Source of the DNA: an uncultured Actinomycetes bacterium
GTDB lineage: Bacteria > Actinomycetota > Thermoleophilia > RBG-16-64-13
NCBI GenBank assembly: GCA_963706025.1
Contig: CAVPLM010000003.1
Location: 384,001-448,000, forward strand
Length of the DNA stretch: 64,000 nt
Direction of reading: 5' to 3'
In this document: piece by piece, positions 1-64,000 of the stretch
Layout: the number at the start of each line of letters is the position of its first letter
Position numbering within the stretch: the stretch's first letter is position 1
Notes under the pieces: generated by a model
The model's database searches: none
What the model was told of the DNA's origin: nothing
What the model saw: the letters and a program-made list of their open reading frames with translations, nothing else
Position numbers and translations under genes: made by a program

Positions 1-132
1 CATGATCGCTCGCGTTGGCCTCCGTGTGACAGTTAGCCCCTCTGGAGAGGCACTCCGCTAGACGCATTTTAGCCGACCGGAGGTTCCCCGAGAACTCGCC
101 ACCTCAAACTCGCCCGGTGGCGCGCCGCCACA

Positions 133-153
133 CTTGACATTATCGGACTCAGA
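133..153 (+). promoter_or_regulatory. HAIR-like HspR operator overlapping the -35 box
   Basis: CTTGACA-N7-ACTCAGA versus HAIR consensus CTTGAGT-N7-ACTCAAG (5/7 in each arm, correct spacing). hspR is in the same operon. Confidence 0.65.
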
Positions 154-162
154 TTTTATAAT
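134..162 (+). promoter_or_regulatory. sigma70/SigA-type promoter of the dnaK operon
   Basis: TTGACA at 134-139, 17-bp spacer, TATAAT at 157-162 (exact consensus). GGAGGA RBS precedes the ATG at 207. Confidence 0.9.
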
Positions 163-206
163 GCCTCCATGCTAATGCACGTGATTCGAGTTTTGGAGGA
201 TATGTA

Positions 207-2150
207 ATGGGCAAGATAATCGGCATCGACTTGGGCACGACCAACTCGGCCATGGCCGTGTTGGAAGGCGGCGAGCCGACCATCATTCCCAACGCCGAGG
301 GTGGCCGCACCACCCCGTCCGTTGTGGCTTTCACCAAGACCGGCGAACAACTGGTCGGTACCGTGGCGAAGCGCCAAGCAGTCACCAACCCTGAAAACAC
401 CGTTTTCTCCATCAAGCGCTTCATGGGTCGCAAATTCTCCAATGTAAGCGAAGAGATGAAGATCGTCCCCTACAAAGTGGTCGAAGGTCCGAATAGCGAC
501 GTGCGAGTGCAGGTCAAGGACGGGCAATTCTCTCCACCTGAGATATCGGCGAAGATCCTCCAGAAACTCAAGCGCGATGCTGAGGCCTTCCTGGGTACCG
601 AGGTGACCGAAGCGGTGATCACCGTACCGGCGTACTTCGATGATGCTCAGCGGCAGGCTACCAAAGACGCTGGGATCATCGCCGGCCTGGAGGTCAAGCG
701 GATTGTCAACGAGCCTACCGCTGCCTCTCTGGCCTACGGGCTCGACAAAGAGCACGAGCAGACCGTCCTGGTGTTCGACCTGGGCGGCGGCACCTTCGAC
801 GTCTCCATCCTGGAGTTGGGCGACGGGGTCTTCGAGGTCAAATCCACGAACGGTGACACCCATCTGGGCGGCGACAACTTCGACAAGGCCGTGGTGGATT
901 GGATCGTGACCGAGTTCCGGAAAGAGAAGGGTGTCGATCTGACCAAAGACCGTCAGGCCCTGCAACGCCTCTACGAAGCGGCCGAGAAGGCCAAGGTCGA
1001 GTTGTCCTCGGTGCTCGAGACAAGCATCAACCAGCCCTTCATCACGATGGATCAGAGCGGGCCGCTCCACCTGGAGATGACTCTCTCCCGAGCTAAGTTG
1101 GAGGAACTCACGCGAGAACTGCTCGACCGGGTGGTCGGTCCCACCAAACAGGCCATGACGGACGCCGGCCTCAAGACCGGCGATATCGACCAGGTGATCC
1201 TGGTAGGCGGCATGACCCGCATGCCCTCGGTACAGGCGAAGGTTCGAGAACTGACCGGCAAGGAGCCGCATAAGGGCATCAACCCGGACGAGGTCGTAGC
1301 CCTGGGCGCGGCCATCCAGGGTGGGGTGCTGGCCGGCGAGGTCAAAGACATCATCCTTCTCGACGTGACTCCGCTCTCCCTGGGTATCGAGACCAAGGGC
1401 GGCGTCTTCACCCGGCTCATCGATCGGAACACGACCATCCCCACCCGCAAAGGCGAGATCTTCTCCACGGCGGAGGATGGCCAGACTTCAGTAGAGATCC
1501 ACGTGCTCCAGGGCGAACGCGACCTGGCCGCCTATAACAAGACCCTGGGCAAATTCCAGCTCATGGGGATTCCGCCCGCTCCACGGGGCATCCCGCAGAT
1601 CGAGGTGACCTTCGACATCGACGCCAACGGCATCACCCATGTCTCGGCGAAAGATCTCGCCACCGGCAACGAGCAGAAGATCGTGATCAAGAGCTCGAGC
1701 GGCTTGAGCGACGACGAGATCAAGCAGATGATGCGTGACGCCGAGGTCAACGCCGAGGAAGACCGTAAGAAGAAGGAACTGGTCGACGCCAAGAACCAGG
1801 CGGAGCATCTGATCTACTCCACAAGGAAGTCGCTCAAGGACTTCGGAGACAAGGTAGACGGCGCCGCCCGCGGCGACATAGAGAACGCCTTGAGAGATCT
1901 AGAAGAAGCCATCAAGGGCGACAACATCGACCTTATCCGGAGCCGGATGAACACCCTTCAGGAAGCCGCGTACAAGCTCTCCGAGGCGGCTTACCAAGCA
2001 GCGCAAGCGCAGTATGCGGGCAGCGCAGGCGGTGGCGGCGGTGGCGGCGGCGGCGGCGCAGCGGGCGGCTCTGAGGGCGCCGGCTCGGGCCCGGCCGAGG
2101 ACGAAGTGGTCGAAGAGGCCGATTACGAGGTCATCGACGAAGACAAATAG
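207..2150 (+). CDS. dnaK: Chaperone DnaK (Hsp70)
   Basis: [39 protein letters not shown] and [15 protein letters not shown] motifs; Gly-rich acidic C-terminal tail. Confidence 0.99.
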
Positions 2151-2160
2151 GGTGCAAAAC

Positions 2161-2253
2161 CCGTTCGCCCCGCGCTGGTGGCGAGCGGACAACAGTAGAC
2201 TGACCGGCCGCCCCAGCGGCGGCCGGACCGTGCCCCACAGGAGGTGGGCGCGG
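2161..2253 (+). other. Three consecutive GC-rich stem-loops between dnaK and hsp20
   Basis: CCGTTCGCC/GGCGAGCGG (2161-2188), CCGGCCGCC/GGCGGCCGG (2204-2226), CCGTGCCCCAC/GTGGGCGCGG (2228-2253). Confidence 0.6.
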
Positions 2254-2277
2254 CGGAAAGAACAGGGAGGTACAGAA

Positions 2278-2760
2278 ATGGCATTGGTAAGGTGGGATCC
2301 GTTCCGCGATCTGACGGCGCTTCAGACAGAGGTGAACCGCTTGTTCTCCCGGGCCGGAACCGGCGACATGGCCGAGCGCCAGTCCTGGACGCCTTCGATC
2401 GACGTGATCGAGACCGATGACGCCATCAAGCTCAAAGCGGAGCTTGCCGGTTTGGAGCCGGACGACATCAACATCGAGGTCCAAGACAACGTCCTCACCA
2501 TGAGCGGCGAGCGCCGCTTCCAAGAGGAAGTGAGAGAAGACAAGTACTATCGGATCGAGCGGCGCTACGGTTCGTTCAGCCGCTCGATAGCTCTTCCTCA
2601 AACGGTGGATGAGAGCAAGATCGAAGCCAAGTACGAAAACGGGGTGCTCGAGGTCTCGGTGCCCAAAGCCGAGATCGCGAAGCCCAAGAAGATCACGGTA
2701 GCCGTGGGCGGAGAGACCCAGAAGACGGTCGAGGCCAGGGCCACCGAGGGCGAGGCGTAG
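2278..2760 (+). CDS. Small heat-shock protein (Hsp20/alpha-crystallin family)
   Basis: MALVRWDPF start with GGGAGG RBS; IERRYGSFSRSIALP and AKYENGVLEVSVPK motifs. The ORF-track start at 2014 is an upstream extension. Confidence 0.96.
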   Translation: MALVRWDPFRDLTALQTEVNRLFSRAGTGDMAERQSWTPSIDVIETDDAIKLKAELAGLEPDDINIEVQDNVLTMSGERRFQEEVREDKYYRIERRYGSFSRSIALPQTVDESKIEAKYENGVLEVSVPKAEIAKPKKITVAVGGETQKTVEARATEGEA

Positions 2761-2780
2761 ACGAAAGACGACTCATGTCG

Positions 2781-2805
2781 GGGCGGCGGCCGCAGGCCGC
2801 CGCCC
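2781..2805 (+). terminator. Perfect 11-bp hairpin after hsp20 (terminator or mRNA stabiliser)
   Basis: GGGCGGCGGCC-GCA-GGCCGCCGCCC; no U-tract. Confidence 0.5.
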
Positions 2806-2858
2806 GCCCCGCCAAGCGCAAAGTAGTGGAAGATAGGCGAGAGACGAGAGACAGGCTC

Positions 2859-3629
2859 ATGACTACCAGCAGACGGCGTATCCCGATCAACAATCATGCG
2901 TTCGCGAACCACGCGGCCACGGGCTCGGCCTCGAGCTATGCACACGCGTCCAAGCCTCAGGTGCCTGAGGCCACATCCTCTGGGGCCACGGGACCCGCCT
3001 TCCCGGGAAACGGGCCGGACGTCGCTCCGGGGCCCACGGGAGCTGAGGCGACGGAGCCCCAGATGCAGCGGTCTCATAGCAAGGGACCGCACGCCCCGGA
3101 CCCGCGCCTCGCGGAGCTGCAGGCTGCCGAGACGCTCCTGATCGAAGCACAAGCCGAGCTGGACAAGGTGACCGAGGAACGGGACGCTTTGACCGAATCG
3201 GTGCTGCGGCTGCGGGCCGAGTTTGAGAACTACCGCAAAAGGGCTACCCGCGAGCTGGTTCAAGCGCGGGATCGAGCTCAAGGAGAATTGCTCAGCGAGC
3301 TGCTACCGGTGTTGGACAATCTGGAGCGCGCCCTCGAGGCGGCCGAGCATCACGAAGAGGGCAAAGTGCTGGGCGGTGTACGGATGACCCGGGACATGTT
3401 CGCGGACCTGCTACGGCGTTCAGGAGTCGAGGAGATCGAGACCGTGGGCGTCAGGTTCGACCCTGTCGTCCACGAAGCTATGCTTCTGCAGCCCTCCGAT
3501 AGCGATGAGGGCATCGTGACCGCCGTGCTGGAGCGCGGATATCGACAGGGGGAACACGTTCTGCGGCCGGCGAGAGTGGCGGTATCCTCGGGACCCGGTG
3601 CCCCGGTCGGATCAGGCACCGCCGGGTAG
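2859..3629 (+). CDS. grpE: Nucleotide exchange factor GrpE with a long disordered N-terminus
   Basis: RLRAEFENYRKR, LLPVLDNLERAL, FDPVVHEA and GYRQGEHVLRPARVAV motifs. Start uncertain (2775 or 2859). Confidence 0.96.
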   Translation: MTTSRRRIPINNHAFANHAATGSASSYAHASKPQVPEATSSGATGPAFPGNGPDVAPGPTGAEATEPQMQRSHSKGPHAPDPRLAELQAAETLLIEAQAELDKVTEERDALTESVLRLRAEFENYRKRATRELVQARDRAQGELLSELLPVLDNLERALEAAEHHEEGKVLGGVRMTRDMFADLLRRSGVEEIETVGVRFDPVVHEAMLLQPSDSDEGIVTAVLERGYRQGEHVLRPARVAVSSGPGAPVGSGTAG

Positions 3630-4766
<1,137 letters not shown>

Positions 4767-4816
4767 GCAGGGAGGACCGGGGATGACCATGCGACTTAAT
4801 CTGACGGAGGCCGCAC

Positions 4817-5248
4817 ATGGCGTTTGAAGACAAGATGAGGCCGGTGTTCATGATCTCGGTGGCCGCTGAACTGGCCGAGATGCACCCGCAGACGTTGCGT
4901 ATGTACGAACGGCGGGGCTTGATCCGTCCCCGGCGGTCCTCGAAGAGCACTCGCCTGTATTCTATGGACGATGTGGACAAGCTTCGTCGCATCCAGCAGC
5001 TGGTGGCTGAATGCGGTCTCAATCTGGCTGGAGTGGAACGGGTCCTCGAGATGGAGGAGCAGTTGGTCACACTGCAAAGGCGGCTTGACCAGCTGGAGGC
5101 CGAGATGGACCGTCTGAGCGCACAGGCAGGGGAGGAACTGGAAGCAGTGCATCGTAGCTACCGCAAAGAGCTTGTGCCTCTCACCAGCCGGGGTGAGGTG
5201 CTGGTCGTGGCCCGCCAGCGTCGTTTCGGATCGCCGGGTTCCCGGTAG
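4817..5248 (+). CDS. hspR: MerR-family heat-shock repressor HspR
   Basis: FMISVAAELAEMHPQTLRMYERRGLIRP and GLNLAGV motifs; sits directly after dnaJ. Confidence 0.93.
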   Translation: MAFEDKMRPVFMISVAAELAEMHPQTLRMYERRGLIRPRRSSKSTRLYSMDDVDKLRRIQQLVAECGLNLAGVERVLEMEEQLVTLQRRLDQLEAEMDRLSAQAGEELEAVHRSYRKELVPLTSRGEVLVVARQRRFGSPGSR

Positions 5249-5251
5249 TTC

Positions 5252-5851
5252 TTGGCCGACGAGCTCTCATACGACGCCCAAGGGGTCGAGTCGGCTGAAG
5301 AGCCGGTAGGCGGCGAACTGCCCGCGGCTCGAGAGCAATTCTGTGCCAACCATCCTAGTCGCGCCACCATGGTGACCTGTAGCGCCTGTAGTAAGCCGCT
5401 CTGCCCCGATTGCATGGTGTACTCCGCGGTCGGCATCAAGTGCGAGGAATGCGCGCGAATGCCGCGATCGGCCCGAGTGACCCTGAGTGGCAGGCGCCTG
5501 CTGTGGGCTGTGGCGGCGGGCCTGTGGGCAGGCATTGCCCTTGGTTTCGCCTACTACTACATCCTCGGGAGCATCGGGTTCTTCTTCTTGTTCTTCTTCG
5601 CGGCCGCGGGCATCGGGTATCTTGTAGGCGAGGCCGTTTCAAGGGCCTCCGGCCGTTACCACGGGCTCAAGACGGCCCTGGTGGCGGCGCTCTCTACGGT
5701 GTGGGCCTTCTTGCTGCCACCGGTGACTGCCGCCTTCATCAGCTTCGGCGTGAGCTGGGATATAGTCGTGTTCACCCTTTCGACCCGCGGGGTCATCAAC
5801 TGGGTCGTGATGGCTTTTGCCGCCTACCTGGCCTGGTCGCGGAACCGGTGA
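5252..5851 (+). CDS. Membrane protein with N-terminal B-box-like zinc finger
   Basis: CANHPSR...CSACSKPLCPDC...CEEC followed by several hydrophobic helices; starts 3 nt after the hspR stop. Confidence 0.75.
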   Translation: MADELSYDAQGVESAEEPVGGELPAAREQFCANHPSRATMVTCSACSKPLCPDCMVYSAVGIKCEECARMPRSARVTLSGRRLLWAVAAGLWAGIALGFAYYYILGSIGFFFLFFFAAAGIGYLVGEAVSRASGRYHGLKTALVAALSTVWAFLLPPVTAAFISFGVSWDIVVFTLSTRGVINWVVMAFAAYLAWSRNR

Positions 5852-5999
5852 TCGTCGAGCGGTCGACGCAATGCCTGCGCAGTGGCGTGTCGCCCCGTGG
5901 GCCTGGCACTCTCATATGTAGAGTGCCAGCCGAAACCCTGCACAGCCGGCGCGTTTTTCGCTATACTTTGGCGGCGATGGATCAGGAGGTCTAGTAGCC

Positions 6000-6335
6000 T
6001 TGCCTACGTATGAGTATCGTTGCGTTTCGTGTGAGCATCAGTTCGAACGCTTCCAGCGGATGTCCGATGACCCGGTGAAAGAGTGCGAGGTCTGTGGGTC
6101 GTCCGTCAAGCGGCTGCTTTTCCCCGTGGCCATCCATTTCAAGGGTAGCGGGTTCTATAGCACCGACTACGCGCGGCGGAACGCCCTTGGCTCGGCAGGC
6201 ACCCACGCCGCGAACGGGAGCGGGTCCGAAAGCTCGTCGACATCAGACAGTGCTGCTTCCAACGACGGAGTCAAGTCCGCGGAGCCGCAGTCGAGCCCCT
6301 CGACCGTAGCCACCGCGGCCGCCAAGAACGACTGA
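6000..6335 (+). CDS. FmdB-family zinc-ribbon protein
   Basis: MPTYEYRCVSC...CEVCG...FKGSGFYSTDY; Ser/Ala-rich tail; GGAGG RBS. Confidence 0.9.
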   Translation: MPTYEYRCVSCEHQFERFQRMSDDPVKECEVCGSSVKRLLFPVAIHFKGSGFYSTDYARRNALGSAGTHAANGSGSESSSTSDSAASNDGVKSAEPQSSPSTVATAAAKND

Positions 6336-6352
6336 GTCCGTTTCCGCCCGCC

Positions 6353-7219
6353 ATGCCCGGTAGGGACGCAGAGGACTGCGCATTGGTCGGCTTCGGTCCC
6401 TCGCGCCCACTGATCGTCCTCACCAATGACGATGGGGTTTGGTCGCCCGGCCTGGCCGTGCTGAAGGCTTCTCTGGACCCCTTAGGCGAGATCCGCATCG
6501 TAGCCCCCGACCAGAACCGCTCGGGGGCCGCGAGGAGCATCACCATGCACTCCCCGCTCTGCGTGGAGGAGGTGGAGCTTCCCGACGGAACCCTGGCCTA
6601 CAGTACCGACGGCACTCCAGTAGATTGCGTACGCATGGCGGTCCTCGGCCTGCTCGACCGCACGCCCGACCTCATCGTCTCCGGGATAAACCTGGGCGGC
6701 AACATGGGTGACGACATCACCTACTCGGGTACCGTGGCCGCCGCTTTGGAGGGCATCATGCTGGATATCCCCGCGGTCGCGCTCTCGGCCGAGGGTTACC
6801 ATCCTGGTTATGATCTGTCGGTGCCCGCTCGTTTCGCGCACCGTCTGGTATCGGTGATGCTGGCAAGAGGTTTTCCTGCCAAGACGCTTCTCAATGTGAA
6901 CTGTCCGGACCGTCCCTGGGGAGCTTTGCGGGGCGCGCGCCTTACCACCCTCGGCAAGCGCATCTACGGTGACAAGGTGCAGTATCACGATACCCGGGAC
7001 GGCCGCCGCCGGTACTACATCTACAACGACAACCTCAGTTACCACCATGAAGCGGGTACCGATTTCGAGGCTATCGCCGGAGGCTGGGTGTCCATCACTC
7101 CCCTCCATTTCGATCTGATGTCTCACGATGCCCTCGATCGACTCCAGGGCTGGGAACAACACCTGGGTCCGTGGGGAGAGGGGCAGGCTCAGGAAGGCGA
7201 GAACGGAGGGCGACTCTGA
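6353..7219 (+). CDS. surE: 5'/3'-nucleotidase SurE
   Basis: LTNDDG, VAPDQNRSG, GTPVDCV, SGINLGGNMG, YSGTVAAA motifs. Confidence 0.96.
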   Translation: MPGRDAEDCALVGFGPSRPLIVLTNDDGVWSPGLAVLKASLDPLGEIRIVAPDQNRSGAARSITMHSPLCVEEVELPDGTLAYSTDGTPVDCVRMAVLGLLDRTPDLIVSGINLGGNMGDDITYSGTVAAALEGIMLDIPAVALSAEGYHPGYDLSVPARFAHRLVSVMLARGFPAKTLLNVNCPDRPWGALRGARLTTLGKRIYGDKVQYHDTRDGRRRYYIYNDNLSYHHEAGTDFEAIAGGWVSITPLHFDLMSHDALDRLQGWEQHLGPWGEGQAQEGENGGRL

Positions 7220-7257
7220 GCGGGCGCCCTCGTCGGGAGCGGGCCCCCGAAGGAAAC

Positions 7258-10049
<2,792 letters not shown>

Positions 10050-10072
<23 letters not shown>

Positions 10073-10880
10073 GAACGAGCCTCTCTCCGTCAGCGGTCGC
10101 TTCGAGGACTCGTTGCACTCGAGGCCGGCCCCCCTGGTCCCTTTCCATGTGGATGATCAGCGGTCCGACAGAGCGCAGGTGATCGGCCGTCTCCCTTTTC
10201 ATAGCGAGCCAGTCGGCGAGCGTGGCCTCGGGATCCGGCGTCGACACCGTCGCCAGCCCGGACGTCCCTTGGACCAGAGTCTCGAGGAACCCTGGGCCAT
10301 CTCGGCGGACCAAGTCGCGGGCTATCACCCAGTTCGGCTTCATCCCGGTGGCTTTGCGGAACACCGTGGCCCGGGCCGGGGTGCCGTGCTTCGCCGTGAG
10401 TTGCACCGTGAAGGAGCGGCCACGCAGGGCCGGCAGTTCTACTTGCCCGTCGTCGACCGTGACGATGCGCTCGTCGCGAGGCAAGAACTCGATAAGGGCG
10501 TTCATCAGGGTGGACTTTCCCACATCGGGACTGCCGCTGATGATCATGCTCCGCTTGAGTCCCAGACTGCCGTTGAAGTAGCGTGCATACCAGGGGCTAA
10601 CCGTGTTGTTGTCCACCAGGCTGCGAAGAGGCACATTGAGCACACGGTGCTCCCGGTCGGCGGCGGCGGCGGCGTACATCACCGACGTGGCAGCTTCAAG
10701 GGAGGGCGCCCGGTTGAATTGGTAGGAGTCGTAGGCATGCACCACCGCCTGGAGGAGCTGAACGATGAGCATCAGCTGGGCCCGTTCTTGCTCCGGAGGA
10801 TCCATCTCGCCGATAAGGTCGTCGGCGAGTTTCCTCAGGCGGTCCTCGTAGGCAATGAGTATCCGATCGAAAGTGGGCAC
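10050..10880 (-). CDS. Degenerate CpaF/VirB11-like P-loop ATPase
   Basis: Walker A ISGSPDVGKST and LPRDERIVTV follow the secretion-ATPase pattern; Walker B and His box have diverged. GTG start at 10880 is inferred. Confidence 0.65.
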
Positions 10881-11076
10881 TCTAGTTCTCCCGTCTTGTC
10901 GGGATGGTGCGATTCTACTCGGTCGCCGGTCTCGACGCCACGGCCTGGGCAAGGAGCACGCTGTCGGGTAGCCTGTGCTCCGGCAAACCGGGGAACGCAA
11001 GCAAGCGGCGAGACACGGTGCTGTGCGGTCCAATGTATTTCATGTATGCTTACAACTGATTTATGGGAGAGGTGAC

Positions 11077-11250
11077 ATGGATCTAGAGCAAGTCAAAGAA
11101 GCGGTCGAGCAGGCAGCGACGAACGGAGTGCTCACCTGCCACGATGCCCGCGCCCTCGCCGAACAGCTTGGAGTGGAATACTCGCTGGTGGGGCAGGCCT
11201 GCAACGAGGCGGGTATCAAGGTCCGCGCCTGCGAACTGGGCTGTTTCTGA
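11077..11250 (+). CDS. Small Cys-containing protein (57 aa) ending in CELGCF
   Basis: GGAGAGG RBS; LTCHDARALAEQLGV...GQACNEAGIKVRACELGCF resembles an uncharacterised small-protein family of anaerobes. Confidence 0.8.
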   Translation: MDLEQVKEAVEQAATNGVLTCHDARALAEQLGVEYSLVGQACNEAGIKVRACELGCF

Positions 11251-11307
11251 TAATCTCTGGCTCCGGCAGCTCTCTCCCCCACATAACGACTTTCGGGAGG
11301 ATCGGGG

Positions 11308-12264
11308 ATGAGAGTAGTCGAGAAGATGAGAGCCATGCGGTCGGACCGGCATCTGTGGCTCGCCCTATTGCTGGTGCTCGCAGTCGCCTTGGCTGTGGCT
11401 CCGCTTACCGCGGGGTGTGGTGAGGAAGAGGAGACTACGACCACAGCCGCGCAGTCGAGCACGACCGTCGCGCCTGAGACGACGACCACTGCAGCTGCCG
11501 AGACGACGACGACCGTCGCCAAATCAGACCTGGTACTAGCGTCGACCACGTCGACCCAGGACTCCGGTCTGTTCGATGTACTGATCCCTGCTTTCAGCGA
11601 AGCCTACCCGCAATACACCGTCAAAGTCGTCGCGGTGGGCAGCGGCGAGGCTCTTAAGCTTGGCGAGACAGGCGACGCCGACGTGCTTCTCGTCCACTCT
11701 CCGGCCGCCGAGGAAGAGTTCATGGCCAACGGCTACGGGGTGGAGCGCGAAGCGGTCATGTACAACGACTTCATTATCGTGGGTCCCGCGGAAGACCCCG
11801 CCAAGATCAAGGGCATGACCGACGCCTCCGATGCGTTCACGGCAATTGCCGCTGCCGAGGCTCTCTTCTTTAGCCGGGGTGACGATTCTGGCACGCACAA
11901 CAAGGAGAAAGCTGTCTGGAAAGAGGCCGGCATCACGCCCGAAGGGGATTGGTATCAGACCACCGGACAGGGCATGGGCGAGACCCTCACCATCACCGAC
12001 CAGAAGAGCGGCAACACCTTGGCCGATCGGGGCACCTACCTGTCGAAGAAGGACACGCTCTCGCTCGAGATCCTGGTGGAGGGAGACAAGGCGCTCTTCA
12101 ATCAGTACCACGTGATAACAGTGAAGGACGCGAAGAATCCGCAAGGCGGGACGGATTTCCTGAACTGGATCATCTCTCCGCCGGCGCAAGAGCTCATCGG
12201 CACCTTTGGAATCGAGGAGTTCGGCCAGCCGCTGTTCGTCCCCAACGCCGGCCAGGTCGAGTAG
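11308..12264 (+). CDS. tupA: Tungstate ABC transporter substrate-binding lipoprotein
   Basis: Lipobox TAGC, Thr-rich linker, ASTTSTQDSGL, DADVLLVH, MYNDFIIVGP and SRGDDSGTH motifs typical of TupA. Confidence 0.9.
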   Translation: MRVVEKMRAMRSDRHLWLALLLVLAVALAVAPLTAGCGEEEETTTTAAQSSTTVAPETTTTAAAETTTTVAKSDLVLASTTSTQDSGLFDVLIPAFSEAYPQYTVKVVAVGSGEALKLGETGDADVLLVHSPAAEEEFMANGYGVEREAVMYNDFIIVGPAEDPAKIKGMTDASDAFTAIAAAEALFFSRGDDSGTHNKEKAVWKEAGITPEGDWYQTTGQGMGETLTITDQKSGNTLADRGTYLSKKDTLSLEILVEGDKALFNQYHVITVKDAKNPQGGTDFLNWIISPPAQELIGTFGIEEFGQPLFVPNAGQVE

Positions 12265-12284
12265 GATAGACGGGAGGGTACAAT

Positions 12285-12318
12285 AGGGGGCGCCTCGCCA
12301 GACGGCGAGGCGCCCCCT
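12285..12318 (+). terminator. 15-bp perfect hairpin after tupA (intra-operon stabiliser or partial terminator)
   Basis: AGGGGGCGCCTCGCC-AGAC-GGCGAGGCGCCCCCT. Confidence 0.7.
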
Positions 12319-12340
12319 TCCTCACGAGGGCGATACTGAG

Positions 12341-13108
12341 TTGGGAATTTTCTGGGATTCGATAAAGCAAGCCGTCGTGCTCCTCTTCAGCGGTGACGCC
12401 TACGTCTACGAAGTCATGTGGATGTCGCTCCGGGTCGCGGGCAGCGCCACGCTCCTCGGCATGGTGGTAGGCATCCCGATAGGCTCTTGGCTGGCTGTCA
12501 AGCGTTTCTGGGGTTGGGGGACGGCGGCGACGGTTCTCAACGTGGGTCTCATGCTCCCACCCGTTGTGGTCGGGCTTTTTGTCTTTCTGCTTTTGTCCCG
12601 CCAAGGGCCGCTAGGTCCACTCGGCCTGCTCTATTCGCCGACGGCGATGATCATCGCCGAGTTCTTCATCGCCGCACCTGTCATAGCCGCCATCACCATG
12701 GGAGGAGTGGCCTCGGTCCCCAAGGACGTACGGCTGCAGGCCATGGGCTTAGGAGCGTCCCGCTGGCAGAGCACGTGGCTCGTGATACGCGAGGCCCGCG
12801 TCACTCTTCTGGCAGGGATCGTAGCCGGGTTCGGGGCGGCTATCAGCGAGGTGGGGGCCGTGATGATGGTCGGGGGGAATATCTCGATCGGCGGCAACAA
12901 CCTGACCGGCACGATGACCACAGCGACTATGGCCAAGGTGCGGCAGGGCGACTATGCCATGGCCATGGCCTTCGGCCTCATCCTGCTGTTGCTCGCGTTC
13001 GTGATCACCTTTTGCACTCACTCGTACGCAGCAGGGGATCCGGCGTCGGTGGCTGCAATCGTGACCGAGCTTGCCGCTGGGGAGGCTGCGACCAGGGGAA
13101 GAGTCTGA
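12341..13108 (+). CDS. tupB: Tungstate ABC transporter permease (probable extra T at ~13010; corrected stop at 13064)
   Basis: LPPVVVGL, LSRQGPLG and GFGAAISEVGAVMMVGGNI motifs. Removing one T gives the C-terminus TFALTRTQQGIRRRWLQS*. Confidence 0.9.
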   Translation: MGIFWDSIKQAVVLLFSGDAYVYEVMWMSLRVAGSATLLGMVVGIPIGSWLAVKRFWGWGTAATVLNVGLMLPPVVVGLFVFLLLSRQGPLGPLGLLYSPTAMIIAEFFIAAPVIAAITMGGVASVPKDVRLQAMGLGASRWQSTWLVIREARVTLLAGIVAGFGAAISEVGAVMMVGGNISIGGNNLTGTMTTATMAKVRQGDYAMAMAFGLILLLLAFVITFCTHSYAAGDPASVAAIVTELAAGEAATRGRV

Positions 13109-14231
13109 CAGGGTCGCCATCGAAGCTGGGGGCCTTGTCAAGACATACGGCGAGCGGACGGTCGTCTCGGTGGAGTCTCTGCGGGTCTTCGAAGGCGAGG
13201 TGCTCGCGATCCTGGGACCCAACGGCGCCGGCAAGACCACACTCTTCCGGCTCCTGGCTCTGTTGGAACGGCCTGATGCAGGATGGGTGGCCCACTTCGG
13301 CCGGCGAGTCGGGATCCACGACCTGGCGGCCCGCCGGCGAACCGCCGCGGTCTTCCAGCGGCCCCTGCTCTTTCAGGGCTCGGTGGATGAGAACGTGGGT
13401 TTTGGGCTCCGCTTTCGCCGGCTCCCGCGCAGGGACGTCAGGGCGAAGGTGCGCGCGACACTGGAGCTCATGGGCATATCCGGTCTGGCCGACGCCGACA
13501 TGCGCACTCTCTCCGGAGGGGAGATGCAGCGGGTTGCTCTGGCCCGGGCCCTGGTGCTCGAACCGGAAATACTCTTTCTGGACGAGCCGACCAGCAATCT
13601 CGATGTGCACGTCCGCCGCCGCTTCCGGGAGGATCTCAGACGAGTGGTCGATAGTCTGGCTGCCACGGTGGTCATCATCACGCACGAGCACAACGAGGCT
13701 TTGGCACTGGCTCGGCGGGTGGCCGTGATCCAGGACGGGTCAGTGGTGCAGATCGGCACGCCGGAGGACGTCTTCACCCACCCCCAGAACGCCTTTGTGG
13801 CAGATTTCACCGGCGCCGAGACCATCTGGCACGGTGAAGCGGTAGAGTGCCGTGAAGGGTTGTGCATCGTGAGAACCCTGGCAGGCATCCCAGTGGAAAC
13901 GGTCGCGGAGGTGGACGTCGGGAGGTCGGTGGTCCTGGCGATCCGACCGGAGGATGTCGCGCTGGAGCTCATGGGCGTCGCTGCGGCGCCGGCGACGACG
14001 AGCGTGCGCAACCGGTGGTGCGGAGAAGTCGACAGTGTCACCCCAGCCGGTCCTCTGGTGAGAGTGGTAGTGAGGCTCGATTGCGAGCCCGGGGTAACGC
14101 CTGTCTTCGGCGGCGAAGGTGAGGTAATCTCTCTCATCACGCGGGCGTCGGCCGACGAGCTCCAGATCGGAGCGGGACGACGGGTGACCGCCAGCGTCAA
14201 AGCCACGGCGCTGCATGTGCTCGCCGGCTGA
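13071..14231 (+). CDS. tupC: Tungstate ABC transporter ATPase with C-terminal TOBE domains
   Basis: GPNGAGKT, LSGGEMQRVALARAL, LFLDEPT; SVRN and ITRASADEL...VKATALH TOBE motifs. Confidence 0.88.
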   Translation: MPLGRLRPGEESDRVAIEAGGLVKTYGERTVVSVESLRVFEGEVLAILGPNGAGKTTLFRLLALLERPDAGWVAHFGRRVGIHDLAARRRTAAVFQRPLLFQGSVDENVGFGLRFRRLPRRDVRAKVRATLELMGISGLADADMRTLSGGEMQRVALARALVLEPEILFLDEPTSNLDVHVRRRFREDLRRVVDSLAATVVIITHEHNEALALARRVAVIQDGSVVQIGTPEDVFTHPQNAFVADFTGAETIWHGEAVECREGLCIVRTLAGIPVETVAEVDVGRSVVLAIRPEDVALELMGVAAAPATTSVRNRWCGEVDSVTPAGPLVRVVVRLDCEPGVTPVFGGEGEVISLITRASADELQIGAGRRVTASVKATALHVLAG

Positions 14232-14264
14232 GCAAAGAGCAAAGAAGGACGGCTTTCGGCACGA

Positions 14265-15509
14265 ATGACCACGGATATCGGTGACACGAAGACAAGTGAC
14301 ATGAGGAGTGCGAGTATCGAACCCGGTGAAGAAACCCGAGGGACCCTGTTCTGGCAGCCCTACCGGTCGGACGTGACCCTGGCGCTGTTGGCCGGAGGGT
14401 TATCGACGCGCATGGGAGAGGACAAGGCGTTCGCTGAGTTCGAGGGCGGCACGCTGATCGAGTGGATGCGGGACCGCACGGCTCCCCTTTTCCCTCATGT
14501 GTTCGTGGTCACGAGGGAGCCTTCCCGCTTCCACGGGTTGGGCATCCCCGTCGTCACCGACGCCCTGCCGGAGGGCGGCTCGGCTGTCGGCATATACACC
14601 GCGGTCCTGGCTTCTCCCACCGAGCGGGTGATCTGCGTTGCCTGCGACATGCCCTTCGTCACCCCTCGGCTACTGTGGGAGCTGGCGGACAGATCCACCG
14701 GCTTCGACGTCTTCGTACCCCGTCAAGGCGACTATCTGCAACCGCTGTGCGCCGTCTACGGCAAGCGGACACTGGATGCCTATCGGGAATTCATCATCTC
14801 TGGGGGCAGGCGCATAATCGACATCTATCCCGATTTCCACACCGGCTATCTGGACATGGACGACGGCCGCTACGGCGACCCCGAGAAGCTCTTCATGAAC
14901 GTGAACACTCCCGCCGAGTTGGAGGCTGCTCGGCAGGCTCTTGGGGAGAGTGGGGAAGGGGGCTGGCGCGCGGCGCTCCAGCCCCGGATCCAGGCCTTCA
15001 TGGACTCGTGCCCTCTGCCTATCGTGTCTTTCATCGGCAAGAAGAAATCAGGCAAGACGACGGTGGTTCTCGGCGTCATCAGAGAACTGCGCAGCCGTGG
15101 CTACCGGGTGGCGGCTCTCAAGCACGACACCCACGGGTTCGAGGTCGACATACCCGGTACCGATTCCTATCGCTTCCGGGAGATGGGGGCGGAAGTGGTG
15201 GGCATCTCCTCTCCGGACAAATACGTGTGGGTGAATAGCTGCCAGAAGGAGCATTCCCTCGGAGAGTTGGCCCGGCAGATACGGGAGCCGGTCGATCTGA
15301 TCATCACCGAAGGGTTCAAGCGGCAGGACGCTCCCAAGATCGAGGTGTCCCGCCGGGCCAGGAGCACCGAACTGGTGAGCACCCCTGACGAGTTGATAGG
15401 CATAACCAGCGACCAGAAGTTCCCCCACTATCCGGTGCCGCAGTTCGCGCTGGATGATTTCAGTGGATTGGCTGACCTGATCGAAAGGCGTATACTCGTC
15501 CGAGTATAA
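14265..15509 (+). CDS. mobAB: Fused MobA (Mo/W cofactor guanylyltransferase) and MobB
   Basis: LAGGLSTRMGEDKA, VACDMPF and FMNVNTP (MobA); GKKKSGKTT, LKHDTH, DIPGTDSYRF and EGFK (MobB). Confidence 0.92.
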   Translation: MTTDIGDTKTSDMRSASIEPGEETRGTLFWQPYRSDVTLALLAGGLSTRMGEDKAFAEFEGGTLIEWMRDRTAPLFPHVFVVTREPSRFHGLGIPVVTDALPEGGSAVGIYTAVLASPTERVICVACDMPFVTPRLLWELADRSTGFDVFVPRQGDYLQPLCAVYGKRTLDAYREFIISGGRRIIDIYPDFHTGYLDMDDGRYGDPEKLFMNVNTPAELEAARQALGESGEGGWRAALQPRIQAFMDSCPLPIVSFIGKKKSGKTTVVLGVIRELRSRGYRVAALKHDTHGFEVDIPGTDSYRFREMGAEVVGISSPDKYVWVNSCQKEHSLGELARQIREPVDLIITEGFKRQDAPKIEVSRRARSTELVSTPDELIGITSDQKFPHYPVPQFALDDFSGLADLIERRILVRV

Positions 15510-15543
15510 CGCTCAGGGGTCTCTTAGCGAAGGGTGCCGTCAA

Positions 15544-16524
15544 GTGAATCCGCCGATGGGTCAACTTGTTGATTATCTCCGTCTCTCCGTCACCGACCGG
15601 TGCAACTACCGCTGTGTCTACTGCATGCCGCCGGAGGGAGTGCCTTTCAAACCGCACGAGGAGGTGCTCTCCTATGAAGACATGGTGTTCTTCGTGCGCG
15701 CGGCCGTGCGTATGGGCATCTCGAAGGTCCGGGTGACCGGGGGCGAACCACTGGTGCGCCGGGACCTGCCCGATCTGATAGGGATGCTCCACGACCTACC
15801 GGAGATCCACGACATCTCGCTCACCACGAACGGGGTGCTGCTTCCCCGATTCGTCAGGGACCTCAAAGAGCAGGGGCTCGACCGAGTGAACATCAGTCTC
15901 GATTCGCTCGACCCGGGGCGCTATCGGCTGCTCACCCGGGGCGGCTCCTTGGAAGCGGCTCTCGCCGGGGTCGAAGCTGCTCTCCAGTTTGACGTTAGTC
16001 CGGTGAAGCTCAACGTGGTCCTGATGACCGAGTTGCTCGCCGAACTCCCCGACTTCGTGGCTCTGACCAAGGACCGGCCGCTTCACGTACGCTTCATCGA
16101 GTGGATGCCGGTAGGAGGTTGCGGTCCGCGGTCAACGAGTGAATCACTCTCCAAGGACCGGGTGATGGCTGCGCTGGGTGAGTTGGGGGCAGACGGATTG
16201 AGCGCCCTGGAGCCCGTTGCATCTCCCGGCGGGTGGGGCCCGGCCCGCTACTACCGCTTCCATGGACACGAGGGCACCCTGGGCTTCATCGGGTCTGTGT
16301 CGGATCACTTCTGTGGAGAGTGCAACCGCCTGCGTCTGACGGCCGACGGGCGGCTGAAGAACTGCCTGTTCTCGTGCGAGGAGATCGACGTCAAGAGCGC
16401 TCTGCAGGCTCGGGACGAAGAGGCCGTGCTGGCCGCGATCGCGGAATCCTTGGAGTGCAAGACCTTCGACAAGAACGTGCTGCCGGGCCGCACCGCCCGG
16501 GGGATGTCGCAGGTAGGAGGCTGA
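15544..16524 (+). CDS. moaA: GTP 3',8-cyclase MoaA
   Basis: [33 protein letters not shown]; C-terminal MSQVGG. Confidence 0.98.
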
Positions 16525-16525
16525 G

Positions 16526-17116
16526 ATGGACGAGCCTCATTTGACCCATGTCGACTCGAGCGGCGACGCCCGGATGGTCGACGTGGGCGGCAAGCAGCCT
16601 ACCCGGCGCGCGGCCCGGGCGGGCGCGCGCGTGTGGATGGCGCCTGCCACCATGCGATTGCTCGAGCAGCAGGCCTTGCCCAAGGGCGACGTCCTTACCG
16701 TGGCTAAGGTGGCCGGCATCATGGCGGCCAAGCGCACCTCGGAGCTGGTGCCGCTCTGCCACCCGCTTGCTCTCACCCGGGTCGATCTCACTTTCACTAT
16801 GGTGGGCGATGAGTCCCGGGTGGACATAGAGTGCCTTGCTAGTACCGAAGACCGTACCGGGGTGGAGATGGAGGCCCTGACCGGCGCGGCCGTGGCAGCC
16901 ATCACCATCTACGACATGTGCAAGGCAGTGGACAGGGCGATGATCATAGGCGATATCCGCCTGCTCGAGAAGACGGGCGGCAAGGAAGACTACATGAGGC
17001 CGGACGATGAGGCCGCGGTCTCCCCCGGCTCCGCGCCAACGGTCGCCGCCGGCTCCTGGCCAACGGTGGCCCCGGCTCCGCGCCAACGGTTGCCGTCGGG
17101 ACGGTCGTTGCGGTGA
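16526..17116 (+). CDS. moaC: Cyclic pyranopterin monophosphate synthase MoaC (probably fused to the next MOSC domain)
   Basis: [40 protein letters not shown]. Confidence 0.96.
17024..17094 (+). repeat. Three tandem 24-bp units (third is 23 bp) encoding an xGSxPTVA linker
   Basis: cccggctccgcgccaacggtcgcc / gccggctcctggccaacggtggcc / ccggctccgcgccaacggttgcc. Confidence 0.9.
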
Positions 17117-17601
17117 ACGTCAGCGAGGCCAAAGGCGAGCGCAAGAAGCCCGTAGCGGAAGTCTTCCTGCGTCCGGAGCATGGCATCGAGGGCGACGCGC
17201 ATGCCGGATCCTGGCACCGGCAGGTCAGCCTGTTGGCCCAGGAATCCATCGACAAGATGACTGCTCAGGGCTTGGATGTCGGCCCCGGAGACTTCGCCGA
17301 GAACGTCACGGTGTCCGGTTTGGAAGTGGCGGCGCTGCCCCTCGGGACCACCCTCGAATTGGGAGAGGCGCTGGTGGAGGTGACCCAGATCGGCAAGGAG
17401 TGCCATACTCGCTGCGCCATCTATCAGCAGGCCGGAGACTGCGTGATGCCCCGTGAAGGCATCTTCGTCCGCGTGCTGCGGGAAGGCCGCGTGGCGCCGG
17501 GAGACCCGGTCCGCGTCCGCGCCTGGGGCTTGGGCGATCAGGGCACCGCCGACCGCGGGCCCGTAGACCAGGGATCCGCCGACTCACGGGTGGGCTCGTG
17601 A
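17113..17601 (+). CDS. MOSC-domain protein
   Basis: [34 protein letters not shown] and CVMPREGIF. The same frame reads GTVVAV just upstream of the GTG. Confidence 0.9.
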
Positions 17602-18140
17602 CCGGCGCGAGCGCGAGCGACCCCCGTGCCCGGCGCCAAATGCGCGCGGCTGTGGTGACCCTGAGCGACAAGGCCAGCGTGGGCCTGCGAGCCGACGCCT
17701 CGGGACCCTTGCTGCGAGAACTGTTAGAAGGAGTGGGGGCAGTTGTGGTCGGTCCCTACGTGGTGCCCGACGAGCAGGCCCAGATCGAGCAGACCCTGGC
17801 CACTCTCGCGGATGAGGGTGATCTGGACCTGATCCTCACCACAGGGGGGACCGGCCTTGCGCCGCGCGATCGAACTCCTGAGGCTACCCGAGCGGTGGCC
17901 GATCGCCTCGCGCCGGGATTCGCCGAGGCCATGCGTGCCGCCTCCCTGTCGGTGACTCCTCATGCCATGTTGAGCCGGGCGACGGCCGCCGTGCGGGGGA
18001 GGACTCTCATCGTCAACATGCCGGGGAGCCCCAAGGCCTGCCGGGAGCATTTCGCCGTCATCGCCCCCGTCTTGGACCATGCGATAGAGACTCTGCGGGG
18101 GGAAGCGTTCGAGTGTGCTTCGCCGGAGGGCTCGGCCTAG
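17598..18140 (+). CDS. mog: Molybdopterin adenylyltransferase (MogA/MoaB family)
   Basis: VTLSDK, DASGP, TTGGTGLAPRDRTPEAT, AMLSR, NMPGSPKA. Confidence 0.93.
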   Translation: MTGASASDPRARRQMRAAVVTLSDKASVGLRADASGPLLRELLEGVGAVVVGPYVVPDEQAQIEQTLATLADEGDLDLILTTGGTGLAPRDRTPEATRAVADRLAPGFAEAMRAASLSVTPHAMLSRATAAVRGRTLIVNMPGSPKACREHFAVIAPVLDHAIETLRGEAFECASPEGSA

Positions 18141-18144
18141 GGTC

Positions 18145-19140
18145 CTAAGGGGTCGCCTGCTCCGCCTTTTGCTGCTTGGCTCGGTAGAGACTGGCGTCGG
18201 CTTCCTGCAGTAGGACCTCGGCTTCCACCCCGTCCTCGGGGCAGGCGGAAACGCCGAAGCTGACCTGGAGGCTGGTGAAAGACCGTCCCAGCTTGAACCG
18301 GGTCTTCGCCACCGATTCGGCGATTCTTCGTCCCACCATCTGGATGGCGTTCTTCTCCGCCTCCGGCATCAGGACTAAGAATTCGTCTCCACCGAACCGG
18401 CAGGGGATATCCACGTCCCGTACGTTCATCTGCATGAGCGTGCCCAGGTGCTTGAGAGCCGAGTCACCGGCCGCGTGTCCGAAGGTGTCGTTGACCCACT
18501 TGAGGTTGTCGAAATCGAGCATGAGAAGGGCGAACGGGTGGCGATAGCGCTTGTACATCTCTGCGTGCCGCTCCAGTTCCTGCTCTAGAAACCGACGATT
18601 GTGCAGCCCGGTCAGCGCGTCGGTGTGGGCCAGACGGTCGAGTTCGGTGCTCGACTGCTCGTGGTAGGCCTCAGCGGCCGAAGCGAAGATCTGGTGCAAC
18701 CCGCGACGCAGGATGCGCACCAAGTCCAGCACCTCCTGGTCCTGGTGGCGCATGTTCTCCGAAAGCCGGTCCCAGATCGCGTCCTCGAGATTGTCGAGAC
18801 TGTACGCCAGGGACCCGATCGTGCCACTCTCGCCTCTTTGAAGCAGGCCCAAGCTCGCGGCCTGGCCGTAGTAGAGACCGCCGGCCTCGAACTGGGCAAG
18901 AGTCGTCTCGTCTCCCAGGCAGTTGGCCAGCCCTTCGATAAGTTCCACCGACGTACGGATACTGTCCTGGGTGGGGAACCGCTCCAGGGCGTCGAGGTCG
19001 TCGATCTGACTGATGAGACGGCTGAGCCAGCTCTTGGTGATGTCGAGCTTGTACAGGTCGAGGATACGCCTGGCCTTTTCCAGAACTGCGCCGGGCTCGG
19101 TCACCGCACTCGGCCCCCCAGGATCGCTTACCCTTTGCAC
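18145..19140 (-). CDS. Diguanylate cyclase (GGDEF) with an all-helical cytoplasmic N-terminal domain
   Basis: TDALTGLHNRR, LKWVNDTFGHAAGD, RxxD I-site (RDVD) five residues before an intact GGDEF. Confidence 0.93.
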   Translation of the reverse strand: MQRVSDPGGPSAVTEPGAVLEKARRILDLYKLDITKSWLSRLISQIDDLDALERFPTQDSIRTSVELIEGLANCLGDETTLAQFEAGGLYYGQAASLGLLQRGESGTIGSLAYSLDNLEDAIWDRLSENMRHQDQEVLDLVRILRRGLHQIFASAAEAYHEQSSTELDRLAHTDALTGLHNRRFLEQELERHAEMYKRYRHPFALLMLDFDNLKWVNDTFGHAAGDSALKHLGTLMQMNVRDVDIPCRFGGDEFLVLMPEAEKNAIQMVGRRIAESVAKTRFKLGRSFTSLQVSFGVSACPEDGVEAEVLLQEADASLYRAKQQKAEQATP

Positions 19141-19304
19141 GGGCTAACCTCTTCGCTCAGGATGTAAACATACACTCATTTTATAATCTCTTTGCCCAAA
19201 CGCGCAAGCCCGTGACGCATGTCCTCTCTCTGATAGTATCTCGGATAGAAGTGGGTATATGTTTAGTGCGGACGGGCAGTAGGCGCAAGTGCGTTGGAGG
19301 CCCC

Positions 19305-20429
19305 GTGAGAATAGGATTCGACGCCAGAGCGATACGTTACCGGGGCATCGGGACCTATTCCCGGAACCTGCTTAGCCACTTGGCGGGTTCCGATATCGAG
19401 TTCGTCGTCTTCTGTCAGGACCAGGAGAAGGACACCATACCCCCGTCCGACTCGTTCACCCTGGTATCCGCCAACATGAACCCTCTGGCGCCGCACGGAC
19501 GGGCGGCCTTCAGGAACCTGGTGGAGAGAAGTGGGGTAGATCTGCTGCATGTGCCGAGTTCTTGGGCGCCCACCCCGGTACCGGTCCCCTTCGTGTCGAC
19601 CGTCCACGACGTTACCCCGCTCCTTTATCCGCGCAGCCTGCCACGGGTCCTTCGCCTGCGCTACAAGCGGCAGCTTGGACGCACCCTGCAGGAGGCGCGT
19701 CGGATCATCACCGTCTCGCAGATCTCCTTCTCGGCTCTCAGCGCGTACGCCGGGGTGGATGCCGCGAAGGTTAGGGTCATACACAACGGTGTGTCGGAGA
19801 GATTTCGGCCTCAGACCACGCCGGAAACGCTGCTGGCCGTACGGCACCGCTACGCACTGCCCGAGAGATTCGTCTTCTGGGTGGGCGACTTCCGCCCCGA
19901 GAAGAACCTGGTCTTTTTGATCCAGGCCTGGGCGCGGCTCCAAAAGAGGCTACCGGAGCCCTTGCCTCTGGTGTTGGCGGGAGCTCAGGCGGGAGAGTTC
20001 CAGAAGCTCAAGAAAGACGTGGGCCGGCACGGTATCGAAGGGGCGGTGCTCTTCCCGGGCTTCATCCGGGATGACGACCTGCCGGCTATGTATTCGGCGG
20101 CTACCGTGTTCGTGTTCCCCTCGCTGTACGAGGGTTTCGGCCTGCCTCCCCTCGAAGCCATGGCCTGCGGCACGCCCTGCGTGGTGTCCAACTCATCGTC
20201 TTTGCCCGAGGTGACAGGCTCCGCAGCCCTGCTGTTCAACCCCACTTCGCTCGACGACTTCGAAGACTGCATGCTCCGGGTCCTCACCCAGCCCGATCTC
20301 TACGAGAGGCTGCAGCAGGAGGGTTTGAAACAGTCGGCCCTTTTCCCCTGGAGCAAGGCGGCCGGCGAGACTCTCCAGGTCTACCGGGCAGTCTGGGACG
20401 AGACGCGGACGCAGGCACCCCGCCGCTGA
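19305..20429 (+). CDS. Glycosyltransferase family 4
   Basis: RIGFDAR...GIGTY, TVHD, RPEKNL and FPSLYEGFGLPPLEAMACG. GTG at 19305 follows GGAGG. Confidence 0.93.
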   Translation: MRIGFDARAIRYRGIGTYSRNLLSHLAGSDIEFVVFCQDQEKDTIPPSDSFTLVSANMNPLAPHGRAAFRNLVERSGVDLLHVPSSWAPTPVPVPFVSTVHDVTPLLYPRSLPRVLRLRYKRQLGRTLQEARRIITVSQISFSALSAYAGVDAAKVRVIHNGVSERFRPQTTPETLLAVRHRYALPERFVFWVGDFRPEKNLVFLIQAWARLQKRLPEPLPLVLAGAQAGEFQKLKKDVGRHGIEGAVLFPGFIRDDDLPAMYSAATVFVFPSLYEGFGLPPLEAMACGTPCVVSNSSSLPEVTGSAALLFNPTSLDDFEDCMLRVLTQPDLYERLQQEGLKQSALFPWSKAAGETLQVYRAVWDETRTQAPRR

Positions 20430-20464
20430 AGCCGCCCCCCAGGTGGGCCGGGCGGGCGGTAGGT

Positions 20465-20497
20465 TTGCTTATTCCTTCACAACCACTGTGCTAGACT
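20465..20497 (+). promoter_or_regulatory. Candidate Rex operator and extended -10 promoter of the rex-mqn operon
   Basis: TTGCTTA-TTCC-TTCACAA (20465-20482) versus Rex consensus TTGTGAA-N4-TTCACAA; TG-C-TAGACT at 20489-20497. Confidence 0.6.
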
Positions 20498-20549
20498 CGA
20501 CCCACGGTCCGGGTCGTCGGGCGATATTGGGCGTCGTTCTGGAGGCTGT

Positions 20550-21197
20550 GTGAGCAAGTCAGCGGGAAAGGCGGGTGTTCCCCAGGTGGCCGTTCCCCGG
20601 CTCGCCGGCTACCTGCGGCTGCTGCATCGTCTGGATAAACAGGGGATCAGCAGGATCTCCTCCCGAGAGATGGCCGACCGGTTGGAGGGCAATGCCGCTC
20701 AGATCCGCAAAGACCTCAGCTACTTCGGCGAGTTCGGAGTGCGGGGTGTCGGTTACCAGGTCAAGTTCCTCATCTCCGAGCTATCCCGCTGCCTGGGCGT
20801 CGACCGGAAGTGGAGCATGGTGATCCTGGGGGCTGGGCCGACGGGTCTGGCCTTGGCTCGCCATGGCGGTTTCGGGGGCGAGGGTTTCGACTGTGTAGGC
20901 GTGTTCGACCTTGACGGCGGGACCGTGGGAGAGCAGGTCGGCGGTCTCGCTGTGAGACCCATCGACGAGGCTGTGGATGTCATCCGCGATCGCCGCGCGC
21001 AGATCGCCGTGCTGGCAGTGCCTGCGGAGTCGGCGGTGGAGATGGCCATGCTGGCGGTGGAGGGAGGCGTCAAAGGCATCCTGAACTTTGCTCCGGTGCG
21101 GCTGCCGGCTTTCAAAGGTGTGTTCGTCCATCAACTGGATCTCTCCACCGAGCTTATGGTGATCAGCTTCCATCTGTCCCGGGAGCCTCAGCCGTGA
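20550..21197 (+). CDS. rex: Redox-sensing transcriptional repressor Rex
   Basis: RLAGYLRLL, ISSREMA, QIRKDLSYFGEFGVRGVGY, GAGPTG, GILNFAP. Confidence 0.95.
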   Translation: MSKSAGKAGVPQVAVPRLAGYLRLLHRLDKQGISRISSREMADRLEGNAAQIRKDLSYFGEFGVRGVGYQVKFLISELSRCLGVDRKWSMVILGAGPTGLALARHGGFGGEGFDCVGVFDLDGGTVGEQVGGLAVRPIDEAVDVIRDRRAQIAVLAVPAESAVEMAMLAVEGGVKGILNFAPVRLPAFKGVFVHQLDLSTELMVISFHLSREPQP

Positions 21198-21207
21198 CCC
21201 AACACGG

Positions 21208-22716
21208 ATGAAAGATCTGCGCGACTTCATCAAGCTCCTACGGGACCGCGGGCAGCTGGCCATCGTGGATACGCCGGTCGACCCGATCTTGGAGATCACC
21301 GAGATCGCGGACCGGGTGGTCAAGGCCGGAGGCCCCGCCCTGCTCTTCACGCGCCCGAAAGGTTACAGGGTGCCGGTCTTCATCAATCAGTTCGGCAGTG
21401 ACGAACGGATGTGCCTGGCTTTGCGTTCGGGATCTTACGACGACCTGGCAGCCCGCGTGGAGGGCCTGACCTCCCTGGAAGTGCCCGGCTCCACCTGGGA
21501 GAAGCTCAAAGCCCTGGCGCGGCTCAAGGAGCTGGCCTCGGTGCAGCCCCAGATAGTGAAGACCGGAGCCTGCCAGGACGTTGTCCTCACCGGGGATCAG
21601 ATCGATCTGGATATGCTCCCCATCCTGCAATGTTGGCCTTTGGACGGGGGTCGCTATATCACTTTGCCGCTGGTGTTCACGCGTCACCCGCAGACGGGCC
21701 GCCGGAACGTGGGCATGTACCGTCTTCAGGTCTACGACAAGCGCACCACCGGTCTGCACTGGCACCTGCACAAGGATGCCGCCGAGCACTACCGGGCAAC
21801 GGAGGGTCGCATGGAGGTGGCGGTAGCCATCGGCACCGATCCAGCGCTCACCTACGCCGCCACCGCCCCCTTGCCTGCCATGATCGATGAGATGACGTTC
21901 GCCGGTTTCTTACGCGACAAGGCGGTGGAGCTGGTCCGTTGCCGCACGGTCGATCTGCAGGTCCCCGCGCACGCCGAGTTCGTGCTCGAAGGCTACGTGG
22001 ATCTCGAGGAGTCCCGCGTGGAGGGGCCTTTCGGCGACCACACCGGTTACTACTCTCTGGCCGATCCGTATCCGGTCTTCCATCTTACCGCTCTCACGCA
22101 CCGGCGCGATCCCGTGTACTCCACGACCATCGTGGGCCGGCCACCGATGGAGGATACGTATCTAGGCAAGGCCACCGAGCGCCTGTTCCTGCCGCTTTTG
22201 CGCCTCATTCTCCCGGAGCTGGTGAATCTGGACCTGCCCCAAGAAGGTGGCTTCCACAACTGCGCCTTGGTATCGGTAGACAAGCGTTATCCCCTGCATT
22301 CGCGCAAGGTGATGCACGCTCTCTGGAGCACGGGGCAGATGCAGTTCTGCAAATGCATCGTGGTGTTGGATGCGGATGTCGATGTGCACGACTACGCCGA
22401 AGTCGCCTGGCGGGTGTTCAACAATGTCGATTGGAAGCGCGACGTGATGGTCTCGGACGGCCCGTTGGACGTGCTCGATCACTCGGCCCCGCAGCCGCTC
22501 TGGGGCGCCAAGATCGGTATCGACGCCACCAAGAAAGGCCCGAATGAGGGCCATGACCGCGAGTGGCCGCCCGACGTAGAGATGTCGGAGGAAGTGAAGG
22601 CGCGGATCGATGAGATGTGGCCCGGACTTAAGCTGGGCCAGTGGCCCGGGGCGGCCGGCGACGGGGCGGCTTCCGGCCAGGCGGCAGGAGACGAGGCGGG
22701 GGCCACGGGAGTCTAG
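21208..22716 (+). CDS. mqnL: Menaquinone-biosynthesis UbiD-family decarboxylase
   Basis: RNVGMYRLQ, EGPFGDHTGYY, VGRPPMED, GPLDVLDH, GIDATKK; lies in the futalosine operon. Confidence 0.88.
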   Translation: MKDLRDFIKLLRDRGQLAIVDTPVDPILEITEIADRVVKAGGPALLFTRPKGYRVPVFINQFGSDERMCLALRSGSYDDLAARVEGLTSLEVPGSTWEKLKALARLKELASVQPQIVKTGACQDVVLTGDQIDLDMLPILQCWPLDGGRYITLPLVFTRHPQTGRRNVGMYRLQVYDKRTTGLHWHLHKDAAEHYRATEGRMEVAVAIGTDPALTYAATAPLPAMIDEMTFAGFLRDKAVELVRCRTVDLQVPAHAEFVLEGYVDLEESRVEGPFGDHTGYYSLADPYPVFHLTALTHRRDPVYSTTIVGRPPMEDTYLGKATERLFLPLLRLILPELVNLDLPQEGGFHNCALVSVDKRYPLHSRKVMHALWSTGQMQFCKCIVVLDADVDVHDYAEVAWRVFNNVDWKRDVMVSDGPLDVLDHSAPQPLWGAKIGIDATKKGPNEGHDREWPPDVEMSEEVKARIDEMWPGLKLGQWPGAAGDGAASGQAAGDEAGATGV

Positions 22717-22725
22717 GGTGCCGGC

Positions 22726-23583
22726 GTGCTCATAACCTACGCTCGCCGCTTCGCCAGTCTGGTCAAGTTCGAACACTCCATCTTCGCTTTGCCCTTCGCC
22801 TATGCGGCGGCCTTCTTGGCCGAGATGGCCGTCCCCGGCTTCTGGCGCATGTTCTGGATCACGGTGGCCATGGTGTCCGCCCGCAGCTTCGGCATGGCCA
22901 TCAACCGGCTGATCGACGCAGAGATCGACGCTCGCAATCCGCGGACGGCCGGACGCGAGATCCCGGCGGGGCGGCTGAAGCGGTGGCAGGTGTGGCTCTT
23001 CGCGTTGGCTTCGTTGGTGATACTTGTCGTGGCCACCTTCAACCTGCCGGTCATCACCCGGTATCTATGGCCGTTGGTGGTCATCCCCATGGTCATCTAT
23101 CCGTACACCAAGCGCTGGACCTGGCTCTGCCACCTGGTGCTCGGGGTCGCCGACGGCCTGGGGCCGGTCGGCGCCTGGGTGGCGGTCACAGGCAAGGTGA
23201 CCTGGGAGCCCTTTCTTCTGGGCGCGGGCGTGGGTCTGTGGATCGCCGGGTTCGATGTGATCTACGCCTTCATGGACATCGCCGTCGACCGCGCCCAGGG
23301 ATTGCATTCCATCCCGGCTGATCTGGGGGAACGGGCCGGGTTGTGGAGCACCCGGGTCTTCCATGTGCTGGCGGTCGTGCTGCTGGCGCTCACCGGCTAC
23401 GCGCAGGGGACGAACTACGTGTACTACCTGGGAGTAGCGATCTGTGCCGCCCTTCTCTTCTATGAGAACTGGCTCATGCGAACAGCCGACCTCGAGAGAG
23501 TGGGGGTGGCTTTCATGACCATGAACGGCATCATCAGCGTGGTGTTCCTCTTCTTCACTACCCTCAGTCTCTTCGTCCCGTGA
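22726..23583 (+). CDS. mqnP: UbiA-like 1,4-dihydroxy-6-naphthoate polyprenyltransferase
   Basis: VKFEHSIFALPFA, NRLIDAEIDARNPRT, YPYTKR, GFDVIYA, GLHSIP. Confidence 0.9.
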   Translation: MLITYARRFASLVKFEHSIFALPFAYAAAFLAEMAVPGFWRMFWITVAMVSARSFGMAINRLIDAEIDARNPRTAGREIPAGRLKRWQVWLFALASLVILVVATFNLPVITRYLWPLVVIPMVIYPYTKRWTWLCHLVLGVADGLGPVGAWVAVTGKVTWEPFLLGAGVGLWIAGFDVIYAFMDIAVDRAQGLHSIPADLGERAGLWSTRVFHVLAVVLLALTGYAQGTNYVYYLGVAICAALLFYENWLMRTADLERVGVAFMTMNGIISVVFLFFTTLSLFVP

Positions 23584-24470
23584 GCAGGGGTGGACGCATG
23601 GGCGGCGGACGCATGAGCGGCGACGGGACGCGCGAAAGACGCAGTAGCGACCAGGTGGGGCGGACCAGACTAGATGCATCCCCGGAGCCGGGCAAAGTCC
23701 GGCAGATGTTCGACGGGATCGCCGGGTCCTATGACCTTCTGAACGACCTGATGACCGCCGGTCTCCACCACCGGTGGAGGGAGTTCGGGGTGATGGTGGC
23801 CCGGGTGGGTCCGGGAGCGGCAGCTCTGGACGTGTGTTGTGGCACAGGTGACTTCGCCTTCGCACTGCGGCGGGCCGTGGGTCCCAGGGGCCGGGTTGTG
23901 GGAGTGGATGTCTCGGAGGAGATGTTGGATGTAGCCCGGGAGAAAAGCGGGCGGAATCAGCTGTATGTCGAGTTTCGCCTCGGTGACGCGCTCGACCTGC
24001 CCTTCCCCGACGGCTGCGCCGGAGCGGCTCACGTCGGAGCGGCTCACGTCGGGGCGGCTCACGTCGGGGCGGCGGGCCGGCAAACCGCGCCGCCCGGCGA
24101 CCGCGCCGCCACCGGTTTCGACGCCTGTACCGTGGGTTTCGGTATCCGCAACGTCCCCGACATCGTGAAAGCGTTCAGCGAGATGCGCCGGGTGTGCCGT
24201 CCGGGGGGCAGGGTCGTGTGTCTGGAGATAACGCAGGCGCGAATCCCCGTGTTCAAGCAGTTCTACGGGTTCTGGTTCGACCATGCCGTACCCCGGTTGG
24301 GGAAGCTCGCGGCTCGGGAGGACTTCGCCTACAGCTACCTGCCCGCCTCGGTGCGACGGTTCCCTGATCCGAAGGAGTTGAAGGGTCTCATGGAGGAAGC
24401 AGGACTGCGGAACGTGCGCTATGAGATCTTGGCCGGCGGGATTATCGCCTTGCACCACGCGCTGGCGTAG
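23580..24470 (+). CDS. menG: Demethylmenaquinone methyltransferase (UbiE/MenG) with a repeat insertion
   Basis: VRQMFDGIAGSYDLLN, LDVCCGTGD, GFGIRNV, AYSYLPASV. Confidence 0.92.
   Translation: MSRGGRMGGGRMSGDGTRERRSSDQVGRTRLDASPEPGKVRQMFDGIAGSYDLLNDLMTAGLHHRWREFGVMVARVGPGAAALDVCCGTGDFAFALRRAVGPRGRVVGVDVSEEMLDVAREKSGRNQLYVEFRLGDALDLPFPDGCAGAAHVGAAHVGAAHVGAAGRQTAPPGDRAATGFDACTVGFGIRNVPDIVKAFSEMRRVCRPGGRVVCLEITQARIPVFKQFYGFWFDHAVPRLGKLAAREDFAYSYLPASVRRFPDPKELKGLMEEAGLRNVRYEILAGGIIALHHALA
24021..24073 (+). repeat. About 3.5 copies of a 15-bp unit GGRGCGGCTCACGTC (GAAHV) inside menG
   Basis: Copies start at 24021, 24036 and 24051, with a partial copy at 24066. Confidence 0.95.
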
Positions 24471-24553
24471 CTGCGCGGGCGGGCCGACGCGGGGGAGCGA
24501 AAGGCGGAGTTGAGAAAGGGGCCGGAGGCACCCGGCCGGAGGCCCCGCGACGT

Positions 24554-24565
24554 TGTGCTAGACTC
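24554..24565 (+). promoter_or_regulatory. Extended -10 promoter for a probable leaderless mqnE transcript
   Basis: TGTGCTAGACTC, the same 12-mer found at 20487-20498. TAGACT ends 6 nt before the ATG at 24571 and there is no SD. Confidence 0.6.
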
Positions 24566-24570
24566 CGGGT

Positions 24571-25720
24571 ATGCCCGCCAGCACGCGCGTTGATCCGCTT
24601 GCCATCGTCGAAGAGAAGGTAGCTCAGGGTGAGCGTCTCTCTGCCGCCGATGGGGTAGCCCTGTTCGAGTCCCCCGATCTTCTGCGTGTCGGACGGCTTG
24701 CCGACCGGGCGCGCCGGCAGCAGGTGGGCGACGATGTCTACTTCGTGGTCAACCGCCACATCAACTACACCAACGTGTGCAGGAACCGGTGTCGCTTCTG
24801 CGCTTTCTCGCGGGATGAAGGCGAGCCGGGGGCCTACACCCTGACGGTGGAGGAGGTCCTGGCCAAGGCGCGGGAGGCCATCGAAGAAGGCGCCACCGAG
24901 ATACACATCGTGGGTGGGGAACACCCGGCGCTTCCCTACGATTCGGTACGGGCGATGGTCTCGGGCATCCGGGGCTTTGCGCCCGACGTGCACGTGAAGG
25001 CCTTCACCGTTTCGGAGATCGTACATTTCGCCGAGACAGAGCGAGTATCGGCGGAGGACGTCCTACGAGATCTCCAGGCCGCCGGTCTGGACAGCCTGCC
25101 CGGCGGTGGGGCGGAGATATTCGCGGACAGGGTCCGCCAGCAGGTGTGCCCGGCGAAGATATCGGGAGAGCGGTGGCTGGAAGTGCACCAGCTCGCGCAT
25201 CGTCTGGGGCTGAGGACCAACGCCACCATGCTGTACGGTCACGTGGAGACCTATGAAGACCGGGTGGATCACCTGCTCGCGCCTCCGCGCCGGCCAGGAC
25301 GCCACCGGGGGTTTCCAGGCCTTCATCCCCCTCGCCTTTCAACCCAAGAACACGAGTTTGTCGCACCTTCCGCCCACGACGGGCGTGGACGATCTGAGGA
25401 CACTGGCGGTGTCTCGTCTTCTGCTGGACAACCTGCTCCACATCAAGACCTACTGGGTCATGACTGGGCTGAAACTGGCGCAGGTAGCCCTGTTCTTCGG
25501 GGCCAACGACATGGATGGCACCGTGGTCGAGGAGGTCATCTCCCTGTTGTCCGGGGCGGGCCACGGGCAGTCGGTGGCCAAATCGGAGCTTGTCCGCGTC
25601 ATCCGCGACGCCGGCCGAGCGCCGGTGGAGCGGGATGGGCTCTACAGGGTGGTGCGGCGGTTCGACGGGGGGCCGAGTCTCGGCGCGGCGCCGACTCCTG
25701 ACGTGGGGGCGGGGGCATGA
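24571..25720 (+). CDS. mqnE: Aminofutalosine synthase MqnE (radical SAM; one extra base near 25279)
   Basis: NRHINYTNVCRNRCRFCAF, PGGGAEIF, NATMLYGHVE; continues in another frame with FIPLAFQP, HIKTYWVM, GANDMDGTVVEE. Confidence 0.92.
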
Positions 25721-26736
25721 CCGTCAGAGTCGGGCACATCGGCTTTCTCAACTGCTATCCCCTCTATCACGGGCTGGAGCAGCGCGGGATTCTGGCCGAT
25801 GCCCCCGACCTCGACCGGCAGGGCAGGCCCGGGATCGAGCTGCTGCCGGGAGTGCCGACCGATCTCAACCGCTGGTTGATTCAGGGTGACATCGACCTCG
25901 GTCCTATCAGCTCGATCGCTTACGCGCGCTACCATCGACAGCTGCTGCTGTCCCGCCACCTGAGCATCTCGTCGCTCGGAGCCGTGGACAGCATCCAGTT
26001 GGTGGCGCGCAGGACTCTGAGAGAGATCAGGAGCGTCGCCCTGACCCGGCAGAGCGCCACCTCGGTCAGCCTGCTCAAGACCATCCTGAGGCTCCGCTTC
26101 GGGCAGGAAGTGCTCTACGGCGAGCTCGGCAGTTCCGTTGCCGAGGCTCTGCAGGAGTACGACGCGGCGCTGCTTATCGGCGATCAGGGGCTGGAGGCAC
26201 TGTACTTCTCTCAGCCGGGAACGACCTGTCACGATCTGGGAGCGCTCTGGCAAGAGTGGACCGGGCTGCCCATGGTCTACGCTGTGTGGGCCGCTCGGGA
26301 GGACTTCGCCCGGACCAACGGGTCGGAACTCCTGGCCGTGGAAGGGGAGCTCGTCAGATGCATGGACTACGGCCGAGAGCACCTTGCTGAAGTGGTCGAC
26401 TCCGCCCTGGGGCAGTGCAGGTTCGACCGCCCTAGCCTCACCCGCTATTTCACCGTTCTGCGGTATGACTTCACCGAAGAGTATCGACGGGGGCTGCGCC
26501 GCTTCTACGAGCTGGCGCATGAAGCCGGCGAACTCGAGGAAGCGCCTGAGTTGCGCTTCATCGACGAGGTGGCCGGTGGCGCCAGCGCCCGCCCGCCCGC
26601 CCCGCTCCAGACGAGCGGCGCCGGGCCGGAGGCGGCCGGCGCCCGGCCCGAGGAACAGCCCCTGACGCCGTCGGTCCTCGGGGCCGCGCACGCGTCGGCC
26701 CGGACAGTCGATGCGGGCGAAGTGGCGGCTCCATGA
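25717..26736 (+). CDS. mqnA: Chorismate dehydratase MqnA
   Basis: RVGHIGFLNCYPL, SATSVSLL, ALLIGDQGL, DLGALWQEWTGLPMVYAVWAAR. Confidence 0.93.
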   Translation: MTVRVGHIGFLNCYPLYHGLEQRGILADAPDLDRQGRPGIELLPGVPTDLNRWLIQGDIDLGPISSIAYARYHRQLLLSRHLSISSLGAVDSIQLVARRTLREIRSVALTRQSATSVSLLKTILRLRFGQEVLYGELGSSVAEALQEYDAALLIGDQGLEALYFSQPGTTCHDLGALWQEWTGLPMVYAVWAAREDFARTNGSELLAVEGELVRCMDYGREHLAEVVDSALGQCRFDRPSLTRYFTVLRYDFTEEYRRGLRRFYELAHEAGELEEAPELRFIDEVAGGASARPPAPLQTSGAGPEAAGARPEEQPLTPSVLGAAHASARTVDAGEVAAP

Positions 26737-27788
26737 GCCCCATGACCCGCCTGACCGAGCGTGAAGCCCTAGAGCTGCTGCGCTCGCGGGACCTGCTGGA
26801 AGTGGGGGCGCGAGCCCACGAAGTGCGCGAGCGCCTCGTCCCCGGCCGTCTCGCGACCTTCATAGTCGACCGCAACATCAACTACACCAACGTGTGTGTA
26901 TCCGGGTGCCGCTTCTGCGCTTTCCACTGCGCTCCCGGCGCGCCCGAAGCCTATGTCCTTTCCCGGGAGGCGATCCACGCCAAGATCCAGGAAACCCTGG
27001 ATCTTGGCGGCACGGCGGTCATGATGCAGGGCGGCCTGCACCCCGATCTCGACATCACCTATTTCGAGGCGCTCTTCCGCTCCATCAAAGAGCGCTTCGA
27101 CATCACCATCCATTCGCTCTCTGCCCCGGAGGTCGTCCACATCGCGAGGGTCAGCCACCTTCCAGTGGGCGAAGTGCTGCGGCGTCTGAAAGACGCGGGT
27201 CTCGATTCGCTGCCGGGCGGCGGGGCCGAGATACTGGTCGATCGGGTGCGCGAACAGGTGGCTCCGGGGAAGGCGGACACCAGGGCGTGGCTCGAGGTCA
27301 TGAGGGAAGCCCACCGGCAGGGCATTCCGGGGACGGCCACCATGATGTTTGGCAGCATCGAGACTCTGGAGGAACGGGTGGAGCACTTACGGGCCCTCCG
27401 GGACCTCCAGGACGAGACCGGCGGGTTCCGGGCCTTCATCCCCTGGAGCTTTCAGCCCGGGCACACTCCTTTGGAGGACACGACCGAACAGGCTACGGGC
27501 GTCGACTACCTCCTGACACTGGCGGTGTCCCGGCTCTATCTCGATAACATCTTTCACATCCAGGCCTCGTGGGTCACCCAGGGGCTCAAGTTGGGACAAG
27601 TCGCTCTGCGCTTCGGCGCCGACGATCTGGGCAGCACCATGATCGAGGAGAACGTTGTAGCCGCTGCCGGTGTCCGGGTCAGAGCCAACCGGGACGACCT
27701 GGTCCATGCCATACGAGAGGCTGGGTTCGTGCCCGCGCAGCGGCGCACGGACTACAGTCTGGTCGAGTCCGCGCCAGGCGACCACTAG
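26733..27788 (+). CDS. mqnC: Cyclic dehypoxanthine futalosine synthase MqnC (radical SAM)
   Basis: DRNINYTNVCVSGCRFCAF, MQGGLHP, TATMMFG, QASWVTQG, GADDLGSTMIEENVV. Confidence 0.95.
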   Translation: MSPMTRLTEREALELLRSRDLLEVGARAHEVRERLVPGRLATFIVDRNINYTNVCVSGCRFCAFHCAPGAPEAYVLSREAIHAKIQETLDLGGTAVMMQGGLHPDLDITYFEALFRSIKERFDITIHSLSAPEVVHIARVSHLPVGEVLRRLKDAGLDSLPGGGAEILVDRVREQVAPGKADTRAWLEVMREAHRQGIPGTATMMFGSIETLEERVEHLRALRDLQDETGGFRAFIPWSFQPGHTPLEDTTEQATGVDYLLTLAVSRLYLDNIFHIQASWVTQGLKLGQVALRFGADDLGSTMIEENVVAAAGVRVRANRDDLVHAIREAGFVPAQRRTDYSLVESAPGDH

Positions 27789-27799
27789 CTCGCCGGGTA

Positions 27800-28621
27800 T
27801 CAGTAGTGCGCCGGGGCCTTGAGGTACGTGGCGTAGCTCTCCGCTTCGTGCGAAAAGAAGATCTCAGCCCGGCGCTCTTCGGCGAGGGCCTTCAACCGGC
27901 GCATCGATCTGATCGAGGCGACCGGATCGTAGTGAAAGCCCGCGATGCACTCGAGGTCCAGGCTCCTCTGCGTGTAGATGGCATCGCCGGCGAAGATCAG
28001 CGAGGACCCTCCGCTCAACTCGACCATCAGGCTGTAGTGGCCCCTGGAATGGCCCGGTGTGGCAATGAGCTGGACGCCGGCGGCGATCTCGACGTCTCCC
28101 TCCACGGGGACGAACCGACCGTCCAGCTCGAGCGCCGGCCGGTCGCCTATCTCGGTCGCACCGGCGGGTCCGGTCTCCCCACGGCGGCGGCCGAGCTCGG
28201 AGGAGAAACTCAGATCGGAGTAGCCAAGGACCTCGAAGGGTTCAGGGCTTCCGGCAGCCTCGAACTCAAGTCGATGCGCCACCACCTTGGCCTCGGGCAG
28301 GTGCTTGATGCCGCCGCAGTGGTCGAAATGGAAGTGCGAGATGGCGATCGTCGAGATGTCATCCGGGCCCAGTCCGAGCAGCGCCAACTGCGCGGGTATG
28401 GTCTGCGACTCAATCTGCAGGGGTTTTTCGAAGGGAAGGACTCTGAGGACATGATCGAGGTCATACCCGGTGTCGTAGAGGATGTTTCCGTCGGGATGGA
28501 CGACGAGCACGCTGTAGCAGGGGATCCTCACGGGTCCTCCCGGGCCACGGTTCCAGAAGACATGGAAACCGTCCATTTCCAGAGTTCCGCCATCCAGCAG
28601 GTAGACTTCGCTTGCCGCCAT
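27800..28621 (-). CDS. 4-pyridoxolactonase (AHL-lactonase-like metallo-beta-lactamase)
   Basis: HFHFDH metal motif. VYLLDGG.L..DG.HVFWNRGPGG, DTGYD.DHV..VLPFEKP.Q, PFE.LGYSDLSFS and TPGHS.GHYSL match, from memory, Mesorhizobium loti 4-pyridoxolactonase. Confidence 0.88.
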   Translation of the reverse strand: MAASEVYLLDGGTLEMDGFHVFWNRGPGGPVRIPCYSVLVVHPDGNILYDTGYDLDHVLRVLPFEKPLQIESQTIPAQLALLGLGPDDISTIAISHFHFDHCGGIKHLPEAKVVAHRLEFEAAGSPEPFEVLGYSDLSFSSELGRRRGETGPAGATEIGDRPALELDGRFVPVEGDVEIAAGVQLIATPGHSRGHYSLMVELSGGSSLIFAGDAIYTQRSLDLECIAGFHYDPVASIRSMRRLKALAEERRAEIFFSHEAESYATYLKAPAHY

Positions 28622-28679
28622 GATCTCCCCCTGTCGTATCACTGAAGAAGCACGCGTTGCTTGACTCTAGGTTCACTAT

Positions 28680-28699
28680 TTGTTATATGGATAATACAT
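28680..28699 (-). promoter_or_regulatory. Candidate operator, copy 1, in the divergent lactonase/amidohydrolase promoter
   Basis: Minus strand reads ATGTATTATCCATATAACAA, 14/20 identical to 40274-40293. AT-rich island; TTGACT at 28661. Confidence 0.5.
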
Positions 28700-28826
28700 C
28701 CAAGTCCGCTGCGGCGGATTTGCCTGGGCGTCGTGTTTAGCATTGTGTCAATCCATGGTACCGGTTTCGTGTACCTGTCTTCGTGTCCTCTGGTCTGCGT
28801 AGCTTCATCGGCGAAGTAGGGGATGG

Positions 28827-29561
28827 ATGGTGTTTGACGCGCATATGCACGTGGGGGACTTCGGGATATTCGGGGTATCCCTGGATCGGGACGGGCTGGC
28901 CGAACTCATGCGCGCCAACGAGGTCTCCGTTGGGGTCGTCTTCAGCCCGGACAACGAGGCGACCCTCGCGGCGGTCGAGTCGATACCTGGGGCGTACGGT
29001 CTCTACTGGGCTGATCCCAATCAGCGCGGACACCTGGACGAAGCCCGCCGATTTCTGGATCACGCCAAGTTCCTGGGAGTCAAGCTGCACCCTCTCCTGG
29101 ACGGCTACTACCCGAACGACCCGGTCGTCTACCCCCTCATGGAGTTGCTCGCGGAGCTTGACCTCCCCGTCCTCGTGCACACAGGACATCCCATCTTCAC
29201 TCTCCCCTGGAGTGTGGAGGAATTGGCCGTCGCTTTTCCAGGAGTGAACGTGATCATGGGCCACATGGGTCACGGCAACGGGATCTACATCAATGCGGCC
29301 ATCGACGCAGCCTGCAGGAACCCGAACGTGTACCTGGAGACCTCGGGGATGCCCATGCACACGAAGATACGAGAGGCTGTGGAGCGGGCCGGTGCGCACA
29401 AGGTCCTCTACGGTTCCGACGTACCTTTTCATCATCCGCAGGTGGAGATGCTCAAAGTAAGGCTGAGCGGGCTCCCGGCCGATTTGGTCGAGCGAGTCCT
29501 GGACGGCAATGCCCGTGCCCTGTTTTTCGGGGACGAGCATGCGCAAGTACCTTTGTCGTAA
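28827..29561 (+). CDS. Amidohydrolase_2-family metalloenzyme
   Basis: DAHMH, GVKLHP, VLVHTG, GHMG and YGSDVPF motifs. Confidence 0.88.
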   Translation: MVFDAHMHVGDFGIFGVSLDRDGLAELMRANEVSVGVVFSPDNEATLAAVESIPGAYGLYWADPNQRGHLDEARRFLDHAKFLGVKLHPLLDGYYPNDPVVYPLMELLAELDLPVLVHTGHPIFTLPWSVEELAVAFPGVNVIMGHMGHGNGIYINAAIDAACRNPNVYLETSGMPMHTKIREAVERAGAHKVLYGSDVPFHHPQVEMLKVRLSGLPADLVERVLDGNARALFFGDEHAQVPLS

Positions 29562-29654
29562 GGATGCCGAGGGGGAGGTGAGCCGGCACGAAGTAGGCAG
29601 TGGTTGGGAGACCACGAGTCCGTCGAGTGGTATCAGAGAACGGGAGGGATCGTA

Positions 29655-30803
29655 ATGAGTTCACGTTGGACCCGGGCACTAGTACTCATAATGGTCGTCG
29701 CACTGCTGGCGACCGCCGCCATGGTCGTGGCGGCATGCGGCGGGGAAGAAGAGACCACTACCACGAGCATGGCGCCGGAGACCACGACGACCATGGCGCC
29801 GGAGACTACGACGACCATGGCGCCGGAGACGACCACCACCGGTGCCCCGACTGCGATGGTCAAGAAGATCGGGGTCATTGTCCCGGAAAAAGCTAACGAC
29901 TACGGTTGGAACCAGCAGCATGCCGAAGCCGGCCAGAAGATGGCCGAGAAGATCGGTGCTGAATTTGCTCTCGCCGATGGCGCCGGATACGGCGACATAG
30001 CTCCCATCATGCGGCAACTGGTGCAGGACGGTTGCGACTGGATCATGGCTGGGGCCAGCGGCTACATGACCGTAGCAAAGCAGGTCGCCCAGGAGACGAA
30101 GACGGTCAAGGTCAATGCCATCTTTGCTCAGGAGAACACCCCCAACATCCTCCAGGACATACAGACCTATGCGGAACAGGGCGCCTATCTTGCCGGCCAA
30201 CTGGCTGCGAAAACGACCAAGACAGGAACCGTCGGTATCGTCGTCTCGGCTGACGACGAGAACTGGACCAAAATGAGCGCCGGCTTCATCCTGGCAGCGC
30301 AGGCCACCAAGCCCGATATCAAGATCAAGCTCGCGCAGGTGGGTCAGGCTGCCTACGCTGACGCCGCGGCCGCCAAGCGGACCACCGAGACCGTCATCGC
30401 CGAGGGAGCCGACGTCATCTTCGGGATGGGCGACGGTTCCAGCTTCGGTATGATCCAGGCTGTCGAGACGGCTACGCCGCCAAGCGGTGCCGATAAGGTC
30501 TGGTTCATCGACGTTATCGGGGACAAAACCTCGCTGGATACGAAAGGCATATACCTTACCTCCGTGGTGTGGGACTACCTACCAGCTTGGGAGGCAGCGT
30601 ACGCCGACATTCAGGCCGGAACCTTCGGCACCAAGACCATCTTCATCGAGCTCAAGAACAACGGCATCGGCATTATCAAGACCCAGTGGATTGCGGACGA
30701 CGTTTGGGCGGAGATCGAAGCCACGAAGCAGGCCATCATCGACGGTACCATCCAGGTGCCGGCTATCAGCGACATGAATGAAATAAAGGCCCTGATCCAG
30801 TAG
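29655..30803 (+). CDS. BMP-family ABC transporter substrate-binding lipoprotein
   Basis: Lipobox VAAC, Thr-rich repeats, DYGWNQ, EQGAYLAGQLAAKTTKTGTVG, GADVIF. Confidence 0.9.
   Translation: MSSRWTRALVLIMVVALLATAAMVVAACGGEEETTTTSMAPETTTTMAPETTTTMAPETTTTGAPTAMVKKIGVIVPEKANDYGWNQQHAEAGQKMAEKIGAEFALADGAGYGDIAPIMRQLVQDGCDWIMAGASGYMTVAKQVAQETKTVKVNAIFAQENTPNILQDIQTYAEQGAYLAGQLAAKTTKTGTVGIVVSADDENWTKMSAGFILAAQATKPDIKIKLAQVGQAAYADAAAAKRTTETVIAEGADVIFGMGDGSSFGMIQAVETATPPSGADKVWFIDVIGDKTSLDTKGIYLTSVVWDYLPAWEAAYADIQAGTFGTKTIFIELKNNGIGIIKTQWIADDVWAEIEATKQAIIDGTIQVPAISDMNEIKALIQ
29769..29840 (+). repeat. Three 24-bp tandem repeats encoding MAPETTTT
   Basis: atggcgccggagac... units start at 29769, 29793 and 29817. 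Confidence 0.95.
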
Positions 30804-30840
30804 CTCTGGTCAACACGACGGCCACTACAGCAAGGTGATC

Positions 30841-32484
30841 ATGGCAGACAACAGCACAGTCGAACATCCCGCGGATCTGGGCGGGAGCATGGGAGCGACG
30901 GCGGGGGCTTTGGCCCCCGCCGTCGAACTCACAGGCATAACCAAGGCATTTCCAGGAGTGGTGGCCAACAAGGACATCACGCTGTCCCTACACAAGGGCG
31001 AGGTCCATTGCCTGCTCGGCGAGAACGGGGCCGGCAAGTCGACCCTCATGAACATCCTTTCCGGGATGTATCAGCCTGACGAGGGAACCATCAAAGTCGG
31101 CGGCAAAACGGTCGTTGTCGACACGCCCAAGACCGCGATCGAGTTGGGCATCGGCATGGTCTACCAGCACTCCACGATGATCCCGGTATTCACCGTCCTC
31201 GAGAACCTCATGCTGGGGGCGACCGAGAAGGTCCGGCTGGATCGAAAAGCGGCTGAGACTGCCCTCACAGATCTGGCCGGCAAGCTGGGTGTGGAGATCC
31301 AACCCGGAGCGGTCACCGGCAAACTCGCCCTCGGCCAGCAGCAGCAGGTTGAGATCATAAAGGCCCTGTGGTCCGGCTCGAGCGTGCTCATCCTCGACGA
31401 GCCCACGTCGATGCTGACCCCGCAGGGTATCGCCGACCTCGAACGAGTCTTGATGCAACTCAAGCAGCACGGGCTTGCGATGGTGTTCATCACGCACAAG
31501 CTGCACGAGGCTATTGAGATTGGGGACCGTATCTCCGTCCTCAAACAGGGCCGCGTGGTCGGGCGCCTGGAGCCGGAGGATCTGCGCGGGAAGTCTCCGG
31601 ACGACCTGCAGGCAACCATCGTGGGCATGATGTTCGGCGAAGAAGCGCGCTCGCTGAGCGAGGTGGCAGAGGTGAAGCAGTTATCTCGCCTTCAGCGGGA
31701 GAAGCGTGATCTCCCCCCCACCGTTGTGATGGAACTGAACGACGTGAGCGTGAAGGCCGGCCGGGGAGAGGTCGACGTCCATGGAGTCAGCCTGCAGGTG
31801 CGCCAGGGAGAGATCATGGGCATCGCGGGGGTAGACGGCAACGGCCAACGCGAGCTGGCCGAGGCCATAGCGGGCCAGCGTAGGCTGAACCATGGGGATA
31901 TCGTGCTCACGGGTCATTCTGTTGGCAAGTCCTCGGTGGCTGAGCGGCAGAAGCTTGGCCTCCGTTTCGTTACGGACGACCGGTTGGGGGAAGGCATGGT
32001 GGGCTCACTGCCGGTATCACTCAACCTTTTCCTGAAGAGGATCGGAGAGCGTCCCTTCTGGAAGGGTGGCCGGATCCAGGATGACCTAATATGCCAGTCT
32101 GCCGAGGACCTCGTGCGCGATTTCGATATTCGCACACCTACTGTGGAGACGCACTGCGGAGCGCTGTCCGGCGGCAACATCCAGAAGATGGTGTTGGCAA
32201 GAGAGCTCTCCTTCGAACCCAAGGTGGTCGTCTACAACAAACCCACGTACGGACTTGACGTGAAGACCACCCGGGATATCCGGGAGAGGATACGCGAGCT
32301 TTCCGAGAAAGAGGACGTCTCCGCGGTGCTCATATCCACCGACCTCGAGGAGCTGCTCGATCTCTGCGATCGCATCGGCGTTATGTTTCGCGGACGTCTG
32401 ACGGGCGTTGTGGAGAATCACGGTCCCGGTGTCGAGACTCAGGTCGGCAAGTTGATGCTGGGCGGAAAGGGTGATTCCAGTTGA
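30841..32484 (+). CDS. ABC transporter ATPase, two-domain nucleoside/CUT2 type
   Basis: FPGVVAN, GENGAGKSTL, LILDEPT, AGVDGNGQ, LSGGNIQK. Confidence 0.93.
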   Translation: MADNSTVEHPADLGGSMGATAGALAPAVELTGITKAFPGVVANKDITLSLHKGEVHCLLGENGAGKSTLMNILSGMYQPDEGTIKVGGKTVVVDTPKTAIELGIGMVYQHSTMIPVFTVLENLMLGATEKVRLDRKAAETALTDLAGKLGVEIQPGAVTGKLALGQQQQVEIIKALWSGSSVLILDEPTSMLTPQGIADLERVLMQLKQHGLAMVFITHKLHEAIEIGDRISVLKQGRVVGRLEPEDLRGKSPDDLQATIVGMMFGEEARSLSEVAEVKQLSRLQREKRDLPPTVVMELNDVSVKAGRGEVDVHGVSLQVRQGEIMGIAGVDGNGQRELAEAIAGQRRLNHGDIVLTGHSVGKSSVAERQKLGLRFVTDDRLGEGMVGSLPVSLNLFLKRIGERPFWKGGRIQDDLICQSAEDLVRDFDIRTPTVETHCGALSGGNIQKMVLARELSFEPKVVVYNKPTYGLDVKTTRDIRERIRELSEKEDVSAVLISTDLEELLDLCDRIGVMFRGRLTGVVENHGPGVETQVGKLMLGGKGDSS

Positions 32485-33665
32485 GTGATCCTATCGGTCC
32501 TATCGAGAGTGGGCTCGCCGCCGGTCCAGCAGACGGGTCGGCAGAGACCATCGGGAGCGCCGACGTTAGAGTCAGGACCATGGCCCGCAGCAGCTGGAAA
32601 AGGGGCTCGGGTCAGGTCACTCGGGCCATCATCGCCATAGTCGTAGCTCTCATCGTCGGGGGGATCATCCTTCTGCTCTTGGGGCGCAACCCGCTCGCCT
32701 TCTACGCCGACATCTTCAGGGCCGGTGTTCTGAACGGCGGCTGGCAGGATTCGATCACCCGCATGTCCGTCCTTCTGCTGATGGGCATGGGCTACGTCGT
32801 CGCTTTCCGGGGAGGCATCTGGAACATCGGCGGTGACGGCCAGTTCCTGCTGTCCGCAGCTCTCATCGCTGGGGCAGGGCCCGCCTTGTTCGCGGTCATG
32901 CCGCAGGGCTGGGCGCTCATCATCCTGGGCCTGATCGGCATCGTGGTCGGGGGCTCTTGGACTATCGTGCCCTCCTACCTGCGGGCCTCGTACGGGCTGA
33001 ATGAGATCATCACCTCGGTGATGATGTCCTTTCTCGGGATCTATCTCGCGAACATCTTGATCAAGGGGCCGTTCCGCAGTGAGGAGACCACGGTCCCGCA
33101 GACCGACGTTATGCCTTTCGATAAGCTGCTTCCGAAGATCCCGGGGACGACGATCCCCGTCGGTATCTTCGTCGCTCTGGCAGCCGTTGTCGGCCTGCAT
33201 TACGTGATGACCCGCACCTCGATCGGTCTGAGGCTGACAGTGATGGGCGCGAACGCTCGTGCGGCACTACATGCCGGCCTGAAAGTCAGGCGGCTCATCA
33301 TGGCGGCGTTCTTCGCGTCGGGTGCGTTCATCGGGCTCGGGGCCGCTATGGAGATCCTCGGGGTCTGGGGGTATATGCGCGCCGACTGGAATCCCAAGTA
33401 CGGGCTGACGCTTTTCGCGTTGGTGTTCCTCGCCCGTTTGAACGCCTTGGCAGTCATCCCCCTAACAGGCCTGTTCGCGGTTCTGACCATCGGTGGTCAC
33501 ACGGCCTCCAGGAACGCCGACCTGCCCAATGACTTCATGCTTCTGCTCGTCGGCCTCATCCTGCTGTTCATGACCCTTTCCGAGCTCATCAGCATCGGCA
33601 AGGCCAGACGCCGCGTCCTTGGTCAGCGGATCGTGCAGGCGCTTAGGTTGGGGAGGGAGCCATGA
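32481..33665 (+). CDS. ABC transporter permease 1 (nucleoside type)
   Basis: WNIGGDGQF, NEIITSVM and GANARAA motifs; polytopic membrane protein. Confidence 0.9.
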   Translation: MSDPIGPIESGLAAGPADGSAETIGSADVRVRTMARSSWKRGSGQVTRAIIAIVVALIVGGIILLLLGRNPLAFYADIFRAGVLNGGWQDSITRMSVLLLMGMGYVVAFRGGIWNIGGDGQFLLSAALIAGAGPALFAVMPQGWALIILGLIGIVVGGSWTIVPSYLRASYGLNEIITSVMMSFLGIYLANILIKGPFRSEETTVPQTDVMPFDKLLPKIPGTTIPVGIFVALAAVVGLHYVMTRTSIGLRLTVMGANARAALHAGLKVRRLIMAAFFASGAFIGLGAAMEILGVWGYMRADWNPKYGLTLFALVFLARLNALAVIPLTGLFAVLTIGGHTASRNADLPNDFMLLLVGLILLFMTLSELISIGKARRRVLGQRIVQALRLGREP

Positions 33666-34588
33666 CCGTCGCTTTTTGGACGTCGCTTCTAAGCGGGATG
33701 GTCCTTGCCGGGATGCCGCTGCTTTTCACCAGCCTGGGCGAGACGATCTCGGAGCAATCCGGCATTCTCAATATCGGTCTCGAAGGCATGATGCTCGTAG
33801 GGGCGTACGCGGGATTTGTGGCCGCCTTGTACTCGCACTCTCCCTGGGTGGGTGTGATTGCAGGTATCGCAGCCGGAATGGTCATGTCGTCTATCATGGC
33901 CGTCTTCTGTGTGCGTTTGGGCTTGGATCAGATCGTGGTCGGTATCGCCATCTTACTTCTCGGCGAAGGTTTGACCAGCCTCCTTCATGGGGCCCAATTC
34001 GGTACTTCCTACCCTCGCCTTGAGGGGATGATGAGAATCGAGATCCCTCTTCTGTCGAAGATCCCGGTCATCGGCCCGAGCATCTTCAGCCAGCCCCTGA
34101 TCTTCTGGGTGGGAATCGCCCTGGTGATCGTCGTGCGCTGGGTGCTCAGGTCCACCAACTGGGGACTTAATATCCGCGCCGCGGGGGAAAAGCCCGGTGC
34201 GTTGGACGCTGCCGGGGTCAACGTCACCTGGACCCGGACGGCGGCCGTTCTTGCGACCGGTGGTTTCGCGGGCATCGGCGGTGCCTACATGGCCATCGTT
34301 GCGTCGGGGATCTTCGTGCCCTTCATGACCAACGGCCTTGGGTTCATCGCCATCGTGATCACCATGCTCGCGCGGGGCCGCGCCTTGTGGGCACTGGTTG
34401 GCTCGTTCCTGTTCGGCATCTGTCTGCAGATCGGGACCTCGCTGCAGGTGGCGGGGATCAATATCCCCACCGACGTCATCTTCATGCTGCCGTTCTTGGT
34501 GGTCATGATCGTCCTCATCATCTCCGCCCGCCAGGCTTATCTGCCGGCGGCTCTTTGTGTCCCCTACAAGCGCGGGCAACGAGGATGA
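33662..34588 (+). CDS. ABC transporter permease 2 (nucleoside type)
   Basis: LGETISEQSGILNIGLEGMML, IRAAGEKP, GFIAI, PAALCVPY. Confidence 0.92.
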   Translation: MTVAFWTSLLSGMVLAGMPLLFTSLGETISEQSGILNIGLEGMMLVGAYAGFVAALYSHSPWVGVIAGIAAGMVMSSIMAVFCVRLGLDQIVVGIAILLLGEGLTSLLHGAQFGTSYPRLEGMMRIEIPLLSKIPVIGPSIFSQPLIFWVGIALVIVVRWVLRSTNWGLNIRAAGEKPGALDAAGVNVTWTRTAAVLATGGFAGIGGAYMAIVASGIFVPFMTNGLGFIAIVITMLARGRALWALVGSFLFGICLQIGTSLQVAGINIPTDVIFMLPFLVVMIVLIISARQAYLPAALCVPYKRGQRG

Positions 34589-34645
34589 GTCGCGGCGACC
34601 AGCTGGCGACCATCCCTCCTGGCCGAATGAAAGGAGTTGGTGCAG

Positions 34646-35821
34646 ATGCGCCCCGCTGATTTTACTGTGAGCGCAGGCCCCACCACGGTCTCGGCCGAGG
34701 TCATGGCGGCCATGGGTCAACCCATCATCTACCACTACGACCCCTCATTTCTGGAGACTTTCAAGAGAACCGTCGACAAGGCGGCCGAGGTCTTCGGGAC
34801 CAAAGAAGACGTGATACTGATGCAGGGAGAGGCGGTCGTTGGCCTCGAGGCCGCAGGCAGGGCTTGTGTCCGGCCGGGAATGAAGGTGGTCAACCTCGTT
34901 TCCGGGGTATTCGGCAAAGGCATGAGCGACTGGCTCAACATGTGGGGCGCGGACGTCATCGATATCACCGTGCCTTACAACGACGCCATAGCGCCCGAGG
35001 CCGTCGAGGAGGCTCTCAAGGAGCATCCCGACGTCGAGCTCGTGGCCATGGTGCACTCGGAGACGCCGTCGGGCACTCTCAATCCGGTGGCGGAGATCGG
35101 TCCGATGGTGCGGGCCCATGGGGCGGTCAGTATCGTAGACTGCGTCTCGTCGCTCGCCGGCATGCCGTTCCACCCGGATGAGTGGCAGTTGGACATCTGC
35201 GTCTCGGGGGCCCAGAAGTGCCTTTCCGGACCTCCCGGGATAACCCCGATGACTGTGAGCAAGCAGGCCTGGGCCCTCATCGACAAGAATCCGGCCGCGC
35301 CTCGCTGGTCTTTTGTGGCTCTGCTCGATTGGCGCGAGATCTATCTGAAGGGCGGTCGCTTCCCGTTTACCCCCTCGGTTTCCGACGTATTCGGACTGGA
35401 AGCCTGCCTCGACTGGGTGCTGGAGCAGGGCATCGACAATGCCATTGCCCAGCACACTATCGCCGCGGAGGCCTGCCGGGCGGGAGCGAAAGCCATGGGT
35501 CTCAAGCTGTGGGCCAGGAGCGAGGCCATTATGTCCACCTGCACCACGGCCATCACCGTTCCCGAGGGGTTGACCGACATCCAGGTGCGCAATCATGTGC
35601 GCGAGCGCTACGGGGTACAGATCTCAGCCGGCCAGAACGCCGGCAACCTGATCCGCATCGGCCACATGGGCGTCACCGCGCGGTCGCTGTACCCGGTCGT
35701 GGGGCTTTCCGCCGTCGGTCGCGGTCTCACTGACCTGGGGGCGAAGGTCGACGTGGGGGCTGGTGTCGAAGCTGCTCTCGAGATCATCAGCAGGGCTGCC
35801 GCACGAGGAGGTGCCAGTTGA
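34646..35821 (+). CDS. ppaT: Pyridoxamine-pyruvate aminotransferase (class V)
   Basis: Schiff-base Lys in GAQKCL; GEAVVGLEAA replaces the usual GSGTxAMEAA. YDP.F, SGVFGKG, VPYN.AI.P, NP.APR.S, FPFTPSVS and RIGHMG match, from memory, the M. loti enzyme. Confidence 0.85.
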   Translation: MRPADFTVSAGPTTVSAEVMAAMGQPIIYHYDPSFLETFKRTVDKAAEVFGTKEDVILMQGEAVVGLEAAGRACVRPGMKVVNLVSGVFGKGMSDWLNMWGADVIDITVPYNDAIAPEAVEEALKEHPDVELVAMVHSETPSGTLNPVAEIGPMVRAHGAVSIVDCVSSLAGMPFHPDEWQLDICVSGAQKCLSGPPGITPMTVSKQAWALIDKNPAAPRWSFVALLDWREIYLKGGRFPFTPSVSDVFGLEACLDWVLEQGIDNAIAQHTIAAEACRAGAKAMGLKLWARSEAIMSTCTTAITVPEGLTDIQVRNHVRERYGVQISAGQNAGNLIRIGHMGVTARSLYPVVGLSAVGRGLTDLGAKVDVGAGVEAALEIISRAAARGGAS

Positions 35822-36228
35822 GCCACGTGGAGTTCGACAAGGACAAGTGCACGGACTGTCGCATGTGCATGCAGATCTGTTCGATGAACAAGCTGGGGCG
35901 GGTTACGCCGGCAGCGGCGTGCATCCAGATCGATAGGGAGCGCTCCAAGTACTACGGCGACATGGGCTGCCGGGTCTGCGACATGACCCACGAGCGGGCC
36001 TGCGTGGATGCCTGTCCGGTGGAGGCGCTGATCTACGAGCCGGATCTGGACGTGGTCCGGTTCGACGCCGAGTTGTGCACGGAATGCCTGGCCTGTCTGG
36101 ACGTCTGCCCGAATGTGGCGAGAGATGTGAGGTCCGGCCGGATAATGATCTGCGACCTTTGCGACGGCGACCCCTTGTGTGTCAAGTGGTGCCCCGAAGG
36201 CGCGCTCTCATGGGGGGCAGAGGCATGA
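35818..36228 (+). CDS. 4Fe-4S dicluster protein, small subunit for AOR-1
   Basis: CTDCRMCMQIC, CRVC...CVDACP, CTECLACLDVCP, CDLC...CVKWCP; overlaps the AOR start (ATGA). Confidence 0.9.
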   Translation: MSHVEFDKDKCTDCRMCMQICSMNKLGRVTPAAACIQIDRERSKYYGDMGCRVCDMTHERACVDACPVEALIYEPDLDVVRFDAELCTECLACLDVCPNVARDVRSGRIMICDLCDGDPLCVKWCPEGALSWGAEA

Positions 36229-38030
36229 AATACGGCGGATACATGGGCAAGTTCCTCACCGTCGATCTTTCGACCGGTGCCACCGGCACTTGGGACACCC
36301 CGGACGAAATGGCGGAGAAGTACCTTGGCGGCCGCGGGTTCATCGCCAAGATGCTCTACGATCGGCTGGCGCCGAAGATCGATCCCTTGGGACCCGAGAA
36401 CGTGATCATCTTCGCCACCGGCCCGGCGACGGGGACTCTGGTGCCCACCACAGGGCGGATCGCCATCGGCGTGAAGAGCCCACTCACCAACACCATCTCG
36501 GCAAGCTACCTGGGCGGCCACTTCGCCGGTCAGGTGAAGTACGCGGGCTACGACGGGATCATCATCACGGGGGTCTCGCCGACGCCGGTGACCCTGGTGA
36601 TCGATGACGACAGAGTCAGTCTGCGCGATGCCTCGGGCATCTGGGGCAAAGACACCAAAGAGTCGCAGGACATCCTGCGGGCGGAGTTGGGCGAAGGCTT
36701 CGAGATCGGCGCCATCGGCCCGGCGGGAGAGAATCTGGTGCCCATCGCCACCTTCATGCACGTGCAGAGAGCAGCCGGTCGTGGTGGGTCCGGAGCGGTG
36801 TTCGGCTCCAAGAAACTGAAGGCCGTGGCGGTGCGCGGCACGGGCGGCATCAGCGTGGGGACGCCGGCGAACGAGTTCATCCAGGGTTGCAAGGAGATGC
36901 ACGACATCATCATGGCCAACCCGGTGCGGCCCGCCTTCCGGTATGCCGGCACGACGGGCATGCTCCCGGTAATGAACGAGGTCGTGGGGTTGCCCTACAT
37001 GAACCATCAGGACGACAAGGCTCCGGATGTGAGCTTCATCCACAACGAGGAGATCTACAAGTACGTCAACAAGATCGAATCATGCGCCGGCTGCAATGTG
37101 TTCTGCGGCGCGGTGGTGGAGTTCGAGCGAGGTGGGAAGCGCTATCGCACCGAGCGCTTGGATCACGAGTCGACCTGGGCTCTCGGTCCCAACTGCGGGA
37201 TCGTCGATCTCCCGGCTCTCATGGAAGCCAACATGCTCTGCGACTATCTGGGCCTCGACACCATGAGCGCGGGCGGCGCGATCTCCTGGGCCATGGAGAT
37301 GACGCAGCGGGGTCTGCTCAGCAAAGAGGAGACGGACGGCCTGGACTTCAGTTTTGGCAACGCCGACGTCTTGGCCCCCGCCATCCGGAGCATGGCCGCC
37401 CGGCAGGGATTCGGCGATCTCCTGGCCCGAGGCAGCCGGGAAGCGGCCCGACTCGTCGGCCGGGGTGAGGAATACGCCATGCAGGTGAAGGGGCTGGAGA
37501 TGTCGGCCTATGCGCCCCGGGGCTTCACCGGCATGGGCTTGAGCTTTGCCACCACCAGCCGAGGAGCCGATCACAACAAGGCCTTCACGGTGGCGGCCGA
37601 GTTTCTAGGGGTGCTCGGGAACTACGACCGTTACGCGCTGGAAGGCAAGCCTCATCTGGTCAAGACCATGCAGGACAGCACCTGCATCATCGACTCGCTC
37701 ATCATGTGTATGTTCACCGTGGACCTAGGGATCGGCATCGATCTGTATGCCAAGTGCGCGGCTCTGCCCACGGGAATGAGGTTCACCGAAGAGGACGTCT
37801 ACACGGTGGGTGAGCGCATCAATACGGTCGAGCGCCTGTTCAACATGAACGAGGGGTTCACTCGCGCTGACGACAATCTTCCGCCGCGTTTTGCCAGAGA
37901 AGCGGCGCCGTCCGATCCGGGGCACCACACCTTGGACGTGACGGCCGTTATGGACGAGTACTACGCGGAGCGCGAGTACGACAGCGAGGGTGTGCCCACT
38001 CCGGCTCTGCTGGAGAGATTGGGTATCTAG
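36225..38030 (+). CDS. Aldehyde:ferredoxin oxidoreductase family protein 1 (tungstopterin)
   Basis: GYMGKFLTVDL, YLGGRG, KSPLT, IGPAGENLV, AAGRGGSGAVFGSKKLKA, CAGCNVFC, CDYLGLDTMS, RGADH. Confidence 0.93.
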   Translation: MKYGGYMGKFLTVDLSTGATGTWDTPDEMAEKYLGGRGFIAKMLYDRLAPKIDPLGPENVIIFATGPATGTLVPTTGRIAIGVKSPLTNTISASYLGGHFAGQVKYAGYDGIIITGVSPTPVTLVIDDDRVSLRDASGIWGKDTKESQDILRAELGEGFEIGAIGPAGENLVPIATFMHVQRAAGRGGSGAVFGSKKLKAVAVRGTGGISVGTPANEFIQGCKEMHDIIMANPVRPAFRYAGTTGMLPVMNEVVGLPYMNHQDDKAPDVSFIHNEEIYKYVNKIESCAGCNVFCGAVVEFERGGKRYRTERLDHESTWALGPNCGIVDLPALMEANMLCDYLGLDTMSAGGAISWAMEMTQRGLLSKEETDGLDFSFGNADVLAPAIRSMAARQGFGDLLARGSREAARLVGRGEEYAMQVKGLEMSAYAPRGFTGMGLSFATTSRGADHNKAFTVAAEFLGVLGNYDRYALEGKPHLVKTMQDSTCIIDSLIMCMFTVDLGIGIDLYAKCAALPTGMRFTEEDVYTVGERINTVERLFNMNEGFTRADDNLPPRFAREAAPSDPGHHTLDVTAVMDEYYAEREYDSEGVPTPALLERLGI

Positions 38031-38073
38031 CCGGTTTTCGGATGCTTCTGGCCGAGGAAGAGGAGGAACGGCT

Positions 38074-38313
38074 ATGCGGGTGGAGGTAGCCTTGTTTGGT
38101 CAATACTCGCGGCTGCTCCCTCCGGAGAGCAAGAACGGGCGTGCGGCTCTCGAGGTGGATCAGGCGGCCACGGTCGGCCGAGTGCTGGACCGGCTCCAGA
38201 TACCTCCCGAGGGTCGGACCTACGTGACGGTGAACGACAAGCATGTCGGTCAAGAGACCGTCTTGTCGGAGGGCGACGAGATCCGGGTGATAGTCCCGCT
38301 CGGCGGCGGTTGA
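38074..38313 (+). CDS. MoaD/ThiS-family sulfur carrier
   Basis: 79 aa; LSEGDEIRVIVPLGGG di-Gly C-terminus; GGAGG RBS; follows an AOR gene. Confidence 0.9.
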   Translation: MRVEVALFGQYSRLLPPESKNGRAALEVDQAATVGRVLDRLQIPPEGRTYVTVNDKHVGQETVLSEGDEIRVIVPLGGG

Positions 38314-38362
38314 TGGCCTGCCGGCGGGCGATGGCGAGCGAGGGCCCTGGGGAGCAGTGTGA

Positions 38363-39154
38363 ATGATCAGACAGGCGCGCAACAAAGGTATTCCGCTGTA
38401 CTACCAGGTGATGCGGAGCCTGAAGGAGGACATCCTTTCGGGACGCTGCGCCCCCGAGAAGCAGCTTCCTTCAGAGGCTGAGCTCACGAAGATCTTCAAC
38501 GTGAGCCGTGTGGTGGTGCGGCAGGCGCTCGAGATGCTGGAAGATGAGGGTCTGATCGTGCGAGTCCGGGGCAAGGGGACCTTCGTATCCAAAGACGCGG
38601 CGGCGGATGAAGCCCCCGTGCTCTCCGGCTATATCGAGGATTTCCTGCGCGTAGGCTGGGCCCTTGAGGTGAAGGTACTGGAGTTCGGGCTCGTCAAGGC
38701 CAGTCCCGATCTGGCTTCGGTCTTCAAAGTGGCGGAGGCCAGCGATCTCTTCCACGTGAAACGGCTCCGCCTGGTCGAGAGCCGGCCGTTCTCGGTCGTC
38801 GAGAACTACCTACCCTACGAGTTGGGAAGGCATATTCCCATGGCGCTTCTGGAAGACGAGCCGCTCATGACCCTGATCGAGAAGCATGTGGGGGTCTCCA
38901 TCGAATGGGCGTCCCAGGTCTTTCAGGCGGTCTCGGCCGACGCCGATCTGGCCGCTCTTCTGGATGTCGACGTCATGGCTCCCATCTTGAAGATGACGCT
39001 CACCGCATACACCGCGGAGAGCGAAGCGGTGAATTTCGCCAACGTCTACTACCGGTCCGATCGTTACAACCATCACGGCTACCTGCGCCGGCGGCGAACA
39101 AGCGACCATCTGACGTGGACCGCGGTCGAACGCATCCACGCGATGGGGGCTTGA
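38363..39154 (+). CDS. GntR-family regulator (HutC/UTRA subfamily)
   Basis: PLYYQV, LPSEAEL, VSRVVVRQAL, RGKGTFV; UTRA-type C-terminal domain ending YYRSDRY. Confidence 0.93.
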   Translation: MIRQARNKGIPLYYQVMRSLKEDILSGRCAPEKQLPSEAELTKIFNVSRVVVRQALEMLEDEGLIVRVRGKGTFVSKDAAADEAPVLSGYIEDFLRVGWALEVKVLEFGLVKASPDLASVFKVAEASDLFHVKRLRLVESRPFSVVENYLPYELGRHIPMALLEDEPLMTLIEKHVGVSIEWASQVFQAVSADADLAALLDVDVMAPILKMTLTAYTAESEAVNFANVYYRSDRYNHHGYLRRRRTSDHLTWTAVERIHAMGA

Positions 39155-39182
39155 GTCCAGACGATCTCAAAAGGAGGATGGC

Positions 39183-40220
39183 ATGCGGGCTTTACGTCTC
39201 ATGGCGGCGGGGGATCTCAGGGTGGACGACGTACCCGATCCCCAGATCAAGAACGGCAAGAACGCCGTCCTCGCGGTCACCAAGACCGCCATATGCGGAG
39301 CCGATCTCCTGCCCTATTGGGGCTATGTGCCGGGTTTCGAATGGGGCACCACAATGGGGCACGAGTTCGTCGGCGTGGTTAAGGAGGTGGGCGCGGCGGT
39401 CGCTCAGGTCAAGCCCGGTGACCGGGTCGTGTGCTCCTCGATGACCTCGTGCGGTGTGTGCTGGGCCTGCCGCCGTGGGATGCAGCCACAGTGCGAGAAC
39501 CGGGCTCTTTTCGGCTTTTCCGGGGCGTACCCGCGGTTGGACGGAGGCCAGGCCGAGCAGGTGCTGGTCCCCAACGCCGACCGCGACCTGTGGCTACTCC
39601 CGCCTGAAGTGTCCGATGATGCCGGGGTGTTCGTGGCCGACATTCTCTCCACCGCCTTTCGTGGGGTCGAGCAGGCCGACGTCAAGATGGGCGATACGGT
39701 AGCGGTGGTCGGATGCGGTCCTGTCGGTCTCATGGCCATCCTGAGCGCACGGCTCATCGCGGGAATGGTCATCGCCGTGGACACGGTCCCAGCGCGGCTC
39801 GAACAGGCTCAGGCCATGGGGGCGGTGACCATCGATGCCTCCACTCAGGATGCCGTGGCCGCTGTGATGGACCTCACCGGCGGACGCGGTGCCAAGGCGG
39901 TCATCGAGTGCGCAGGCGGAGTCCCTGCACTCACGTCCGCCATGCAGATGGTGCGGGTGCGGGGCACCGTGAGCGTTATCGGCGCTCACTTCGAGCCCGA
40001 TTTCCCCTTGGACGCGGGAGGCATGTTCGCCAAGGAAACCACCTTGAGGTTCTCGATCGGAGCTCCAACCGACGATCGCGAGACAGTGCTCGACCTGCTC
40101 CGGCTGGGCAGGATCGATCCCACGCCCACGATCTCCCATCACATGAGTCTGGAAGATGCGCCCGAGGCCTACAAGCTTTTCGAGGCTCGGGAGGCCACCA
40201 AAGTGGTGTTGACGCCCTAG
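39183..40220 (+). CDS. Zn-dependent medium-chain alcohol dehydrogenase
   Basis: CGAD, GHEFVG, structural Zn site CGVCWAC...C, DILST, GCGPVG. Confidence 0.93.
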   Translation: MRALRLMAAGDLRVDDVPDPQIKNGKNAVLAVTKTAICGADLLPYWGYVPGFEWGTTMGHEFVGVVKEVGAAVAQVKPGDRVVCSSMTSCGVCWACRRGMQPQCENRALFGFSGAYPRLDGGQAEQVLVPNADRDLWLLPPEVSDDAGVFVADILSTAFRGVEQADVKMGDTVAVVGCGPVGLMAILSARLIAGMVIAVDTVPARLEQAQAMGAVTIDASTQDAVAAVMDLTGGRGAKAVIECAGGVPALTSAMQMVRVRGTVSVIGAHFEPDFPLDAGGMFAKETTLRFSIGAPTDDRETVLDLLRLGRIDPTPTISHHMSLEDAPEAYKLFEAREATKVVLTP

Positions 40221-40273
40221 CCGGTCTCGGGGGCGTCCTCAAAGCGAGGCGAGACTCGAATGATTACGTATAA

Positions 40274-40293
40274 ATGTATTAGAATGATGACAA
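40274..40293 (+). promoter_or_regulatory. Candidate operator, copy 2, overlapping a -10 box (TAGAAT) upstream of the Fe-ADH operon
   Basis: ATGTATTAGAATGATGACAA in an AT-rich island, 14/20 identical to the site at 28680-28699. Confidence 0.5.
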
Positions 40294-40312
40294 GTTAGGA
40301 GGGCAGTACATC

Positions 40313-41461
40313 ATGGCGAACGCGCAGTTCTTTTTCTTGGGTACGAGGCTGGTTCACGGTCTTGGTGCGGTCGCGGGCCTCGCGGGGCACGTGAAGGCCC
40401 TGGGCGGTACCAAGGTCTTCTTGTGCACGGACAAGGGTCTCAGCAGCGCGGGGGTGACCGAGAAGGTCGCCGGCGTCTTGGCGGCGGATGAGATCCCGTT
40501 CGTGACTTTCGACGACGTGCCGGAGGATCCCGGGGTCGCGGTGGTGGATGCGGGGGTTAAGCTTTTCCAAGAGGAGAAATGTGACCTGGTCGTGGCTCTC
40601 GGCGGCGGTAGCCCGATGTGCGCGGGCAAAGGCATCGCCCTGGTGGCCATGAACGGAGGCAAGCTGACCGACTACGAAGGATTCAACAAGGCAGCCAAGG
40701 CTCCGTATCCCGTGATAGCGATCCCCACGACCGCCGGGTCGGGCACCGAGGTGTCGAAGGTCAACATCCTCACCGATGAGGCCCGCAACTTCAAGATGTC
40801 CTTCCTGGACGAACGGACCTTCCCGAAGATCGCTCTTCTGGACGGGGAATTGATGGCGTCGCTTCCGGCAAGACCGGCGATCGTGGCCGGCATGGACGCA
40901 CTGGCCCACGCTCTGGATGCCCTGTGGTCCGTCAACTCCACCCAGATATCGGACAGCCTGGGGGTCGCGTCCGCGGCCACCATCTTCGAGACTCTGCCCC
41001 GAGCGGCGTTCACCGGCGACCTGGCAGCCAAGCAGAAGATGCTGGAGGCCAGCTCGATTGCCAACATCGCGCTGGGGACGGCACTCCCCGGCTTGGCTCA
41101 CGTACTGTCGCAGCCCCTGGGCAGGTATCACATGGCTCACGGCCTGGCCACGGGCATCATGCTTCCCTACACCATGGAGTTCAACCTTCCCGTGGCCGCG
41201 GCCAAGATGGCGCCCATCGCCCGGCTGCTCGGCGAGAGCGGGAGCGACCGGGAGCTGGCTGAGGTGTTGCTCGAGCGGCTGTGGGGACTCATGGGCGAGT
41301 TGGACTTCCCCACCTTCCTCGACCCCGAAGTGGTGAAGGAAGAAGACCTGCCCGTCTTGGTAGAACAGTGCACCAAGGTCGTCAACTACCGCCTGAACGT
41401 GAGGTTTGCTTCTCCCGCCGACCTCACCGGCCTGTATCTGTGTGCACTCGGAAAGGAGTGA
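40313..41461 (+). CDS. Iron-containing alcohol dehydrogenase
   Basis: ALGGGS, IPTTAGSGTEVS, GMDALAHA and GLAH...AHG metal ligands. Confidence 0.93.
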   Translation: MANAQFFFLGTRLVHGLGAVAGLAGHVKALGGTKVFLCTDKGLSSAGVTEKVAGVLAADEIPFVTFDDVPEDPGVAVVDAGVKLFQEEKCDLVVALGGGSPMCAGKGIALVAMNGGKLTDYEGFNKAAKAPYPVIAIPTTAGSGTEVSKVNILTDEARNFKMSFLDERTFPKIALLDGELMASLPARPAIVAGMDALAHALDALWSVNSTQISDSLGVASAATIFETLPRAAFTGDLAAKQKMLEASSIANIALGTALPGLAHVLSQPLGRYHMAHGLATGIMLPYTMEFNLPVAAAKMAPIARLLGESGSDRELAEVLLERLWGLMGELDFPTFLDPEVVKEEDLPVLVEQCTKVVNYRLNVRFASPADLTGLYLCALGKE

Positions 41462-41463
41462 CA

Positions 41464-43345
41464 ATGGAGGCGACACCTCGTGGCTCCTGGTGGGGCAGGA
41501 GTCCTTTTCGTCGATGTTGGTACCGGCGAGACGCGGGAGGAAGCCCTGGACTGGGACGCGGCCCGCGATTTCATCGGCGGGCGCGGCCTCGGAGCCTACT
41601 ACCTCTTCAAGCATCTGGTGCCGGGCACCGACCCCTTGAGCCCGGACAACCCGCTGATCTTCGCGGGCAGCCCCATGTCGGGCACCTCCTGCCCCGGCTC
41701 GGCCCGGGGCGCGGTGGTGACCAAGTCGCCCCAGAGCGGGATCTACACGTTCGCGATCACCGGGGGCGAGCTGGGACCGGCCCTCAAGCGGTCGGGCTAC
41801 GACGTGATCATCCTCACCGGCAAAGCCGAGAAGCCGGTCTACGTGGAAGTGGGTCCGGACGGCGCAGAACTACGTGACGCTTCTCATCTCTGGGGCTTGG
41901 ACACACAGTCGACCCAGGAACTCATCAAGAAAGAGCGACGGGGTGAAGACCTGGCCATCACCTGCATAGGGCAGGGAGGCGAGCGGCTGGTGCCTTACGC
42001 CTGCCTGATCAACGAGCGTCGCGCTCTTGGCCGGGGCGGTCCGGGTGCTGTCATGGGCTCGAAGAACGTGAAGGCCCTTGTGATCAAGAAAGACGGACCC
42101 GCGGCGCCGCTCGCCGATCCGGCGGCGTTTCGCGAGGCTGCGCGAAACGCCACCTTCCAGTGCCGCGACAACCCCTTTACCTCGGGGCCACTGAAGACGT
42201 TCGGGACGGTGAGCACTGTGGCAGTCACCGTCAACGGGGCCATCATGCCGGCGGACAACTGGCAGCGCATGACCACTGTCGAGGAGGGCAAGAACCTTTT
42301 CGGCAACGTGCTCCGCGAGAAGTTCTTGGTCAAAGACGTGGCCAGCGGCGAACCCTGCAACATCAAGTGCTCGAAGATCACGGTGGTGAAGGACGGACCC
42401 TTTGCCGGCGCCTCGACGGAAGGACCGGAGTACGAGACCATCTATGCTTTCGGCACCGGCTGCGGCATCTTCGACTTCGCGCCCATCATCGAAGCCGACA
42501 GGATGTGTGACCTCTATGGCATCGACACCATGTCGGTGGGAGTGACCATCATGTTCGCCATGGAATGCTACGAGAAGGGTCTCATCACCAAGGAAGACAC
42601 CGGCGGCATCGACCTGCGTTTCGGCAATGCCGAGGCCATGGTGAAGCTGGTGCACGACGCTGCTTTCCGGCAAGGCTTCGGCGAGAAGATCGCCAGGGGC
42701 TGCCGCGCCCTGGCTGCCGAGATCGGGCAAGGCAGCGAAGCCTTCGCCATGCACACCAAGGGCGTGGAGGTCGGCGGGTACGACCCGCGGGGCGCCAAGG
42801 GCATGGCCCTGGTCTACGGTTGCGGCCCCCGGGGCGGCTGCCACCACGCCGGTGGCTACACCGTCCAGTTGGAGTTCACCAATCCCGATATCGACCGCTA
42901 TGCCGACTCGGGCAAAGTCCCCATCGTCCTCATGACCCGTAACCGCAGGGCCGCGGCAGCGGACTCGGGCGGTACCTGCGCGTTCCTCACGGTGGGCATG
43001 GACAACGACGTCCTCGCCGGCATGCTCTCGGCAGCCACCGGCAATCCGATGACGGTGCAGGACATGATGCTGGCGGGCGAGCGGATCAGCATGCTGGAGC
43101 GGGTGCTCAACGTGCGCGAAGGTCTGCGGGCTGCAGACGACGTTATTCCCCGGCGGCTGATCGAGGAGAGCGTCCCCGACGGACCGACCGCGGGACACAT
43201 GGTCGATTGGGATCTCATGCATAGGGAGTTCTATCAAGCCAGCGAACTGGACCCGATAACGTCGCTCCCCACCAAGGATAAGCTTGCGAAGATGAACCTG
43301 ACCTGGGTGCTCGACGATCCTGTGGTCGCGGCCCTGGCCGGCTAA
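41464..43345 (+). CDS. Aldehyde:ferredoxin oxidoreductase family protein 2 (start 41464 with one extra base at ~41500, or GTG 41480)
   Basis: FIGGRGLG, TKSPQSG, GRGGPGAVMGSKNVKA, EGPEYET, CDLYGIDTMS, YDPRG, RGGCH. The AAGGAG RBS precedes ATG 41464. Confidence 0.92.
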
Positions 43346-43354
43346 GGAGGAGAA

Positions 43355-44950
43355 GTGGCCTACTACCGCGACTTCAGGGAGTACGTCGCGAAGCTGGATG
43401 AGATGGGCCTGTTGCGGCGGGTCTCCACCCCCATCAACAAGGATACGGAGCTGATGCCGCTGGTCAGGCTCCAGTTCCGGGGACTACCGCCGGAACAGCG
43501 TACCGCCTGGGTGTTCGACAACATCCACGACGTGCTGGGCAAGAAGTACAACGGGTCTCTGGCCGTCTGCGTGCTCGGCGGAAATCGCGCGATCTATGCG
43601 GCAGCCCTGGGCTGCGAACCGGAAGAGATCAGCAAGAAGTGGGCCCAGGCCCACCAGAGCTGCATCGAGCCGAAGCTGGTCAAGGACGGGCCCTGCAAGG
43701 AAGAGATCCACGTGGGCGACAACCTGCTCGAGCACGACGGCATCCTGGAGTTCCCCCATCCCATATCGACGCCCGGCTTCGATCCCGCGCCCTTTTTTAC
43801 GTCGCCCTACTGGGTGACGAAGGACCCCGAGACCGGCCAGCGCAACATCGGCACGTACCGGGCCATGGTCAAAGGACCGGCCCGCACCGGGGTGATGGCC
43901 CACCAGTCGCAGCACATAGGTATCCACTTCCAGAAGATCCAGCGGCAGGGTGAGCATCGCCTGGATGCCGCGGTGGTCATCGGCTGCGCACCGGCCGTGG
44001 GTTTGTGCAGCGTGGCCAAGGTGCCGTACTCGGTGGACGAATACACGCTGGCGGGGGGTATCGCGGGCGAGCCCATCGAGCTGGTGAAGTGCGAGACTGT
44101 TGACCTGGAGGTGCCGGCGACGGCCGAGATCGTCATCGAAGGCTGGGTGGACACCACCTTCCGGGAGAAGGAAGCCCCCTTCGGCGAGTACACCGGGTAC
44201 ATGGGCGGCCGGGTGATCAACCCGGTCTTCAACGTGACCGCCATCACCCACCGTAAGAACCCCATCTATCAGGCGTTCCTCAGCCAGTTCCCTCCCTCAG
44301 AGAGCAGCCTCATCCGCAAGCTGGCCTATGACGCCGCCTATCTCAAATTCCTGCAGCACGACTGCAACATCCCAGGCGTGCTCGATGTGCAGTTGCATGA
44401 GTCCACCGGCAGTTACGGGCTGATGGTGATCCAACTCAATAAGACCCATCCGGCCCAGCCTTGGCAGGCTTTGAACGCGGCCGTGGCCTTCGATCCCACT
44501 ATCGGCAAGGTGATCGTGGCCGTGGACGACGACATCGATCCCAACGACGCCGACGCCGTGAACTGGGCCATGGCCTTCCGCATGCAGCCTCACCTCGACA
44601 CTCGGATCACCACCGGCAAGGCGTCCATCCTCGATCCCTCGTCGGCGCCGCCGGAGGCTTCGGTGGACGTGCAGCGCTTCCCGCCGCCGGTGGGGACGTC
44701 GTCTCTGCTCATCGATGCCACGAGGAAGTGGGGCTACCCGCCCACTTCGCTCCCGGCCAAGGAGTTCATGGAGGCGGCGCTCGAACGGTGGCAGGCGGAG
44801 GGCCTGCCGGCGCTCAGTCTCAAGAAACCATGGTTCGGCTACGAGCTGGGCCACTGGACCGACGAAGAACGCGAGGACGCCGCCAAAGCCATCCGCGGCG
44901 AGTACCTCGACACCGGCGAGAAGCTTCAACAACATCGCGAGGATCTGTGA
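43355..44950 (+). CDS. UbiD-family (prFMN-dependent) decarboxylase, catabolic paralogue
   Basis: RNIGTYR, VPATAEIVIEG, EAPFGEYTGY, FPPSES, VDDDIDP, LIDATRK. Confidence 0.92.
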   Translation: MAYYRDFREYVAKLDEMGLLRRVSTPINKDTELMPLVRLQFRGLPPEQRTAWVFDNIHDVLGKKYNGSLAVCVLGGNRAIYAAALGCEPEEISKKWAQAHQSCIEPKLVKDGPCKEEIHVGDNLLEHDGILEFPHPISTPGFDPAPFFTSPYWVTKDPETGQRNIGTYRAMVKGPARTGVMAHQSQHIGIHFQKIQRQGEHRLDAAVVIGCAPAVGLCSVAKVPYSVDEYTLAGGIAGEPIELVKCETVDLEVPATAEIVIEGWVDTTFREKEAPFGEYTGYMGGRVINPVFNVTAITHRKNPIYQAFLSQFPPSESSLIRKLAYDAAYLKFLQHDCNIPGVLDVQLHESTGSYGLMVIQLNKTHPAQPWQALNAAVAFDPTIGKVIVAVDDDIDPNDADAVNWAMAFRMQPHLDTRITTGKASILDPSSAPPEASVDVQRFPPPVGTSSLLIDATRKWGYPPTSLPAKEFMEAALERWQAEGLPALSLKKPWFGYELGHWTDEEREDAAKAIRGEYLDTGEKLQQHREDL

Positions 44951-44981
44951 GAACCATTGAAGGAATTGAAGGAGGGCACTG

Positions 44982-46208
44982 ATGGCCGATCTATCCGTCG
45001 ATTTTGCGGGTCTTAAGCTCAAGAACCCGTTCATCATCGCGTCGTCCGAGCTGACCAACAAGATCGACAAGATCAAGATCGCCGAGGAGCATGGAGCCGC
45101 GGCCGTCAGCACCAAGCTGACCTTCTTGCAGATCCCTCTGTACGCCCGTCCCTATCACATCATCGAAAAGGAGGGCGCCTTCTACTCGCCTTCCGGTGAG
45201 CGCATGCGGGTAGATCAGACCCAGCGACTCGTCCAGCAGTGCAAGGAGCAGACCGACCTCAAGGTCATCGCCAACATGATGGGTCCGGGTGAGGATCTGG
45301 AGGGCTGGGCGAAGCTGGCCCGCGCTCTGGAAGAAGCCGGCGCCGACATGCTGGAGCTCAACATGTCCTGCCCGAACCTGGGTCTGATGGCAAAGCAGAT
45401 GGGTGTGGACGAGGAGCCGGAGCTGGGGGCGACACTCGGCAAGGACCCGGTGCTGGCCGGGAAAGTGACCAAGGCCGTCACCGACGCCGTGAAGATCCCT
45501 GTCATGCCCAAGATGACCCCTGAGGCCAACACCATGATGGTGTCGAAGTCGGTCCAGAAGAACGGCGCCGCGGCCGTCTCGGCCATCAACTGCCCACAGT
45601 CGCTGCCCCCGCTGGACATCGACCACGGTGGCCGGCCGTTCTATCCCTCCACCGGCAACCAGTCCTACGCCGGCCTCTGCGGTCCTTGGATCCGGCCGCT
45701 GGCCTATCGGCACGTGGCTCAGATGCGCACCGTCTGCCCCGACCTGCCCATCGCCGGCGGCGGCGGGCTGATGAACTGGCGCCATTCGGTAGAGATGATC
45801 ATGTACGGCGCCACCGTGCTCACTTACTGTTCGCTGCTCTACCTCAAGGGCTACAAGGCCTTCACCAAGATAGAGCCGGGCATGCACAAGTTCATGGACG
45901 AGCACGGCTACAAGACCCTGGCCGACATGCGGGGGATCGCGCTCGAGTACATCGTCACCCCCAAAGAGGTGGACTACATACCGATGCTCCCGGAGTTCGA
46001 CCTGGAGAAGTGCAACGGTTGCGGGCTGTGCGCCGCGCCGGGGCATTGTGAGTGCATCGAGATCGTGGACAAGAAGGCCGTGCTGGTGCAACCGAAGGAA
46101 TGCTATTCCTGCGCCGTCTGCTACTTCCTCTGCCCGAAAGACGCGATCACCATGAAGAACGCGCCGATCGAAGAGACCCGGGCAGGTGTGGCGCTGATGG
46201 AGCAGTGA
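44982..46208 (+). CDS. PreA-like (dihydropyrimidine/dihydroorotate dehydrogenase family) FMN reductase with C-terminal 2x[4Fe-4S] domain
   Basis: LSVDFAGLKLKNPFIIAS, ELNMSCPN (catalytic Cys), KMTP, GPWIRPLA; CNGCGLC and CYSCAVCYFLCP. Confidence 0.85.
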   Translation: MADLSVDFAGLKLKNPFIIASSELTNKIDKIKIAEEHGAAAVSTKLTFLQIPLYARPYHIIEKEGAFYSPSGERMRVDQTQRLVQQCKEQTDLKVIANMMGPGEDLEGWAKLARALEEAGADMLELNMSCPNLGLMAKQMGVDEEPELGATLGKDPVLAGKVTKAVTDAVKIPVMPKMTPEANTMMVSKSVQKNGAAAVSAINCPQSLPPLDIDHGGRPFYPSTGNQSYAGLCGPWIRPLAYRHVAQMRTVCPDLPIAGGGGLMNWRHSVEMIMYGATVLTYCSLLYLKGYKAFTKIEPGMHKFMDEHGYKTLADMRGIALEYIVTPKEVDYIPMLPEFDLEKCNGCGLCAAPGHCECIEIVDKKAVLVQPKECYSCAVCYFLCPKDAITMKNAPIEETRAGVALMEQ

Positions 46209-46233
46209 CCGGCTGCGGGAAGGAGTGTGAGGC

Positions 46234-47127
46234 ATGAAGGCTTTTGAATACCTGCGTCCGGCGTCGATCGAGGAGGCGTGCGCGCTCCTGGCCGCCGGTG
46301 ATGGCTCGGTGAAAGTCCTGGCCGGCGGGACCGACCTGCTTGTGCAGATGAAGCAGGGGAAGCTGCAGCCGGAAGCGCTGATCAGCCTTAGGGACGTCCC
46401 CGGGCTTTCGTTCATCCGGCTGGATGGTGACGGGGGCCTTTCACTGGGGGCGGCCACTCCTCTGGGGTCAGTAGAGAGGTCCCCCGAGGTGATCAAGGGC
46501 TTCCCGGCCATTGCGGAGGCGGCCTCATGGATCGGGTCCGTGCAGGTGCGCAGCCGGGCCACCGTGGGAGGCAACCTGTGCAACGCCGCTCCCTCCGCCG
46601 ACATGGCCCCCATCTTGATCGCATTCGGAGCTGAGGCGGTCATTGCTGACGGAGGCGCCGAGCGCACGGTGCCGCTCGAAGACTTCTTCACCGGACCGGG
46701 CCGGACGGCGCTCGGGCCGGGTGAACTGCTCAAGGCCATCAAAGTACCACCGGCGCCCGCCAGGAGTTTTGGAAAATACGTCAAGGCCTACCGGTCCGCG
46801 ATGGACCTCGCCACGGTGGGGGTGGGGGCGCTGGTGGTCTTCGCGCCTGGTTCCGCGCGCTCCCCGGGTGTCGTGGAGGACGTTCGCTTGGTCCTCGGGG
46901 CCGTGGCGCCCACGCCCATCCGTGCGCGCGAAGCCGAGCGGATGCTGACCGGTCACACGCTGGATGAGGAGGTGATCGCGCAGGCGAGCCGCAAAGCCGC
47001 GGAGGAAGCCCGGCCGATCACCGACGTACGCGCCTCGGCCGAGTACCGGACCACCCTGGTGGAGGTCCTGTCTCGCAGGGCTCTTCTTGCGGCGTACTCC
47101 TGGGCCGGAAAAGGAGGACGAGAGTGA
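46234..47127 (+). CDS. Xanthine-dehydrogenase-family FAD subunit (CoxM type)
   Basis: FEYLRP, LAGGTDL, QVRSRATVGGNLCNAAPSAD, GAVAPTP, DVRASAEYR. Confidence 0.95.
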   Translation: MKAFEYLRPASIEEACALLAAGDGSVKVLAGGTDLLVQMKQGKLQPEALISLRDVPGLSFIRLDGDGGLSLGAATPLGSVERSPEVIKGFPAIAEAASWIGSVQVRSRATVGGNLCNAAPSADMAPILIAFGAEAVIADGGAERTVPLEDFFTGPGRTALGPGELLKAIKVPPAPARSFGKYVKAYRSAMDLATVGVGALVVFAPGSARSPGVVEDVRLVLGAVAPTPIRAREAERMLTGHTLDEEVIAQASRKAAEEARPITDVRASAEYRTTLVEVLSRRALLAAYSWAGKGGRE

Positions 47128-47606
47128 AGAGAGAGCTGCACATAACGGTCAACGGCGATGAGTACCATCTGTTCGTCGATGTGCGCCGCACCCTCCTCGA
47201 TGTGATCCGGGAAGACATCGGTCTGACCGGCACCAAGAACAGCTGCGGCGCCGGTGAATGCGGCGCCTGCACGGTATTGCTCGACAACGAGCCGGTCAAC
47301 TCCTGCCTGGTGCTCGCTCACGAGGCCGATGGGCAGGACGTGGTGACCATCGAGGGCCTTGCCCAGGGAGGCGTGCTTCATCCGGTCCAGGAGGCCTTTG
47401 TGGAGCAGGGCGCCATCCAGTGCGGCTTCTGCACGCCGGGCATGGTCATGTCCACGAAGGCCCTGCTCGACCGGAAGCCCAATCCGACCCGGGACGAGAT
47501 CCTCCACGGGCTGAAAGGGAACCTCTGCCGGTGCACAGGCTACGTGAAGATCATCGACGCCGTCGAAGCGGCGAGCTGCCTGCTCGGGGAAGGGGAGTCC
47601 GCATGA
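47124..47606 (+). CDS. Xanthine-dehydrogenase-family 2x[2Fe-2S] subunit (CoxS type)
   Basis: CGAGECGACTV, QCGFCTPG, GNLCRCTGY. Confidence 0.97.
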   Translation: MKRELHITVNGDEYHLFVDVRRTLLDVIREDIGLTGTKNSCGAGECGACTVLLDNEPVNSCLVLAHEADGQDVVTIEGLAQGGVLHPVQEAFVEQGAIQCGFCTPGMVMSTKALLDRKPNPTRDEILHGLKGNLCRCTGYVKIIDAVEAASCLLGEGESA

Positions 47607-49885
47607 ACACCTGCGTGATCGGGAAAGGACTTCCGCGCATCGACGCGGTCCCCAAGGTGACGGGTGAGGCGCAGTACACCGTCGATCTCAAGATGCCGGG
47701 GCTACTCATAGGCAAGATCCTGCGAAGCCCACATCCTCATGCCCTGATCAAGTCCATCGACACCTCGGCCGCGAAGGATCTCAAGGGGGTGCGGGCGGTC
47801 ATCACGGCCGCGGACGTCCCCGAGAACCTCTTCAGCTTCTATCAATGGCTGGCCGACAAGAACATCCTGTGTCGCAGCAGGGTCCGGTACGTGGGTGACG
47901 AGGTCGCCGCGGTGGCGGCTGTTGACGAGGATACGGCCGAAGAGGCGCTCTCGCTCATCAAGGTCGAGTACGAACCTCTTCCCGCGGTCTTCACCCTGGA
48001 GGAGGCAATGCAGCCCGGGGCGCCCCTGGTGCACGAGGACAAAGAGAGCAACGCGACTTGGAGCGTTCAACGCCTGTTCGGCGACCCCGACACGGCCTTC
48101 GCCGAGTGCGACTACGTGATCGAAGGCACGTATGTCACCCACCAGGTGGCGCACACCTGCTTCGAGGTATCCAACTGCATCGCCAAGTGGGACGCCAAAG
48201 ACCGTCTGACCATCTGGACGAACACCCAGGCGCCTCACACGCAGAGACAAGAGGTGGCTCGGATCCTGGGCATCCCCAAACGCAACGTGCGCGTCATCAG
48301 CTCTTACATGGGCGGGGGCTTCGGCTCCAAGCTGGTCATGGACATGAAGCTGCCCATCGCCGCCGTTTTGTCGAAGATGTGCGGGCGCCCGGTGCGCATC
48401 GTGAACACCAGGAGCGAGGAGTTCACTACCGCGAAGACCCGCTATCCCTACACCATGTATCTGAAGACCGGGGCCACCAAAGACGGCCGGATCGTGGCCC
48501 GGGAGCTCAAGGTTCTTGCGGACGCTGGTGCATATCACGACAAAGGGCCCGCCACGATCAACTTCGCCAGCATGATGTTCGGCACCCTCTACAACGTGGC
48601 CAACATGCGCTTCGACGGTCAACTGGTATACACCAACAAGGAGATGGGCACTGCCTTTCGCGGCTTCGGGAATCCGCAGGTTTCCTTCGCCACCGAGACA
48701 CAACTCGACGAACTGGCCGAGAAGATGGGCATGGACCCGCTGGAGCTCCGGCTCAAGAACTCCAACCAGGCCGGTGTGGAGACCGCCTGCGGCGCCGAGG
48801 TCTGCGGGTGCGCGATGACCGAATGCATAGTGGCCGCGGCCGAAGGCATCGAGTGGGACAAGAAGAGGGGCAAGAAGGCGAACGGCAGGCTGCGCGGCGT
48901 GGGCATGGCCAACATGGTCCATACCGGTGGCGGCGGACGCTTCTACGGATACAACTCGGCGGAAGCCTTCGTGAAGCTCTCGGATGAGGGGACGGTGACC
49001 CTCATCACTTCCGCCCTCGACATGGGCCAGGGAGCGCATACGGCCATGGCGATGATCGTGGCCGAAGAGCTGGGAGTCAATCTGGGCGACATCAACGTGC
49101 TGTCCCACGACACCGACCTCACGCCCTACGACCTGGGCTCCTGGGGGAGCCGGGCCACGTTCATGAACGGCAACGCCGTTCTTGCGGCAGCCCGGGACGC
49201 GAGGAACGCGGTGGGAGAGGCCGCGGCCGAGATGTTGGAGGCCGACGCGAAGGACATTATCGTGGAGGGAGGCAAGGTCTGGGTCAGAGGCTCGGAAGAG
49301 AAGCACGACCTGGCCGAGATCGTCGAGCACGCGGTGAACGCCCATGGCTCTCCGCTCTCCGGGACGGGCAAGTTCGTCGACTCTCTGCCCGCGGGGTATA
49401 CGATCCCCACCGCCTTCATCAAGAACATCCCCTGCTTCTCGTTCGGCACCCAGGCGGCCGAAGTGGAGATAGACCCGGAAACCGGTCAGGTGAAAGTCCT
49501 CAAGGTGGTGGCCGCCCACGAGACGGGTACCACCATCAACCAGACCATGGTCGAGGGGCAGATCGAGGGCAGCGTGGCTCAAGGTGTGGGCTACGCTCTG
49601 GTGGAGCAGTTGATCCGCGATGAGAGCGGTAAGATCCTCAACGACAGCTTCCTCGATTACAAGATCGCCAACATCGGAGACATACCGGAAATCGTAGCCA
49701 TCGGGGTGGAGAGTCTGGGCACGAACGGCCCCTACGGCGCGAAGGGCATCGGAGAGCCGGGTCTGGTCCCGACTGCCCCGGCGATAGCCAACGCGATCTT
49801 CGACGCGATCGGGGTCCGGTTCTACGAATTGCCCATCACGCCTGACAAGGTACTGAGAGCACTGGAAGCGAAGAGATCGAAGTAG
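47603..49885 (+). CDS. Xanthine-dehydrogenase-family molybdopterin large subunit
   Basis: KVTGEAQY, GGGFGSK, AFRGFGNPQ, DMGQG, EGQIEG, GAKGIGEP. Lacks the CO-dehydrogenase AYxCSFR loop. Confidence 0.95.
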   Translation: MNTCVIGKGLPRIDAVPKVTGEAQYTVDLKMPGLLIGKILRSPHPHALIKSIDTSAAKDLKGVRAVITAADVPENLFSFYQWLADKNILCRSRVRYVGDEVAAVAAVDEDTAEEALSLIKVEYEPLPAVFTLEEAMQPGAPLVHEDKESNATWSVQRLFGDPDTAFAECDYVIEGTYVTHQVAHTCFEVSNCIAKWDAKDRLTIWTNTQAPHTQRQEVARILGIPKRNVRVISSYMGGGFGSKLVMDMKLPIAAVLSKMCGRPVRIVNTRSEEFTTAKTRYPYTMYLKTGATKDGRIVARELKVLADAGAYHDKGPATINFASMMFGTLYNVANMRFDGQLVYTNKEMGTAFRGFGNPQVSFATETQLDELAEKMGMDPLELRLKNSNQAGVETACGAEVCGCAMTECIVAAAEGIEWDKKRGKKANGRLRGVGMANMVHTGGGGRFYGYNSAEAFVKLSDEGTVTLITSALDMGQGAHTAMAMIVAEELGVNLGDINVLSHDTDLTPYDLGSWGSRATFMNGNAVLAAARDARNAVGEAAAEMLEADAKDIIVEGGKVWVRGSEEKHDLAEIVEHAVNAHGSPLSGTGKFVDSLPAGYTIPTAFIKNIPCFSFGTQAAEVEIDPETGQVKVLKVVAAHETGTTINQTMVEGQIEGSVAQGVGYALVEQLIRDESGKILNDSFLDYKIANIGDIPEIVAIGVESLGTNGPYGAKGIGEPGLVPTAPAIANAIFDAIGVRFYELPITPDKVLRALEAKRSK

Positions 49886-49906
49886 TCACGTGCAGTAGTC
49901 ACGTGC
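49881..49906 (+). repeat. 13-bp tandem duplication at the junction of the Mo subunit and yqeC
   Basis: AGTAGTCACGTGC twice; each copy contains TAG and GTG. Confidence 0.9.
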
Positions 49907-51411
49907 AGGCCACCGCGCACGAAACTCTCTCCGGCGCCCTTGGTCTGGGGCGCCGGGAGTTGGTGGCGCTGGTTGGCGGGGGCGGCAAGACCGGCGCGCT
50001 GCGCCTTCTTGCCCGCGAGTTGACCGCGCCTGGGCGCCGCGTGGTGGCAACGACGACGACGGCCATGTTCCTCCGAGAGTTGAGCGAGGCCGGTCCGGTG
50101 GTCATGGGCGCGACCCTGCCCGACTTGCTGGCGGGCGTCGAAGAGGCTCTCGCGCAGGGAGCGGCGCAGGGAGCGGCGGTGGGGGCCGCGCGCATGCCTG
50201 TCGACCAGGACAAGGTGATGGGCCTTCCTGCCGACTGGGTGGATCGGCTCTGGGCGAAGGGCGCGGAAGGGCGCGACCCCTTGGAGATGGTCTGCGGAGC
50301 GGCTGCTCCAACGGTCGACTTTCCCGCCCCACTTGACTACCTGCTCGTCGAGGCCGACGGGAGCCGGGGAAGGCCGCTCAAGGCCTTCGGGGCTCACGAG
50401 CCCCAGGTTCCTGACGCGACGACCACCGTCGTGCAGGTCGCCGGATTGGATGCCCTCGGTGCCCCGCTGACCGAAGAGTACGTGCATCGCGCCGGTTTGC
50501 TTGCCTCCGCGTTGCGGGTGCCGGTCGGCTCGAAGATAACGGCCCCTGTCTTCGCGGGCTGTCTGCGCGAGCAGGTGCAGGTGATCAGGCGCCGCTGGCC
50601 GGATGTCCGGGTCGTCACCCTGCTGAACAAGGCCGAAAGGCCGGAGGATGAAGCCGCAGGACTGGAGTTGGCCGGGGAGTTGCTGGGGGCGCCTGTCGGC
50701 AATGGCGGGGGCGATGCCCGAGGCTACAGGCCGGACTCCGTCGTAGTGGGCAGTCTTCAGGAGAGGCGCTTCGTGCGCGCCCGAAAGAGCGTGTCGGTCG
50801 CCGCGATCGTGCTGGCTGCAGGCCTCGGGACCCGGATGGGAGGCCAGAAGGTACTGTTTCCCCTGGGGGAACGTTCATTGGTGCAATGGGTAGTGGATGC
50901 AGCCCTGGGCTCGGGGGCTGCCGAGACGATCTTGGTGGTGGGGCATGAGGCGGGATCGGTGGCCGACGCGGTGAAAGACCGGCCGGTGAACGTGGTGGTC
51001 AACCCTGATCACGCCGAGGGCATGAGTACTTCTCTTCAGGCCGGGGTGCGGGCCGTCCGGCCGGACTGCGACGCGGCCGTCTTCATGCTTGGGGATCAGC
51101 CGTTCGTCACGTCGGCGCTCGTGGATGGGCTGATCGAGCGGTTCGCCGAGAACGAAGCCTGGGTGGTCAGACCCGTTCTTGGGAACCGGCCTATCCACCC
51201 GGTGCTCATGAGCGCGGCGCTCTTCCCGGAGATCTTGAGTCAGCGCGGCGACATCGGCGGCCGCGAGATCGCCCGGCGTCATCCGGAGCGGGTCAGCCTG
51301 GTGCCTGTGGACGACAGTCGGTTAGACTTGGACGTCGATACGGGTGAGGACTACGAGGAGGCCCTTCGGATCCGGGGCTGCTCGGCGGAGCGAGTGGCAG
51401 GAGACCAATGA
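49903..51411 (+). CDS. yqeC: YqeC (Se-dependent Mo-hydroxylase accessory protein) fused to a MocA-like cytidylyltransferase
   Basis: VGGGGKT, TTTT and LVEADGSRGRPLKA...HEP (YqeC); LAAGLGTRMGGQK, GMSTSL, LGDQP, GDIGGR and DVDT (MocA). Confidence 0.88.
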   Translation: MQATAHETLSGALGLGRRELVALVGGGGKTGALRLLARELTAPGRRVVATTTTAMFLRELSEAGPVVMGATLPDLLAGVEEALAQGAAQGAAVGAARMPVDQDKVMGLPADWVDRLWAKGAEGRDPLEMVCGAAAPTVDFPAPLDYLLVEADGSRGRPLKAFGAHEPQVPDATTTVVQVAGLDALGAPLTEEYVHRAGLLASALRVPVGSKITAPVFAGCLREQVQVIRRRWPDVRVVTLLNKAERPEDEAAGLELAGELLGAPVGNGGGDARGYRPDSVVVGSLQERRFVRARKSVSVAAIVLAAGLGTRMGGQKVLFPLGERSLVQWVVDAALGSGAAETILVVGHEAGSVADAVKDRPVNVVVNPDHAEGMSTSLQAGVRAVRPDCDAAVFMLGDQPFVTSALVDGLIERFAENEAWVVRPVLGNRPIHPVLMSAALFPEILSQRGDIGGREIARRHPERVSLVPVDDSRLDLDVDTGEDYEEALRIRGCSAERVAGDQ

Positions 51412-52244
51412 GGAGACAGGAGCTATACGCGCAGATGGCCGACCTCACCGGACGAGGGGTGCCGTTCGTCCTTGCCACCATCATCGGGACTTCAGGCTCC
51501 AGCCCGCGCGGCGTGGGGACGAAGATGCTCGTCATGGGAGACGGCAAGACCGTCGAGACGATCGGCGGAGGAGCACTGGAGAAGCAGGTCATAGCCGATG
51601 CTCTGACCTGTCTTGTCTCCGGGGCGTCCCGCATCGAGCGTTACGAACTGCGCGCGCAGGGAGATCACGCTCTGGGTACTTTGTGCGGAGGGGAGGCTAC
51701 GGTCTTCCTGGAGGCGCACGTGCCGGATCGCACTCTTCTCATCGTGGGAGCCGGCCACGTGGGCCGTAGTCTCTGCCGGTGCGCCAAGCTGCTCGACTAT
51801 CAGGTGGTGGTGCTGGACCCCCGGGAAGACATGGTGACTCCGGAACGCTATCCCGAGGCCGACCGGTTGATCTGCGGCGATCCGGCGCAGACCGCGGACC
51901 TGTTCCCCATCTCGTCGACGACCCACGTGGTCATCGTTACCCACGGCCATCAGCTCGACAAAGACGCCCTGCTTTCGGTGATCGGTTCTCCCGCCGCCTA
52001 CATCGGGATGATGGGGAGCGCCACCAAAGTGCGGGCCGTTCTCGCTCAGCTCCGGGAGGCCGGGGTCGATCCAGGACTGCTCGACCGGGTTCATGCTCCC
52101 ATAGGTCTGGATATCGGGGCTGAGACCCCCGCCGAGCTGGCGCTTTGCATCATGGCCGAGATAGTGGCCGATGGCTACGGCAGGCTGAGCGGACTGAGAA
52201 ACGCAGCCGCTGAGACTGGAGTCCGGGAGGGGTGTGGGGAGTGA
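51408..52244 (+). CDS. xdhC: XdhC/CoxI-family molybdenum-cofactor insertion chaperone
   Basis: GSSPRGVGTKM, TIGGGALE, CGG, GAGHVG, YIGMMGS, PIGLDIGAETPAELA. Confidence 0.92.
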   Translation: MRRQELYAQMADLTGRGVPFVLATIIGTSGSSPRGVGTKMLVMGDGKTVETIGGGALEKQVIADALTCLVSGASRIERYELRAQGDHALGTLCGGEATVFLEAHVPDRTLLIVGAGHVGRSLCRCAKLLDYQVVVLDPREDMVTPERYPEADRLICGDPAQTADLFPISSTTHVVIVTHGHQLDKDALLSVIGSPAAYIGMMGSATKVRAVLAQLREAGVDPGLLDRVHAPIGLDIGAETPAELALCIMAEIVADGYGRLSGLRNAAAETGVREGCGE

Positions 52245-53095
52245 TGACGGTCTCCGCGCCCGTGACCCCCGTCAGTCCCAGCCGGCGGCCGGTGGCTCTG
52301 GTCAAAGGGGCCGGGGACCTGGCGAGCGGGATAGCCGTTAGGCTTCATCGGGCCGGGTTCGCGGTGGTGATGACCGAGATCGACCGTCCGACCGCGGTGC
52401 GCCGCACTGTGGCTTTCGCGGAAGCCGTCTATGAAGGGTCCGTGGAGGTGGAAGGCATCGAGGGAGTGAAGGCGCCGGACGCGGAAACGGTCCGGCGGCT
52501 CCTCGCGGCCGGGAAGATTCCCGTGATAGTCGACCCTGAGGCCCTCATCAGACGCGAAATCGCGCCACTCCTCGTGGTCGACGCCATCCTGGCCAAGCGC
52601 AACCTGGGCACCCGGATCACGGATGCCCCGGCCGTGGTAGCGCTGGGGCCGGGATTCGTCGCCGGAGTCGACGCGCACGCCGTCGTCGAGACGAAACGCG
52701 GCCATGCTCTGGGCAGGGTGATCTGGCGAGGGGAGGCCTACCCCGACACCGGCGTTCCCGGAGAGGTGGGCGGCTTTGGAGAGGAGCGCGTGCTTCGCGC
52801 GCCCGGACCGGGAGTGTTCGAGGGCACGAAGGAGATCGGCGCCATGGTCGCGGCGGGCGAGATCGTGGGCCAGGTCGGAGACGCTCCGGTCCGGGCTCGT
52901 CTGGACGGAGTGCTGCGCGGCCTGCTTCGCTCCGGATTGGAGGTGACCGGCGGGTCCAAGCTGGGCGATGTCGATCCCCGGGCCACCCGGGAAAACTGCT
53001 TTCTGGTCTCGGATAAGGCTTTGGCGATCGCGGGCGGAGTGCTTGAAGCCGCCTGTGGTCTTTTGGGCGGCGTGCGTTTCGTGGTCGATCGCTGA
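52244..53095 (+). CDS. yqeB: YqeB-family selenium-dependent Mo-cofactor protein
   Basis: VKGAGDLASG, AVRRTVAFAEA, DAILAKRNLGT, ETKRGHALG, KLGDVDPR, SDKALAIAGGVLEA. Confidence 0.92.
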   Translation: MTVSAPVTPVSPSRRPVALVKGAGDLASGIAVRLHRAGFAVVMTEIDRPTAVRRTVAFAEAVYEGSVEVEGIEGVKAPDAETVRRLLAAGKIPVIVDPEALIRREIAPLLVVDAILAKRNLGTRITDAPAVVALGPGFVAGVDAHAVVETKRGHALGRVIWRGEAYPDTGVPGEVGGFGEERVLRAPGPGVFEGTKEIGAMVAAGEIVGQVGDAPVRARLDGVLRGLLRSGLEVTGGSKLGDVDPRATRENCFLVSDKALAIAGGVLEAACGLLGGVRFVVDR

Positions 53096-53113
53096 ATTAG
53101 AAGGAGGTTCATC

Positions 53114-54118
53114 GTGAAGTCCTACACTACTCTCATCAAGGGCGCCCGACTGGTCGTCGAGACCTGCTTCGCCGTGAAGGCCGGCGATGCGGTGCTCATC
53201 ATCTGTGACGAGGATCACCGGCGTGAAGCGGAGGCTATAGCCGGGGTGGCGGTGTCGCTGGGCGCCTATCCGGTGGTCGCCGACATCTCCCATCATGTCA
53301 GCTCGGCGCTCGCGTCGATGAAGGTTCCCATGGAGCCGGCCAAGAACCTGGCAGCCGCGATGGAGGCTTCGGACGTCATCATCATCACCACCAACCTGGA
53401 GTGGGCCAACCGCTTCGCCCACGTCAATCCTGTGGCCGCCAGCGTGAGCAAAGGGGCCAAGATCGGCTCGGTGGAAGAGGGCATGGCCGACTGGGATCTG
53501 ACCAAGGAGGAGATCGACCAGACCGTCGCCCGGGCAGAGAAGCTCATGGCCGCGCTTGAAGGGGTGGAGTGGGTGCGGGTGACCAACCCGGCCGGTACGG
53601 ACGTCAAGGTCTGCATCAAAGACCGTCCGCCCCTGAAGGTGGTGCCCATCAAGGGTGCGGGAGAGATGATGGGCCCGGTGCCCCTGTGGGGCGAAGTGGC
53701 CTATGCCGCGGTGGAAGACAAGACCGAGGGCGTGATAGTCGTCGATGGCATCATGCTGGGAGTGGGGGTCTTCGGCTCACTGCAGAACACCATCACGTGG
53801 GTCATCAAGGACGGCCGGGCGGTGGAGATCACCGGCGGAGCCGAAGCCGAGCGGCTGCGCAACGTGGTAGCCGGTTCGGACGAGAACGCCAATGTCGTGG
53901 CCGAGTTCGCCATGGGGACCAGCACCAAATCGCCGCGAGGCTCGGCGTCGGAGAAAGGGCTGCTCGGCACGGTGCATTTCGCCCTGGGTGACAACTCCCA
54001 CTGCTATCCCGGGGGCTGCAGCCACAGCAGTCTGCACCTCGACGGCAACCTGCTGAACGTGACGGTCGAGACCGGCGATGGCCGCGTGCTCATCAAGGAC
54101 GGGGAGTTGGTGATCTGA
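53114..54118 (+). CDS. M29/aminopeptidase-T-like metalloprotein (fold shared with NicX)
   Basis: GTD, GEV...EGVIVVDG, AEFAMG, GTVHFALGDN...GG...LHLDG...IKDG. Confidence 0.78.
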   Translation: MKSYTTLIKGARLVVETCFAVKAGDAVLIICDEDHRREAEAIAGVAVSLGAYPVVADISHHVSSALASMKVPMEPAKNLAAAMEASDVIIITTNLEWANRFAHVNPVAASVSKGAKIGSVEEGMADWDLTKEEIDQTVARAEKLMAALEGVEWVRVTNPAGTDVKVCIKDRPPLKVVPIKGAGEMMGPVPLWGEVAYAAVEDKTEGVIVVDGIMLGVGVFGSLQNTITWVIKDGRAVEITGGAEAERLRNVVAGSDENANVVAEFAMGTSTKSPRGSASEKGLLGTVHFALGDNSHCYPGGCSHSSLHLDGNLLNVTVETGDGRVLIKDGELVI

Positions 54119-54550
54119 ATGGGTGAGGATACGGGGGACGGCGAGAAGAGAGCCGGCGGGATCAACGACGTCGAAAGCGCACTCGAGAAGATATGCGTGG
54201 TCGATCTCAGCGAGGGTAAACGGACCGACCTGCCCGACGGAAGCTGGGTGTGCGAATTGGTATCGAAGGCCTTGAACGGGGCGGAGGGCACCTGCATGGG
54301 CTTCTCCACGTGGAAGCCGGGGGCCTCGACGAAGCAGATGGTGCACGAGACCGAGGAGATGGCCTATATCGTCTGCGGCGAAGGTAAGCTCTCGGTCGGC
54401 GACAAGTTTGTCTCGTACAAGGCCGGCCAGGGAGTGCTCATCCCGGCGGGGGTCCCGCACGGAGTGGTCAACGATTCCGATGAGGATATGACCATGGTCT
54501 ACATCTTCTCCTATCCAGAGTACCCGCCGACGAAGGCGGCCGGAGAGTAG
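54119..54550 (+). CDS. Cupin-domain protein
   Basis: HETEEMAYIVCGEG and GVLIPAGVPHGVVN cupin motifs. Confidence 0.85.
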   Translation: MGEDTGDGEKRAGGINDVESALEKICVVDLSEGKRTDLPDGSWVCELVSKALNGAEGTCMGFSTWKPGASTKQMVHETEEMAYIVCGEGKLSVGDKFVSYKAGQGVLIPAGVPHGVVNDSDEDMTMVYIFSYPEYPPTKAAGE

Positions 54551-54665
54551 GGACGGTAGGGGCCGGGATCCGCCCGACGAGGGAGCCGGGCGCAGCCGCG
54601 CGAGGGGACGCCCGTCGGTGGCAGGACTGCGGACTGGGACGCCCGTCGGCTATGGGCTATGAGGC

Positions 54666-56151
54666 TCAGCTCCCGCAGGCGCGGATGATCACGTCCCGGT
54701 AGATCTCCACGCATCGGTGGAGATCGACGAGGGGCACGTGCTCGTTGGGCTTGTGGATGTTCCCCGCAGCCTGGCCGGGGCCGAAGACGATCGTGTCCAT
54801 GCCCGCTTCCCGGTAGACAGGGGCTTCCGTGGTACCGCTCTTCAGCTCCGGCTCCAGTGGTAGACCGCGCGTGCCCAACTCGACCATCAGCGCGGCCAGC
54901 ATGTCTGAGTCATCGACGGCCCGGAAGGGGGCGCTTTCGAGGATCCTCTCGGTGCCGAGCCTCAGACCCTCGCCGTGAGGGGGGCTCAGATCCTCCAGGG
55001 CTTTGAGCGCGGTTTCGTGGGCGTCGAGCATCTCGGTCGGCAACTCCCCCGGGACCGTCCTGACGTCGAGCACGTACGACAAACGGGCCTGGTCCAAGCT
55101 CACCAGTCCATTGTTGACGGTGCTGAACGGAGGATCGAATCCAGGTGCCTCGCAAGGCGCGCAGTCCTCGTTCCAGATCGCGGGTAAGAGAGTGGACAGT
55201 GAGGAGCAGCCTGGCGAGCTCTGGGGACCAGACTGCGTCCCCGGAGGGCACGGCAGGTTCAACGCTGCAACTGACGCCTGCCGCAGCTGCCGCGGGAGTC
55301 AGAAGGCTGCCCGCGTCAGGAGCGGTGCCGGCGACCACGACGGCCTCACACCGGGCGGCCACCTTGTTGACGGCGTCCCCGCCCCGGACTGAGACTATCG
55401 CGGGGACGTCATACGCACCGCTGCTCTCTGCCGCCCCGGTCAGAGACGCCAACGCATCGAGGCAGGCGGTGTTGGCCGAAGCCCCTCGGTGAGGCTGGGA
55501 CGAGTGCGCGGCGATACCCGCAAACACCAGGCGCCAGCAGGGCAGGGATGGGATTCGCAGCGGAGTCGGGTCACTGCCCTCGGTGCGGAACTCCAGGTAG
55601 CCCTTGTGCGCGGTACAGGGTCGTAGGCCCGTGGGCTCGCCTACCAGGACGCAGCGCGGAACGGCTCCGCTGCCGCGTACCTGCAACTCCCGCACCAGCA
55701 GCTTCGCGCCATAGCGGCCGGTCTCCTCTCCGTACGTGGCCGCCAGGGCCACGTTGTGGCGCAGATGGACGTCACGAAGCGACTCCAAGGCCAGCAGCTT
55801 GCAGAGCAGATCGAGCTTCACGTCGGCAGTGCCCAGTCCGTAGAGCAGGCCCTCGTGCTGGGTGAGGGAGAAGGGGTCACCCTCCGTGGCCGTCCACAGC
55901 GAGGCATCTCCCGGAGGCACGGTGTCGGTGTGGGTCGCCAGAAGAAGCGTGTCTCGGTCGAGTGGCCCGCGGGAGGCGAGCAGGTTGTACTGCTGCACCC
56001 CCCCTTGGGTCTCTTGTTGAAGTGAGGTCTCCAGACCGGCAAGTTGGCACAGGGGGATCAGGAACTCGATGAGCCCGATATTCGAGACAGCCGATCTGGT
56101 GTCGATGGCGATCATCCGTCGAGCGAGCGAAAGGAGATCGAGGGTCGTCAT
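54666..56151 (-). CDS. M20 metallopeptidase/deacylase (ArgE/DapE-like; frameshift near 55150)
   Basis: THTDTVP, GLGTADVK, GEE, VGEPT, AHSSQP; second frame has TEAP and FGPG...HKPNE. Confidence 0.85.
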
Positions 56152-56275
56152 CCGCGCCGTCCTTTCCGATCCGAAGCCGGGTGCTGTGTCTGTTCGGGGA
56201 GATCCTGGTCCGCGAACGTGCCGCGTGCTTGAATGTAGGCTGCAAGAGGGGGTTTTGCAAGACGGGAAAGAGGCT

Positions 56276-56941
56276 GTGAGGGGAAGAAGGGCTCGAGGGT
56301 CGAGATCGCGCTGGGTGGGCCTTGTGGTCGGAGGGGCGCTGGTCGCGGCCGTCGCCCTTGGCGGAATCGCCGGTGCTTCGGGCTGCGGCCCGGATCCGTC
56401 CGCCGGCGAAGCATCCGGACAAGCACCCGAGCAGACCTCAAGTTCCCTCAGCCCCATGATGCGGGCGTACTATGAAGCTCACCCCACCCTGGTCGACGGG
56501 CCCCTCCAGCCTGCTCCGACGCCGACCGACGAGATCGTGGCCGACATCCGGATGGGCCTCGAGGTCGGAGAGGACGTCTGGCTGCCCGATTATCTCCCTG
56601 CTGGTTTCGTGCTGGCCGCACCCTACAACGGCGACGGCAGCGGGTCGGCCTATCCAAATCCATACGCCGTCGGCAGGGGATACAGCGTCACCTACACCGA
56701 CGGTGTCGGCTATATCATGGTGATGAAAAACTCCGAAGACGACCTTTCGGGGGGCGAGTGGGTCCCCCTCGCCGAGACACTGGCCGGGCGGCGTCTGCGC
56801 CTGCTGCGGGACGCGGAGGTCACGTTGGTGGCGACAGTAGATGATGGGGAGGACAGCCTGCTGGTGGCGGGGGCGGGTTTTGGAGGCGAGCGATTGGCAG
56901 CGGAGTTGACCCGGGTTGCGGCGAGTCTATCGATGCGCTAG
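56276..56941 (+). CDS. Hypothetical lipoprotein
   Basis: Arg-rich n-region, hydrophobic h-region, ASGC lipobox; WLPDYLPAGF motif. Start inferred. Confidence 0.6.
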   Translation: MRGRRARGSRSRWVGLVVGGALVAAVALGGIAGASGCGPDPSAGEASGQAPEQTSSSLSPMMRAYYEAHPTLVDGPLQPAPTPTDEIVADIRMGLEVGEDVWLPDYLPAGFVLAAPYNGDGSGSAYPNPYAVGRGYSVTYTDGVGYIMVMKNSEDDLSGGEWVPLAETLAGRRLRLLRDAEVTLVATVDDGEDSLLVAGAGFGGERLAAELTRVAASLSMR

Positions 56942-57022
56942 GGGCAGAAGAACTCCCTGGAAATGAGCCTCTTTCCTCGACAGCTCGACGTCCATAGGCG
57001 GTCTGTGACAGGACTGTCCAGG

Positions 57023-57031
57023 TGATATAAT
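57023..57031 (+). promoter_or_regulatory. Extended -10 promoter of the hdr-flx operon
   Basis: TG-A-TATAAT about 110 bp upstream of the hdrC start; GAGGAGG RBS at 57126. Confidence 0.65.
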
Positions 57032-57138
57032 TGCACGCTGGTGTGCCGCACCAGCCCGCCCGCCCGCTTTTCATTGATTGCCGCTGGTCGCGGCCGCGCG
57101 CACACCCCGGGCCGTCTTTCCCAGTGAGGAGGGTTGGT

Positions 57139-57846
57139 TTGATCCGATACGACGCAACACAGGCAGCGTTCTATCGGGAGAAGTTGATCAAGAGGGTCGA
57201 GGCGGACGTTCGAGACTGCTACCAGTGCGGCAACTGCTCCGCTGGCTGTCCGGCCGCTTTCACCTTCGACTACACTCCCAACCAGGTCATGCGGATGCTC
57301 CAGGTGGGCCTGGTCGACAAGGTGCTGGATTCCACGGCGGTGCAGCTGTGCGTCCAGTGCCTGACCTGCACGGCCCGCTGCCCGCGCGACATCGACATCG
57401 CCGGCATCTTCGAAGACCTGAAGACCATCGCCACCGCCCAGGAGCGCGAGGTCCCCGAGCATGCGAAGACCTTCAACAAGGCCTTCATGGGCGCGGTGGC
57501 CCGCTTCGGCCGGCTGCCCGAGCTCTACATGATGGGCATGTTCTACCTGGGCACCATGAACCCGAAGATGGCCATGGGCGACGTCGGTCTGGCGATCCCC
57601 ATGGTGACCAAGGGCAAGATGAAGTTCATCCCGCGCAAGGCCAAGGGCGCCGACGAGGTGGCCCGCATCTACAAGAAGACCATGGAGAAGGCCAAGGCGC
57701 GCGAGAAAGCCGAGGCGCGAGGCTCGAGAAGCCGCCGCTGAGGCGGCCAAGGCGGCTGCGGCGGCCAAGGCAGCAGCCGCGGCCGGGACGGCGCCGCCGC
57801 CCACGGGGCCTCCGCCCCTAACGCCGAAAGCGAGGTGGCCGAATGA
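57139..57846 (+). CDS. hdrC: Heterodisulfide reductase subunit C-like (frameshifted Ala/Lys tail after ~57720)
   Basis: CYQCGNCSAGCP and CVQCLTCTARCPRDID; GRLPE. Confidence 0.9.
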
Positions 57847-58884
57847 GCCTCGCCTACTATCCCGGGCTGCTCTCTGCGCCATTCCTCGGCCGAGTTCGAC
57901 GTCTCCACCCGCAAGGTGCTCGCCGCGCTGGGCGTGGAGTACAAGGAAGTGCCCGACTGGACCTGCTGCGGCTCCACGCCGGCGCACATGATGGACCACC
58001 TGCTGGCCCAGGCTCTGGCCGCGCGCAACCTGCGCCAGGCGGCCGAGGTGGGCGACGAGCTGCTGGCTCCCTGCCCCTCCTGCTATCAGCGGGAGAAGAA
58101 CGCCGAGCTCGAGATCCACAAGAGCGACGCCTTCCGGGCCGAGGTCAACGAGGTCCTCGACAAGCCCTACACGGGCCAGGTCAAGGTCTACGCGCTGCCC
58201 GAGTACCTGATGAAGTTCGTGGGCGAGGAGAAGATCGCCTCCCTGGTCAAGACCGACCTCTCCCAGCTCAAGGTCGTCCCCTACTACGGCTGCCTGCTCG
58301 GCCGTCCGAGCGAGCTGACCGGCGAATGCGACAACGAGCAGCCCATGATGATGGACCTGCTGCTGCAGGCCGCGGGCGTCGACGTCAAGTGGTGGAACTA
58401 CAAGACCGAGTGCTGCGGCGCCAGCGTGGGCATGCCCAAGATGGAGATCCAGCGGCGGCTGAGCGGCAAGATCATCGAGCAGGCGCTGGCCGCGGGCGCG
58501 GAGGCCATCGTGGTGTGCTGCCCGCTCTGCCACGTCAACCTCGACCTCAAGCAGGCCCAGATCAACAGCTTCCTGGGCACCGACTACAAGGTGCCCATCC
58601 TCTACCTGCCGCAGGTGCTGGGACTGGCCCTCGGGCCTGAGCGCCGACGACGTCATGCTGAGCAAGAACATCGTCGACCCCGAGCCGCTGGTCAAGAAGG
58701 CCATCGCCGAGGCCGCGGCCGTCAGGGCCGAGGAAGAGCGCAAGGCGGCTGAGAAGGCGGCCAAGGCGGCGGCGCGTGAGGCCAAGGCGGCGGCCGACGC
58801 AGAGGCCGCCGAGCCGGCCGCGACGGCCGCGACGGCCGCGACCGGCGCGACGCCGAAGCCGCGGACGCGGAGGCGCAGCCATGA
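57843..58884 (+). CDS. hdrB: Heterodisulfide reductase subunit B-like (frameshifts near 57867, 58640 and probably 58850)
   Basis: YYPG(C), DWTCCGS, CPSC, YYGCLL, ECCGAS and CPLCHVNLD CCG domains. Confidence 0.92.
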
Positions 58885-60850
58885 GGATAGGAGTCTTCGT
58901 CTGCCACTGCGGCAGCAACATCGCCGGCACGGTCGACGTGGCCGGCGTGGCCAAGCGGGCCCTCAGCCTCAAGGACGTCGTCCACGCCGAGAACATCATG
59001 TACACCTGCTCCGAGCCGGGCCAGGCCGCCATCCAGAAGGCCATCCAGGAGAAGAAGCTCGACCGGGTGGTCGTGGCGGCCTGCTCGCCCCACATGCACG
59101 AGGTCACCTTCCGGCGCTGCGTCGACAACGGGGGCCTCAACCCCTACCTCTTCGAGATGGCCAACATCCGCGAGCACTGCTCCTGGATCCACACCGACAT
59201 GCCGGTGGCCACCGAGAAGGCCTGGGACATCATCAAGATGTCCGTGGCCAAGGCCCGCCAACTCGAGCCCCTCTGGTCCAACGAGGTGGAGGTCAACAAG
59301 GACGTCCTCGTCATCGGCGGCGGGGTGGCCGGCATCCAGGCCGCTCTCGACCTGGCCGACGCCGGTCTCAAGGTGACCATCGTCGAGAGAGAGACCACCA
59401 TCGGCGGGGTCATGGCCAAGCTGGACAAGACCTTCCCCACCATCGACTGCTCGGCCTGCATCCTCACGCCGCGCATGGTCGACTGCGCCCAGCACGAGAA
59501 CATCGACCTCATGGCCTACTGCGAGGTCGACAAGGTCTCGGGCTACGTGGGCAACTTCACCGTCGATATCCGCAAGAAGGCGTCCATGGTCGACTGGACC
59601 AAGTGCATCGGCTGCGAGATCTGCGTGCAGAAATGCCCGTCCAAAGCCCCCGACATCTTCAACGTGGGGCTGGAGCCCACCAAGGCCATCTACATCCCCT
59701 TCCCGCAGGCGGTGCCCAAGCGGGCGGCCATCCAGGTGGACTACTGCCGCTGGTTCACCCAGGGCAAGTGCAGGGTGTGCGAGCGGGTCTGCCCGGCCGA
59801 CGCCATCGACTACGAGCAGAAGGAAGAGATCGTCCAGAAGCGTTTCGGCGCCATCGTGGTGGCCACCGGCCTGGACGTCTTCCCCTGGGAGGAGCACTAC
59901 CACGAATACGGCTCGGGCAAGATCAAGGACGTCATCTCCGGCCTTCAGTACGAGCGGATGCTGAACGCCTCCGGTCCGTACGGCGGCCACGTCCACCGGC
60001 TCTCCAACGGCGAGGACCCGAAGACGGTGGTCTTCATCCAGTGCGTGGGCTCGCGGGACGAGTCGGTGGGCCGGCCCTACTGCTCCAGCGTGTGCTGCAT
60101 GTACACGGCGAAGCAGGCGCTGCTGACCAAGGACCACTGCGGCATGGACACCGAGGTCTACGTCTTCTACATCGACATCCGCGCCACCGGCAAGGGCTAC
60201 GAGGAGTTCATCAAGCGGGTCCAGACCGAGTTCGGCGTCAAGTACGTGCGGGGCCGGGTCTCCAAGCTCTACGAGGAGGACGGCAAGGTCATGGTGCGCG
60301 GCATCGGACACCCTGCTGGGCGAGCAGGTGGAGATCGCCGCCGACCTGGTGGTGCTGGCGAGCGGCATCACTGGCCGCCGACGGCGCCAAGGAGCTGGCC
60401 CAGAAGCTCAACATCAGCTACGACGAGTTCGGCTTCATCAAAGAAGGCCATCCCGAAGCTGCGCCCGGTCGAGACCAACACGGCCGGCGTCTTCCTGGCC
60501 GGCGCCTGCCAGGCGCCCAAGGACATCCCGGCCACGGTGGCCCAGGCCTCCGGCACGGCCTCCAAGGTCATCGGCCTGCTGGCCAAGGACAAGCTCAAGA
60601 CCAGCCCGATGATCGCCGTCGTCGGCCAGAAGGACTGCGTGTCCTGCTGGAAGTGCATCGAGGTGTGCCCGTTCAGCGCTCCCGAGAAGCAGGAGGTGCG
60701 CCCGGGCGAGTTCAAGAGCCACGTGATCGAGACGGTCTGCCAGGGCTGCGGCGTATGCGTCGCCACCTGCCCGGTGAACTGCATCTCGCTCAAGGGATTC
60801 CCGACCGACGCCATCCTCGACCAGATCGAGGAAGTCCTCACTGGTCATAG
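58881..60850 (+). CDS. hdrA: Heterodisulfide reductase subunit A-like flavoprotein (indels at ~60305-60450)
   Basis: RIGVFVCHCGSNI, VVAACSP, ANIREHCSW, GGGVAG, KTFPTIDCSACI, QCVGSRD, CSSVCC, FLAGACQAPKDI; C-terminal ferredoxin domain. Confidence 0.96.
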
Positions 60851-60863
60851 AAAGGCGGTGAAG

Positions 60864-61360
60864 ATGGCCGAAGCAACGACAACTCAAGCCAGCGGCGCCG
60901 CCTCCAGAGCGCCGCGCCCGGCGGCCGGCGCCGGCCGCCGCCGCGGCCGGCGACCGTCCGGTCAAGATCATCGGCATCGTCTGCAACTGGTGCAGCTACG
61001 CCGGCGCCGACACCGCCGGTGTGGGCCGCTTCAAGCAGCCGGCCAACCTCCGGCTGGTGCGCGTGCCCTGCACGGGCCGCATCGACCCGCTGTTCGCCCT
61101 CAAGGCCTTCGAGAAGGGGGCCGACGGCGTGCTCATCAGCGGCTGCCACCCCGGCGACTGCCACTACTCCGAAGGCAACTACTACGCCCGGCGCAAGTTC
61201 GAGCTGCTCGAGCGGATGATCCACCACCTGGGCATCCCCAAGGAGCGCTTCAAGTGGACCTGGGTCTCGGCTTCGGAAGGGCCAGCGCTGGCAGAAGGTG
61301 GTCACCGAGTTCGTGGCCGGGGTGGAGAAGCTCGGCCCTCGCGAGGGGAGGGCCCTGTGA
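60864..61360 (+). CDS. flxD: MvhD-like [2Fe-2S] subunit FlxD (frameshifted)
   Basis: 60961 onward reads VKIIGIVCNWCSYAGADTAG...RVPCTGRIDP...GCHPGDCHY.EGNY...WVSASEG. Confidence 0.9.
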
Positions 61361-62329
61361 GCCGGCAAGACCACATCCGCGAGTTCGCCGCCGCTGCGCT
61401 GCGGCGACGGCCGAGTGGACTACTTCATCGGCTGGAAGCAGGGCCACAACTCGTCCGAGGTCATCCCGGCCTTCGTGAAAGACCCGGCCGAGGTCGACCA
61501 GCTCGTCTGGAACCCGCTCTGCCACCACAACCTGGTGACCTTCCTCAAGCGCAACATGCCCGACCCGGCCGGCGCCAAGATCGGCGTCTGCGTCAAGGGC
61601 TGCGACAGCCGCACCCTGGTGGCGCTGCTCCAGGAAGAGCTGGTCGACAAGGACAAGCTCTACGTGGTGGGCGTGCCCTGCGACGGCATCGTCGACCGGC
61701 GCAAGCTGGAGAAGGAGTTCGCCGACGAGATCGTCGACATCGCCTTCTCCGGAACGGCAAGGTGGCCGTCACCACCCGGCAAGGGAGCGGGAAAGAATTC
61801 GCCAAAGACGCGGTGCTGCTCGATGTCTGCGGCCGCTGCCGCTACCCCAACCCCGTCTACGCGGACGACACCGCCGGTCCGCTGGTAGACGGAGCCCGAT
61901 CGCAAGCACGCGGAGCCCGACTGGAGCGACATCGCCGACTACGAGAACCTCTCCGACGACGACAAGCAGGCCCTGCTGGAGCAGATCTACTCGACCTGCG
62001 TCCGCTGCTTCGCCTGCATCAACGTGTGCCCGGTGTGCTTCTGCTGGGACAAGTGCGTGAACCGCTCGCGCCAGCCCGAGCTGGTGAGCCAGAAGGTAGG
62101 GCCCAAGGAGAACCTGCTGTTCCAGATGGTGCACATGTTCCACGTGGCCGGCCGCTGCCCGTCGTGCGGCGCCTGCGACCGGGCCTGCCCGGTGGAGATC
62201 CCGCTCTACCTGCTGCACCGGAAGATGAACAAGGAGATCTACGACATGTTCGGATTCGAGCCGGGCACCAAGCTCGACGAGAAGCCGGTGTTCCAGGTGT
62301 TCGACCTCACCGACCAATTCGGCGACTGA
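61357..62329 (+). CDS. flxC: FlxC Fe-S subunit (frameshifted)
   Basis: KGCDSR, GVPCDG, CxxCRYPNP, CVRCFACINVCPVCFCWDKC, HVAGRCPSCGACDRACP. Confidence 0.85.
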
Positions 62330-62340
62330 AAGGAGGGACG

Positions 62341-63495
62341 ATGGCGATCAAGTACTTGAGCGCAGATCAGCTGCCGGCCTTCCTGGGCTCTCTGGCCGAG
62401 AAGGCGCGCGTGGTGGCGCCGATCAAGACCGACGGCGTGGTGCAGTTCCAGCCCTGGGCGGCGGGCAAGGACGTGGAGCTCGACGTCCTGCTGGCCAAGC
62501 AGTCGCCCAAGGAGTACGTGTTCCTGCAGACCGAGACCTTTCTGAAGTTCGGGTACAGCATGGCCGCCGCCGCGGAGGACGCCGAGGGTGAAGCGGAGAA
62601 GGTTCCGAACCGGCGATCCCCTACGAGACGGTGGACGTCGAGGCTCTGAACGAGGCTCCGGCCCAGGTGATCTTCGGCCTGCGCCCCTGCGACGCCCGCG
62701 GCTTCGTGCAGATGGACAACGTGTTCGGCGGCTACGGCGGCTTCTACTTCGATCCGCTGTACAACGCGCGGCGCGAGGCGACCACCCTGCTGGCCGTCAC
62801 CTGCCGCGACCCCCGGTCCACCTGCTTCTGCACGGCCATCGGCGGCTGCCCGGCCGGCCACGAGGGCGTCGACGCGCTCTTCACCCAGGTGGAGGGCGGC
62901 TTCGCGGTCGAGGCCTTCACCGAGAAGGGCGAGGCGGCGACTCGCGTTCGCCGGCCTTGGCGACGCCAGCGACGCCCAAGCGAGCGAAGCGGCCGAGGTG
63001 AAGCTGCAGGCCACCGGGAAGGTGGACGTGCCCTTCGCCCTCGAAGGCATCCGCGACAACCTGCACGACAACATCGGGGGCGAGGGCTGGCACGACCTGT
63101 GCATGCGCTGCATCTCCTGCGGCACCTGCACCTACGTGTGTCCCAACTGCTACTGCTTCTCCATCAACGACGAGCTGGTGGAGAGCACCGGCGAGCGCTA
63201 CCGCGTCTGGGACAACTGCTTCAATCCCCTCTACACCGAGGAGACCTCGGGCCACAACCCGCGGGCGGCCAAGTCCAACCGGTTCCGCAACCGCTTCAGC
63301 CACAAGTTCTGGTACTACCCCGACAAGTACGACAGCCTGCTCTGCTCCGGCTGCGGCCGCTGCATCATGCACTGCCCGACGCGCATCGACATCCGCGAGG
63401 TGCTGCGGGTGATGGGGACGCCGGTCGGGACGGCTGCCGGCCCAGGCGATCGCCGCGCGCCGCGCCGCGGAGTGCCGGCCGCCGGTAGCGCCTAG
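62341..63495 (+). CDS. flxB: FlxB (AsrA-like) Fe-S subunit (frameshifted; true stop may be 63530)
   Basis: SPKEYVF, FGLRPCDA, TCFC, CISCGTCTYVCPNCYCF, RFRNRFSHKF, CSGCGRCIMHCP. Confidence 0.87.
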
Positions 63496-63530
63496 CCGCG
63501 CCCGCCTCGGCCGACGGGAAGGAGGCGTAG

Positions 63531-64000
63531 ATGGCTGACAACGGCAAGACCCGCCTCACCGCGGCCGACGTGGTCGCCGGCGCCAGCACGGCCCGCGCGG
63601 GCAAGCTGGGCGGCAACCCCTACCTGCCCGAGATCGCGACCGTCGATCGAGATCATCCAGGAGACCCCCAACATCAAGACCTTCCGCCTGCGGTTCGACG
63701 ACCCCGCCGTGCAGGAGAGCTTCAGCTTCCTGCCCGGCCAGGTGGGCCAGCTGGGCATCTTCGGCGTGGGCGAGTCGACCTTCGCCATCACCTCCAAGCC
63801 CTCCGAGAAGGAGTTCATCCAGTTCTCGGTCATGAAGGCCGGCGAGGTCACCAAGGCCATCCACAACCTCTCCGAAGGCGACAAGGTGGGCATCCGCGCC
63901 CCCATGGGCTGCGGCTTCCCGGTGGAGGCCTGGAAGGGCAAGAAGATCCTCTACGTCATGGGCGGCATCGGCTCGGCCGCGCTCAAGGCCACCATCGAGT
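63531..64000 (+). CDS. flxA: FlxA FAD/NAD-binding subunit (partial; frameshift near 63645)
   Basis: NPYLPE...ETPNIKTFRL, FLPGQ, FGVGESTF, IRAPMGCGFP, GGIG. GGAGG RBS; runs off the window end. Confidence 0.87.
   Translation, partial: MADNGKTRLTAADVVAGASTARAGKLGGNPYLPEIATVDRDHPGDPQHQDLPPAVRRPRRAGELQLPARPGGPAGHLRRGRVDLRHHLQALREGVHPVLGHEGRRGHQGHPQPLRRRQGGHPRPHGLRLPGGGLEGQEDPLRHGRHRLGRAQGHHR

What the first reader, a model, noticed from the sequence alone, without database searches (positions are those of the whole stretch)
27800..54550. Candidate oxygen-independent vitamin B6 degradation island
Seen: about 23 contiguous genes, including close matches (recalled, not searched) to 4-pyridoxolactonase (27800-28621) and pyridoxamine-pyruvate aminotransferase (34646-35821). 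Known: the characterised B6 pathways (pathway I of Mesorhizobium loti and Pseudomonas MA-1, and pathway II) are aerobic. Pathway I uses a flavin pyridoxine 4-oxidase and O2-dependent ring cleavage by MHPC oxygenase. Seen: neither enzyme type is in this window. In their place are 2 ADHs, 2 AORs, a UbiD, a PreA-like reductase, a Mo enzyme with Se maturation genes and an amidohydrolase. Inferred route: pyridoxamine or pyridoxine -> pyridoxal -> 4-pyridoxate -> 4,5-dicarboxylate -> decarboxylation -> water-derived ring hydroxylation -> ring reduction -> hydrolytic opening. This parallels nicotinate fermentation in Eubacterium barkeri. I know of no described anaerobic B6 pathway.
Basis: partly seen in the sequence, partly recalled or inferred. 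Interest (0 to 1): 0.96.

Follow-up and report, generated by a model that had tools for sequence, protein, structure and literature searches.

The report
Likely oxygen-independent vitamin B6 breakdown island
A sediment bacterium carries a conserved block of about 24 genes that most likely imports vitamin B6 and breaks it down with enzyme types used by anaerobes, which would be a route for this vitamin that has not been described.

Summary

The B6 reading is much strengthened.
- The lactonase passes NCBI's 4-pyridoxolactonase model (380 > 325 bits).
- The transaminase and the binding protein hit B6-specific models best, but below cut-off.
- Relatives of the importer, transaminase, lactonase, Amidohydro_2, NicX-fold protein and cupin lie in metagenome and Chloroflexota clusters. 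Those clusters also carry pyridoxal 4-dehydrogenase (372 > 325) and FHMPC dehydrogenase.
- In the window these NAD enzymes and the class II aldolase-type decarboxylase are absent. Two ADHs, two AORs with a ferredoxin, and a UbiD stand there instead.
- The island also has a selenium-linked XDH-type hydroxylase and a PreA-like reductase.

Oxygen independence is plausible, not shown.
- No flavin monooxygenase or terminal oxidase was found in this 92%-complete genome.
- However, a conserved gene has the fold of NicX, an O2-dependent ring-cleaving dioxygenase. It keeps the hydrolase residues of M29 peptidases rather than NicX's iron ligands.
- The other carriers searched do encode oxidases.

Verdict: a new variant of B6 catabolism; interest high; no biochemistry yet.

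The parts
27800..28621 (-). 4-pyridoxolactonase orthologue (metallo-beta-lactamase fold)
   Evidence: NF047925 380.1 bits, cut-off 325. PDB 3aj3 322.6 bits; the next hit, AiiA, scores 97. ATG at 28621 preceded by GGGGGAG.
28827..29561 (+). Short Amidohydro_2 protein with an N-terminal HxH motif; candidate second decarboxylase or ring hydrolase
   Evidence: PF04909 110.3 bits. Sequence begins MVFDAHMH. Relatives of 58-69% identity in 15 of 31 soil-type loci of 8 kb or more. Only weak PDB hits: 3cjp 36 bits, LigW 27 bits.
29655..30803 (+). BMP/PnrA-family substrate-binding lipoprotein of the ABC importer
   Evidence: PF02608 104.7 bits. NF047927 'putative B6 ABC transporter SBP' 356.1 bits, cut-off 400, and the only family hit. 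ATG at 29655 and a lipobox-like VAAC.
30835..32484 (+). ABC importer ATPase (two ABC domains)
   Evidence: PF00005 149.9 bits in 2 stretches. Syntenic in relatives.
32481..33665 (+). ABC importer permease 1
   Evidence: PF02653 99.7 bits.
33662..34588 (+). ABC importer permease 2
   Evidence: PF02653 115.5 bits. Next to the transaminase in 55 of 80 metagenome loci.
34637..35821 (+). Pyridoxamine-pyruvate-transaminase-like class V aminotransferase
   Evidence: NF046070 432.9 bits, below the cut-off of 600; the next family scores 210. PDB 2z9u 365.5 bits; the next hit scores 150.6. The Schiff-base Lys is aligned, and a 2-residue gap lies where 2z9u has Arg-Gly (residue roles recalled).
35818..36228 (+). 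Ferredoxin with two [4Fe-4S] motifs
   Evidence: Fer4 family hits. Overlaps both neighbours by 4 bases. Conserved beside AOR1 in relatives.
36225..38030 (+). Aldehyde:ferredoxin oxidoreductase 1 (tungsten/molybdenum pterin type)
   Evidence: AFOR_N 250.4 and AFOR_C 393 bits. Start ATG at 36225. 68-91% identical in syntenic loci.
38074..38313 (+). ThiS/MoaD-like small protein ending in Gly-Gly-Gly
   Evidence: PF02597 42.2 bits. Translation shown.
38363..39154 (+). GntR/UTRA (HutC-type) transcription regulator
   Evidence: GntR 76.1 and UTRA 102 bits.
39183..40220 (+). Zn-dependent alcohol dehydrogenase
   Evidence: ADH_N 75.5 and ADH_zinc_N 78.4 bits. A 52% identical copy lies inside a soil-type B6 cluster, L144.
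40313..41461 (+). Fe-dependent alcohol dehydrogenase
   Evidence: Fe-ADH 147.2 and ADH_Fe_C 115.5 bits.
41480..43345 (+). Aldehyde:ferredoxin oxidoreductase 2
   Evidence: AFOR_N 231.4 and AFOR_C 378.6 bits.
43355..44950 (+). UbiD-family (prFMN) decarboxylase
   Evidence: TIGR00148 255.7 bits, cut-off 244.85. Best PDB hits 6h6x/6h6v at 196/186 bits. UbiX found elsewhere in the genome at 243 bits.
44982..46208 (+). PreA-like reductase: dihydroorotate-dehydrogenase fold plus two [4Fe-4S] motifs; no PreT partner in the island
   Evidence: DHO_dh 82.2 bits plus Fer4 hits. NF006183 PreA 232.3 bits, below the cut-off of 335. PDB 1gt8 (DPD) 107 bits. 73-89% identical in the seven other carriers of the class sample.
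46234..47127 (+). XDH-family FAD subunit
   Evidence: FAD_binding_5 175.5 and CO_deh_flav_C 95.2 bits.
47124..47606 (+). XDH-family 2x[2Fe-2S] subunit
   Evidence: Fer2_2 119.5 and Fer2 34.5 bits.
47603..49885 (+). XDH-family molybdopterin subunit
   Evidence: Ald_Xan_dh_C, MoCoBD_1 and MoCoBD_2. No equivalog model passed. PDB 1rm6 477 bits; 3hrd large and medium subunits 300 + 214 bits.
49903..51411 (+). YqeC (selenium cofactor) fused to MocA-like cytidylyltransferase
   Evidence: TIGR03172 128.8 bits, cut-off 73; TIGR03310 162.4 bits, below the cut-off of 186. YqeC and NTP_transf_3 Pfam domains.
51408..52244 (+). XdhC-type maturation factor
   Evidence: XdhC_CoxI 79.4 and XdhC_C 150.6 bits.
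52232..53095 (+). YqeB, a marker of selenium-dependent molybdenum hydroxylases
   Evidence: TIGR03309 353.7 bits, cut-off 220.
53114..54118 (+). NicX-fold protein that keeps the M29 peptidase residue set; candidate hydrolytic ring opener (rival reading: ring dioxygenase)
   Evidence: PF26233 from the Atlas and from precomputed Pfam. AF2 model pLDDT 89. Foldseek: NicX 7cn3/7cup TM 0.77-0.79; M29 peptidases 0.64-0.70. E194, E264, H288, Y298, H308 and D310 are invariant. NicX ligands H265 and S302 are replaced by E and A.
54119..54550 (+). Small cupin, function unknown
   Evidence: Cupin_2 63.7 bits. Follows the NicX-fold gene in window-type, soil-type and Chloroflexota clusters. Conserved H...E...H.
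54666..56457 (-). M20 (ArgE/DapE-like) deacylase read in two frames; association with the island uncertain
   Evidence: Peptidase_M20 profile positions 1-113 lie in ORF 54910-56457 and positions 117-204 in ORF 54666-55262. Homologues downstream of the cluster in L010, L012 and L014.

Best explanation
The stretch is one conserved, patchily distributed catabolic island for vitamin B6 vitamers (pyridoxamine, pyridoxal, pyridoxine, 4-pyridoxate), built from enzyme types that do not need O2.

Shown by sequence: the gene families, their order, and their recurrence with B6-specific enzymes elsewhere.

Inferred: the route.
1. A BMP-type ABC importer takes up the vitamer.
2. The PPAT-like transaminase turns pyridoxamine into pyridoxal.
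3. The Zn- and Fe-ADHs oxidise the 4'- and 5'-hydroxymethyl groups.
4. The two AORs pass the electrons of the two aldehyde oxidations to the island's ferredoxin. The products are 4-pyridoxate and then the 4,5-dicarboxylate. The lactonase recovers any 4-pyridoxolactone.
5. The UbiD removes one carboxyl. It stands where soil-type clusters have a class II aldolase-type decarboxylase.
6. The selenium-linked XDH-type enzyme adds a water-derived hydroxyl next to the ring nitrogen.
7. The Amidohydro_2 protein removes the second carboxyl, or acts as a hydrolase.
8. The PreA-like iron-sulfur flavoprotein reduces the resulting pyridone, probably with reduced ferredoxin.
9. The NicX-fold protein, which keeps the M29 metallohydrolase residues, opens the lactam by hydrolysis.

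The cupin's role is unknown.
For: (1) Anchors.
- Lactonase passes NF047925 (380 > 325). Transaminase and SBP hit only B6-specific models as best (433 and 356 bits).
- PDB best hits are the M. loti enzymes, by more than 200 bits over the next hit.

(2) Conserved synteny.
- 19 of 22 loci found through the UbiD carry four or more island genes in order.

(3) Association with B6 enzymes.
- Of 80 metagenome loci found with the transaminase, 55 have permease 2, 19 the NicX-fold gene and 16 the cupin.
- In locus L109 these lie with pyridoxal 4-dehydrogenase (372 > 325), 4-pyridoxolactonase (397 > 325), FHMPC dehydrogenase (406, best hit) and a class II aldolase protein.
- The L112 SBP passes NF047927 (402 > 400).

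(4) Second phylum.
- A Chloroflexota contig (L142/L145) joins a UbiD (cut by the contig end), three AORs and ferredoxins to the NicX-fold gene, cupin, lactonase, importer, PPAT-like gene (437 bits), FHMPC dehydrogenase (380 bits) and alanine dehydrogenase (537 > 392).
- Alanine dehydrogenase would recycle the transaminase's alanine.

(5) Oxygen.
- No full-length PF01494 protein, no COX1, no cytochrome bd in this 92%-complete genome.
- 12 or more AOR paralogues. UbiX present. SelD with an in-frame TGA. YqeB and YqeC pass their cut-offs.

(6) NicX-fold protein.
- Residues E194, E264, H288, Y298, H308 and D310 are invariant in 27 + 18 sequences. They match in order the EEHYHD set reported for M29 peptidases (PMC7023490, passages).
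- NicX's iron ligands H265 and S302 (PMC7910607, passages) align with E and A.

(7) Weak hint of expression.
- Short, nearly identical contigs from two sediment metatranscriptome runs of one study touch 29 and 28 of 30 bins of the island.
- The tool warns that this does not show transcription.
Against: - No enzyme activity, induction or metabolite data exist.
- The transaminase (433 < 600) and SBP (356 < 400) miss their curated cut-offs.
- The residue aligned with Arg336 of 2z9u falls in a gap (its role is recalled).
- The lactonase was found at E <= 1e-40 in only 1 of 7 other carriers.
- In one family of carriers the in-cluster transaminase is only 35-37% identical to the window's and scores 340-352 bits.
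- The best fold match of gene 53114-54118 is the O2-dependent dioxygenase NicX.
- Its relatives are shared with soil-type clusters whose oxygen needs are unknown.
- The cupin keeps a possible His/Glu/His metal site.
- 5 of 7 other carriers have COX1 and 7 of 7 have cytochrome bd. The lack of oxidases here may therefore reflect the missing 8% of the genome.
- The Mo subunit is only 33-35% identical to the soil-type one. It is as close to 4-hydroxybenzoyl-CoA reductase as to nicotinate dehydrogenase.
- The Chloroflexota cluster shows no XDH or PreA within 30 kb.
Confidence: 0.55

Rival explanations
1. Hybrid pathway. The island does degrade vitamin B6, and its upper part uses ADH, AOR and UbiD. 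The ring, however, is cleaved by the NicX-fold protein (and/or the cupin) acting as an O2-dependent dioxygenase on a 2,5-dihydroxypyridine-type intermediate, as in the nicotinate and picolinate pathways. The island would then work only at low oxygen, not in strict anoxia.
For: - Best fold match is NicX (TM 0.77-0.79, E 1e-23 to 1e-21), and the size is that of NicX. The protein carries PF26233.
- The H-x-D pair of NicX is kept.
- After hydroxylation next to the ring nitrogen, the B6-derived ring would be a substituted 2,5-dihydroxypyridine (inference).
- An XDH-type hydroxylase plus Amidohydro_2 plus NicX is the logic of the picolinate pathway (recalled).
- Other carriers encode oxidases: COX1 in 5 of 7 and cytochrome bd in 7 of 7.
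- The cupin keeps H/E/H.
Against: - Two of NicX's four iron ligands are replaced (H265 by E, S302 by A). The full M29 hydrolase residue set is invariant.
- A PreA-like reductase, 73-89% identical in the seven other carriers of the class sample, has no role in a dioxygenase route.
- The same operon encodes two AORs, a ferredoxin and a selenium-linked hydroxylase, enzyme types known to be oxygen-sensitive (established knowledge).
- No oxidase was found in this genome.
Confidence: 0.2
2. Different substrate. The island degrades another hydroxymethyl- or aminomethyl-substituted N-heterocycle, for example a B6 analogue, a thiamine pyrimidine fragment or a plant pyridine alkaloid. The B6-like anchors are then paralogues with shifted specificity.
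For: - Transaminase and SBP fall below their equivalog cut-offs.
- Carriers have two divergent transaminase types.
- The lactonase is absent from 6 of 7 other carriers.
- The genome holds two further lactonase paralogues of 43-44% identity.
- UbiD, AOR, XDH and PreA families give no substrate information by themselves.
Against: - The lactonase passes its equivalog cut-off here, in L055 and in L109.
- Relatives of the island's importer, transaminase, Amidohydro_2, NicX-fold protein and cupin lie beside pyridoxal 4-dehydrogenase above its cut-off and FHMPC dehydrogenase as best hit.
- Two alcohol-oxidising and two aldehyde-oxidising enzymes plus decarboxylases fit the two hydroxymethyl groups of pyridoxine (inference).
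Confidence: 0.12
3. No single pathway. A B6 uptake or salvage operon (importer, transaminase, lactonase) merely lies next to unrelated operons for aldehyde oxidation and for purine- or nicotinate-like heterocycle breakdown.
For: - There is a 332-base gap with a regulator gene between AOR1 and the Zn-ADH.
- The lactonase is divergent.
- The cluster content varies between carriers.
- The post-hoc shared 8-mer in two promoter regions is not conserved in relatives.
Against: - The same order, from the importer to the cupin, is kept at 58-95% identity across two families of the class.
- Most gene junctions overlap or are under 100 bases.
- The upper-pathway (transaminase, importer) and lower-pathway (NicX-fold, cupin, Amidohydro_2, XDH) genes travel together in soil-type and Chloroflexota clusters with different gene orders.
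Confidence: 0.05

Closest known systems
Vitamin B6 degradation pathway I (Mesorhizobium loti MAFF303099, Pseudomonas MA-1)
   Same: Transaminase and lactonase are the closest relatives of the solved M. loti enzymes. The logic is the same: oxidise both side chains to a dicarboxylate and then decarboxylate. A GntR-family regulator and an importer are present.
   Different: None of the following was found above cut-off or as a homologue in the window or genome: SDR pyridoxal dehydrogenase (best 199 < 325), FHMPC dehydrogenase orthologue, class II aldolase-type decarboxylase, MHPC oxygenase type, strong GMC oxidase. In their place stand ADHs, AORs with a ferredoxin, UbiD, an XDH-type hydroxylase, a PreA-like reductase and a NicX-fold protein.
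Nicotinate fermentation of Eubacterium barkeri (selenium-dependent nicotinate dehydrogenase, 6-hydroxynicotinate reductase, enamidase)
   Same: The sequence hydroxylate with water, reduce the pyridone with ferredoxin, open the ring by hydrolysis is the best model for the lower part. The Mo subunit matches 3hrd large and medium subunits at 300 + 214 bits. Selenium-linked maturation genes are present.
   Different: The reductase here is PreA/DPD-like and the candidate ring opener has a NicX/M29 fold. Neither was compared with the E. barkeri reductase or enamidase, because no sequences were at hand. The substrate carries methyl, hydroxyl and two C1 side chains. The pathway details are recalled, not read.
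Aerobic nicotinate (nic, Pseudomonas putida) and picolinate (pic, Alcaligenes faecalis) pathways
   Same: An XDH-type hydroxylase next to the ring nitrogen and a NicX-family protein. For pic there is also an Amidohydro_2-type decarboxylase giving 2,5-dihydroxypyridine (recalled). NicX is the best fold match of gene 53114-54118.
   Different: NicX ligands H265 and S302 are not kept and the M29 residue set is. No flavin monooxygenase, deformylase or maleamate genes were seen. The PreA-like reductase and the AORs are foreign to those pathways.
HmfF-type UbiD decarboxylases of heteroaromatic dicarboxylates (PDB 6h6v/6h6x)
   Same: Best solved relatives of the island's UbiD, at 196/186 bits against 141 for E. 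coli UbiD. That these entries are the 2,5-furandicarboxylate decarboxylase HmfF is recalled; the PDB name shown is generic.
   Different: Similarity is only moderate. The proposed substrate is a pyridine dicarboxylate. No UbiX lies in the island; it is elsewhere in the genome.
Selenium-dependent molybdenum hydroxylase systems (YqeB/YqeC-marked purine and nicotinate clusters)
   Same: YqeB and YqeC pass their models. MocA-like and XdhC genes are present, and SelD is in the genome.
   Different: The hydroxylase passes no equivalog model: Se_dep_XDH 379 < 830, XdhA 619 < 780. It is embedded in a B6-type cluster.

Membership tests
4-pyridoxolactonase (NCBIfam NF047925) | Whole-protein score over the curated equivalog cut-off | tested here: met
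   380.1 bits against 325.
4-pyridoxolactonase (NCBIfam NF047925) | Closest solved relative is the M. loti enzyme, and the metallo-beta-lactamase HxHxDH motif is kept | tested here: met
   3aj3 322.6 bits against 97 for AiiA. HFHFDHCGG is identical in both rows of the alignment.
4-pyridoxolactonase (NCBIfam NF047925) | Hydrolysis of 4-pyridoxolactone | not testable with these tools
   Needs an enzyme assay.
Pyridoxamine-pyruvate transaminase (NF046070) | Whole-protein score over the curated cut-off | tested here: not met
   432.9 bits against 600. It is still the best family by 220 bits. Soil-type and Chloroflexota relatives that lie beside B6 enzymes score the same (443 and 437).
Pyridoxamine-pyruvate transaminase (NF046070) | Active-site residues of the M. 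loti enzyme (Lys197, Glu68, Asp171, Arg345, Arg336, Tyr95; roles recalled, paper not read) | tested here: inconclusive
   In the 2z9u alignment the Lys, Glu, Asp and the second Arg are identical. The Tyr is Phe, and the first Arg falls in a 2-residue gap.
B6 pathway I as a system | SDR pyridoxal 4-dehydrogenase, FHMPC dehydrogenase, class II aldolase-type decarboxylase, MHPC oxygenase | tested here: not met
   Best SDR 199 < 325. No close homologue of the L109 FHMPC dehydrogenase (best 38%), and none of its class II aldolase protein at E <= 1e-15. No full-length PF01494 protein.
Aldehyde:ferredoxin oxidoreductase family | Both AFOR domains at full length | tested here: met
   AFOR_N 250/231 bits and AFOR_C 393/379 bits. 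No equivalog model passed. The metal (W or Mo) is not testable.
UbiD decarboxylases | Family model over cut-off, and a prFMN synthase (UbiX) in the genome | tested here: met
   TIGR00148 255.7 bits against 244.85. UbiX 243 bits against 108.9.
Selenium-dependent molybdenum hydroxylase system | YqeB, YqeC and SelD together with an XDH-family enzyme | tested here: met
   YqeB 353.7 > 220 and YqeC 128.8 > 73. SelD 388 > 125 with one in-frame TGA. The three XDH subunits are present. Selenium content is not testable.
NicX 2,5-dihydroxypyridine dioxygenase | Fold | tested here: met
   Foldseek TM 0.77-0.79 to 7cn3/7cup on a model of pLDDT 89.
NicX 2,5-dihydroxypyridine dioxygenase | Fe(II) ligands His265, Ser302, His318, Asp320 (PMC7910607) | tested here: not met
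   The profile alignment to 7cn3 gives E, A, H, D at these places. This holds in 27 + 18 relatives.
M29 metallopeptidases | Conserved catalytic residues EEHYHD (PMC7023490) | tested here: inconclusive
   E194, E264, H288, Y298, H308 and D310 are invariant and in the right order. Only E264 was aligned by HMMER to an M29 peptidase residue, the last residue (Glu, position 319) of the PepS segment printed. H308 and D310 were aligned to NicX. The rest rests on order and spacing. Pfam M29 scores 40.9 bits over part of the profile.
PreA subunit of NAD-dependent dihydropyrimidine dehydrogenase (NF006183) | Score over cut-off, and a PreT partner | tested here: not met
   232.3 bits against 335. No PreT/GltD-like gene was found in the island.

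The most novel reading that the evidence does not exclude
There is a third, so far undescribed way of mineralising vitamin B6 that needs no O2. It occurs in at least two cofactor versions.
- A tungsten, selenium, prFMN and ferredoxin version in sediment Thermoleophilia and Chloroflexota. The window is an example.
- An NAD, F420(?) and molybdenum version in soil bacteria.

Both share a new ring-opening module: a NicX-fold protein that has kept the M29 hydrolase site, a small cupin and a short Amidohydro_2 protein. Ring reduction (PreA-like here, luciferase-like oxidoreductase in soil) precedes hydrolytic opening.
Probability: 0.4. Interest if true: 0.9.

Novelty: new variant of a known kind. 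Interest (0 to 1): 0.8.

Why it matters
Both characterised bacterial routes for vitamin B6 breakdown cleave the ring with oxygenases. How, or whether, this vitamin is consumed in anoxic sediments, soils and guts is unknown.

My library searches found no paper on an anaerobic B6 pathway, and none linking NicX-type genes or UbiD to B6 catabolism.

If the island works as proposed:
- It gives testable genes for every step.
- It adds substrates for AOR, UbiD and selenium-dependent hydroxylases.
- It suggests a hydrolytic function within the NicX family.
- It gives markers to ask who removes B6 from anoxic communities, where many members depend on vitamin cross-feeding.

The soil-type cluster seen in passing would also revise the aerobic picture.

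Tried and rejected
Tried, with little or nothing gained:
- Rfam scan of the whole window: 0 matches at gathering score, so no riboswitch explains the regulation.
- Operator search. The 8-mer TAATACAT occurs only at 28692 and 40274, against 0.08 expected. It was picked post hoc, and it recurs in only 2 of 24 related loci, one of them a near-identical copy. I do not claim an operator.
- UbiD relatives of 58-59% identity in Dehalococcoidia, Betaproteobacteria and Rhodocyclaceae MAG contigs (L021-L023) have no other island genes. The NicX-fold protein was not found in those three genomes or in that of L020 with this query. Nothing was learned about the substrate.
- The context of the lactonase paralogue next to a UbiD paralogue (L044) is mixed: branched-chain-type ABC, BKACE, SDR, Dak1, transketolase. 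It gave no clear second B6 cluster.
- PDB search with the Amidohydro_2 protein gave only weak, uninformative hits. The single-sequence PDB search with the NicX-fold protein gave nothing below E 0.2.
- The 292-aa ORF at 28737-29615(-) has no family. I reject it as the shadow of the Amidohydro_2 gene on the + strand.
- Parts of the island with low or no depth in the RNA runs are not interpreted. Small-share runs X17-X21 are not used for habitat.
- A reductive, 4-hydroxybenzoyl-CoA-reductase-like role for the Mo enzyme was considered and set aside. No CoA ligase is in the island, and the FAD subunit matches XdhB better (243 bits) than HcrB (130 bits).

Limits:
- Supplementary files of papers were not opened. 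Those of PMC7910607 may hold alignments that bear on the NicX residue comparison.
- Complex prediction, the search of protein representatives, build_rna_model and the phage, plasmid and E. coli collections were not used.

Papers:
- PMC7910607 and PMC7023490: passages by 'find'.
- bioRxiv 10.64898/2026.01.20.700305: passages, with hits only in its reference list.
- All other titles: search listings only.
- Recalled without reading: the M. loti PPAT structure paper, the HmfF paper, the E. barkeri nicotinate paper, the selenium-dependent hydroxylase paper, and the family membership of the M. loti decarboxylase and of PicC.

Full report
WHAT IS THERE

The window is G000:C3:384001-448000 of a 3.66-Mb metagenome-assembled genome. 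The genome has 30 contigs, is 92% complete and 7% contaminated, and has GC 0.64. The island lies on an 882-kb contig of typical GC. The titles of related records name Thermoleophilia MAGs.

Pfam and NCBIfam scans give this map.

| Coordinates | Strand | Gene |
|---|---|---|
| 27800-28621 | - | metallo-beta-lactamase lactonase |
| 28827-29561 | + | Amidohydro_2 |
| 29655-34588 | + | BMP-type binding lipoprotein, ABC ATPase, two permeases |
| 34637-35821 | + | class V aminotransferase |
| 35818-36228 | + | 2x[4Fe-4S] ferredoxin |
| 36225-38030 | + | AOR1 |
| 38074-38313 | + | ThiS/MoaD-like ORF |
| 38363-39154 | + | GntR/UTRA regulator |
| 39183-40220 | + | Zn-ADH |
| 40313-41461 | + | Fe-ADH |
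| 41480-43345 | + | AOR2 |
| 43355-44950 | + | UbiD |
| 44982-46208 | + | PreA-like reductase |
| 46234-49885 | + | XDH-type FAD, 2Fe-2S and Mo subunits |
| 49903-51411 | + | YqeC-MocA fusion |
| 51408-52244 | + | XdhC |
| 52232-53095 | + | YqeB |
| 53114-54118 | + | NicX-family protein |
| 54119-54550 | + | cupin |

Most junctions overlap or are shorter than 100 bases.

THE ANCHORS

- The lactonase passes NCBI's equivalog model for 4-pyridoxolactonase (380 > 325). It matches the solved M. loti enzyme at 322.6 bits, against 97 for the best AHL lactonase.
- The aminotransferase scores 433 bits on the pyridoxamine-pyruvate transaminase model. That is below the cut-off of 600 but 220 bits above the next family. 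It scores 365.5 bits on PDB 2z9u against 150.6 for PucG.
- In the 2z9u alignment the Schiff-base lysine and several other residues are identical. One arginine falls in a gap and a tyrosine is phenylalanine. The roles of these residues are recalled, not read.
- The binding protein's only NCBIfam hit is 'putative B6 ABC transporter substrate-binding protein' (356 bits, cut-off 400).

CONSERVATION

- A scan of species genomes with the UbiD found 22 loci. Of these, 19 carry four or more island genes in the same order at 58-95% identity. Three (Dehalococcoidia, Betaproteobacteria, Rhodocyclaceae MAGs) carry the UbiD relative alone.
- In an even sample of the class, the PreA-like gene at E <= 1e-60 occurs in 8 of 201 genomes including this one. 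These fall in two families. Neither of the two sampled genomes of the same genus has it. The island is therefore accessory and patchy.
- Among the 7 other carriers, the true lactonase was found in 1.
- All 7 have a PPAT-model hit in the cluster, at 340-454 bits.
- In one family the in-cluster aminotransferase is a second type, 35-37% identical to the window's. It still matches the PPAT model best: 352 bits against 182 for BhcA.

THE DECISIVE COMPARISON

A metagenome scan with the aminotransferase alignment returned 585 relatives. The best 80 loci were kept.

Six of them (L047-L050, L054, L055) are of the window's type. L055 carries the full series from the lactonase to PreA.

The others have higher GC (0.67-0.70 in the five examined). 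I call them soil type for short; I did not establish their habitat. They carry relatives of several island genes.

| Gene | Loci of 80 | Loci of 31 of 8 kb or more |
|---|---|---|
| Permease 2 | 55 | - |
| NicX-family gene (48-56% identity) | 19 | 16 |
| Cupin | 16 | - |
| Amidohydro_2 (58-69% identity) | - | 15 |
| XDH FAD subunit | - | 18 |
| XDH Mo subunit | - | 5 |
| Luciferase-like oxidoreductase | - | 19 |
| Class II aldolase-family protein | - | 14 |
| Pyridoxal dehydrogenase | - | 3 |
| FHMPC dehydrogenase | - | 3 |
| Lactonase | 4 | 2 |

The counts cover all 80 loci, the six of the window's type included.

Many loci are short, so low counts for genes at the cluster edges are expected.

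In L109 the neighbours are as follows.
- SDR-type pyridoxal 4-dehydrogenase: 372 > 325.
- 4-pyridoxolactonase: 397 > 325.
- FHMPC dehydrogenase: 406, best hit, cut-off 500.
- A class II aldolase-family protein, the family of the M. loti dicarboxylate decarboxylase (recalled).
- The luciferase-like protein's best model is an F420-dependent subfamily: 133 bits, cut-off 167.

The island's importer, transaminase, Amidohydro_2, NicX-family protein, cupin and lactonase thus have relatives inside clusters that are B6-catabolic by curated models. The window lacks the NAD-dependent enzymes and the aldolase-type decarboxylase. It has ADHs, AORs and UbiD at the corresponding chemical steps. This pattern of replacement is the main reason I accept B6 as the substrate.

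A SECOND PHYLUM

- The NicX-family protein was found in 4 of 401 sampled Chloroflexota genomes.
- Two loci (L143, L144) are soil-type clusters. L144 includes a Zn-ADH 52% identical to the island's.
- The third contig (L142/L145) reads: UbiD (cut by the contig end), AOR, a CCG/Fer4 protein, NicX-family protein (66%), cupin, ferredoxin, AOR, ferredoxin, alanine dehydrogenase (537 > 392), lactonase (291 < 325), importer with SBP (370 < 400), PPAT-like gene (437), FHMPC dehydrogenase (380 < 500), and further on a ferredoxin and an AOR 52% identical to AOR1.
- This is a second, differently ordered union of AOR, ferredoxin and UbiD with the B6 anchors.
- The alanine dehydrogenase fits a transaminase that makes alanine from pyruvate.
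- No XDH or PreA gene was seen on that 30-kb contig.

IS IT OXYGEN-INDEPENDENT?

For:
- The genome shows no full-length group-A flavin monooxygenase, no haem-copper oxidase and no cytochrome bd.
- It has 12 or more AOR paralogues, UbiX and a selenocysteine-type SelD. HdrABC-like genes lie just downstream.
- YqeB and YqeC mark selenium-dependent hydroxylases.
- The Mo subunit matches E. barkeri nicotinate dehydrogenase (300 + 214 bits) about as well as 4-hydroxybenzoyl-CoA reductase (477 bits).
- The PreA-like protein has no NAD-binding partner. It could take electrons from the ferredoxin that the AORs reduce (inference).

Against:
- Gene 53114-54118 carries PF26233 (NicX).
- Its AlphaFold model (pLDDT 89) matches NicX best: TM 0.77-0.79, against 0.64-0.70 for M29 aminopeptidases. 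NicX is an Fe(II)- and O2-dependent 2,5-dihydroxypyridine dioxygenase (PMC7910607).
- A B6 ring hydroxylated next to the nitrogen would be a substituted 2,5-dihydroxypyridine (inference).

However:
- NicX's ligands His265 and Ser302 align with Glu and Ala in this family. Only the H-x-D pair is shared.
- The six residues E194, E264, H288, Y298, H308 and D310 are invariant in 27 database relatives and in all 18 compared sequences (the window's and 17 soil-type).
- They match in order the EEHYHD catalytic set reported for M29 metallopeptidases (PMC7023490).

I therefore read the protein as a metallohydrolase in NicX architecture. It is a candidate for opening the reduced lactam ring. I hold this at moderate confidence only.

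Two further cautions:
- The cupin keeps a His/Glu/His set.
- 5 of 7 other carriers encode COX1 and 7 of 7 encode cytochrome bd. The cluster is not confined to strict anaerobes, and the absence of oxidases here could be a gap in the assembly.

WHERE IT OCCURS

- Nearly identical DNA (0.23-0.74 of sampled words) is held by runs of nine coded studies labelled freshwater, sediment or wetland, or unlabelled. The best holder may be the source sample.
- Only X1 and three RNA-labelled runs were laid.
- Two metatranscriptome runs of one study give short contigs with few differences over 29 and 28 of 30 bins.
- This is a weak hint of expression. DNA carry-over was not excluded, and no silent control stretch was laid.

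PROPOSED MECHANISM

The families and their associations are shown. The steps are inferred.
1. Import by the BMP-type ABC system.
2. Pyridoxamine to pyridoxal (transaminase), or pyridoxine to pyridoxal (ADH).
3. Pyridoxal to 4-pyridoxate (AOR, or ADH plus lactonase).
4. Oxidation of the 5'-hydroxymethyl group (second ADH, second AOR) to the 4,5-dicarboxylate.
5. UbiD decarboxylation.
6. Hydroxylation with water by the selenium-linked Mo enzyme.
7. Second decarboxylation, or hydrolysis, by Amidohydro_2.
8. Ferredoxin-dependent ring reduction by the PreA-like protein.
9. Hydrolytic opening by the NicX-fold protein.

The cupin and the neighbouring M20 deacylase, which is read in two frames here, may act on the open-chain product.

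NOVELTY

Library searches found no paper describing anaerobic B6 degradation, UbiD with 3-hydroxy-2-methylpyridine compounds, or NicX together with B6 catabolic terms. The library omits most subscription journals. NCBI's model names show that curators already link the BMP-type importer to B6.

I class the island as a new variant of a known kind: B6 catabolism, and the hydroxylate-reduce-hydrolyse logic of anaerobic N-heterocycle breakdown.

Confidence:

| Reading | Confidence |
|---|---|
| Full reading (B6, oxygen-independent) | 0.55 |
| B6 catabolism of some kind (full reading plus hybrid rival) | about 0.75 |

Interest: 0.8.

Noticed in passing
L109:1-11976; L112:1-21152; L103; L143; L144 (metagenome and Chloroflexota loci): A widespread high-GC 'soil-type' B6 cluster. 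It holds the importer, a PPAT-like gene, a luciferase-like (F420-type best hit) oxidoreductase, a NicX-fold protein, a cupin, a class II aldolase protein, XDH-type subunits, FHMPC dehydrogenase, the lactonase, SDR pyridoxal dehydrogenase and Amidohydro_2. No MHPC-oxygenase-type gene was seen in the ORFs scanned. It may be an undescribed lower pathway for B6 in its own right.
   Followed up: partly
L142:1-18000 and L145:1-12844 (one Chloroflexota contig): A mosaic B6 cluster with a UbiD (cut by the contig end), three AORs, ferredoxins, a CCG/Fer4 protein, a NicX-fold protein, a cupin, alanine dehydrogenase, the lactonase, the importer, a PPAT-like gene and FHMPC dehydrogenase. No XDH or PreA on the 30-kb contig.
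   Followed up: partly
window 38074-38313 (+): A 79-aa ThiS/MoaD-like ORF ending in Gly-Gly-Gly, between AOR1 and the GntR gene. It may serve pterin cofactor synthesis for the AORs.
   Followed up: partly
window 54666-56457 (-): The M20 (ArgE/DapE-like) gene is read in two frames: profile positions 1-113 in one ORF and 117-204 in another. This is either a frameshift or an assembly error.
   Followed up: partly
window 57031-61888 (+): Genes like HdrC (Fer4), HdrB (CCG) and HdrA (900 aa, FAD plus several Fer4), plus a weak FrhB-like ORF, lie just downstream. They are a possible electron-bifurcating partner for ferredoxin/NAD balance.
   Followed up: no
G000:C3:858637-860942 (L044:12656-14946) and G000:C20:52186-53007: Two further lactonase paralogues (43-44% identical; 276 and 320 bits on the pyridoxolactonase model, below cut-off). 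One overlaps the start of a UbiD paralogue. Its neighbourhood is mixed and gives no clear function.
   Followed up: partly
whole genome G000: At least 12 AOR paralogues (30-38% identical to AOR1), an unusually large set. SelD carries an in-frame TGA. A second XDH-type enzyme lies at C3:472858-476120 (41% identical Mo subunit).
   Followed up: no
window 28692-28699 and 40274-40281: The AT-rich 8-mer TAATACAT occurs only at these two island promoter regions (0.08 expected). It was chosen post hoc and is not conserved in relatives (2 of 24 loci).
   Followed up: yes
G020:C52:22503-23591; G128:C155:3886-4974; G181:C26:314621-315709: Carriers whose cluster holds the second aminotransferase type also have a PPAT-like gene elsewhere (404-415 bits). 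Its surroundings were not examined.
   Followed up: no
window 20550-27788 (+): Upstream of the island lie a Rex-like regulator, a UbiD/UbiA pair and futalosine-route (Mqn) radical SAM genes for menaquinone synthesis. They are unrelated to the island.
   Followed up: no

Follow-up and report, generated by a model that had tools for sequence, protein, structure and literature searches.

Vitamin B6 breakdown is, to our knowledge, known only from aerobic bacteria, and ring opening in these organisms needs O2. In the aerobic degradation pathway I of M. loti, an amine is converted to an aldehyde and then to an acid, after which come a second oxidation, decarboxylation and attack on the ring. The amine step is the reaction of pyridoxamine-pyruvate aminotransferase (PPAT; EC 2.6.1.30; M. 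loti MAFF303099; PDB 2z9u-2z9x). Glu68 of this enzyme reportedly fills the phosphate pocket, a finding attributed to Yoshikane et al. 2008; we take Arg345 and, as the second one, Arg336 to be its carboxylate ligands, and Tyr95 and Thr146 are presumably also residues with functional roles in the M. loti enzyme. A second system to which the present locus can be compared is the nicotinate fermentation of Eubacterium barkeri, which uses a selenium-dependent nicotinate dehydrogenase, a ring reductase and hydrolytic ring opening. The roles of PPAT K197 (Schiff base) and D171 (ring N1), as well as the reversibility of the PPAT reaction, are given in section 7 of PMC9309667, and structure 2z9u is identified as M. 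loti PPAT in PMC6698932 and in the title of the corresponding Foldseek entry.

The stretch of DNA analysed here, 64,000 nt in full and referred to below as the window, carries a gene that probably encodes an aminotransferase of the PPAT type, for which free pyridoxamine would be a substrate in place of bound PLP as a cofactor.

Results and discussion

An aminotransferase homologous to PPAT

The gene is a stop-free reading frame (34646-35821, + strand) for a PPAT-like class V aminotransferase of 391 aa (Pfam PF00266, 1.6e-23). The sequence GAAAGGAG sits 8 nt ahead of the ATG at 34646, and the N-termini in the homologue alignment, with the consensus MRxPDFT, agree with this start. A TTG at 34637 was ruled out as a start codon, as it lies inside the ribosome-binding site. 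The original prediction had placed the motif GEAVVGLEAA at the position of the phosphate-binding loop of class V enzymes, and this was confirmed by translation and by profile alignment to PDB sequences, the motif occurring once in the protein at residues 61-70 (34826-34855, +) with Glu62 encoded by GAG (34829-34831, +). Chance can be dismissed as an explanation of the motif, since the match to 2z9u, the closest full-length one in the PDB (E = 3.9e-108, with the runner-up at 5.8e-43), extends over the protein as a whole, from residue 6 to 382 of 391 against chain residues 11-389. In this alignment, 'lmqGEAvvgleaag' stands opposite 'ilhGEPvlgleaaa' of 2z9u without a gap; in the PLP enzymes 3isl and 3nnk, the residue opposite Glu62 is the Thr of 'dGTSragiea'. 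An AF2 model of the aminotransferase (pLDDT 93.5) gave 2z9u_A as the top Foldseek match (TM 0.94, rmsd 1.5 Å, 43% identity). The prediction had been made dependent on this Glu aligning with Glu68 of PPAT, and the correspondence holds in the 2z9u alignment, in the sampled clade rows and in the Foldseek superposition.

The window enzyme and PPAT have their fold and length in common and align end to end, with 42-47% identity to the alpha-proteobacterial PPAT clade (28 rows), and they share the Glu of GE(A/P)xxGLEAA, the Thr of (E/D)TPSG and the Arg of RIGHMG. Lys191 (codon AAG, 35216-35218, +), which is the counterpart of the Schiff-base Lys197 of PPAT and invariant in the homologue alignment, is conserved between the two along with Asp165, Thr140 and Arg337, while Tyr95 of PPAT is Phe89 in the window enzyme. 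QGEA, D165, K191 and R337 were present in all 34 sampled rows of the window clade, and the equivalent Glu, Asp, Lys and Arg in all 29 alpha-proteobacterial PPAT rows. The PPAT family of NCBIfam, NF046070, was the top NCBIfam match of the window enzyme (432.4 bits; second match 210 bits) and the best family for each of the ten Glu-bearing proteins scanned.

A branch of the class V family marked by Glu

A class V aminotransferase tree of 174 rows united the window clade, of 38 rows, with the PPAT clade, of 35 rows (support 99 for each), in an 85-row clade (support 95), itself nested in a 90-row branch (support 98). Glu characterises this entire branch of the class V family: it is present in 89 of the 90 rows, and 74 of the 84 rows on the other side of the tree have Ser, Thr or another residue at the same position. 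The branch also has ETPSG where others have ETSTG. In the window enzyme, which reads QGEAV and HSETPSG, the phosphate-loop Ser/Thr-Gly (GSGT, SSGT, GTS) and the ETSTG of PLP enzymes are absent, and other class V aminotransferases of the same genome, serving as an internal control, read SGTGS...HAETSTG. Of 8000 candidates that were scored, at least 3518 proteins reached E <= 1e-20, and a metagenome scan returned at least 591 relatives. This PPAT-like clade is large, consists mostly of metagenomic sequences and is left under a generic name by current NCBI rules, close homologues being named only 'alanine--glyoxylate aminotransferase family protein'.

Vitamin B6 genes around the aminotransferase

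A gene for 4-pyridoxolactonase (27800-28642, - strand) lies 6 kb upstream of the aminotransferase, its product scoring 380.1 bits against NF047925 (cut-off 325) and matching PDB 3aj3, '4-pyridoxolactonase', at 2.1e-95 over residues 9-275. The Glu had been ranked as the strongest substrate clue in the island, a ranking that has to be given up, since this lactonase equivalog is a clue of at least equal strength. The next gene encodes an amidohydrolase_2 protein of the ACMSD type (28827-29561, +; PF04909, 2e-31), a candidate decarboxylase or hydrolase whose homologues neighbour PPAT-like genes in 19 of 85 loci, among the matches listed. Two reading frames, 27569-28645 (+) and 28737-29615 (-), were rejected as genes; they are without a Pfam match, and the lactonase and amidohydrolase_2 genes are on the opposite strands.

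Between these genes and the aminotransferase lie those of a putative vitamin B6 ABC importer, comprising a BMP-family binding protein (29604-30803, +; PF02608, 6e-30), an ABC ATPase (30835-32484, +; Pfam ABC_tran) and two permeases (32481-33665 and 33662-34588, +; Pfam BPD_transp_2). The sole NCBIfam match of the binding protein was NF047927, 'putative B6 ABC transporter substrate-binding protein', at 356.1 bits against a cut-off of 400. Metagenome loci were used for synteny counts, since the phylum-wide search was too sparse (2 of 401 genomes). Among the matches listed, 56 loci extend more than 1 kb upstream, and in 48 of them a homologue of the second permease immediately precedes the PPAT-like gene; homologues of the lactonase, PLDH or FHMPC-DH occur in 10 of the 29 loci of at least 10 kb, again among the matches listed. 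One relative, at 52% identity, is encoded within a complete aerobic B6 cluster (locus L005), in which PLDH (379 bits, cut-off 325), the lactonase (420 bits, cut-off 325) and the B6 binding protein (417 bits, cut-off 400) all scored above their thresholds; an FHMPC-DH-like gene, a GMC oxidase, a flavin monooxygenase, a class II aldolase and an alpha/beta hydrolase were also present.

The lactonase, the B6-type importer and the relatives in aerobic B6 clusters point to a vitamin B6 substrate for the window enzyme, as judged from gene context. PPAT and the window enzyme are both linked to vitamin B6 catabolic genes, and the originally proposed PPAT-type reading is supported by the 2z9u match, the Glu-marked branch and the B6 gene context.

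Alternative readings of the aminotransferase

The same type of cofactor-free transaminase might work on other substrates, either with a different oxo-acid (glyoxylate, 2-oxoglutarate or 2-oxobutyrate) or on a B6-like aminomethyl-hydroxypyridine, which we regard as unlikely. The window clade forms a branch separate from the characterised PPAT enzyme, and Arg336 of PPAT (motif SGRGE) gives way to Gln or His, and a 2-residue deletion shortens the loop, in the nine window-clade rows listed; the window enzyme has Gln330 or a gap at this position and keeps R337 as the counterpart of Arg345. Given this replacement, the oxo-acid partner may differ from that of PPAT. Three PPAT-like paralogues at one locus (L004) likewise suggest substrate diversification within the family. 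The NF046070 score of the window enzyme is also below the equivalog cut-off of 600, but the L005 aminotransferase, inside a canonical B6 cluster, is below it as well (420.3 bits), so the cut-off appears to be limited to the alpha-proteobacterial clade. A further argument against this reading is that the neighbouring lactonase is specific for 4-pyridoxolactone. PLP chemistry requires a 3-hydroxy-4-aminomethylpyridine as electron sink, and a substrate that has to serve as its own sink would leave few alternatives.

A conventional, PLP-dependent class V aminotransferase of the alanine/serine-glyoxylate or beta-alanine/omega-amine type is distinctly less probable. In such an enzyme Glu would be tolerated beside the phosphate, and the aldehyde product, arising for example from an amine or amino acid imported by the transporter, would be oxidised by the adjacent aldehyde oxidoreductase. 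The intact class V fold with its Lys and Asp and the NCBI name of the close homologues agree with this; PreA-like, M20 and XDH-type genes such as those of the cluster are found in pyrimidine and purine catabolism too, and BMP-family transporters are chiefly nucleoside-linked according to the Pfam description. Against this, Glu occurred at the Glu62 position in none of the 75 non-Glu class V representatives, 54 of which have Ser, and the Glu branch shares ETPSG rather than ETSTG. PPAT is, moreover, the only characterised relative on the branch that we know of, the single NCBIfam match of the binding protein is to a B6 and not a nucleoside family, and a lactonase equivalog is nearby. The PreA-like and M20 genes might suggest reductive pyrimidine catabolism with a beta-alanine/omega-amine transaminase, but this was rejected in view of the lactonase, the B6-type binding protein and the enzyme's place on the Glu branch.

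A role in salvage or interconversion, supplying pyridoxamine or pyridoxal for cofactor use, would fit a reversible reaction (PMC9309667, section 7) and the linkage to an importer but is very improbable, since the surrounding genes encode oxidoreductases, decarboxylases, a lactonase and enzymes that attack the ring, its relatives lie inside complete catabolic clusters, and its presence in just 2 of 401 genomes of the phylum, the window genome included, is unlike that of a housekeeping salvage gene.

An aldehyde oxidoreductase module joined to the aminotransferase

The PPAT-type aminotransferase gene is followed by that of a polyferredoxin (35818-36228, +; 136 aa, 17 Cys; Pfam Fer4 families), the electron-transfer subunit of an aldehyde:ferredoxin oxidoreductase (AOR), and then by that of AOR1 (36225-38030, +; 601 aa; AFOR_N 1.6e-74, AFOR_C 2.1e-117), a tungsten-type enzyme by family assignment, as sequence does not tell W from Mo. 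The window proteins match the AOR of Aromatoleum aromaticum (8c0z) and the AOR (1aor) and WOR5 (6x1o) of Pyrococcus furiosus: the top PDB matches of the polyferredoxin are AOR-family Fe-S subunits (6x1o_B, 1e-14; 8c0z_C, 8e-14), and AOR1 matched 1aor (2e-125) and 8c0z_A (6.4e-125) over its full length. The order of a small Fe-S subunit gene and then a catalytic subunit gene is shared with the A. aromaticum-type AOR, whereas the window module is without the following FAD/NAD subunit gene and has a GntR regulator gene in its place.

The TGA of the aminotransferase (35819-35821) overlaps the TTG of the polyferredoxin gene (35818) by 4 nt, and the TGA of the latter (36226-36228) overlaps the ATG of AOR1 (36225) by another 4 nt. 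An overlap of the aminotransferase gene with an AOR module, as originally described, thus exists through the polyferredoxin subunit gene and not with the AOR gene itself. Overlaps of 4 nt recur in two further loci (L001, L019), and in four others (L002, L014, L015, L041) the polyferredoxin gene lies 2-120 nt downstream of the aminotransferase; the linkage of aminotransferase, polyferredoxin and AOR persists down to 62-66% identity. An NAD-type aldehyde dehydrogenase gene follows the aminotransferase in L003, and the FAD subunit of a Mo hydroxylase is the next gene in 25 of 61 loci, among the matches listed. The AOR module is predicted to be translationally coupled to the aminotransferase. AOR adjacency alone is weak evidence, because the genome, with 18 AFOR_C matches, has about 17 AOR genes.

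It is solely from the gene overlap and the conserved order that we infer a direct passing of pyridoxal to the tungsten enzyme, as the original prediction had it. With a lactonase present, a route via 4-pyridoxolactone probably exists as well, and at least part of the pyridoxal would be oxidised along it. The substrate of AOR1 may therefore be an aldehyde that arises later, 5-formyl-3-hydroxy-2-methylpyridine-4-carboxylate, instead of pyridoxal. We found no description of an aminotransferase-coupled AOR module, of an anaerobic B6 pathway or of a link between pyridoxal and AOR in the literature searched, most subscription journals lying outside that search.

The remainder of the cluster

The genes downstream of AOR1 are all on the + strand. 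A GntR/UTRA regulator (38363-39154; PF00392, PF07702), kept in L001, L002 and L019, is followed by a Zn-dependent ADH (39183-40220; Pfam), homologues of which, at 51-55% identity, occur in 12 of 85 PPAT-like loci among the matches listed, by an Fe-dependent ADH (40313-41461; Pfam) and by AOR2, a second AOR-family enzyme (41480-43345; AFOR_N, AFOR_C). A UbiD-family decarboxylase (43355-44950; Pfam UbiD; TIGR00148 255.7 bits, cut-off 244.85; best PDB matches 6h6x/6h6v) precedes a PreA-like protein combining DHO_dh and 4Fe-4S domains (44982-46208; PF01180, Fer4), a ring reductase candidate that scored 232 bits against NF006183, below the cut-off of 335. A xanthine-dehydrogenase-family molybdenum hydroxylase, assigned by Pfam, is encoded by FAD subunit (46234-47127) and Mo subunit (47258-49885) genes, the latter with 4-hydroxybenzoyl-CoA reductase as best PDB match (1rm6_A, 9.8e-142) and nicotinate dehydrogenase (3hrd) also matched. 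Cofactor maturation genes of a selenium-dependent Mo hydroxylase (YqeC plus MobA-like, XdhC and YqeB; 49903-53095; Pfam; TIGR03309 353.7 bits, cut-off 220) come next, and then an M29-peptidase-like protein and a cupin (53114-54550; Pfam). These last two are recurrent partners of PPAT-like genes, with homologues in 18 and 13 of 85 PPAT-like loci, respectively, among the matches listed. In soil metagenomes, a related putative 'lower pathway' based on a Mo hydroxylase, with M29-like, cupin, class II aldolase-like and XDH-type genes, seems to be widespread. At one metagenome locus (L046), the region past the XDH-FAD-like gene contains transposase remnants and unrelated genes. No Rfam family reached its gathering score in the whole 64,000-nt window, and promoter-like sites (1 against 2.6 expected) and terminator-like sites (9 against 6.8) were at chance level.

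A proposed route for vitamin B6 breakdown

Under the PPAT-type reading, pyridoxamine would be brought in by the adjacent BMP-type ABC transporter and would condense with a 2-oxo acid, probably pyruvate, in the class V active site. Lys191 would form a Schiff base with the product pyridoxal, Asp165 would hold the ring nitrogen, Arg337 would bind the carboxylate and Glu62 would take the place occupied by the 5'-phosphate in ordinary members of the family, after which pyridoxal and the amino acid would leave the enzyme. Pyridoxal would then be oxidised to 4-pyridoxate, either directly by the co-translated polyferredoxin and AOR1 or via 4-pyridoxolactone by a dehydrogenase and the neighbouring 4-pyridoxolactonase. 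As the transamination is freely reversible, it would be pulled forward by this oxidation, and vitamin B6 catabolism by the cluster would begin with the aminotransferase.

More tentatively, and with rather less confidence than we place in the reading of the enzyme itself, the aminotransferase could be the entry enzyme of a complete oxygen-independent B6 catabolism in Actinomycetota of anaerobic sediments. Deamination of pyridoxamine without PLP would be its first step. Ferredoxin-linked tungsten AORs would carry out both aldehyde oxidations, replacing NAD-dependent enzymes, and the resulting pyridine dicarboxylate would be decarboxylated by UbiD (prFMN), the amidohydrolase_2 enzyme or both. The selenium-dependent Mo hydroxylase, the PreA-like reductase and hydrolases would finally replace the O2-dependent ring-opening monooxygenase, a strategy that we propose, by analogy, to be that of anaerobic nicotinate fermentation.

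Compared with aerobic pathway I, as found in M. loti and at L005, the window has the importer binding-protein family, the PPAT-type transaminase and 4-pyridoxolactonase in common, and the proposed order of steps follows the same logic. Neither the SDR pyridoxal dehydrogenase nor FHMPC dehydrogenase had a match over the cut-off in the window genome. The neighbour set of PPAT in M. loti is aerobic, whereas the window enzyme has oxygen-independent neighbours: two AORs with a polyferredoxin, Zn- and Fe-dependent ADHs, UbiD, the amidohydrolase_2 protein, a selenium-type Mo hydroxylase and the PreA-like reductase. The likeness to E. barkeri lies in the selenium-type Mo hydroxylase, the YqeB/YqeC maturation genes and a ring-reductase candidate placed after the decarboxylase. 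The link is by analogy only, as the Mo subunit is closest in the PDB to 4-hydroxybenzoyl-CoA reductase and the reductase is of the PreA-like type; the comparison with the E. barkeri pathway brought out no homologue of its enamidase.

The host is probably a strict anaerobe. In the window genome, which is 92% complete, COX1 (haem-copper oxidase) was unmatched, as were the flavin monooxygenase and GMC oxidase of L005, and AFOR_C had 18 matches. At least a quarter of the sampled words was found in 13 of the 24 sequencing runs listed, eight of which are freshwater, sediment or freshwater sediment metagenomes, one a soil metagenome and four, from one study, unlabelled. Of four runs compared with the stretch, one was of DNA and three were labelled as RNA, and the RNA contigs were short, of low depth and in many cases from relatives.

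Conclusions

As an enzyme, the aminotransferase is a new example of a type already known, and it is the surrounding oxygen-independent B6 cluster that looks new. The Glu/ETPSG signature combined with a B6-type importer gives a simple rule for the re-annotation of PPAT-like genes, and if the reading is true, the rare cofactor-free class of transaminases with the 'PLP fold' grows to a large, mostly metagenomic clade. A definite physiological substrate, within a vitamin pathway of bacteria, would likewise be assigned to tungsten AORs. If the cluster works as proposed, it would show by what route anoxic sediments, and perhaps guts, mineralise B6 vitamers.

A probable PPAT-type aminotransferase

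The aminotransferase gene at 34646-35821 on the plus strand translates as an uninterrupted frame of 391 codons, and class V aminotransferase PF00266 (1.6e-23) is the sole Pfam family matched by its product. Because GAAAGGAG lies 8 nt upstream of the ATG at 34646 and an N-terminal MRxPDFT is common to the protein and its homologues in a 37-row alignment, this start, the one originally predicted, was preferred to an alternative TTG at 34637. In a HMMER comparison with the PDB, the closest solved relative was 2z9u (E 3.9e-108, 365 bits, query residues 6-382 against chain residues 11-389), followed by 3isl at 5.8e-43. Structure 2z9u is labelled 'aspartate aminotransferase' in the PDB file and is identified as Mesorhizobium loti pyridoxamine-pyruvate aminotransferase (PPAT) in PMC6698932 and also in the Foldseek entry title. 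The top NCBIfam model was NF046070, the PPAT equivalog, which scored 432.4 bits against 210.3 for the runner-up, BhcA, and so stayed below its cut-off of 600 bits; NF046070 was the best family for 10/10 Glu-bearing proteins scanned, with 0/10 reaching 600 bits. An AlphaFold2 model built from the 37-row alignment (mean pLDDT 93.5) had 2z9u_A at Foldseek rank 1, with a TM of 0.94, an rmsd of 1.5 Å, and 43% identity.

The decapeptide GEAVVGLEAA spans residues 61-70 and is encoded by nt 34826-34855, of which 34829-34831 form the codon of Glu62. HMMER paired 'lmqGEAvvgleaag' of the window protein with 'ilhGEPvlgleaaa' of 2z9u without gaps, placing Glu62 opposite chain index 67; that residue is Glu68 provided that Met1 of the 393-residue protein is missing from the 392 residues deposited. 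In the HMMER alignments to the PLP-dependent enzymes 3isl and 3nnk, Glu62 stands opposite the Thr of 'dGTSragiea'. Among 118 full-length representatives aligned from the 150 best 50%-identity clusters, those close to the query carry xE(A/P/G) and the remoter ones GSGT, SSGT, ASGT, and similar. Both the proposed pairing with PPAT Glu68 and the placement of this Glu at the phosphate loop of ordinary class V enzymes were thus borne out. In a FastTree phylogeny of 174 rows, the 38 rows of the window clade group with the 35 of the alpha-proteobacterial PPAT clade, which includes proteins named pyridoxamine--pyruvate transaminase by NCBI (support 99 for either clade). The two join in an 85-row clade (support 95) nested in a 90-row branch (support 98). 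Glu is present in 89/90 rows of this branch and absent from 74/84 rows beyond it, the remaining 10 Glu rows branching basally. The columns that tell the 99 Glu rows from the 75 others are 62 (E vs S in 54/75), 92 (G vs R), 141-142 (PS vs ST, that is, ETPSG vs ETSTG), and 225. As an internal control, the other class V genes of the same genome, G000 (33% identical), carry SGTGS and HAETSTG. Glu68 of PPAT is said, in 2008 work of Yoshikane and colleagues, to block the 5'-phosphate, a statement for which no repeat was found in the literature searched.

Residues K191, D165, T140, and R337 of the window protein correspond to K197, D171, T146, and R345 of PPAT and are invariant in the 37-row alignment; D165, K191, and R337 were found in 34/34 window-clade and 29/29 PPAT-clade sampled rows. 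Two differences accompany these similarities. Phe89 replaces Tyr95 of M. loti PPAT, and the PPAT motif SGRGE with Arg336, a second carboxylate ligand, is S(A/S)GQ(N/G)AG or GHG in the window clade, 2 residues shorter in the 9 rows printed; the Arg336 region is a gap in the HMMER alignment with 2z9u. PPAT itself functions without PLP, with pyridoxal attached to K197 and D171 touching N1, according to section 7 of PMC9309667. Given these active-site differences and an identity of 42-47% to 28 PPAT-clade rows (frameshifted row P0300 left out), the window protein is, on sequence grounds, placed in a sister subfamily of PPAT, outside the curated equivalog. The homology to 2z9u, the best-family match to NF046070, the structural superposition, and the Glu branch support the predicted PPAT-type reading, and a PPAT-type function with B6 as substrate is probable.

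Within its phylum, the gene occurs rarely, in 2/401 genomes at E <= 1e-90 with G000 counted, and in 0/3 other genomes of the same family at that threshold, while the clade is abundant in metagenomes (at least 591 relatives). Many clade members are named 'pyridoxamine--pyruvate transaminase' by JGI and 'alanine--glyoxylate aminotransferase family protein' by NCBI. Among the matches listed, close relatives carry the MAG labels Actinomycetes, Actinomycetota, Thermoleophilia, and Chloroflexota.

Genes flanking the aminotransferase

A 4-pyridoxolactonase is encoded at 27800-28642 on the minus strand (NF047925, 380.1 bits > 325; solved M. loti enzyme 3aj3, 2.1e-95), and a four-gene BMP-type ABC importer at 29604-34588 (+) has a binding protein whose sole NCBIfam match is NF047927, 'putative B6 ABC transporter substrate-binding protein', at 356 bits vs a cut-off of 400. 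Neither clue depends on the Glu, and each carries at least as much weight, so the Glu does not stand as the strongest substrate clue; as a marker for B6, the lactonase outranks the motif. Between them, at 28827-29561 (+), lies an amidohydrolase_2 (ACMSD-type) Pfam match, conserved across phyla beside the B6 importer or the PPAT-like gene in 19/85 related loci (the best 80 of at least 591 metagenome relatives included), with a counterpart at 3569-4996 of L004. Relative to the profile, the match begins at position 66 in the window protein and 61 in that of L004, giving an atypical N-terminus; the protein may be a non-oxidative decarboxylase of an ortho-hydroxy pyridine dicarboxylate. Immediately upstream of the B6 cluster, 24571-27788 carries menaquinone genes of the futalosine pathway (radical SAM, MqnA-like VitK2_biosynth, MqnC-like), a junction shared with L001 and L002.

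Downstream, all on the plus strand, follow a polyferredoxin (35818-36228), the aldehyde:ferredoxin oxidoreductase (AOR) gene AOR1 (36225-38030), a GntR/UTRA regulator (38363-39154), a Zn-ADH (39183-40220), an Fe-ADH (40313-41461), AOR2 (41480-43345), a UbiD-family decarboxylase (43355-44950), a PreA-like reductase (44982-46208), XDH-family FAD and Mo subunits (46234-49885), a YqeC+MobA-like fusion with XdhC and YqeB (49903-53095), and an M29-like protein with a cupin (53114-54550); an M20 peptidase lies at 54910-56457 (-). The closest solved relatives of the UbiD enzyme are 6h6x/6h6v, a furan-dicarboxylate decarboxylase. Since YqeB exceeds its cut-off (TIGR03309, 354 bits > 220), it points to a predicted selenium-dependent molybdenum hydroxylase; the fusion, XdhC, and YqeB are the maturation set of such enzymes and adjoin the XDH-family genes. 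About 120 N-terminal residues of the 875-aa Mo subunit (47258-47620) have no Pfam match, and the window cluster has no recognisable gene for a separate 2Fe-2S subunit of this enzyme. Reduced ferredoxin may have electron-bifurcating partners in two proteins encoded at 58776-62649, an HdrA-like polyferredoxin/FAD protein and one resembling MvhD/FlpD.

Coupling to polyferredoxin and AOR

The original prediction had the aminotransferase gene overlapping an AOR module. The overlap is with the polyferredoxin gene (TTGA); AOR1 itself is overlapped by the polyferredoxin stop (ATGA). Both 4-nt overlaps recur in L001 (90% identical) and L019 (66%), the latter retaining the full series polyferredoxin-AOR1-GntR-ZnADH-FeADH-AOR2-UbiD, and the polyferredoxin gene is 2 to 120 nt downstream in L002, L014, L015, and L041 (62-90% identical). 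Against the PDB, AOR1 reaches ~1e-125 with both P. furiosus AOR and its A. aromaticum counterpart, and the matches of the polyferredoxin, which has 17 Cys, are to Fe-S subunits, those of WOR5 and A. aromaticum AOR. In L003 (58% identical), an NAD-type aldehyde dehydrogenase gene comes next, the two genes overlapping at their ends; a Mo-hydroxylase FAD subunit is next in 25/61 loci with >1 kb downstream (best 80 of at least 591 metagenome relatives plus 5 genome loci). Of these arrangements, the two with an AOR or an aldehyde dehydrogenase as the next gene fit oxidation of an aldehyde product as the following step. Whether pyridoxal is the putative substrate of AOR1 is an even call. The 18 AFOR_C matches in G000 (~17 AOR-family genes in 3.66 Mb) count against this simple reading, and the lactonase would imply a route through 4-pyridoxolactone, so AOR1 could act on a later 5-formyl intermediate instead.

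Context in related loci

Genes of the window and of L005 were compared by tblastn with 80 metagenome loci, the best 80 of at least 591 relatives, and with L001-L005, which are 5 of 7 genome loci holding relatives; the other two, L006 and L007, share 28-29% identity and were set aside. These loci are not independent: L018 is almost a duplicate of the window, and identity is ~90% for L001, L002, and L014. Within this set, the importer's second permease is directly upstream on the same strand in 48/56 loci with >1 kb upstream, and homologues of the lactonase, SDR pyridoxal 4-dehydrogenase (PLDH), or 5-formyl-3-hydroxy-2-methylpyridine-4-carboxylate (FHMPC) dehydrogenase occur in 10/29 loci of at least 10 kb. 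L005 is a textbook aerobic B6 cluster around a PPAT-like gene, whose product is 52% identical to the window protein and scores 420 bits on NF046070, below the latter's 432.4. Its PLDH (379 > 325), lactonase (about 420 > 325), and B6 binding protein (417 > 400) exceed their cut-offs, its FHMPC-dehydrogenase-like gene does not (376 < 500), and it also holds a GMC oxidase, flavin monooxygenase, class II aldolase, alpha/beta hydrolase, and IclR regulator. In the Chloroflexota MAG locus L004 (10001-18520), three PPAT-like paralogues, which share 49-59% identity with the window protein, accompany a Zn-ADH, PLDH, lactonase, and FHMPC-dehydrogenase homologues and a HAD-family hydrolase that may be a PMP/PLP phosphatase. 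The importer upstream in L003 (10001-12654) is PotD-type, not BMP-type, with hydantoinase A/B genes close by.

M29-peptidase-like, cupin, class II aldolase-like, and XDH-type Mo subunit genes form a recurrent module beside PPAT-like genes in metagenome loci, seen at 53114-54550 of the window and in L028, L030, L031, L050, L053, L055, L058, L060, L061, L063, L066, L070, and L082. In L060, L063, and L082, it stands together with PLDH, lactonase, and FHMPC-dehydrogenase homologues, and the L005 flavin monooxygenase had no tblastn match in these three. This co-occurrence suggests that a molybdenum-hydroxylase lower pathway for B6 may be widespread.

A proposed oxygen-independent route

The G000 assembly comprises 30 contigs (92% complete, 7% contamination). 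COX1 had no match in it, the same search being positive in 9/14 named genomes as a control; with the AFOR_C matches, this indicates an unusually AOR-rich actinobacterial MAG that is probably a strict anaerobe. No SDR pyridoxal dehydrogenase or FHMPC dehydrogenase scored above cut-off in G000, and the L005 flavin monooxygenase and GMC oxidase had no match, an absence not established in an incomplete assembly.

We propose a six-step route, its later steps modelled on anaerobic nicotinate fermentation. Pyridoxamine would be converted to pyridoxal by the PPAT-like enzyme, and pyridoxal to 4-pyridoxate by AOR1 or by a dehydrogenase acting with the lactonase. An ADH would turn 4-pyridoxate into the 5-formyl acid, and an AOR would oxidise this to the dicarboxylate; UbiD and/or the amidohydrolase_2 protein would then yield 5-hydroxy-6-methylnicotinate, followed by hydroxylation by the Se-Mo enzyme, reduction of the ring by the PreA-like protein, and hydrolysis. 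No description of an oxygen-independent B6 pathway was found in the literature searched, which lay mostly outside subscription journals, and a complete pathway of this kind is put forward tentatively, at slightly worse than even chances. The window protein adds a member to the known PPAT kind, within a sister subfamily and with one notable active-site difference, at Arg336. The novelty lies in its setting, where transaminase, polyferredoxin, and AOR genes form a tightly coupled unit in a vitamin B6 cluster of anaerobe-type enzymes.

Follow-up and report, generated by a model that had tools for sequence, protein, structure and literature searches.

Vitamin B6 appears to be broken down without oxygen with the help of two dedicated tungsten enzymes in oxygen-avoiding sediment bacteria

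Vitamin B6 markers and layout of the locus

What would two tungsten aldehyde oxidoreductases (AORs) be doing in a gene cluster whose other genes point to vitamin B6? The question is raised by a stretch of 64,000 nucleotides (the window hereafter, meaning all of the DNA analysed), for which a preliminary description proposed that two alcohol dehydrogenases (ADHs) and two AORs match the two hydroxymethyl arms of pyridoxine. Four genes together, encoding a lactonase, the aminotransferase PPAT, a B6-type binding protein and a GntR regulator, argue strongly for a vitamin B6 catabolic cluster. Namely, the predicted 4-pyridoxolactonase (27800..28642, minus strand), of the metallo-beta-lactamase fold, scores 380.1 bits against the NCBIfam equivalog NF047925, passing its cut-off of 325, and 322.6 bits against the Mesorhizobium loti 4-pyridoxolactonase 3aj3, with the next solved chain at 97. 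It is oriented divergently from the remaining cluster genes. PPAT (pyridoxamine-pyruvate aminotransferase, class V; 34637-35821, plus strand) has NF046070 as its best NCBIfam match, at 432.9 bits, which is below the cut-off of 600 (next family 210), and reaches 365.5 bits against M. loti PPAT 2z9u (next solved chain 150.6). Between the two lies a Bmp-type ABC importer (29604..34588, plus strand), consisting of a binding protein (29604-30803; Pfam Bmp), an ATPase (30835-32484; ABC_tran) and two permeases (32481-33665 and 33662-34588; BPD_transp_2); the sole NCBIfam match of the binding protein is 'putative B6 ABC transporter substrate-binding protein', at 356 bits and below the cut-off of 400. 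An Amidohydro_2 protein (28827..29561, plus strand; PF04909, E 2e-31) adjoins the lactonase/PPAT modules in five further loci (L055, L056, L058, L061, L210) and is also present in the SAR324 cluster L207.

From PPAT onwards, the open reading frames together with Pfam and NCBIfam matches give the plus-strand order PPAT, Fe-S subunit, AOR-1, MoaD-like protein, GntR, Zn-ADH, Fe-ADH, AOR-2 and UbiD, exactly as the preliminary description had it, and gene identities and order can be regarded as established. As read from the sequence, the PPAT and Fe-S genes overlap by four bases (TTGA), and the Fe-S and AOR-1 genes do so as well (ATGA). The Fe-S subunit (35818-36228, plus strand) translates into an AorA-like polyferredoxin of 136 aa with four Cys motifs, predicted to bind 4x[4Fe-4S], its best solved relatives being WOR5 6x1o_B (58 bits), Aromatoleum aromaticum AorA 8c0z_C (55 bits) and 9mqx_E. 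AOR-1 (36225-38030, plus strand; AFOR_N and AFOR_C) is AorB-like and carries the motif CAGCNVFC attributed to it at residues 287-294 (37083-37106). It is followed by a MoaD/ThiS-like small protein with a C-terminal GGG (38074-38313, plus strand; Pfam ThiS, E 3e-10), a putative AorD-like maturation factor, and by the GntR/UTRA regulator of the HutC type (38363-39154, plus strand; Pfam GntR and UTRA). A weak candidate operator, TAATACAT, has exactly two copies in the window, both in AT-rich stretches: one in the divergent intergenic region between the lactonase and Amidohydro_2 genes (28692..28699, plus strand), and one upstream of the Fe-ADH gene (40274..40281, minus strand).

The second half of the cluster, again on the plus strand, starts with the Zn-dependent ADH (39183-40220; ADH_N and ADH_zinc_N; best solved relative 4cpd, 246 bits) and the Fe-dependent, group III ADH (40313-41461; Fe-ADH and ADH_Fe_C), which is closest among solved structures to NAD(P)-dependent methanol dehydrogenases (219 bits). 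AOR-2 (41480-43345; AFOR_N and AFOR_C), a tungsten-type enzyme without an Fe-S subunit of its own, comes directly before the UbiD-family decarboxylase (43355-44950; UbiD and UbiD_C; TIGR00148, 255.7 bits against a cut-off of 244.85), whose place in every cluster variant is behind the second oxidation module. Downstream of UbiD, Pfam and NCBIfam identify Xdh subunits, YqeB/YqeC, hydrolases and a PreA-like reductase of the dihydropyrimidine/dihydroorotate dehydrogenase fold (44982..46208, plus strand; Pfam DHO_dh). The latter scores 232 bits against NCBIfam PreA (cut-off 335), has a C-terminal 2x[4Fe-4S] region with ferredoxin-type matches on residues 325-401, and lacks a PreT partner. The genome, 92% complete, yielded no haem-copper oxidase gene. 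The adjacency of an aminotransferase and an AOR occurs in it in two further cases, making it a recurring design.

Family placement and conservation of the two AORs

Both AORs belong to AOR sensu stricto, each in a cluster-specific clade of its own. In a tree of 42 rows, built from a quick search only, the AOR-1 clade comprises 14 rows and the AOR-2 clade 10, including Desulfobacterales and SAR324, each with an SH-aLRT of 100. Neither clade holds a paralogue from the same genome beyond AOR-1 or AOR-2 of the window. The 19 PF01314 matches of this genome correspond to 15 full-length AOR open reading frames, 29-38% identical to AOR-1 or AOR-2, as against 48-53% for the Desulfobacterales and SAR324 counterparts. 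In Thermoleophilia, Desulfobacterales and SAR324 genomes, members of both clades are again found in conserved gene order; synteny across phyla and clade specificity are as firmly established as the order of genes in the window. With their clades limited to such clusters in three to four phyla, the two AORs are, judging from these sequences, not generic neighbours.

How tightly AOR-1 is bound to the cluster can be seen from 24 loci with a relative of at least 48% identity. All 24 have an AorA-like gene, 21 a PPAT-like gene, and in 21 PPAT, AorA and AOR-1 are adjacent. An AOR-2 relative lies in the available flank of 18. Of the six without one, two are on contigs that end too early, a third has a frameshift, and a fourth has another AOR as its second. 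Fe-ADH adjoins AOR-2 in 15 loci, and Zn-ADH, present in nine, is accessory. The lactonase is accessory as well, being present in some variants only: other than in one genome (G009), where it lies beside the cluster at 393 bits, no lactonase above 73 bits was found in the lactonase-less Thermoleophilia examined or in three Desulfobacterales, SAR324 and deltaproteobacterial genomes, all of which keep both AOR clades. The co-occurrence with PPAT and lactonase implied by the preliminary description withstands this comparison for PPAT, and for the lactonase only in part. An AOR-1 relative in Chloroflexota (L171) is found without any other marker gene of the cluster.

The Desulfobacterales and SAR324 clusters contain neither Fe-ADH nor Zn-ADH. 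At the Fe-ADH place they have a gene for a 316-aa protein resembling FHMPC dehydrogenase (best solved relative M. loti 4om8, 270 bits, next 215; best NCBIfam family FHMPC_DH, 336 bits, next 274), which would give three redox enzymes for three redox steps after PPAT; the PreA-like gene stands immediately behind AOR-1. The window's own genome has no comparable FHMPC_DH match, the best being 223 bits, outside the window.

The preliminary description also noted that AOR-2 has lost its first Fe-S cysteine, and this is what the alignment confirms. In its motif ASGEPCNIKC (residues 288-297; 42341..42370, plus strand), S-G aligns over the first cluster cysteine of the Pyrococcus furiosus enzyme (1aor), where the spacing is C-x2-C-x3-C; the AOR-2 clade reads C-x3-C-x3-C, with Ser for the first Cys in the window's subclade. 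Among 116 AOR-2-family proteins longer than 550 aa, Ser occupies this position in 14 rows (P0002-P0015, 80-99% identical) and Cys in 102. Since Ser recurs in 14 rows, it is no sequencing error; it is confined to the lactonase-bearing subclade, and all remaining orthologues keep C-x3-C-x3-C.

Proposed route and its alternatives

How, then, might the side arms be oxidised? Every substrate, catalytic direction and metal named here is what we infer from sequence, and the context supports AOR-1 acting on pyridoxal and Fe-ADH with AOR-2 acting on the 5' arm. Pyridoxamine would enter through the Bmp-type system and be converted by PPAT to pyridoxal, which Zn-ADH, where present, could also supply from pyridoxine. 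AOR-1, as an AorB-type enzyme wired to the AorA-like polyferredoxin and probably co-translated with PPAT, would oxidise pyridoxal to 4-pyridoxate. Fe-ADH would then turn the 5'-hydroxymethyl group of 4-pyridoxate into the 5-formyl intermediate, and AOR-2 would oxidise the latter to 3-hydroxy-2-methylpyridine-4,5-dicarboxylate, pulling the unfavourable alcohol oxidation forward, before decarboxylation by UbiD. The low-potential electrons of the aldehyde oxidations would go to Fe-S carriers, and the lactonase would give 4-pyridoxolactone, whether imported or formed from the pyridoxal hemiacetal, an accessory way in. We lean, by a modest degree of belief, towards reading the stretch as that portion of an oxygen-independent B6 catabolic cluster in which the side arms are oxidised by this route. 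Two tungsten enzymes making acids of both side arms would be a route not described before.

That said, the simple match of two ADHs and two AORs to two arms holds in part. The adjacencies of PPAT with AOR-1 and of Fe-ADH with AOR-2 and UbiD speak for it, and the position of Zn-ADH directly behind AOR-1 in three lactonase-less loci (L155, L159, L161) fits a pairing of Zn-ADH with AOR-1 as opposed to Fe-ADH with AOR-2; against it stand the accessory nature of Zn-ADH and the lactone route. Namely, the picture is incomplete because the lactonase implies, in some variants, an AOR-free path from pyridoxal via the lactone to 4-pyridoxate. The 4' arm has this route alongside AOR-1, and as a lactonase is needed only if pyridoxal passes via the lactone, AOR-1 may be partly redundant in the window's variant.

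It is conceivable, if rather doubtful, that B6 is degraded and the AORs act elsewhere, or with the arms swapped between them. The 4' arm would then be handled by a pyridoxal-hemiacetal dehydrogenase and the lactonase, and one or both AORs would act on isopyridoxal or on a semialdehyde released after ring opening. The bona fide lactonase, the two loci that keep AOR-1 without PPAT (L164, L166), and, as a possible aldehyde oxidase in its own right, an Xdh-family Mo enzyme all fit this, as does the succinic semialdehyde in which the aerobic pathway ends, according to the outline in PMC3538738. However, the examined genomes without lactonase still hold both AOR clades, PPAT, AorA and AOR-1 are joined by four-base overlaps in the window and adjacent in most loci, redox enzymes equal side-arm steps in number in both cluster versions, and in L002 and L006, where no Xdh genes were detected behind PreA, both AORs remain. 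Less probable still is that the core (PPAT-like enzyme, AorA/AOR-1, alcohol dehydrogenase, AOR-2, UbiD and PreA-like reductase) degrades another N-heteroaromatic compound with aminomethyl and hydroxymethyl groups, such as a pyrimidine like thiamine-derived HMP or its amine, B6 being just one of its substrates, gained with the recruitment of the lactonase. The lactonase-less variant lacks Amidohydro_2 too, and its PPAT-like protein is only 33-37% identical to that of the window, with 345-352 bits far under the cut-off of 600, so its amine substrate could differ; the reductase, moreover, is dihydropyrimidine-dehydrogenase-like. Yet PPAT is the best family by far in all variants (next 160-220 bits), the Desulfobacterales and SAR324 versions carry the FHMPC-dehydrogenase-like gene, in SAR324 together with a B6-type binding protein (389.5 bits, cut-off 400), and two AOR clades would be more than a pyrimidine with a single arm requires.

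Two further readings we consider very improbable. In one, the AORs run in reverse for salvage: after hydrolysis of the lactone, low-potential electrons would be spent on turning 4-pyridoxate into pyridoxal, to be kept as vitamin. Tungsten AORs are given as the sole known reducers of non-activated acids in PMC9295118, and 4-pyridoxate and the lactone as released catabolites in bioRxiv 10.64898/2026.01.20.700305, but one AOR would be enough for salvage, and an embedding among UbiD, ring reductase, Mo hydroxylase and hydrolases is sensible for breakdown only. In the other, just as far-fetched, the AORs are general aldehyde detoxifiers and chance neighbours in an unusually AOR-rich lineage, as the many PF01314 matches and the closest resemblance of both to the broad-range P. 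furiosus enzyme could suggest; here, the orthologues that stay in the same cluster in two separate clades across phyla, and the lack of other paralogues from this genome in them, argue to the contrary.

Comparison with known systems

Like A. aromaticum AorABC (8c0z; 421 bits to AOR-1, with AorB, and 317 to AOR-2), the window has an AorA-like four-cluster ferredoxin directly upstream of the AOR and a MoaD-like gene behind it; according to PMC10413684, aorD and aorE are also named in the A. aromaticum expression construct. The Fe-S subunit is shorter (136 aa, compared with a solved chain of 192 aa), and in none of the cluster variants could an FAD/NAD-binding AorC gene be found, which makes NAD an unlikely acceptor. 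Substrate ranges of AOR sensu stricto enzymes are typically broad (PMC10413684), and it goes too far to speak of substrate classes that would be new to tungsten enzymes: for the A. aromaticum enzyme, reduction of nicotinic acid and oxidation of heterocyclic aldehydes are both documented in vitro (PMC9295118, PMC10413684), so that it accepts a pyridine carboxylate and interconverts nicotinate and its aldehyde (PMC9295118). AOR-1, in contrast, would sit in a dedicated pathway and be no general detoxifier. P. furiosus AOR is the best solved relative of both AOR-1 (423 bits) and AOR-2 (418 bits), and differs from AOR-1 in that the latter is a two-subunit enzyme. Its aligned Glu and His, which we take to be the active-site pair, and its D-x-x-x-x-C segment, presumably supplying the fourth cluster cysteine, are kept in both.

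Eubacterium barkeri, which ferments nicotinate, opens this pyridine carboxylate anaerobically by means of a Se-dependent Mo hydroxylase, a ring reductase and amidohydrolases. Matching gene types (Xdh, YqeB/YqeC, PreA-like, hydrolases) lie downstream of UbiD in the window, with a reductase of another family. The E. barkeri pathway does without AOR or ADH modules, since no side arm of nicotinate has to be oxidised.

With the aerobic B6 pathway I (Pseudomonas MA-1, M. loti), in which an oxygenase is used, the decarboxylase differs from UbiD, arm oxidation leads to a dicarboxylate and the M. loti repressor is of the GntR type, the window shares the entry enzymes PPAT and 4-pyridoxolactonase and a GntR-type regulator. 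Aerobic Microbacteriaceae keep Amidohydro_2, lactonase, the Bmp ABC system and PPAT alongside a GMC oxidoreductase, with no AOR in their B6 clusters; the window's cluster lacks that GMC flavoprotein, and its genome an equivalent of FHMPC dehydrogenase, for which the Desulfobacterales and SAR324 versions have kept a similar gene. The proposed logic is the same, both arms being carried to the dicarboxylate, which is then decarboxylated; an outline of the aerobic pathway is given in PMC3538738. In the window, two tungsten AORs with Fe- and Zn-ADHs would replace the GMC flavoprotein and FHMPC dehydrogenase, UbiD would take the place of the other decarboxylase, and the PreA-like reductase and Se/Mo hydroxylase that of the oxygenase.

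Gene order and vitamin B6 markers

The gene order from PPAT to UbiD given in the preliminary description was borne out by the ORF listing, Pfam and NCBIfam. Namely, the gene for PPAT (pyridoxamine-pyruvate aminotransferase; 34637-35821) is followed by that for a 136-aa protein with four Cys motifs (35818-36228), which overlaps PPAT at one end and AOR-1 (36225-38030) at the other, by four bases in each case, and then by those for a MoaD-like protein with the C-terminus GGG (38074-38313), a GntR regulator (38363-39154), a Zn-ADH (39183-40220), an Fe-ADH (40313-41461), AOR-2 (41480-43345) and UbiD (43355-44950). A metallo-beta-lactamase gene (27800-28642), the 4-pyridoxolactonase gene of the cluster, is divergently transcribed, and at 46234-53095 lies a Mo enzyme of the Xdh family, with FAD, 2Fe-2S and Mo subunits, together with MocA/YqeC, XdhC and YqeB, genes for the maturation of selenium-dependent Mo hydroxylases. 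The window has a GC content of about 64% and belongs to an 882-kb contig of a 3.66-Mb genome (92% complete, 7% contamination); its genes have their relatives in MAGs of Thermoleophilia. As a side observation, the NAD-dependent DNA ligase at 7968-10072 is split into two overlapping ORFs in different frames, with the adenylation, OB and Zn domains at 7968-9590 and BRCT at 9212-10072, either by a frameshift or by an assembly error.

It is quite likely that this variant of the cluster serves vitamin B6. In particular, the metallo-beta-lactamase scores 380 bits against the 4-pyridoxolactonase equivalog NF047925 of NCBIfam, above the cut-off of 325, and 323 bits against the M. loti enzyme, with the next solved chain at 97. 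PPAT scores 365 bits against M. loti PPAT (next solved chain 151), and its family model is the best by a wide margin at 433 bits, below the equivalog cut-off of 600. The Bmp-type binding protein has a single NCBIfam match, "putative B6 ABC transporter", at 356 bits, below the cut-off of 400. Since the lactonase is present, the window variant has, beside AOR-1, a lactone route to 4-pyridoxate. As for the oxygen-dependent enzymes, Pfam revealed no GMC or flavin monooxygenase domains among the cluster proteins, and no COX1/haem-copper oxidase gene was found in the source genome. FHMPC dehydrogenase (3-hydroxyacyl-CoA dehydrogenase fold), an enzyme of the aerobic route, was not found there either, the best match, outside the window, having 223 bits (cut-off 500). 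A second small cluster outside the window (contig C3:858655-862363; locus L150:4656-8363) combines a 4-pyridoxolactonase paralogue, which at 276 bits falls short of the cut-off of 325, with a VdcC-like UbiD (398 bits) and a class III aminotransferase, and its substrate may be a related lactone or hydroxy-aromatic acid.

AT-rich stretches at 28665-28705 and 40253-40298 share TAATACAT, which occurs in only these two copies in the 64 kb, and similar AT-rich stretches ending in TAATACA/TAGTACAAGT stand at the same two positions in four further loci (L056, L055, L154 and L164). Judging from sequence, the shared motif may be an operator of the GntR regulator. The shuffle statistic for TAATACAT (2 found against 0.08 expected) overstates the case, because the motif was chosen after both regions had been seen. 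Scans of 27500-45500 gave no signal for promoters (1 promoter-like site, 3.3 expected) or for terminators (11 terminator-like sites, 8.9 expected). Two RNA-labelled sediment runs yielded short contigs only, at 92-100% likeness: pieces of AOR-1 and GntR at 36450-36696, 37107-37290 and 38385-38625 in run X20, and pieces of PPAT, the Fe-S gene, AOR-1 and Zn-ADH in run X19. We did not count these contigs as expression evidence, since such libraries may contain DNA and the RNA label of X19 is a guess; the uncovered parts are uninformative.

Distribution of the cluster across lineages

Loci were searched for with AOR-2, PPAT and AOR-1 and mapped by tblastn with the window proteins (E of at most 1e-8 to 1e-10, query coverage of at least 40-50%), and within Thermoleophilia the cluster proved to be modular, with four variants, A to D. 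Variant A (the window and loci L151, L152, L154 and L167) comprises Amidohydro_2, an ABC system, PPAT at 82-90% identity, AorA/AOR-1, MoaD, GntR, Zn-ADH, Fe-ADH, AOR-2 with its Ser, UbiD and PreA, and the lactonase was confirmed beside it in the window, in L055 and L056 and in genome G001. In variant B (L155-L162, L168 and L169) neither lactonase nor Amidohydro_2 was found, Zn-ADH is missing or stands directly behind AOR-1 (L155, L159 and L161), and the PPAT-like gene is only 33-37% identical, with PPAT still its best family at 345-352 bits. Variant C (L163 and L165) carries the lactonase, PPAT at 68-69%, AOR-1, Zn-ADH, UbiD and PreA; its complete genome (L165, genome G009) has the lactonase adjoining the cluster at 393 bits, together with another AOR and a divergent Fe-ADH. 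Variant D (L164 and L166) carries AorA/AOR-1, Fe-ADH, AOR-2 and UbiD, without PPAT and without Zn-ADH. Loci below approximately 40% identity to either AOR showed no cluster markers, except for Fe-ADH-like and Zn-ADH-like matches of 27-31% identity beside archaeal AORs. Two PPAT-like genes, one from Actinomycetes (L069) and one from Limnochordia (L070), were set aside, their surroundings being unrelated.

What is more, the cluster extends beyond Thermoleophilia. Three MAGs, one each from Desulfobacterales and SAR324 and a further deltaproteobacterial one, contain AOR-1 relatives with 48-53% identity; the Desulfobacterales and SAR324 clusters were read gene by gene, while the order in the third (L174) comes from tblastn alone. 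There, the order starts with an AOR-2 relative (49%), a solute symporter, a regulator, a PPAT-like gene (42-44% identical; 399 bits for the Desulfobacterales protein), AorA and AOR-1, and continues with PreA (62%), UbiD (41%), a 316-aa dehydrogenase, an M29-like protein and Xdh subunits, to which the SAR324 cluster adds Amidohydro_2 and a B6-type binding protein (389.5 bits, cut-off 400). Behind PreA in two variant A loci (L002 and L006), no Xdh genes were detected. The 316-aa protein has M. loti FHMPC dehydrogenase as its nearest solved relative (270 bits, next 215) and FHMPC_DH as its top NCBIfam family (336 bits, next 274, cut-off 500); such a gene is present only in the Desulfobacterales and SAR324 versions, in which neither Fe-ADH nor Zn-ADH was found.

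For counting, we used the 24 loci (L151-L174) with an AOR-1 relative of at least 48% identity. The AorA-like gene precedes that relative in all of them, and a PPAT-like gene accompanies it in 21, being missing in L164, L166 and L171. In 18 of the loci, the available flank also includes an AOR-2 relative. The remaining six comprise two short contigs (L153 and L172), one frameshifted locus (L156), one with a second AOR of another kind (L165), one that breaks off shortly past UbiD (L163) and one from a different context (L171). A quick maximum-likelihood tree was built from 42 rows (15 paralogues from the source genome and 27 distinct locus sequences, with 4 identical duplicates dropped and no named WOR4 or GAPOR references among the rows). 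In it, AOR-1 and AOR-2 form clades of 14 and 10 rows, respectively, each with an SH-aLRT of 100, and from the source genome only the window AOR-1 or AOR-2 falls inside either clade.

A possible oxygen-free route

Past PPAT, the intermediates of aerobic route I pass from aldehyde to acid, from alcohol to aldehyde and again from aldehyde to acid, to end in a dicarboxylate, and both known routes of B6 breakdown depend on oxygen. The introduction of PMC3538738 outlines route I and describes only two routes. Our searches, with subscription journals mostly outside their reach, turned up no publication that connects B6 catabolism to AORs, to UbiD or to anoxic conditions, and none on anaerobic 4-pyridoxolactonase, on AOR with pyridoxal or pyridoxic acid, or on UbiD in B6 catabolism; vitamin catabolism has been called largely understudied (PMC13492142, 2026).

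The three redox steps past PPAT are matched by three fitting enzymes in each cluster version. Namely, AOR-1, Fe-ADH and AOR-2 would cover them in Thermoleophilia, and AOR-1, the FHMPC-DH-like protein and AOR-2 would do so in Desulfobacterales and SAR324, while Zn-ADH would let pyridoxine, and the lactonase the lactone, enter the route. The overall interpretation in the preliminary description, that two AORs serve the oxidation of the B6 side arms, is supported in part and considerably strengthened by the cross-phylum synteny, with the substrate roles being what we infer. Further points that we count as fitting are the aerobic Microbacteriaceae, in which Amidohydro_2, lactonase, ABC system and PPAT are joined by a GMC oxidoreductase and not by an AOR, the aminotransferase-AOR pairs, the haem-copper oxidase gene that was not found, and the occurrence of the stretch in 12 studies of freshwater and sediment metagenomes.

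That said, an AOR inside a cluster is not remarkable by itself in a genome with 19 PF01314 matches, which represent 15 full-length AOR ORFs with 29-38% identity to AOR-1 or AOR-2. Two more AOR paralogues adjoin class III aminotransferases (L137:3158-6372 on contig C14 and L141:4501-7817 on contig C3), which suggests that passing from an amine via the aldehyde to the acid is a recurrent scheme in this genome. Yet another paralogue, at C5:975489, has its own Fe-S subunit and NuoE/NuoF-like genes. The role of UbiD may also be read differently. Metal-dependent decarboxylases acting on ortho-hydroxy aromatic acids belong to the Amidohydro_2 family, and the Amidohydro_2 gene at 28827-29561 travels with the B6 modules both here and in the aerobic Microbacteriaceae; its product might be the 4-decarboxylase, in which case UbiD would have a different role.

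The most far-reaching reading, to which we give only a modest chance, is that the two dedicated AOR clades form the oxidative front end of a complete, oxygen-free B6 mineralisation common to Thermoleophilia, Desulfobacterota, SAR324 and perhaps Chloroflexota. Low-potential electrons from the two aldehyde groups would pass through the AorA polyferredoxin to a PreA-like reductase lacking PreT, where they would serve to dearomatise the hydroxypyridine ring, and this internal electron loop would replace the oxygenase of the aerobic route, with the Ser at the Cys ligand position of AOR-2 tuning electron flow in the lactonase-bearing lineage. In Desulfobacterales and SAR324, the PreA-like reductase stands directly after AorA/AOR-1 (L206:8951-12417 and L207:13999-17521, respectively), and no PreT-like partner was found in any cluster variant; together, these two observations hint at electron transfer from AOR to a ring reductase. 

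If the side-arm reading set out above is right, the cluster would provide the first candidate genes for what happens to B6 vitamers and 4-pyridoxate in anoxic sediments, and tungsten AORs would gain a defined, pathway-specific physiological role. The cluster would also show a module-by-module replacement of oxygen-dependent steps, and it would provide two natural AORs tuned to hydroxypyridine aldehydes, of interest for biocatalytic interconversion of acids and aldehydes.

AOR-1 and AOR-2 among known tungsten enzymes

Both proteins contain full-length AOR domains, with 250 bits for AFOR_N and 393 for AFOR_C in AOR-1, and 231 and 379 bits in AOR-2 (cut-offs 29.8 and 27). The closest structure for both is P. 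furiosus AOR, 1aor (AOR-1 423 bits, AOR-2 418), ahead of FOR 1b25 (293 and 248), WOR5 (196 and 216) and BamB (213 and 160); the NCBIfam GAPOR model gives 56 and 40 bits. By sequence, the two are thus assigned to AOR sensu stricto as against FOR, WOR5 and BamB. A Glu/His pair in each (DHES and RGADH in AOR-1, EYET and RGGCH in AOR-2) aligns to 1aor, in which we take it to be the active-site pair. The predicted cofactor is tungsten on two pyranopterins, for which the evidence is indirect: fitting genes stand at 11308-18140, 17 kb upstream of the AOR genes, namely those for a PBP_like_2/TOBE ABC transporter of tungstate or molybdate type, a MobA-MobB fusion, MoaA, MoaC, and MOSC-domain and MoCF_biosynth-domain proteins.

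The canonical cluster ligands of AORs are C-x2-C-x3-C and one distal Cys. Both motifs quoted in the preliminary description were found in place: AOR-1 keeps all four Cys (CAGCNVFC and DSLIMC), and AOR-2 (ASGEPCNIKC) keeps three, with Ser for the first in a motif one residue longer. The replacement is real, but it is a recent change specific to one lineage. In an alignment of 116 AOR-2-family proteins of more than 550 aa, taken from the protein search, all rows share the spacing C-x3-C-x3-C, one residue more than the canonical one; Ser occupies the first position in 14 rows (P0002-P0015, 80-99% identical), and Cys is kept there in the next 33 (P0016-P0048) and in 69 more distant ones, 7 of which miss the third Cys. 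What points to a recent origin is that Ser maps only to the lactonase-bearing variant (the window and G001), with Cys in all other AOR-2 orthologues, including those of Desulfobacterales and SAR324. The motif is a variant inside the AOR family and no reason to exclude AOR-2 from it.

Pyridine aldehydes had been proposed as new substrate classes for tungsten enzymes, and this part of the proposal goes too far, since pyridine carboxylates are already handled by AOR_Aa of A. aromaticum: in vitro, it reduces nicotinate and oxidises heterocyclic aldehydes (PMC9295118, PMC10413684), and enzymes of AOR sensu stricto are usually of broad substrate range (PMC10413684). Whereas AorABC of A. aromaticum includes AorC, no AorC-like FAD/NAD-reducing subunit was found within 27800-54118 or in the cluster variants examined, and AOR-2 has no Fe-S partner subunit in the cluster. 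The nearest solved relatives of the 136-aa subunit are the Fe-S subunits of WOR5, AorA and 9mqx. The likeness to the A. aromaticum enzyme is unequal for the two proteins: AorB scores only 317 bits against AOR-2 and 421 against AOR-1, as near as the archaeal 1aor, and like AorB with AorA, AOR-1 has an adjacent AorA-like subunit, with four Cys motifs, overlapping its start.
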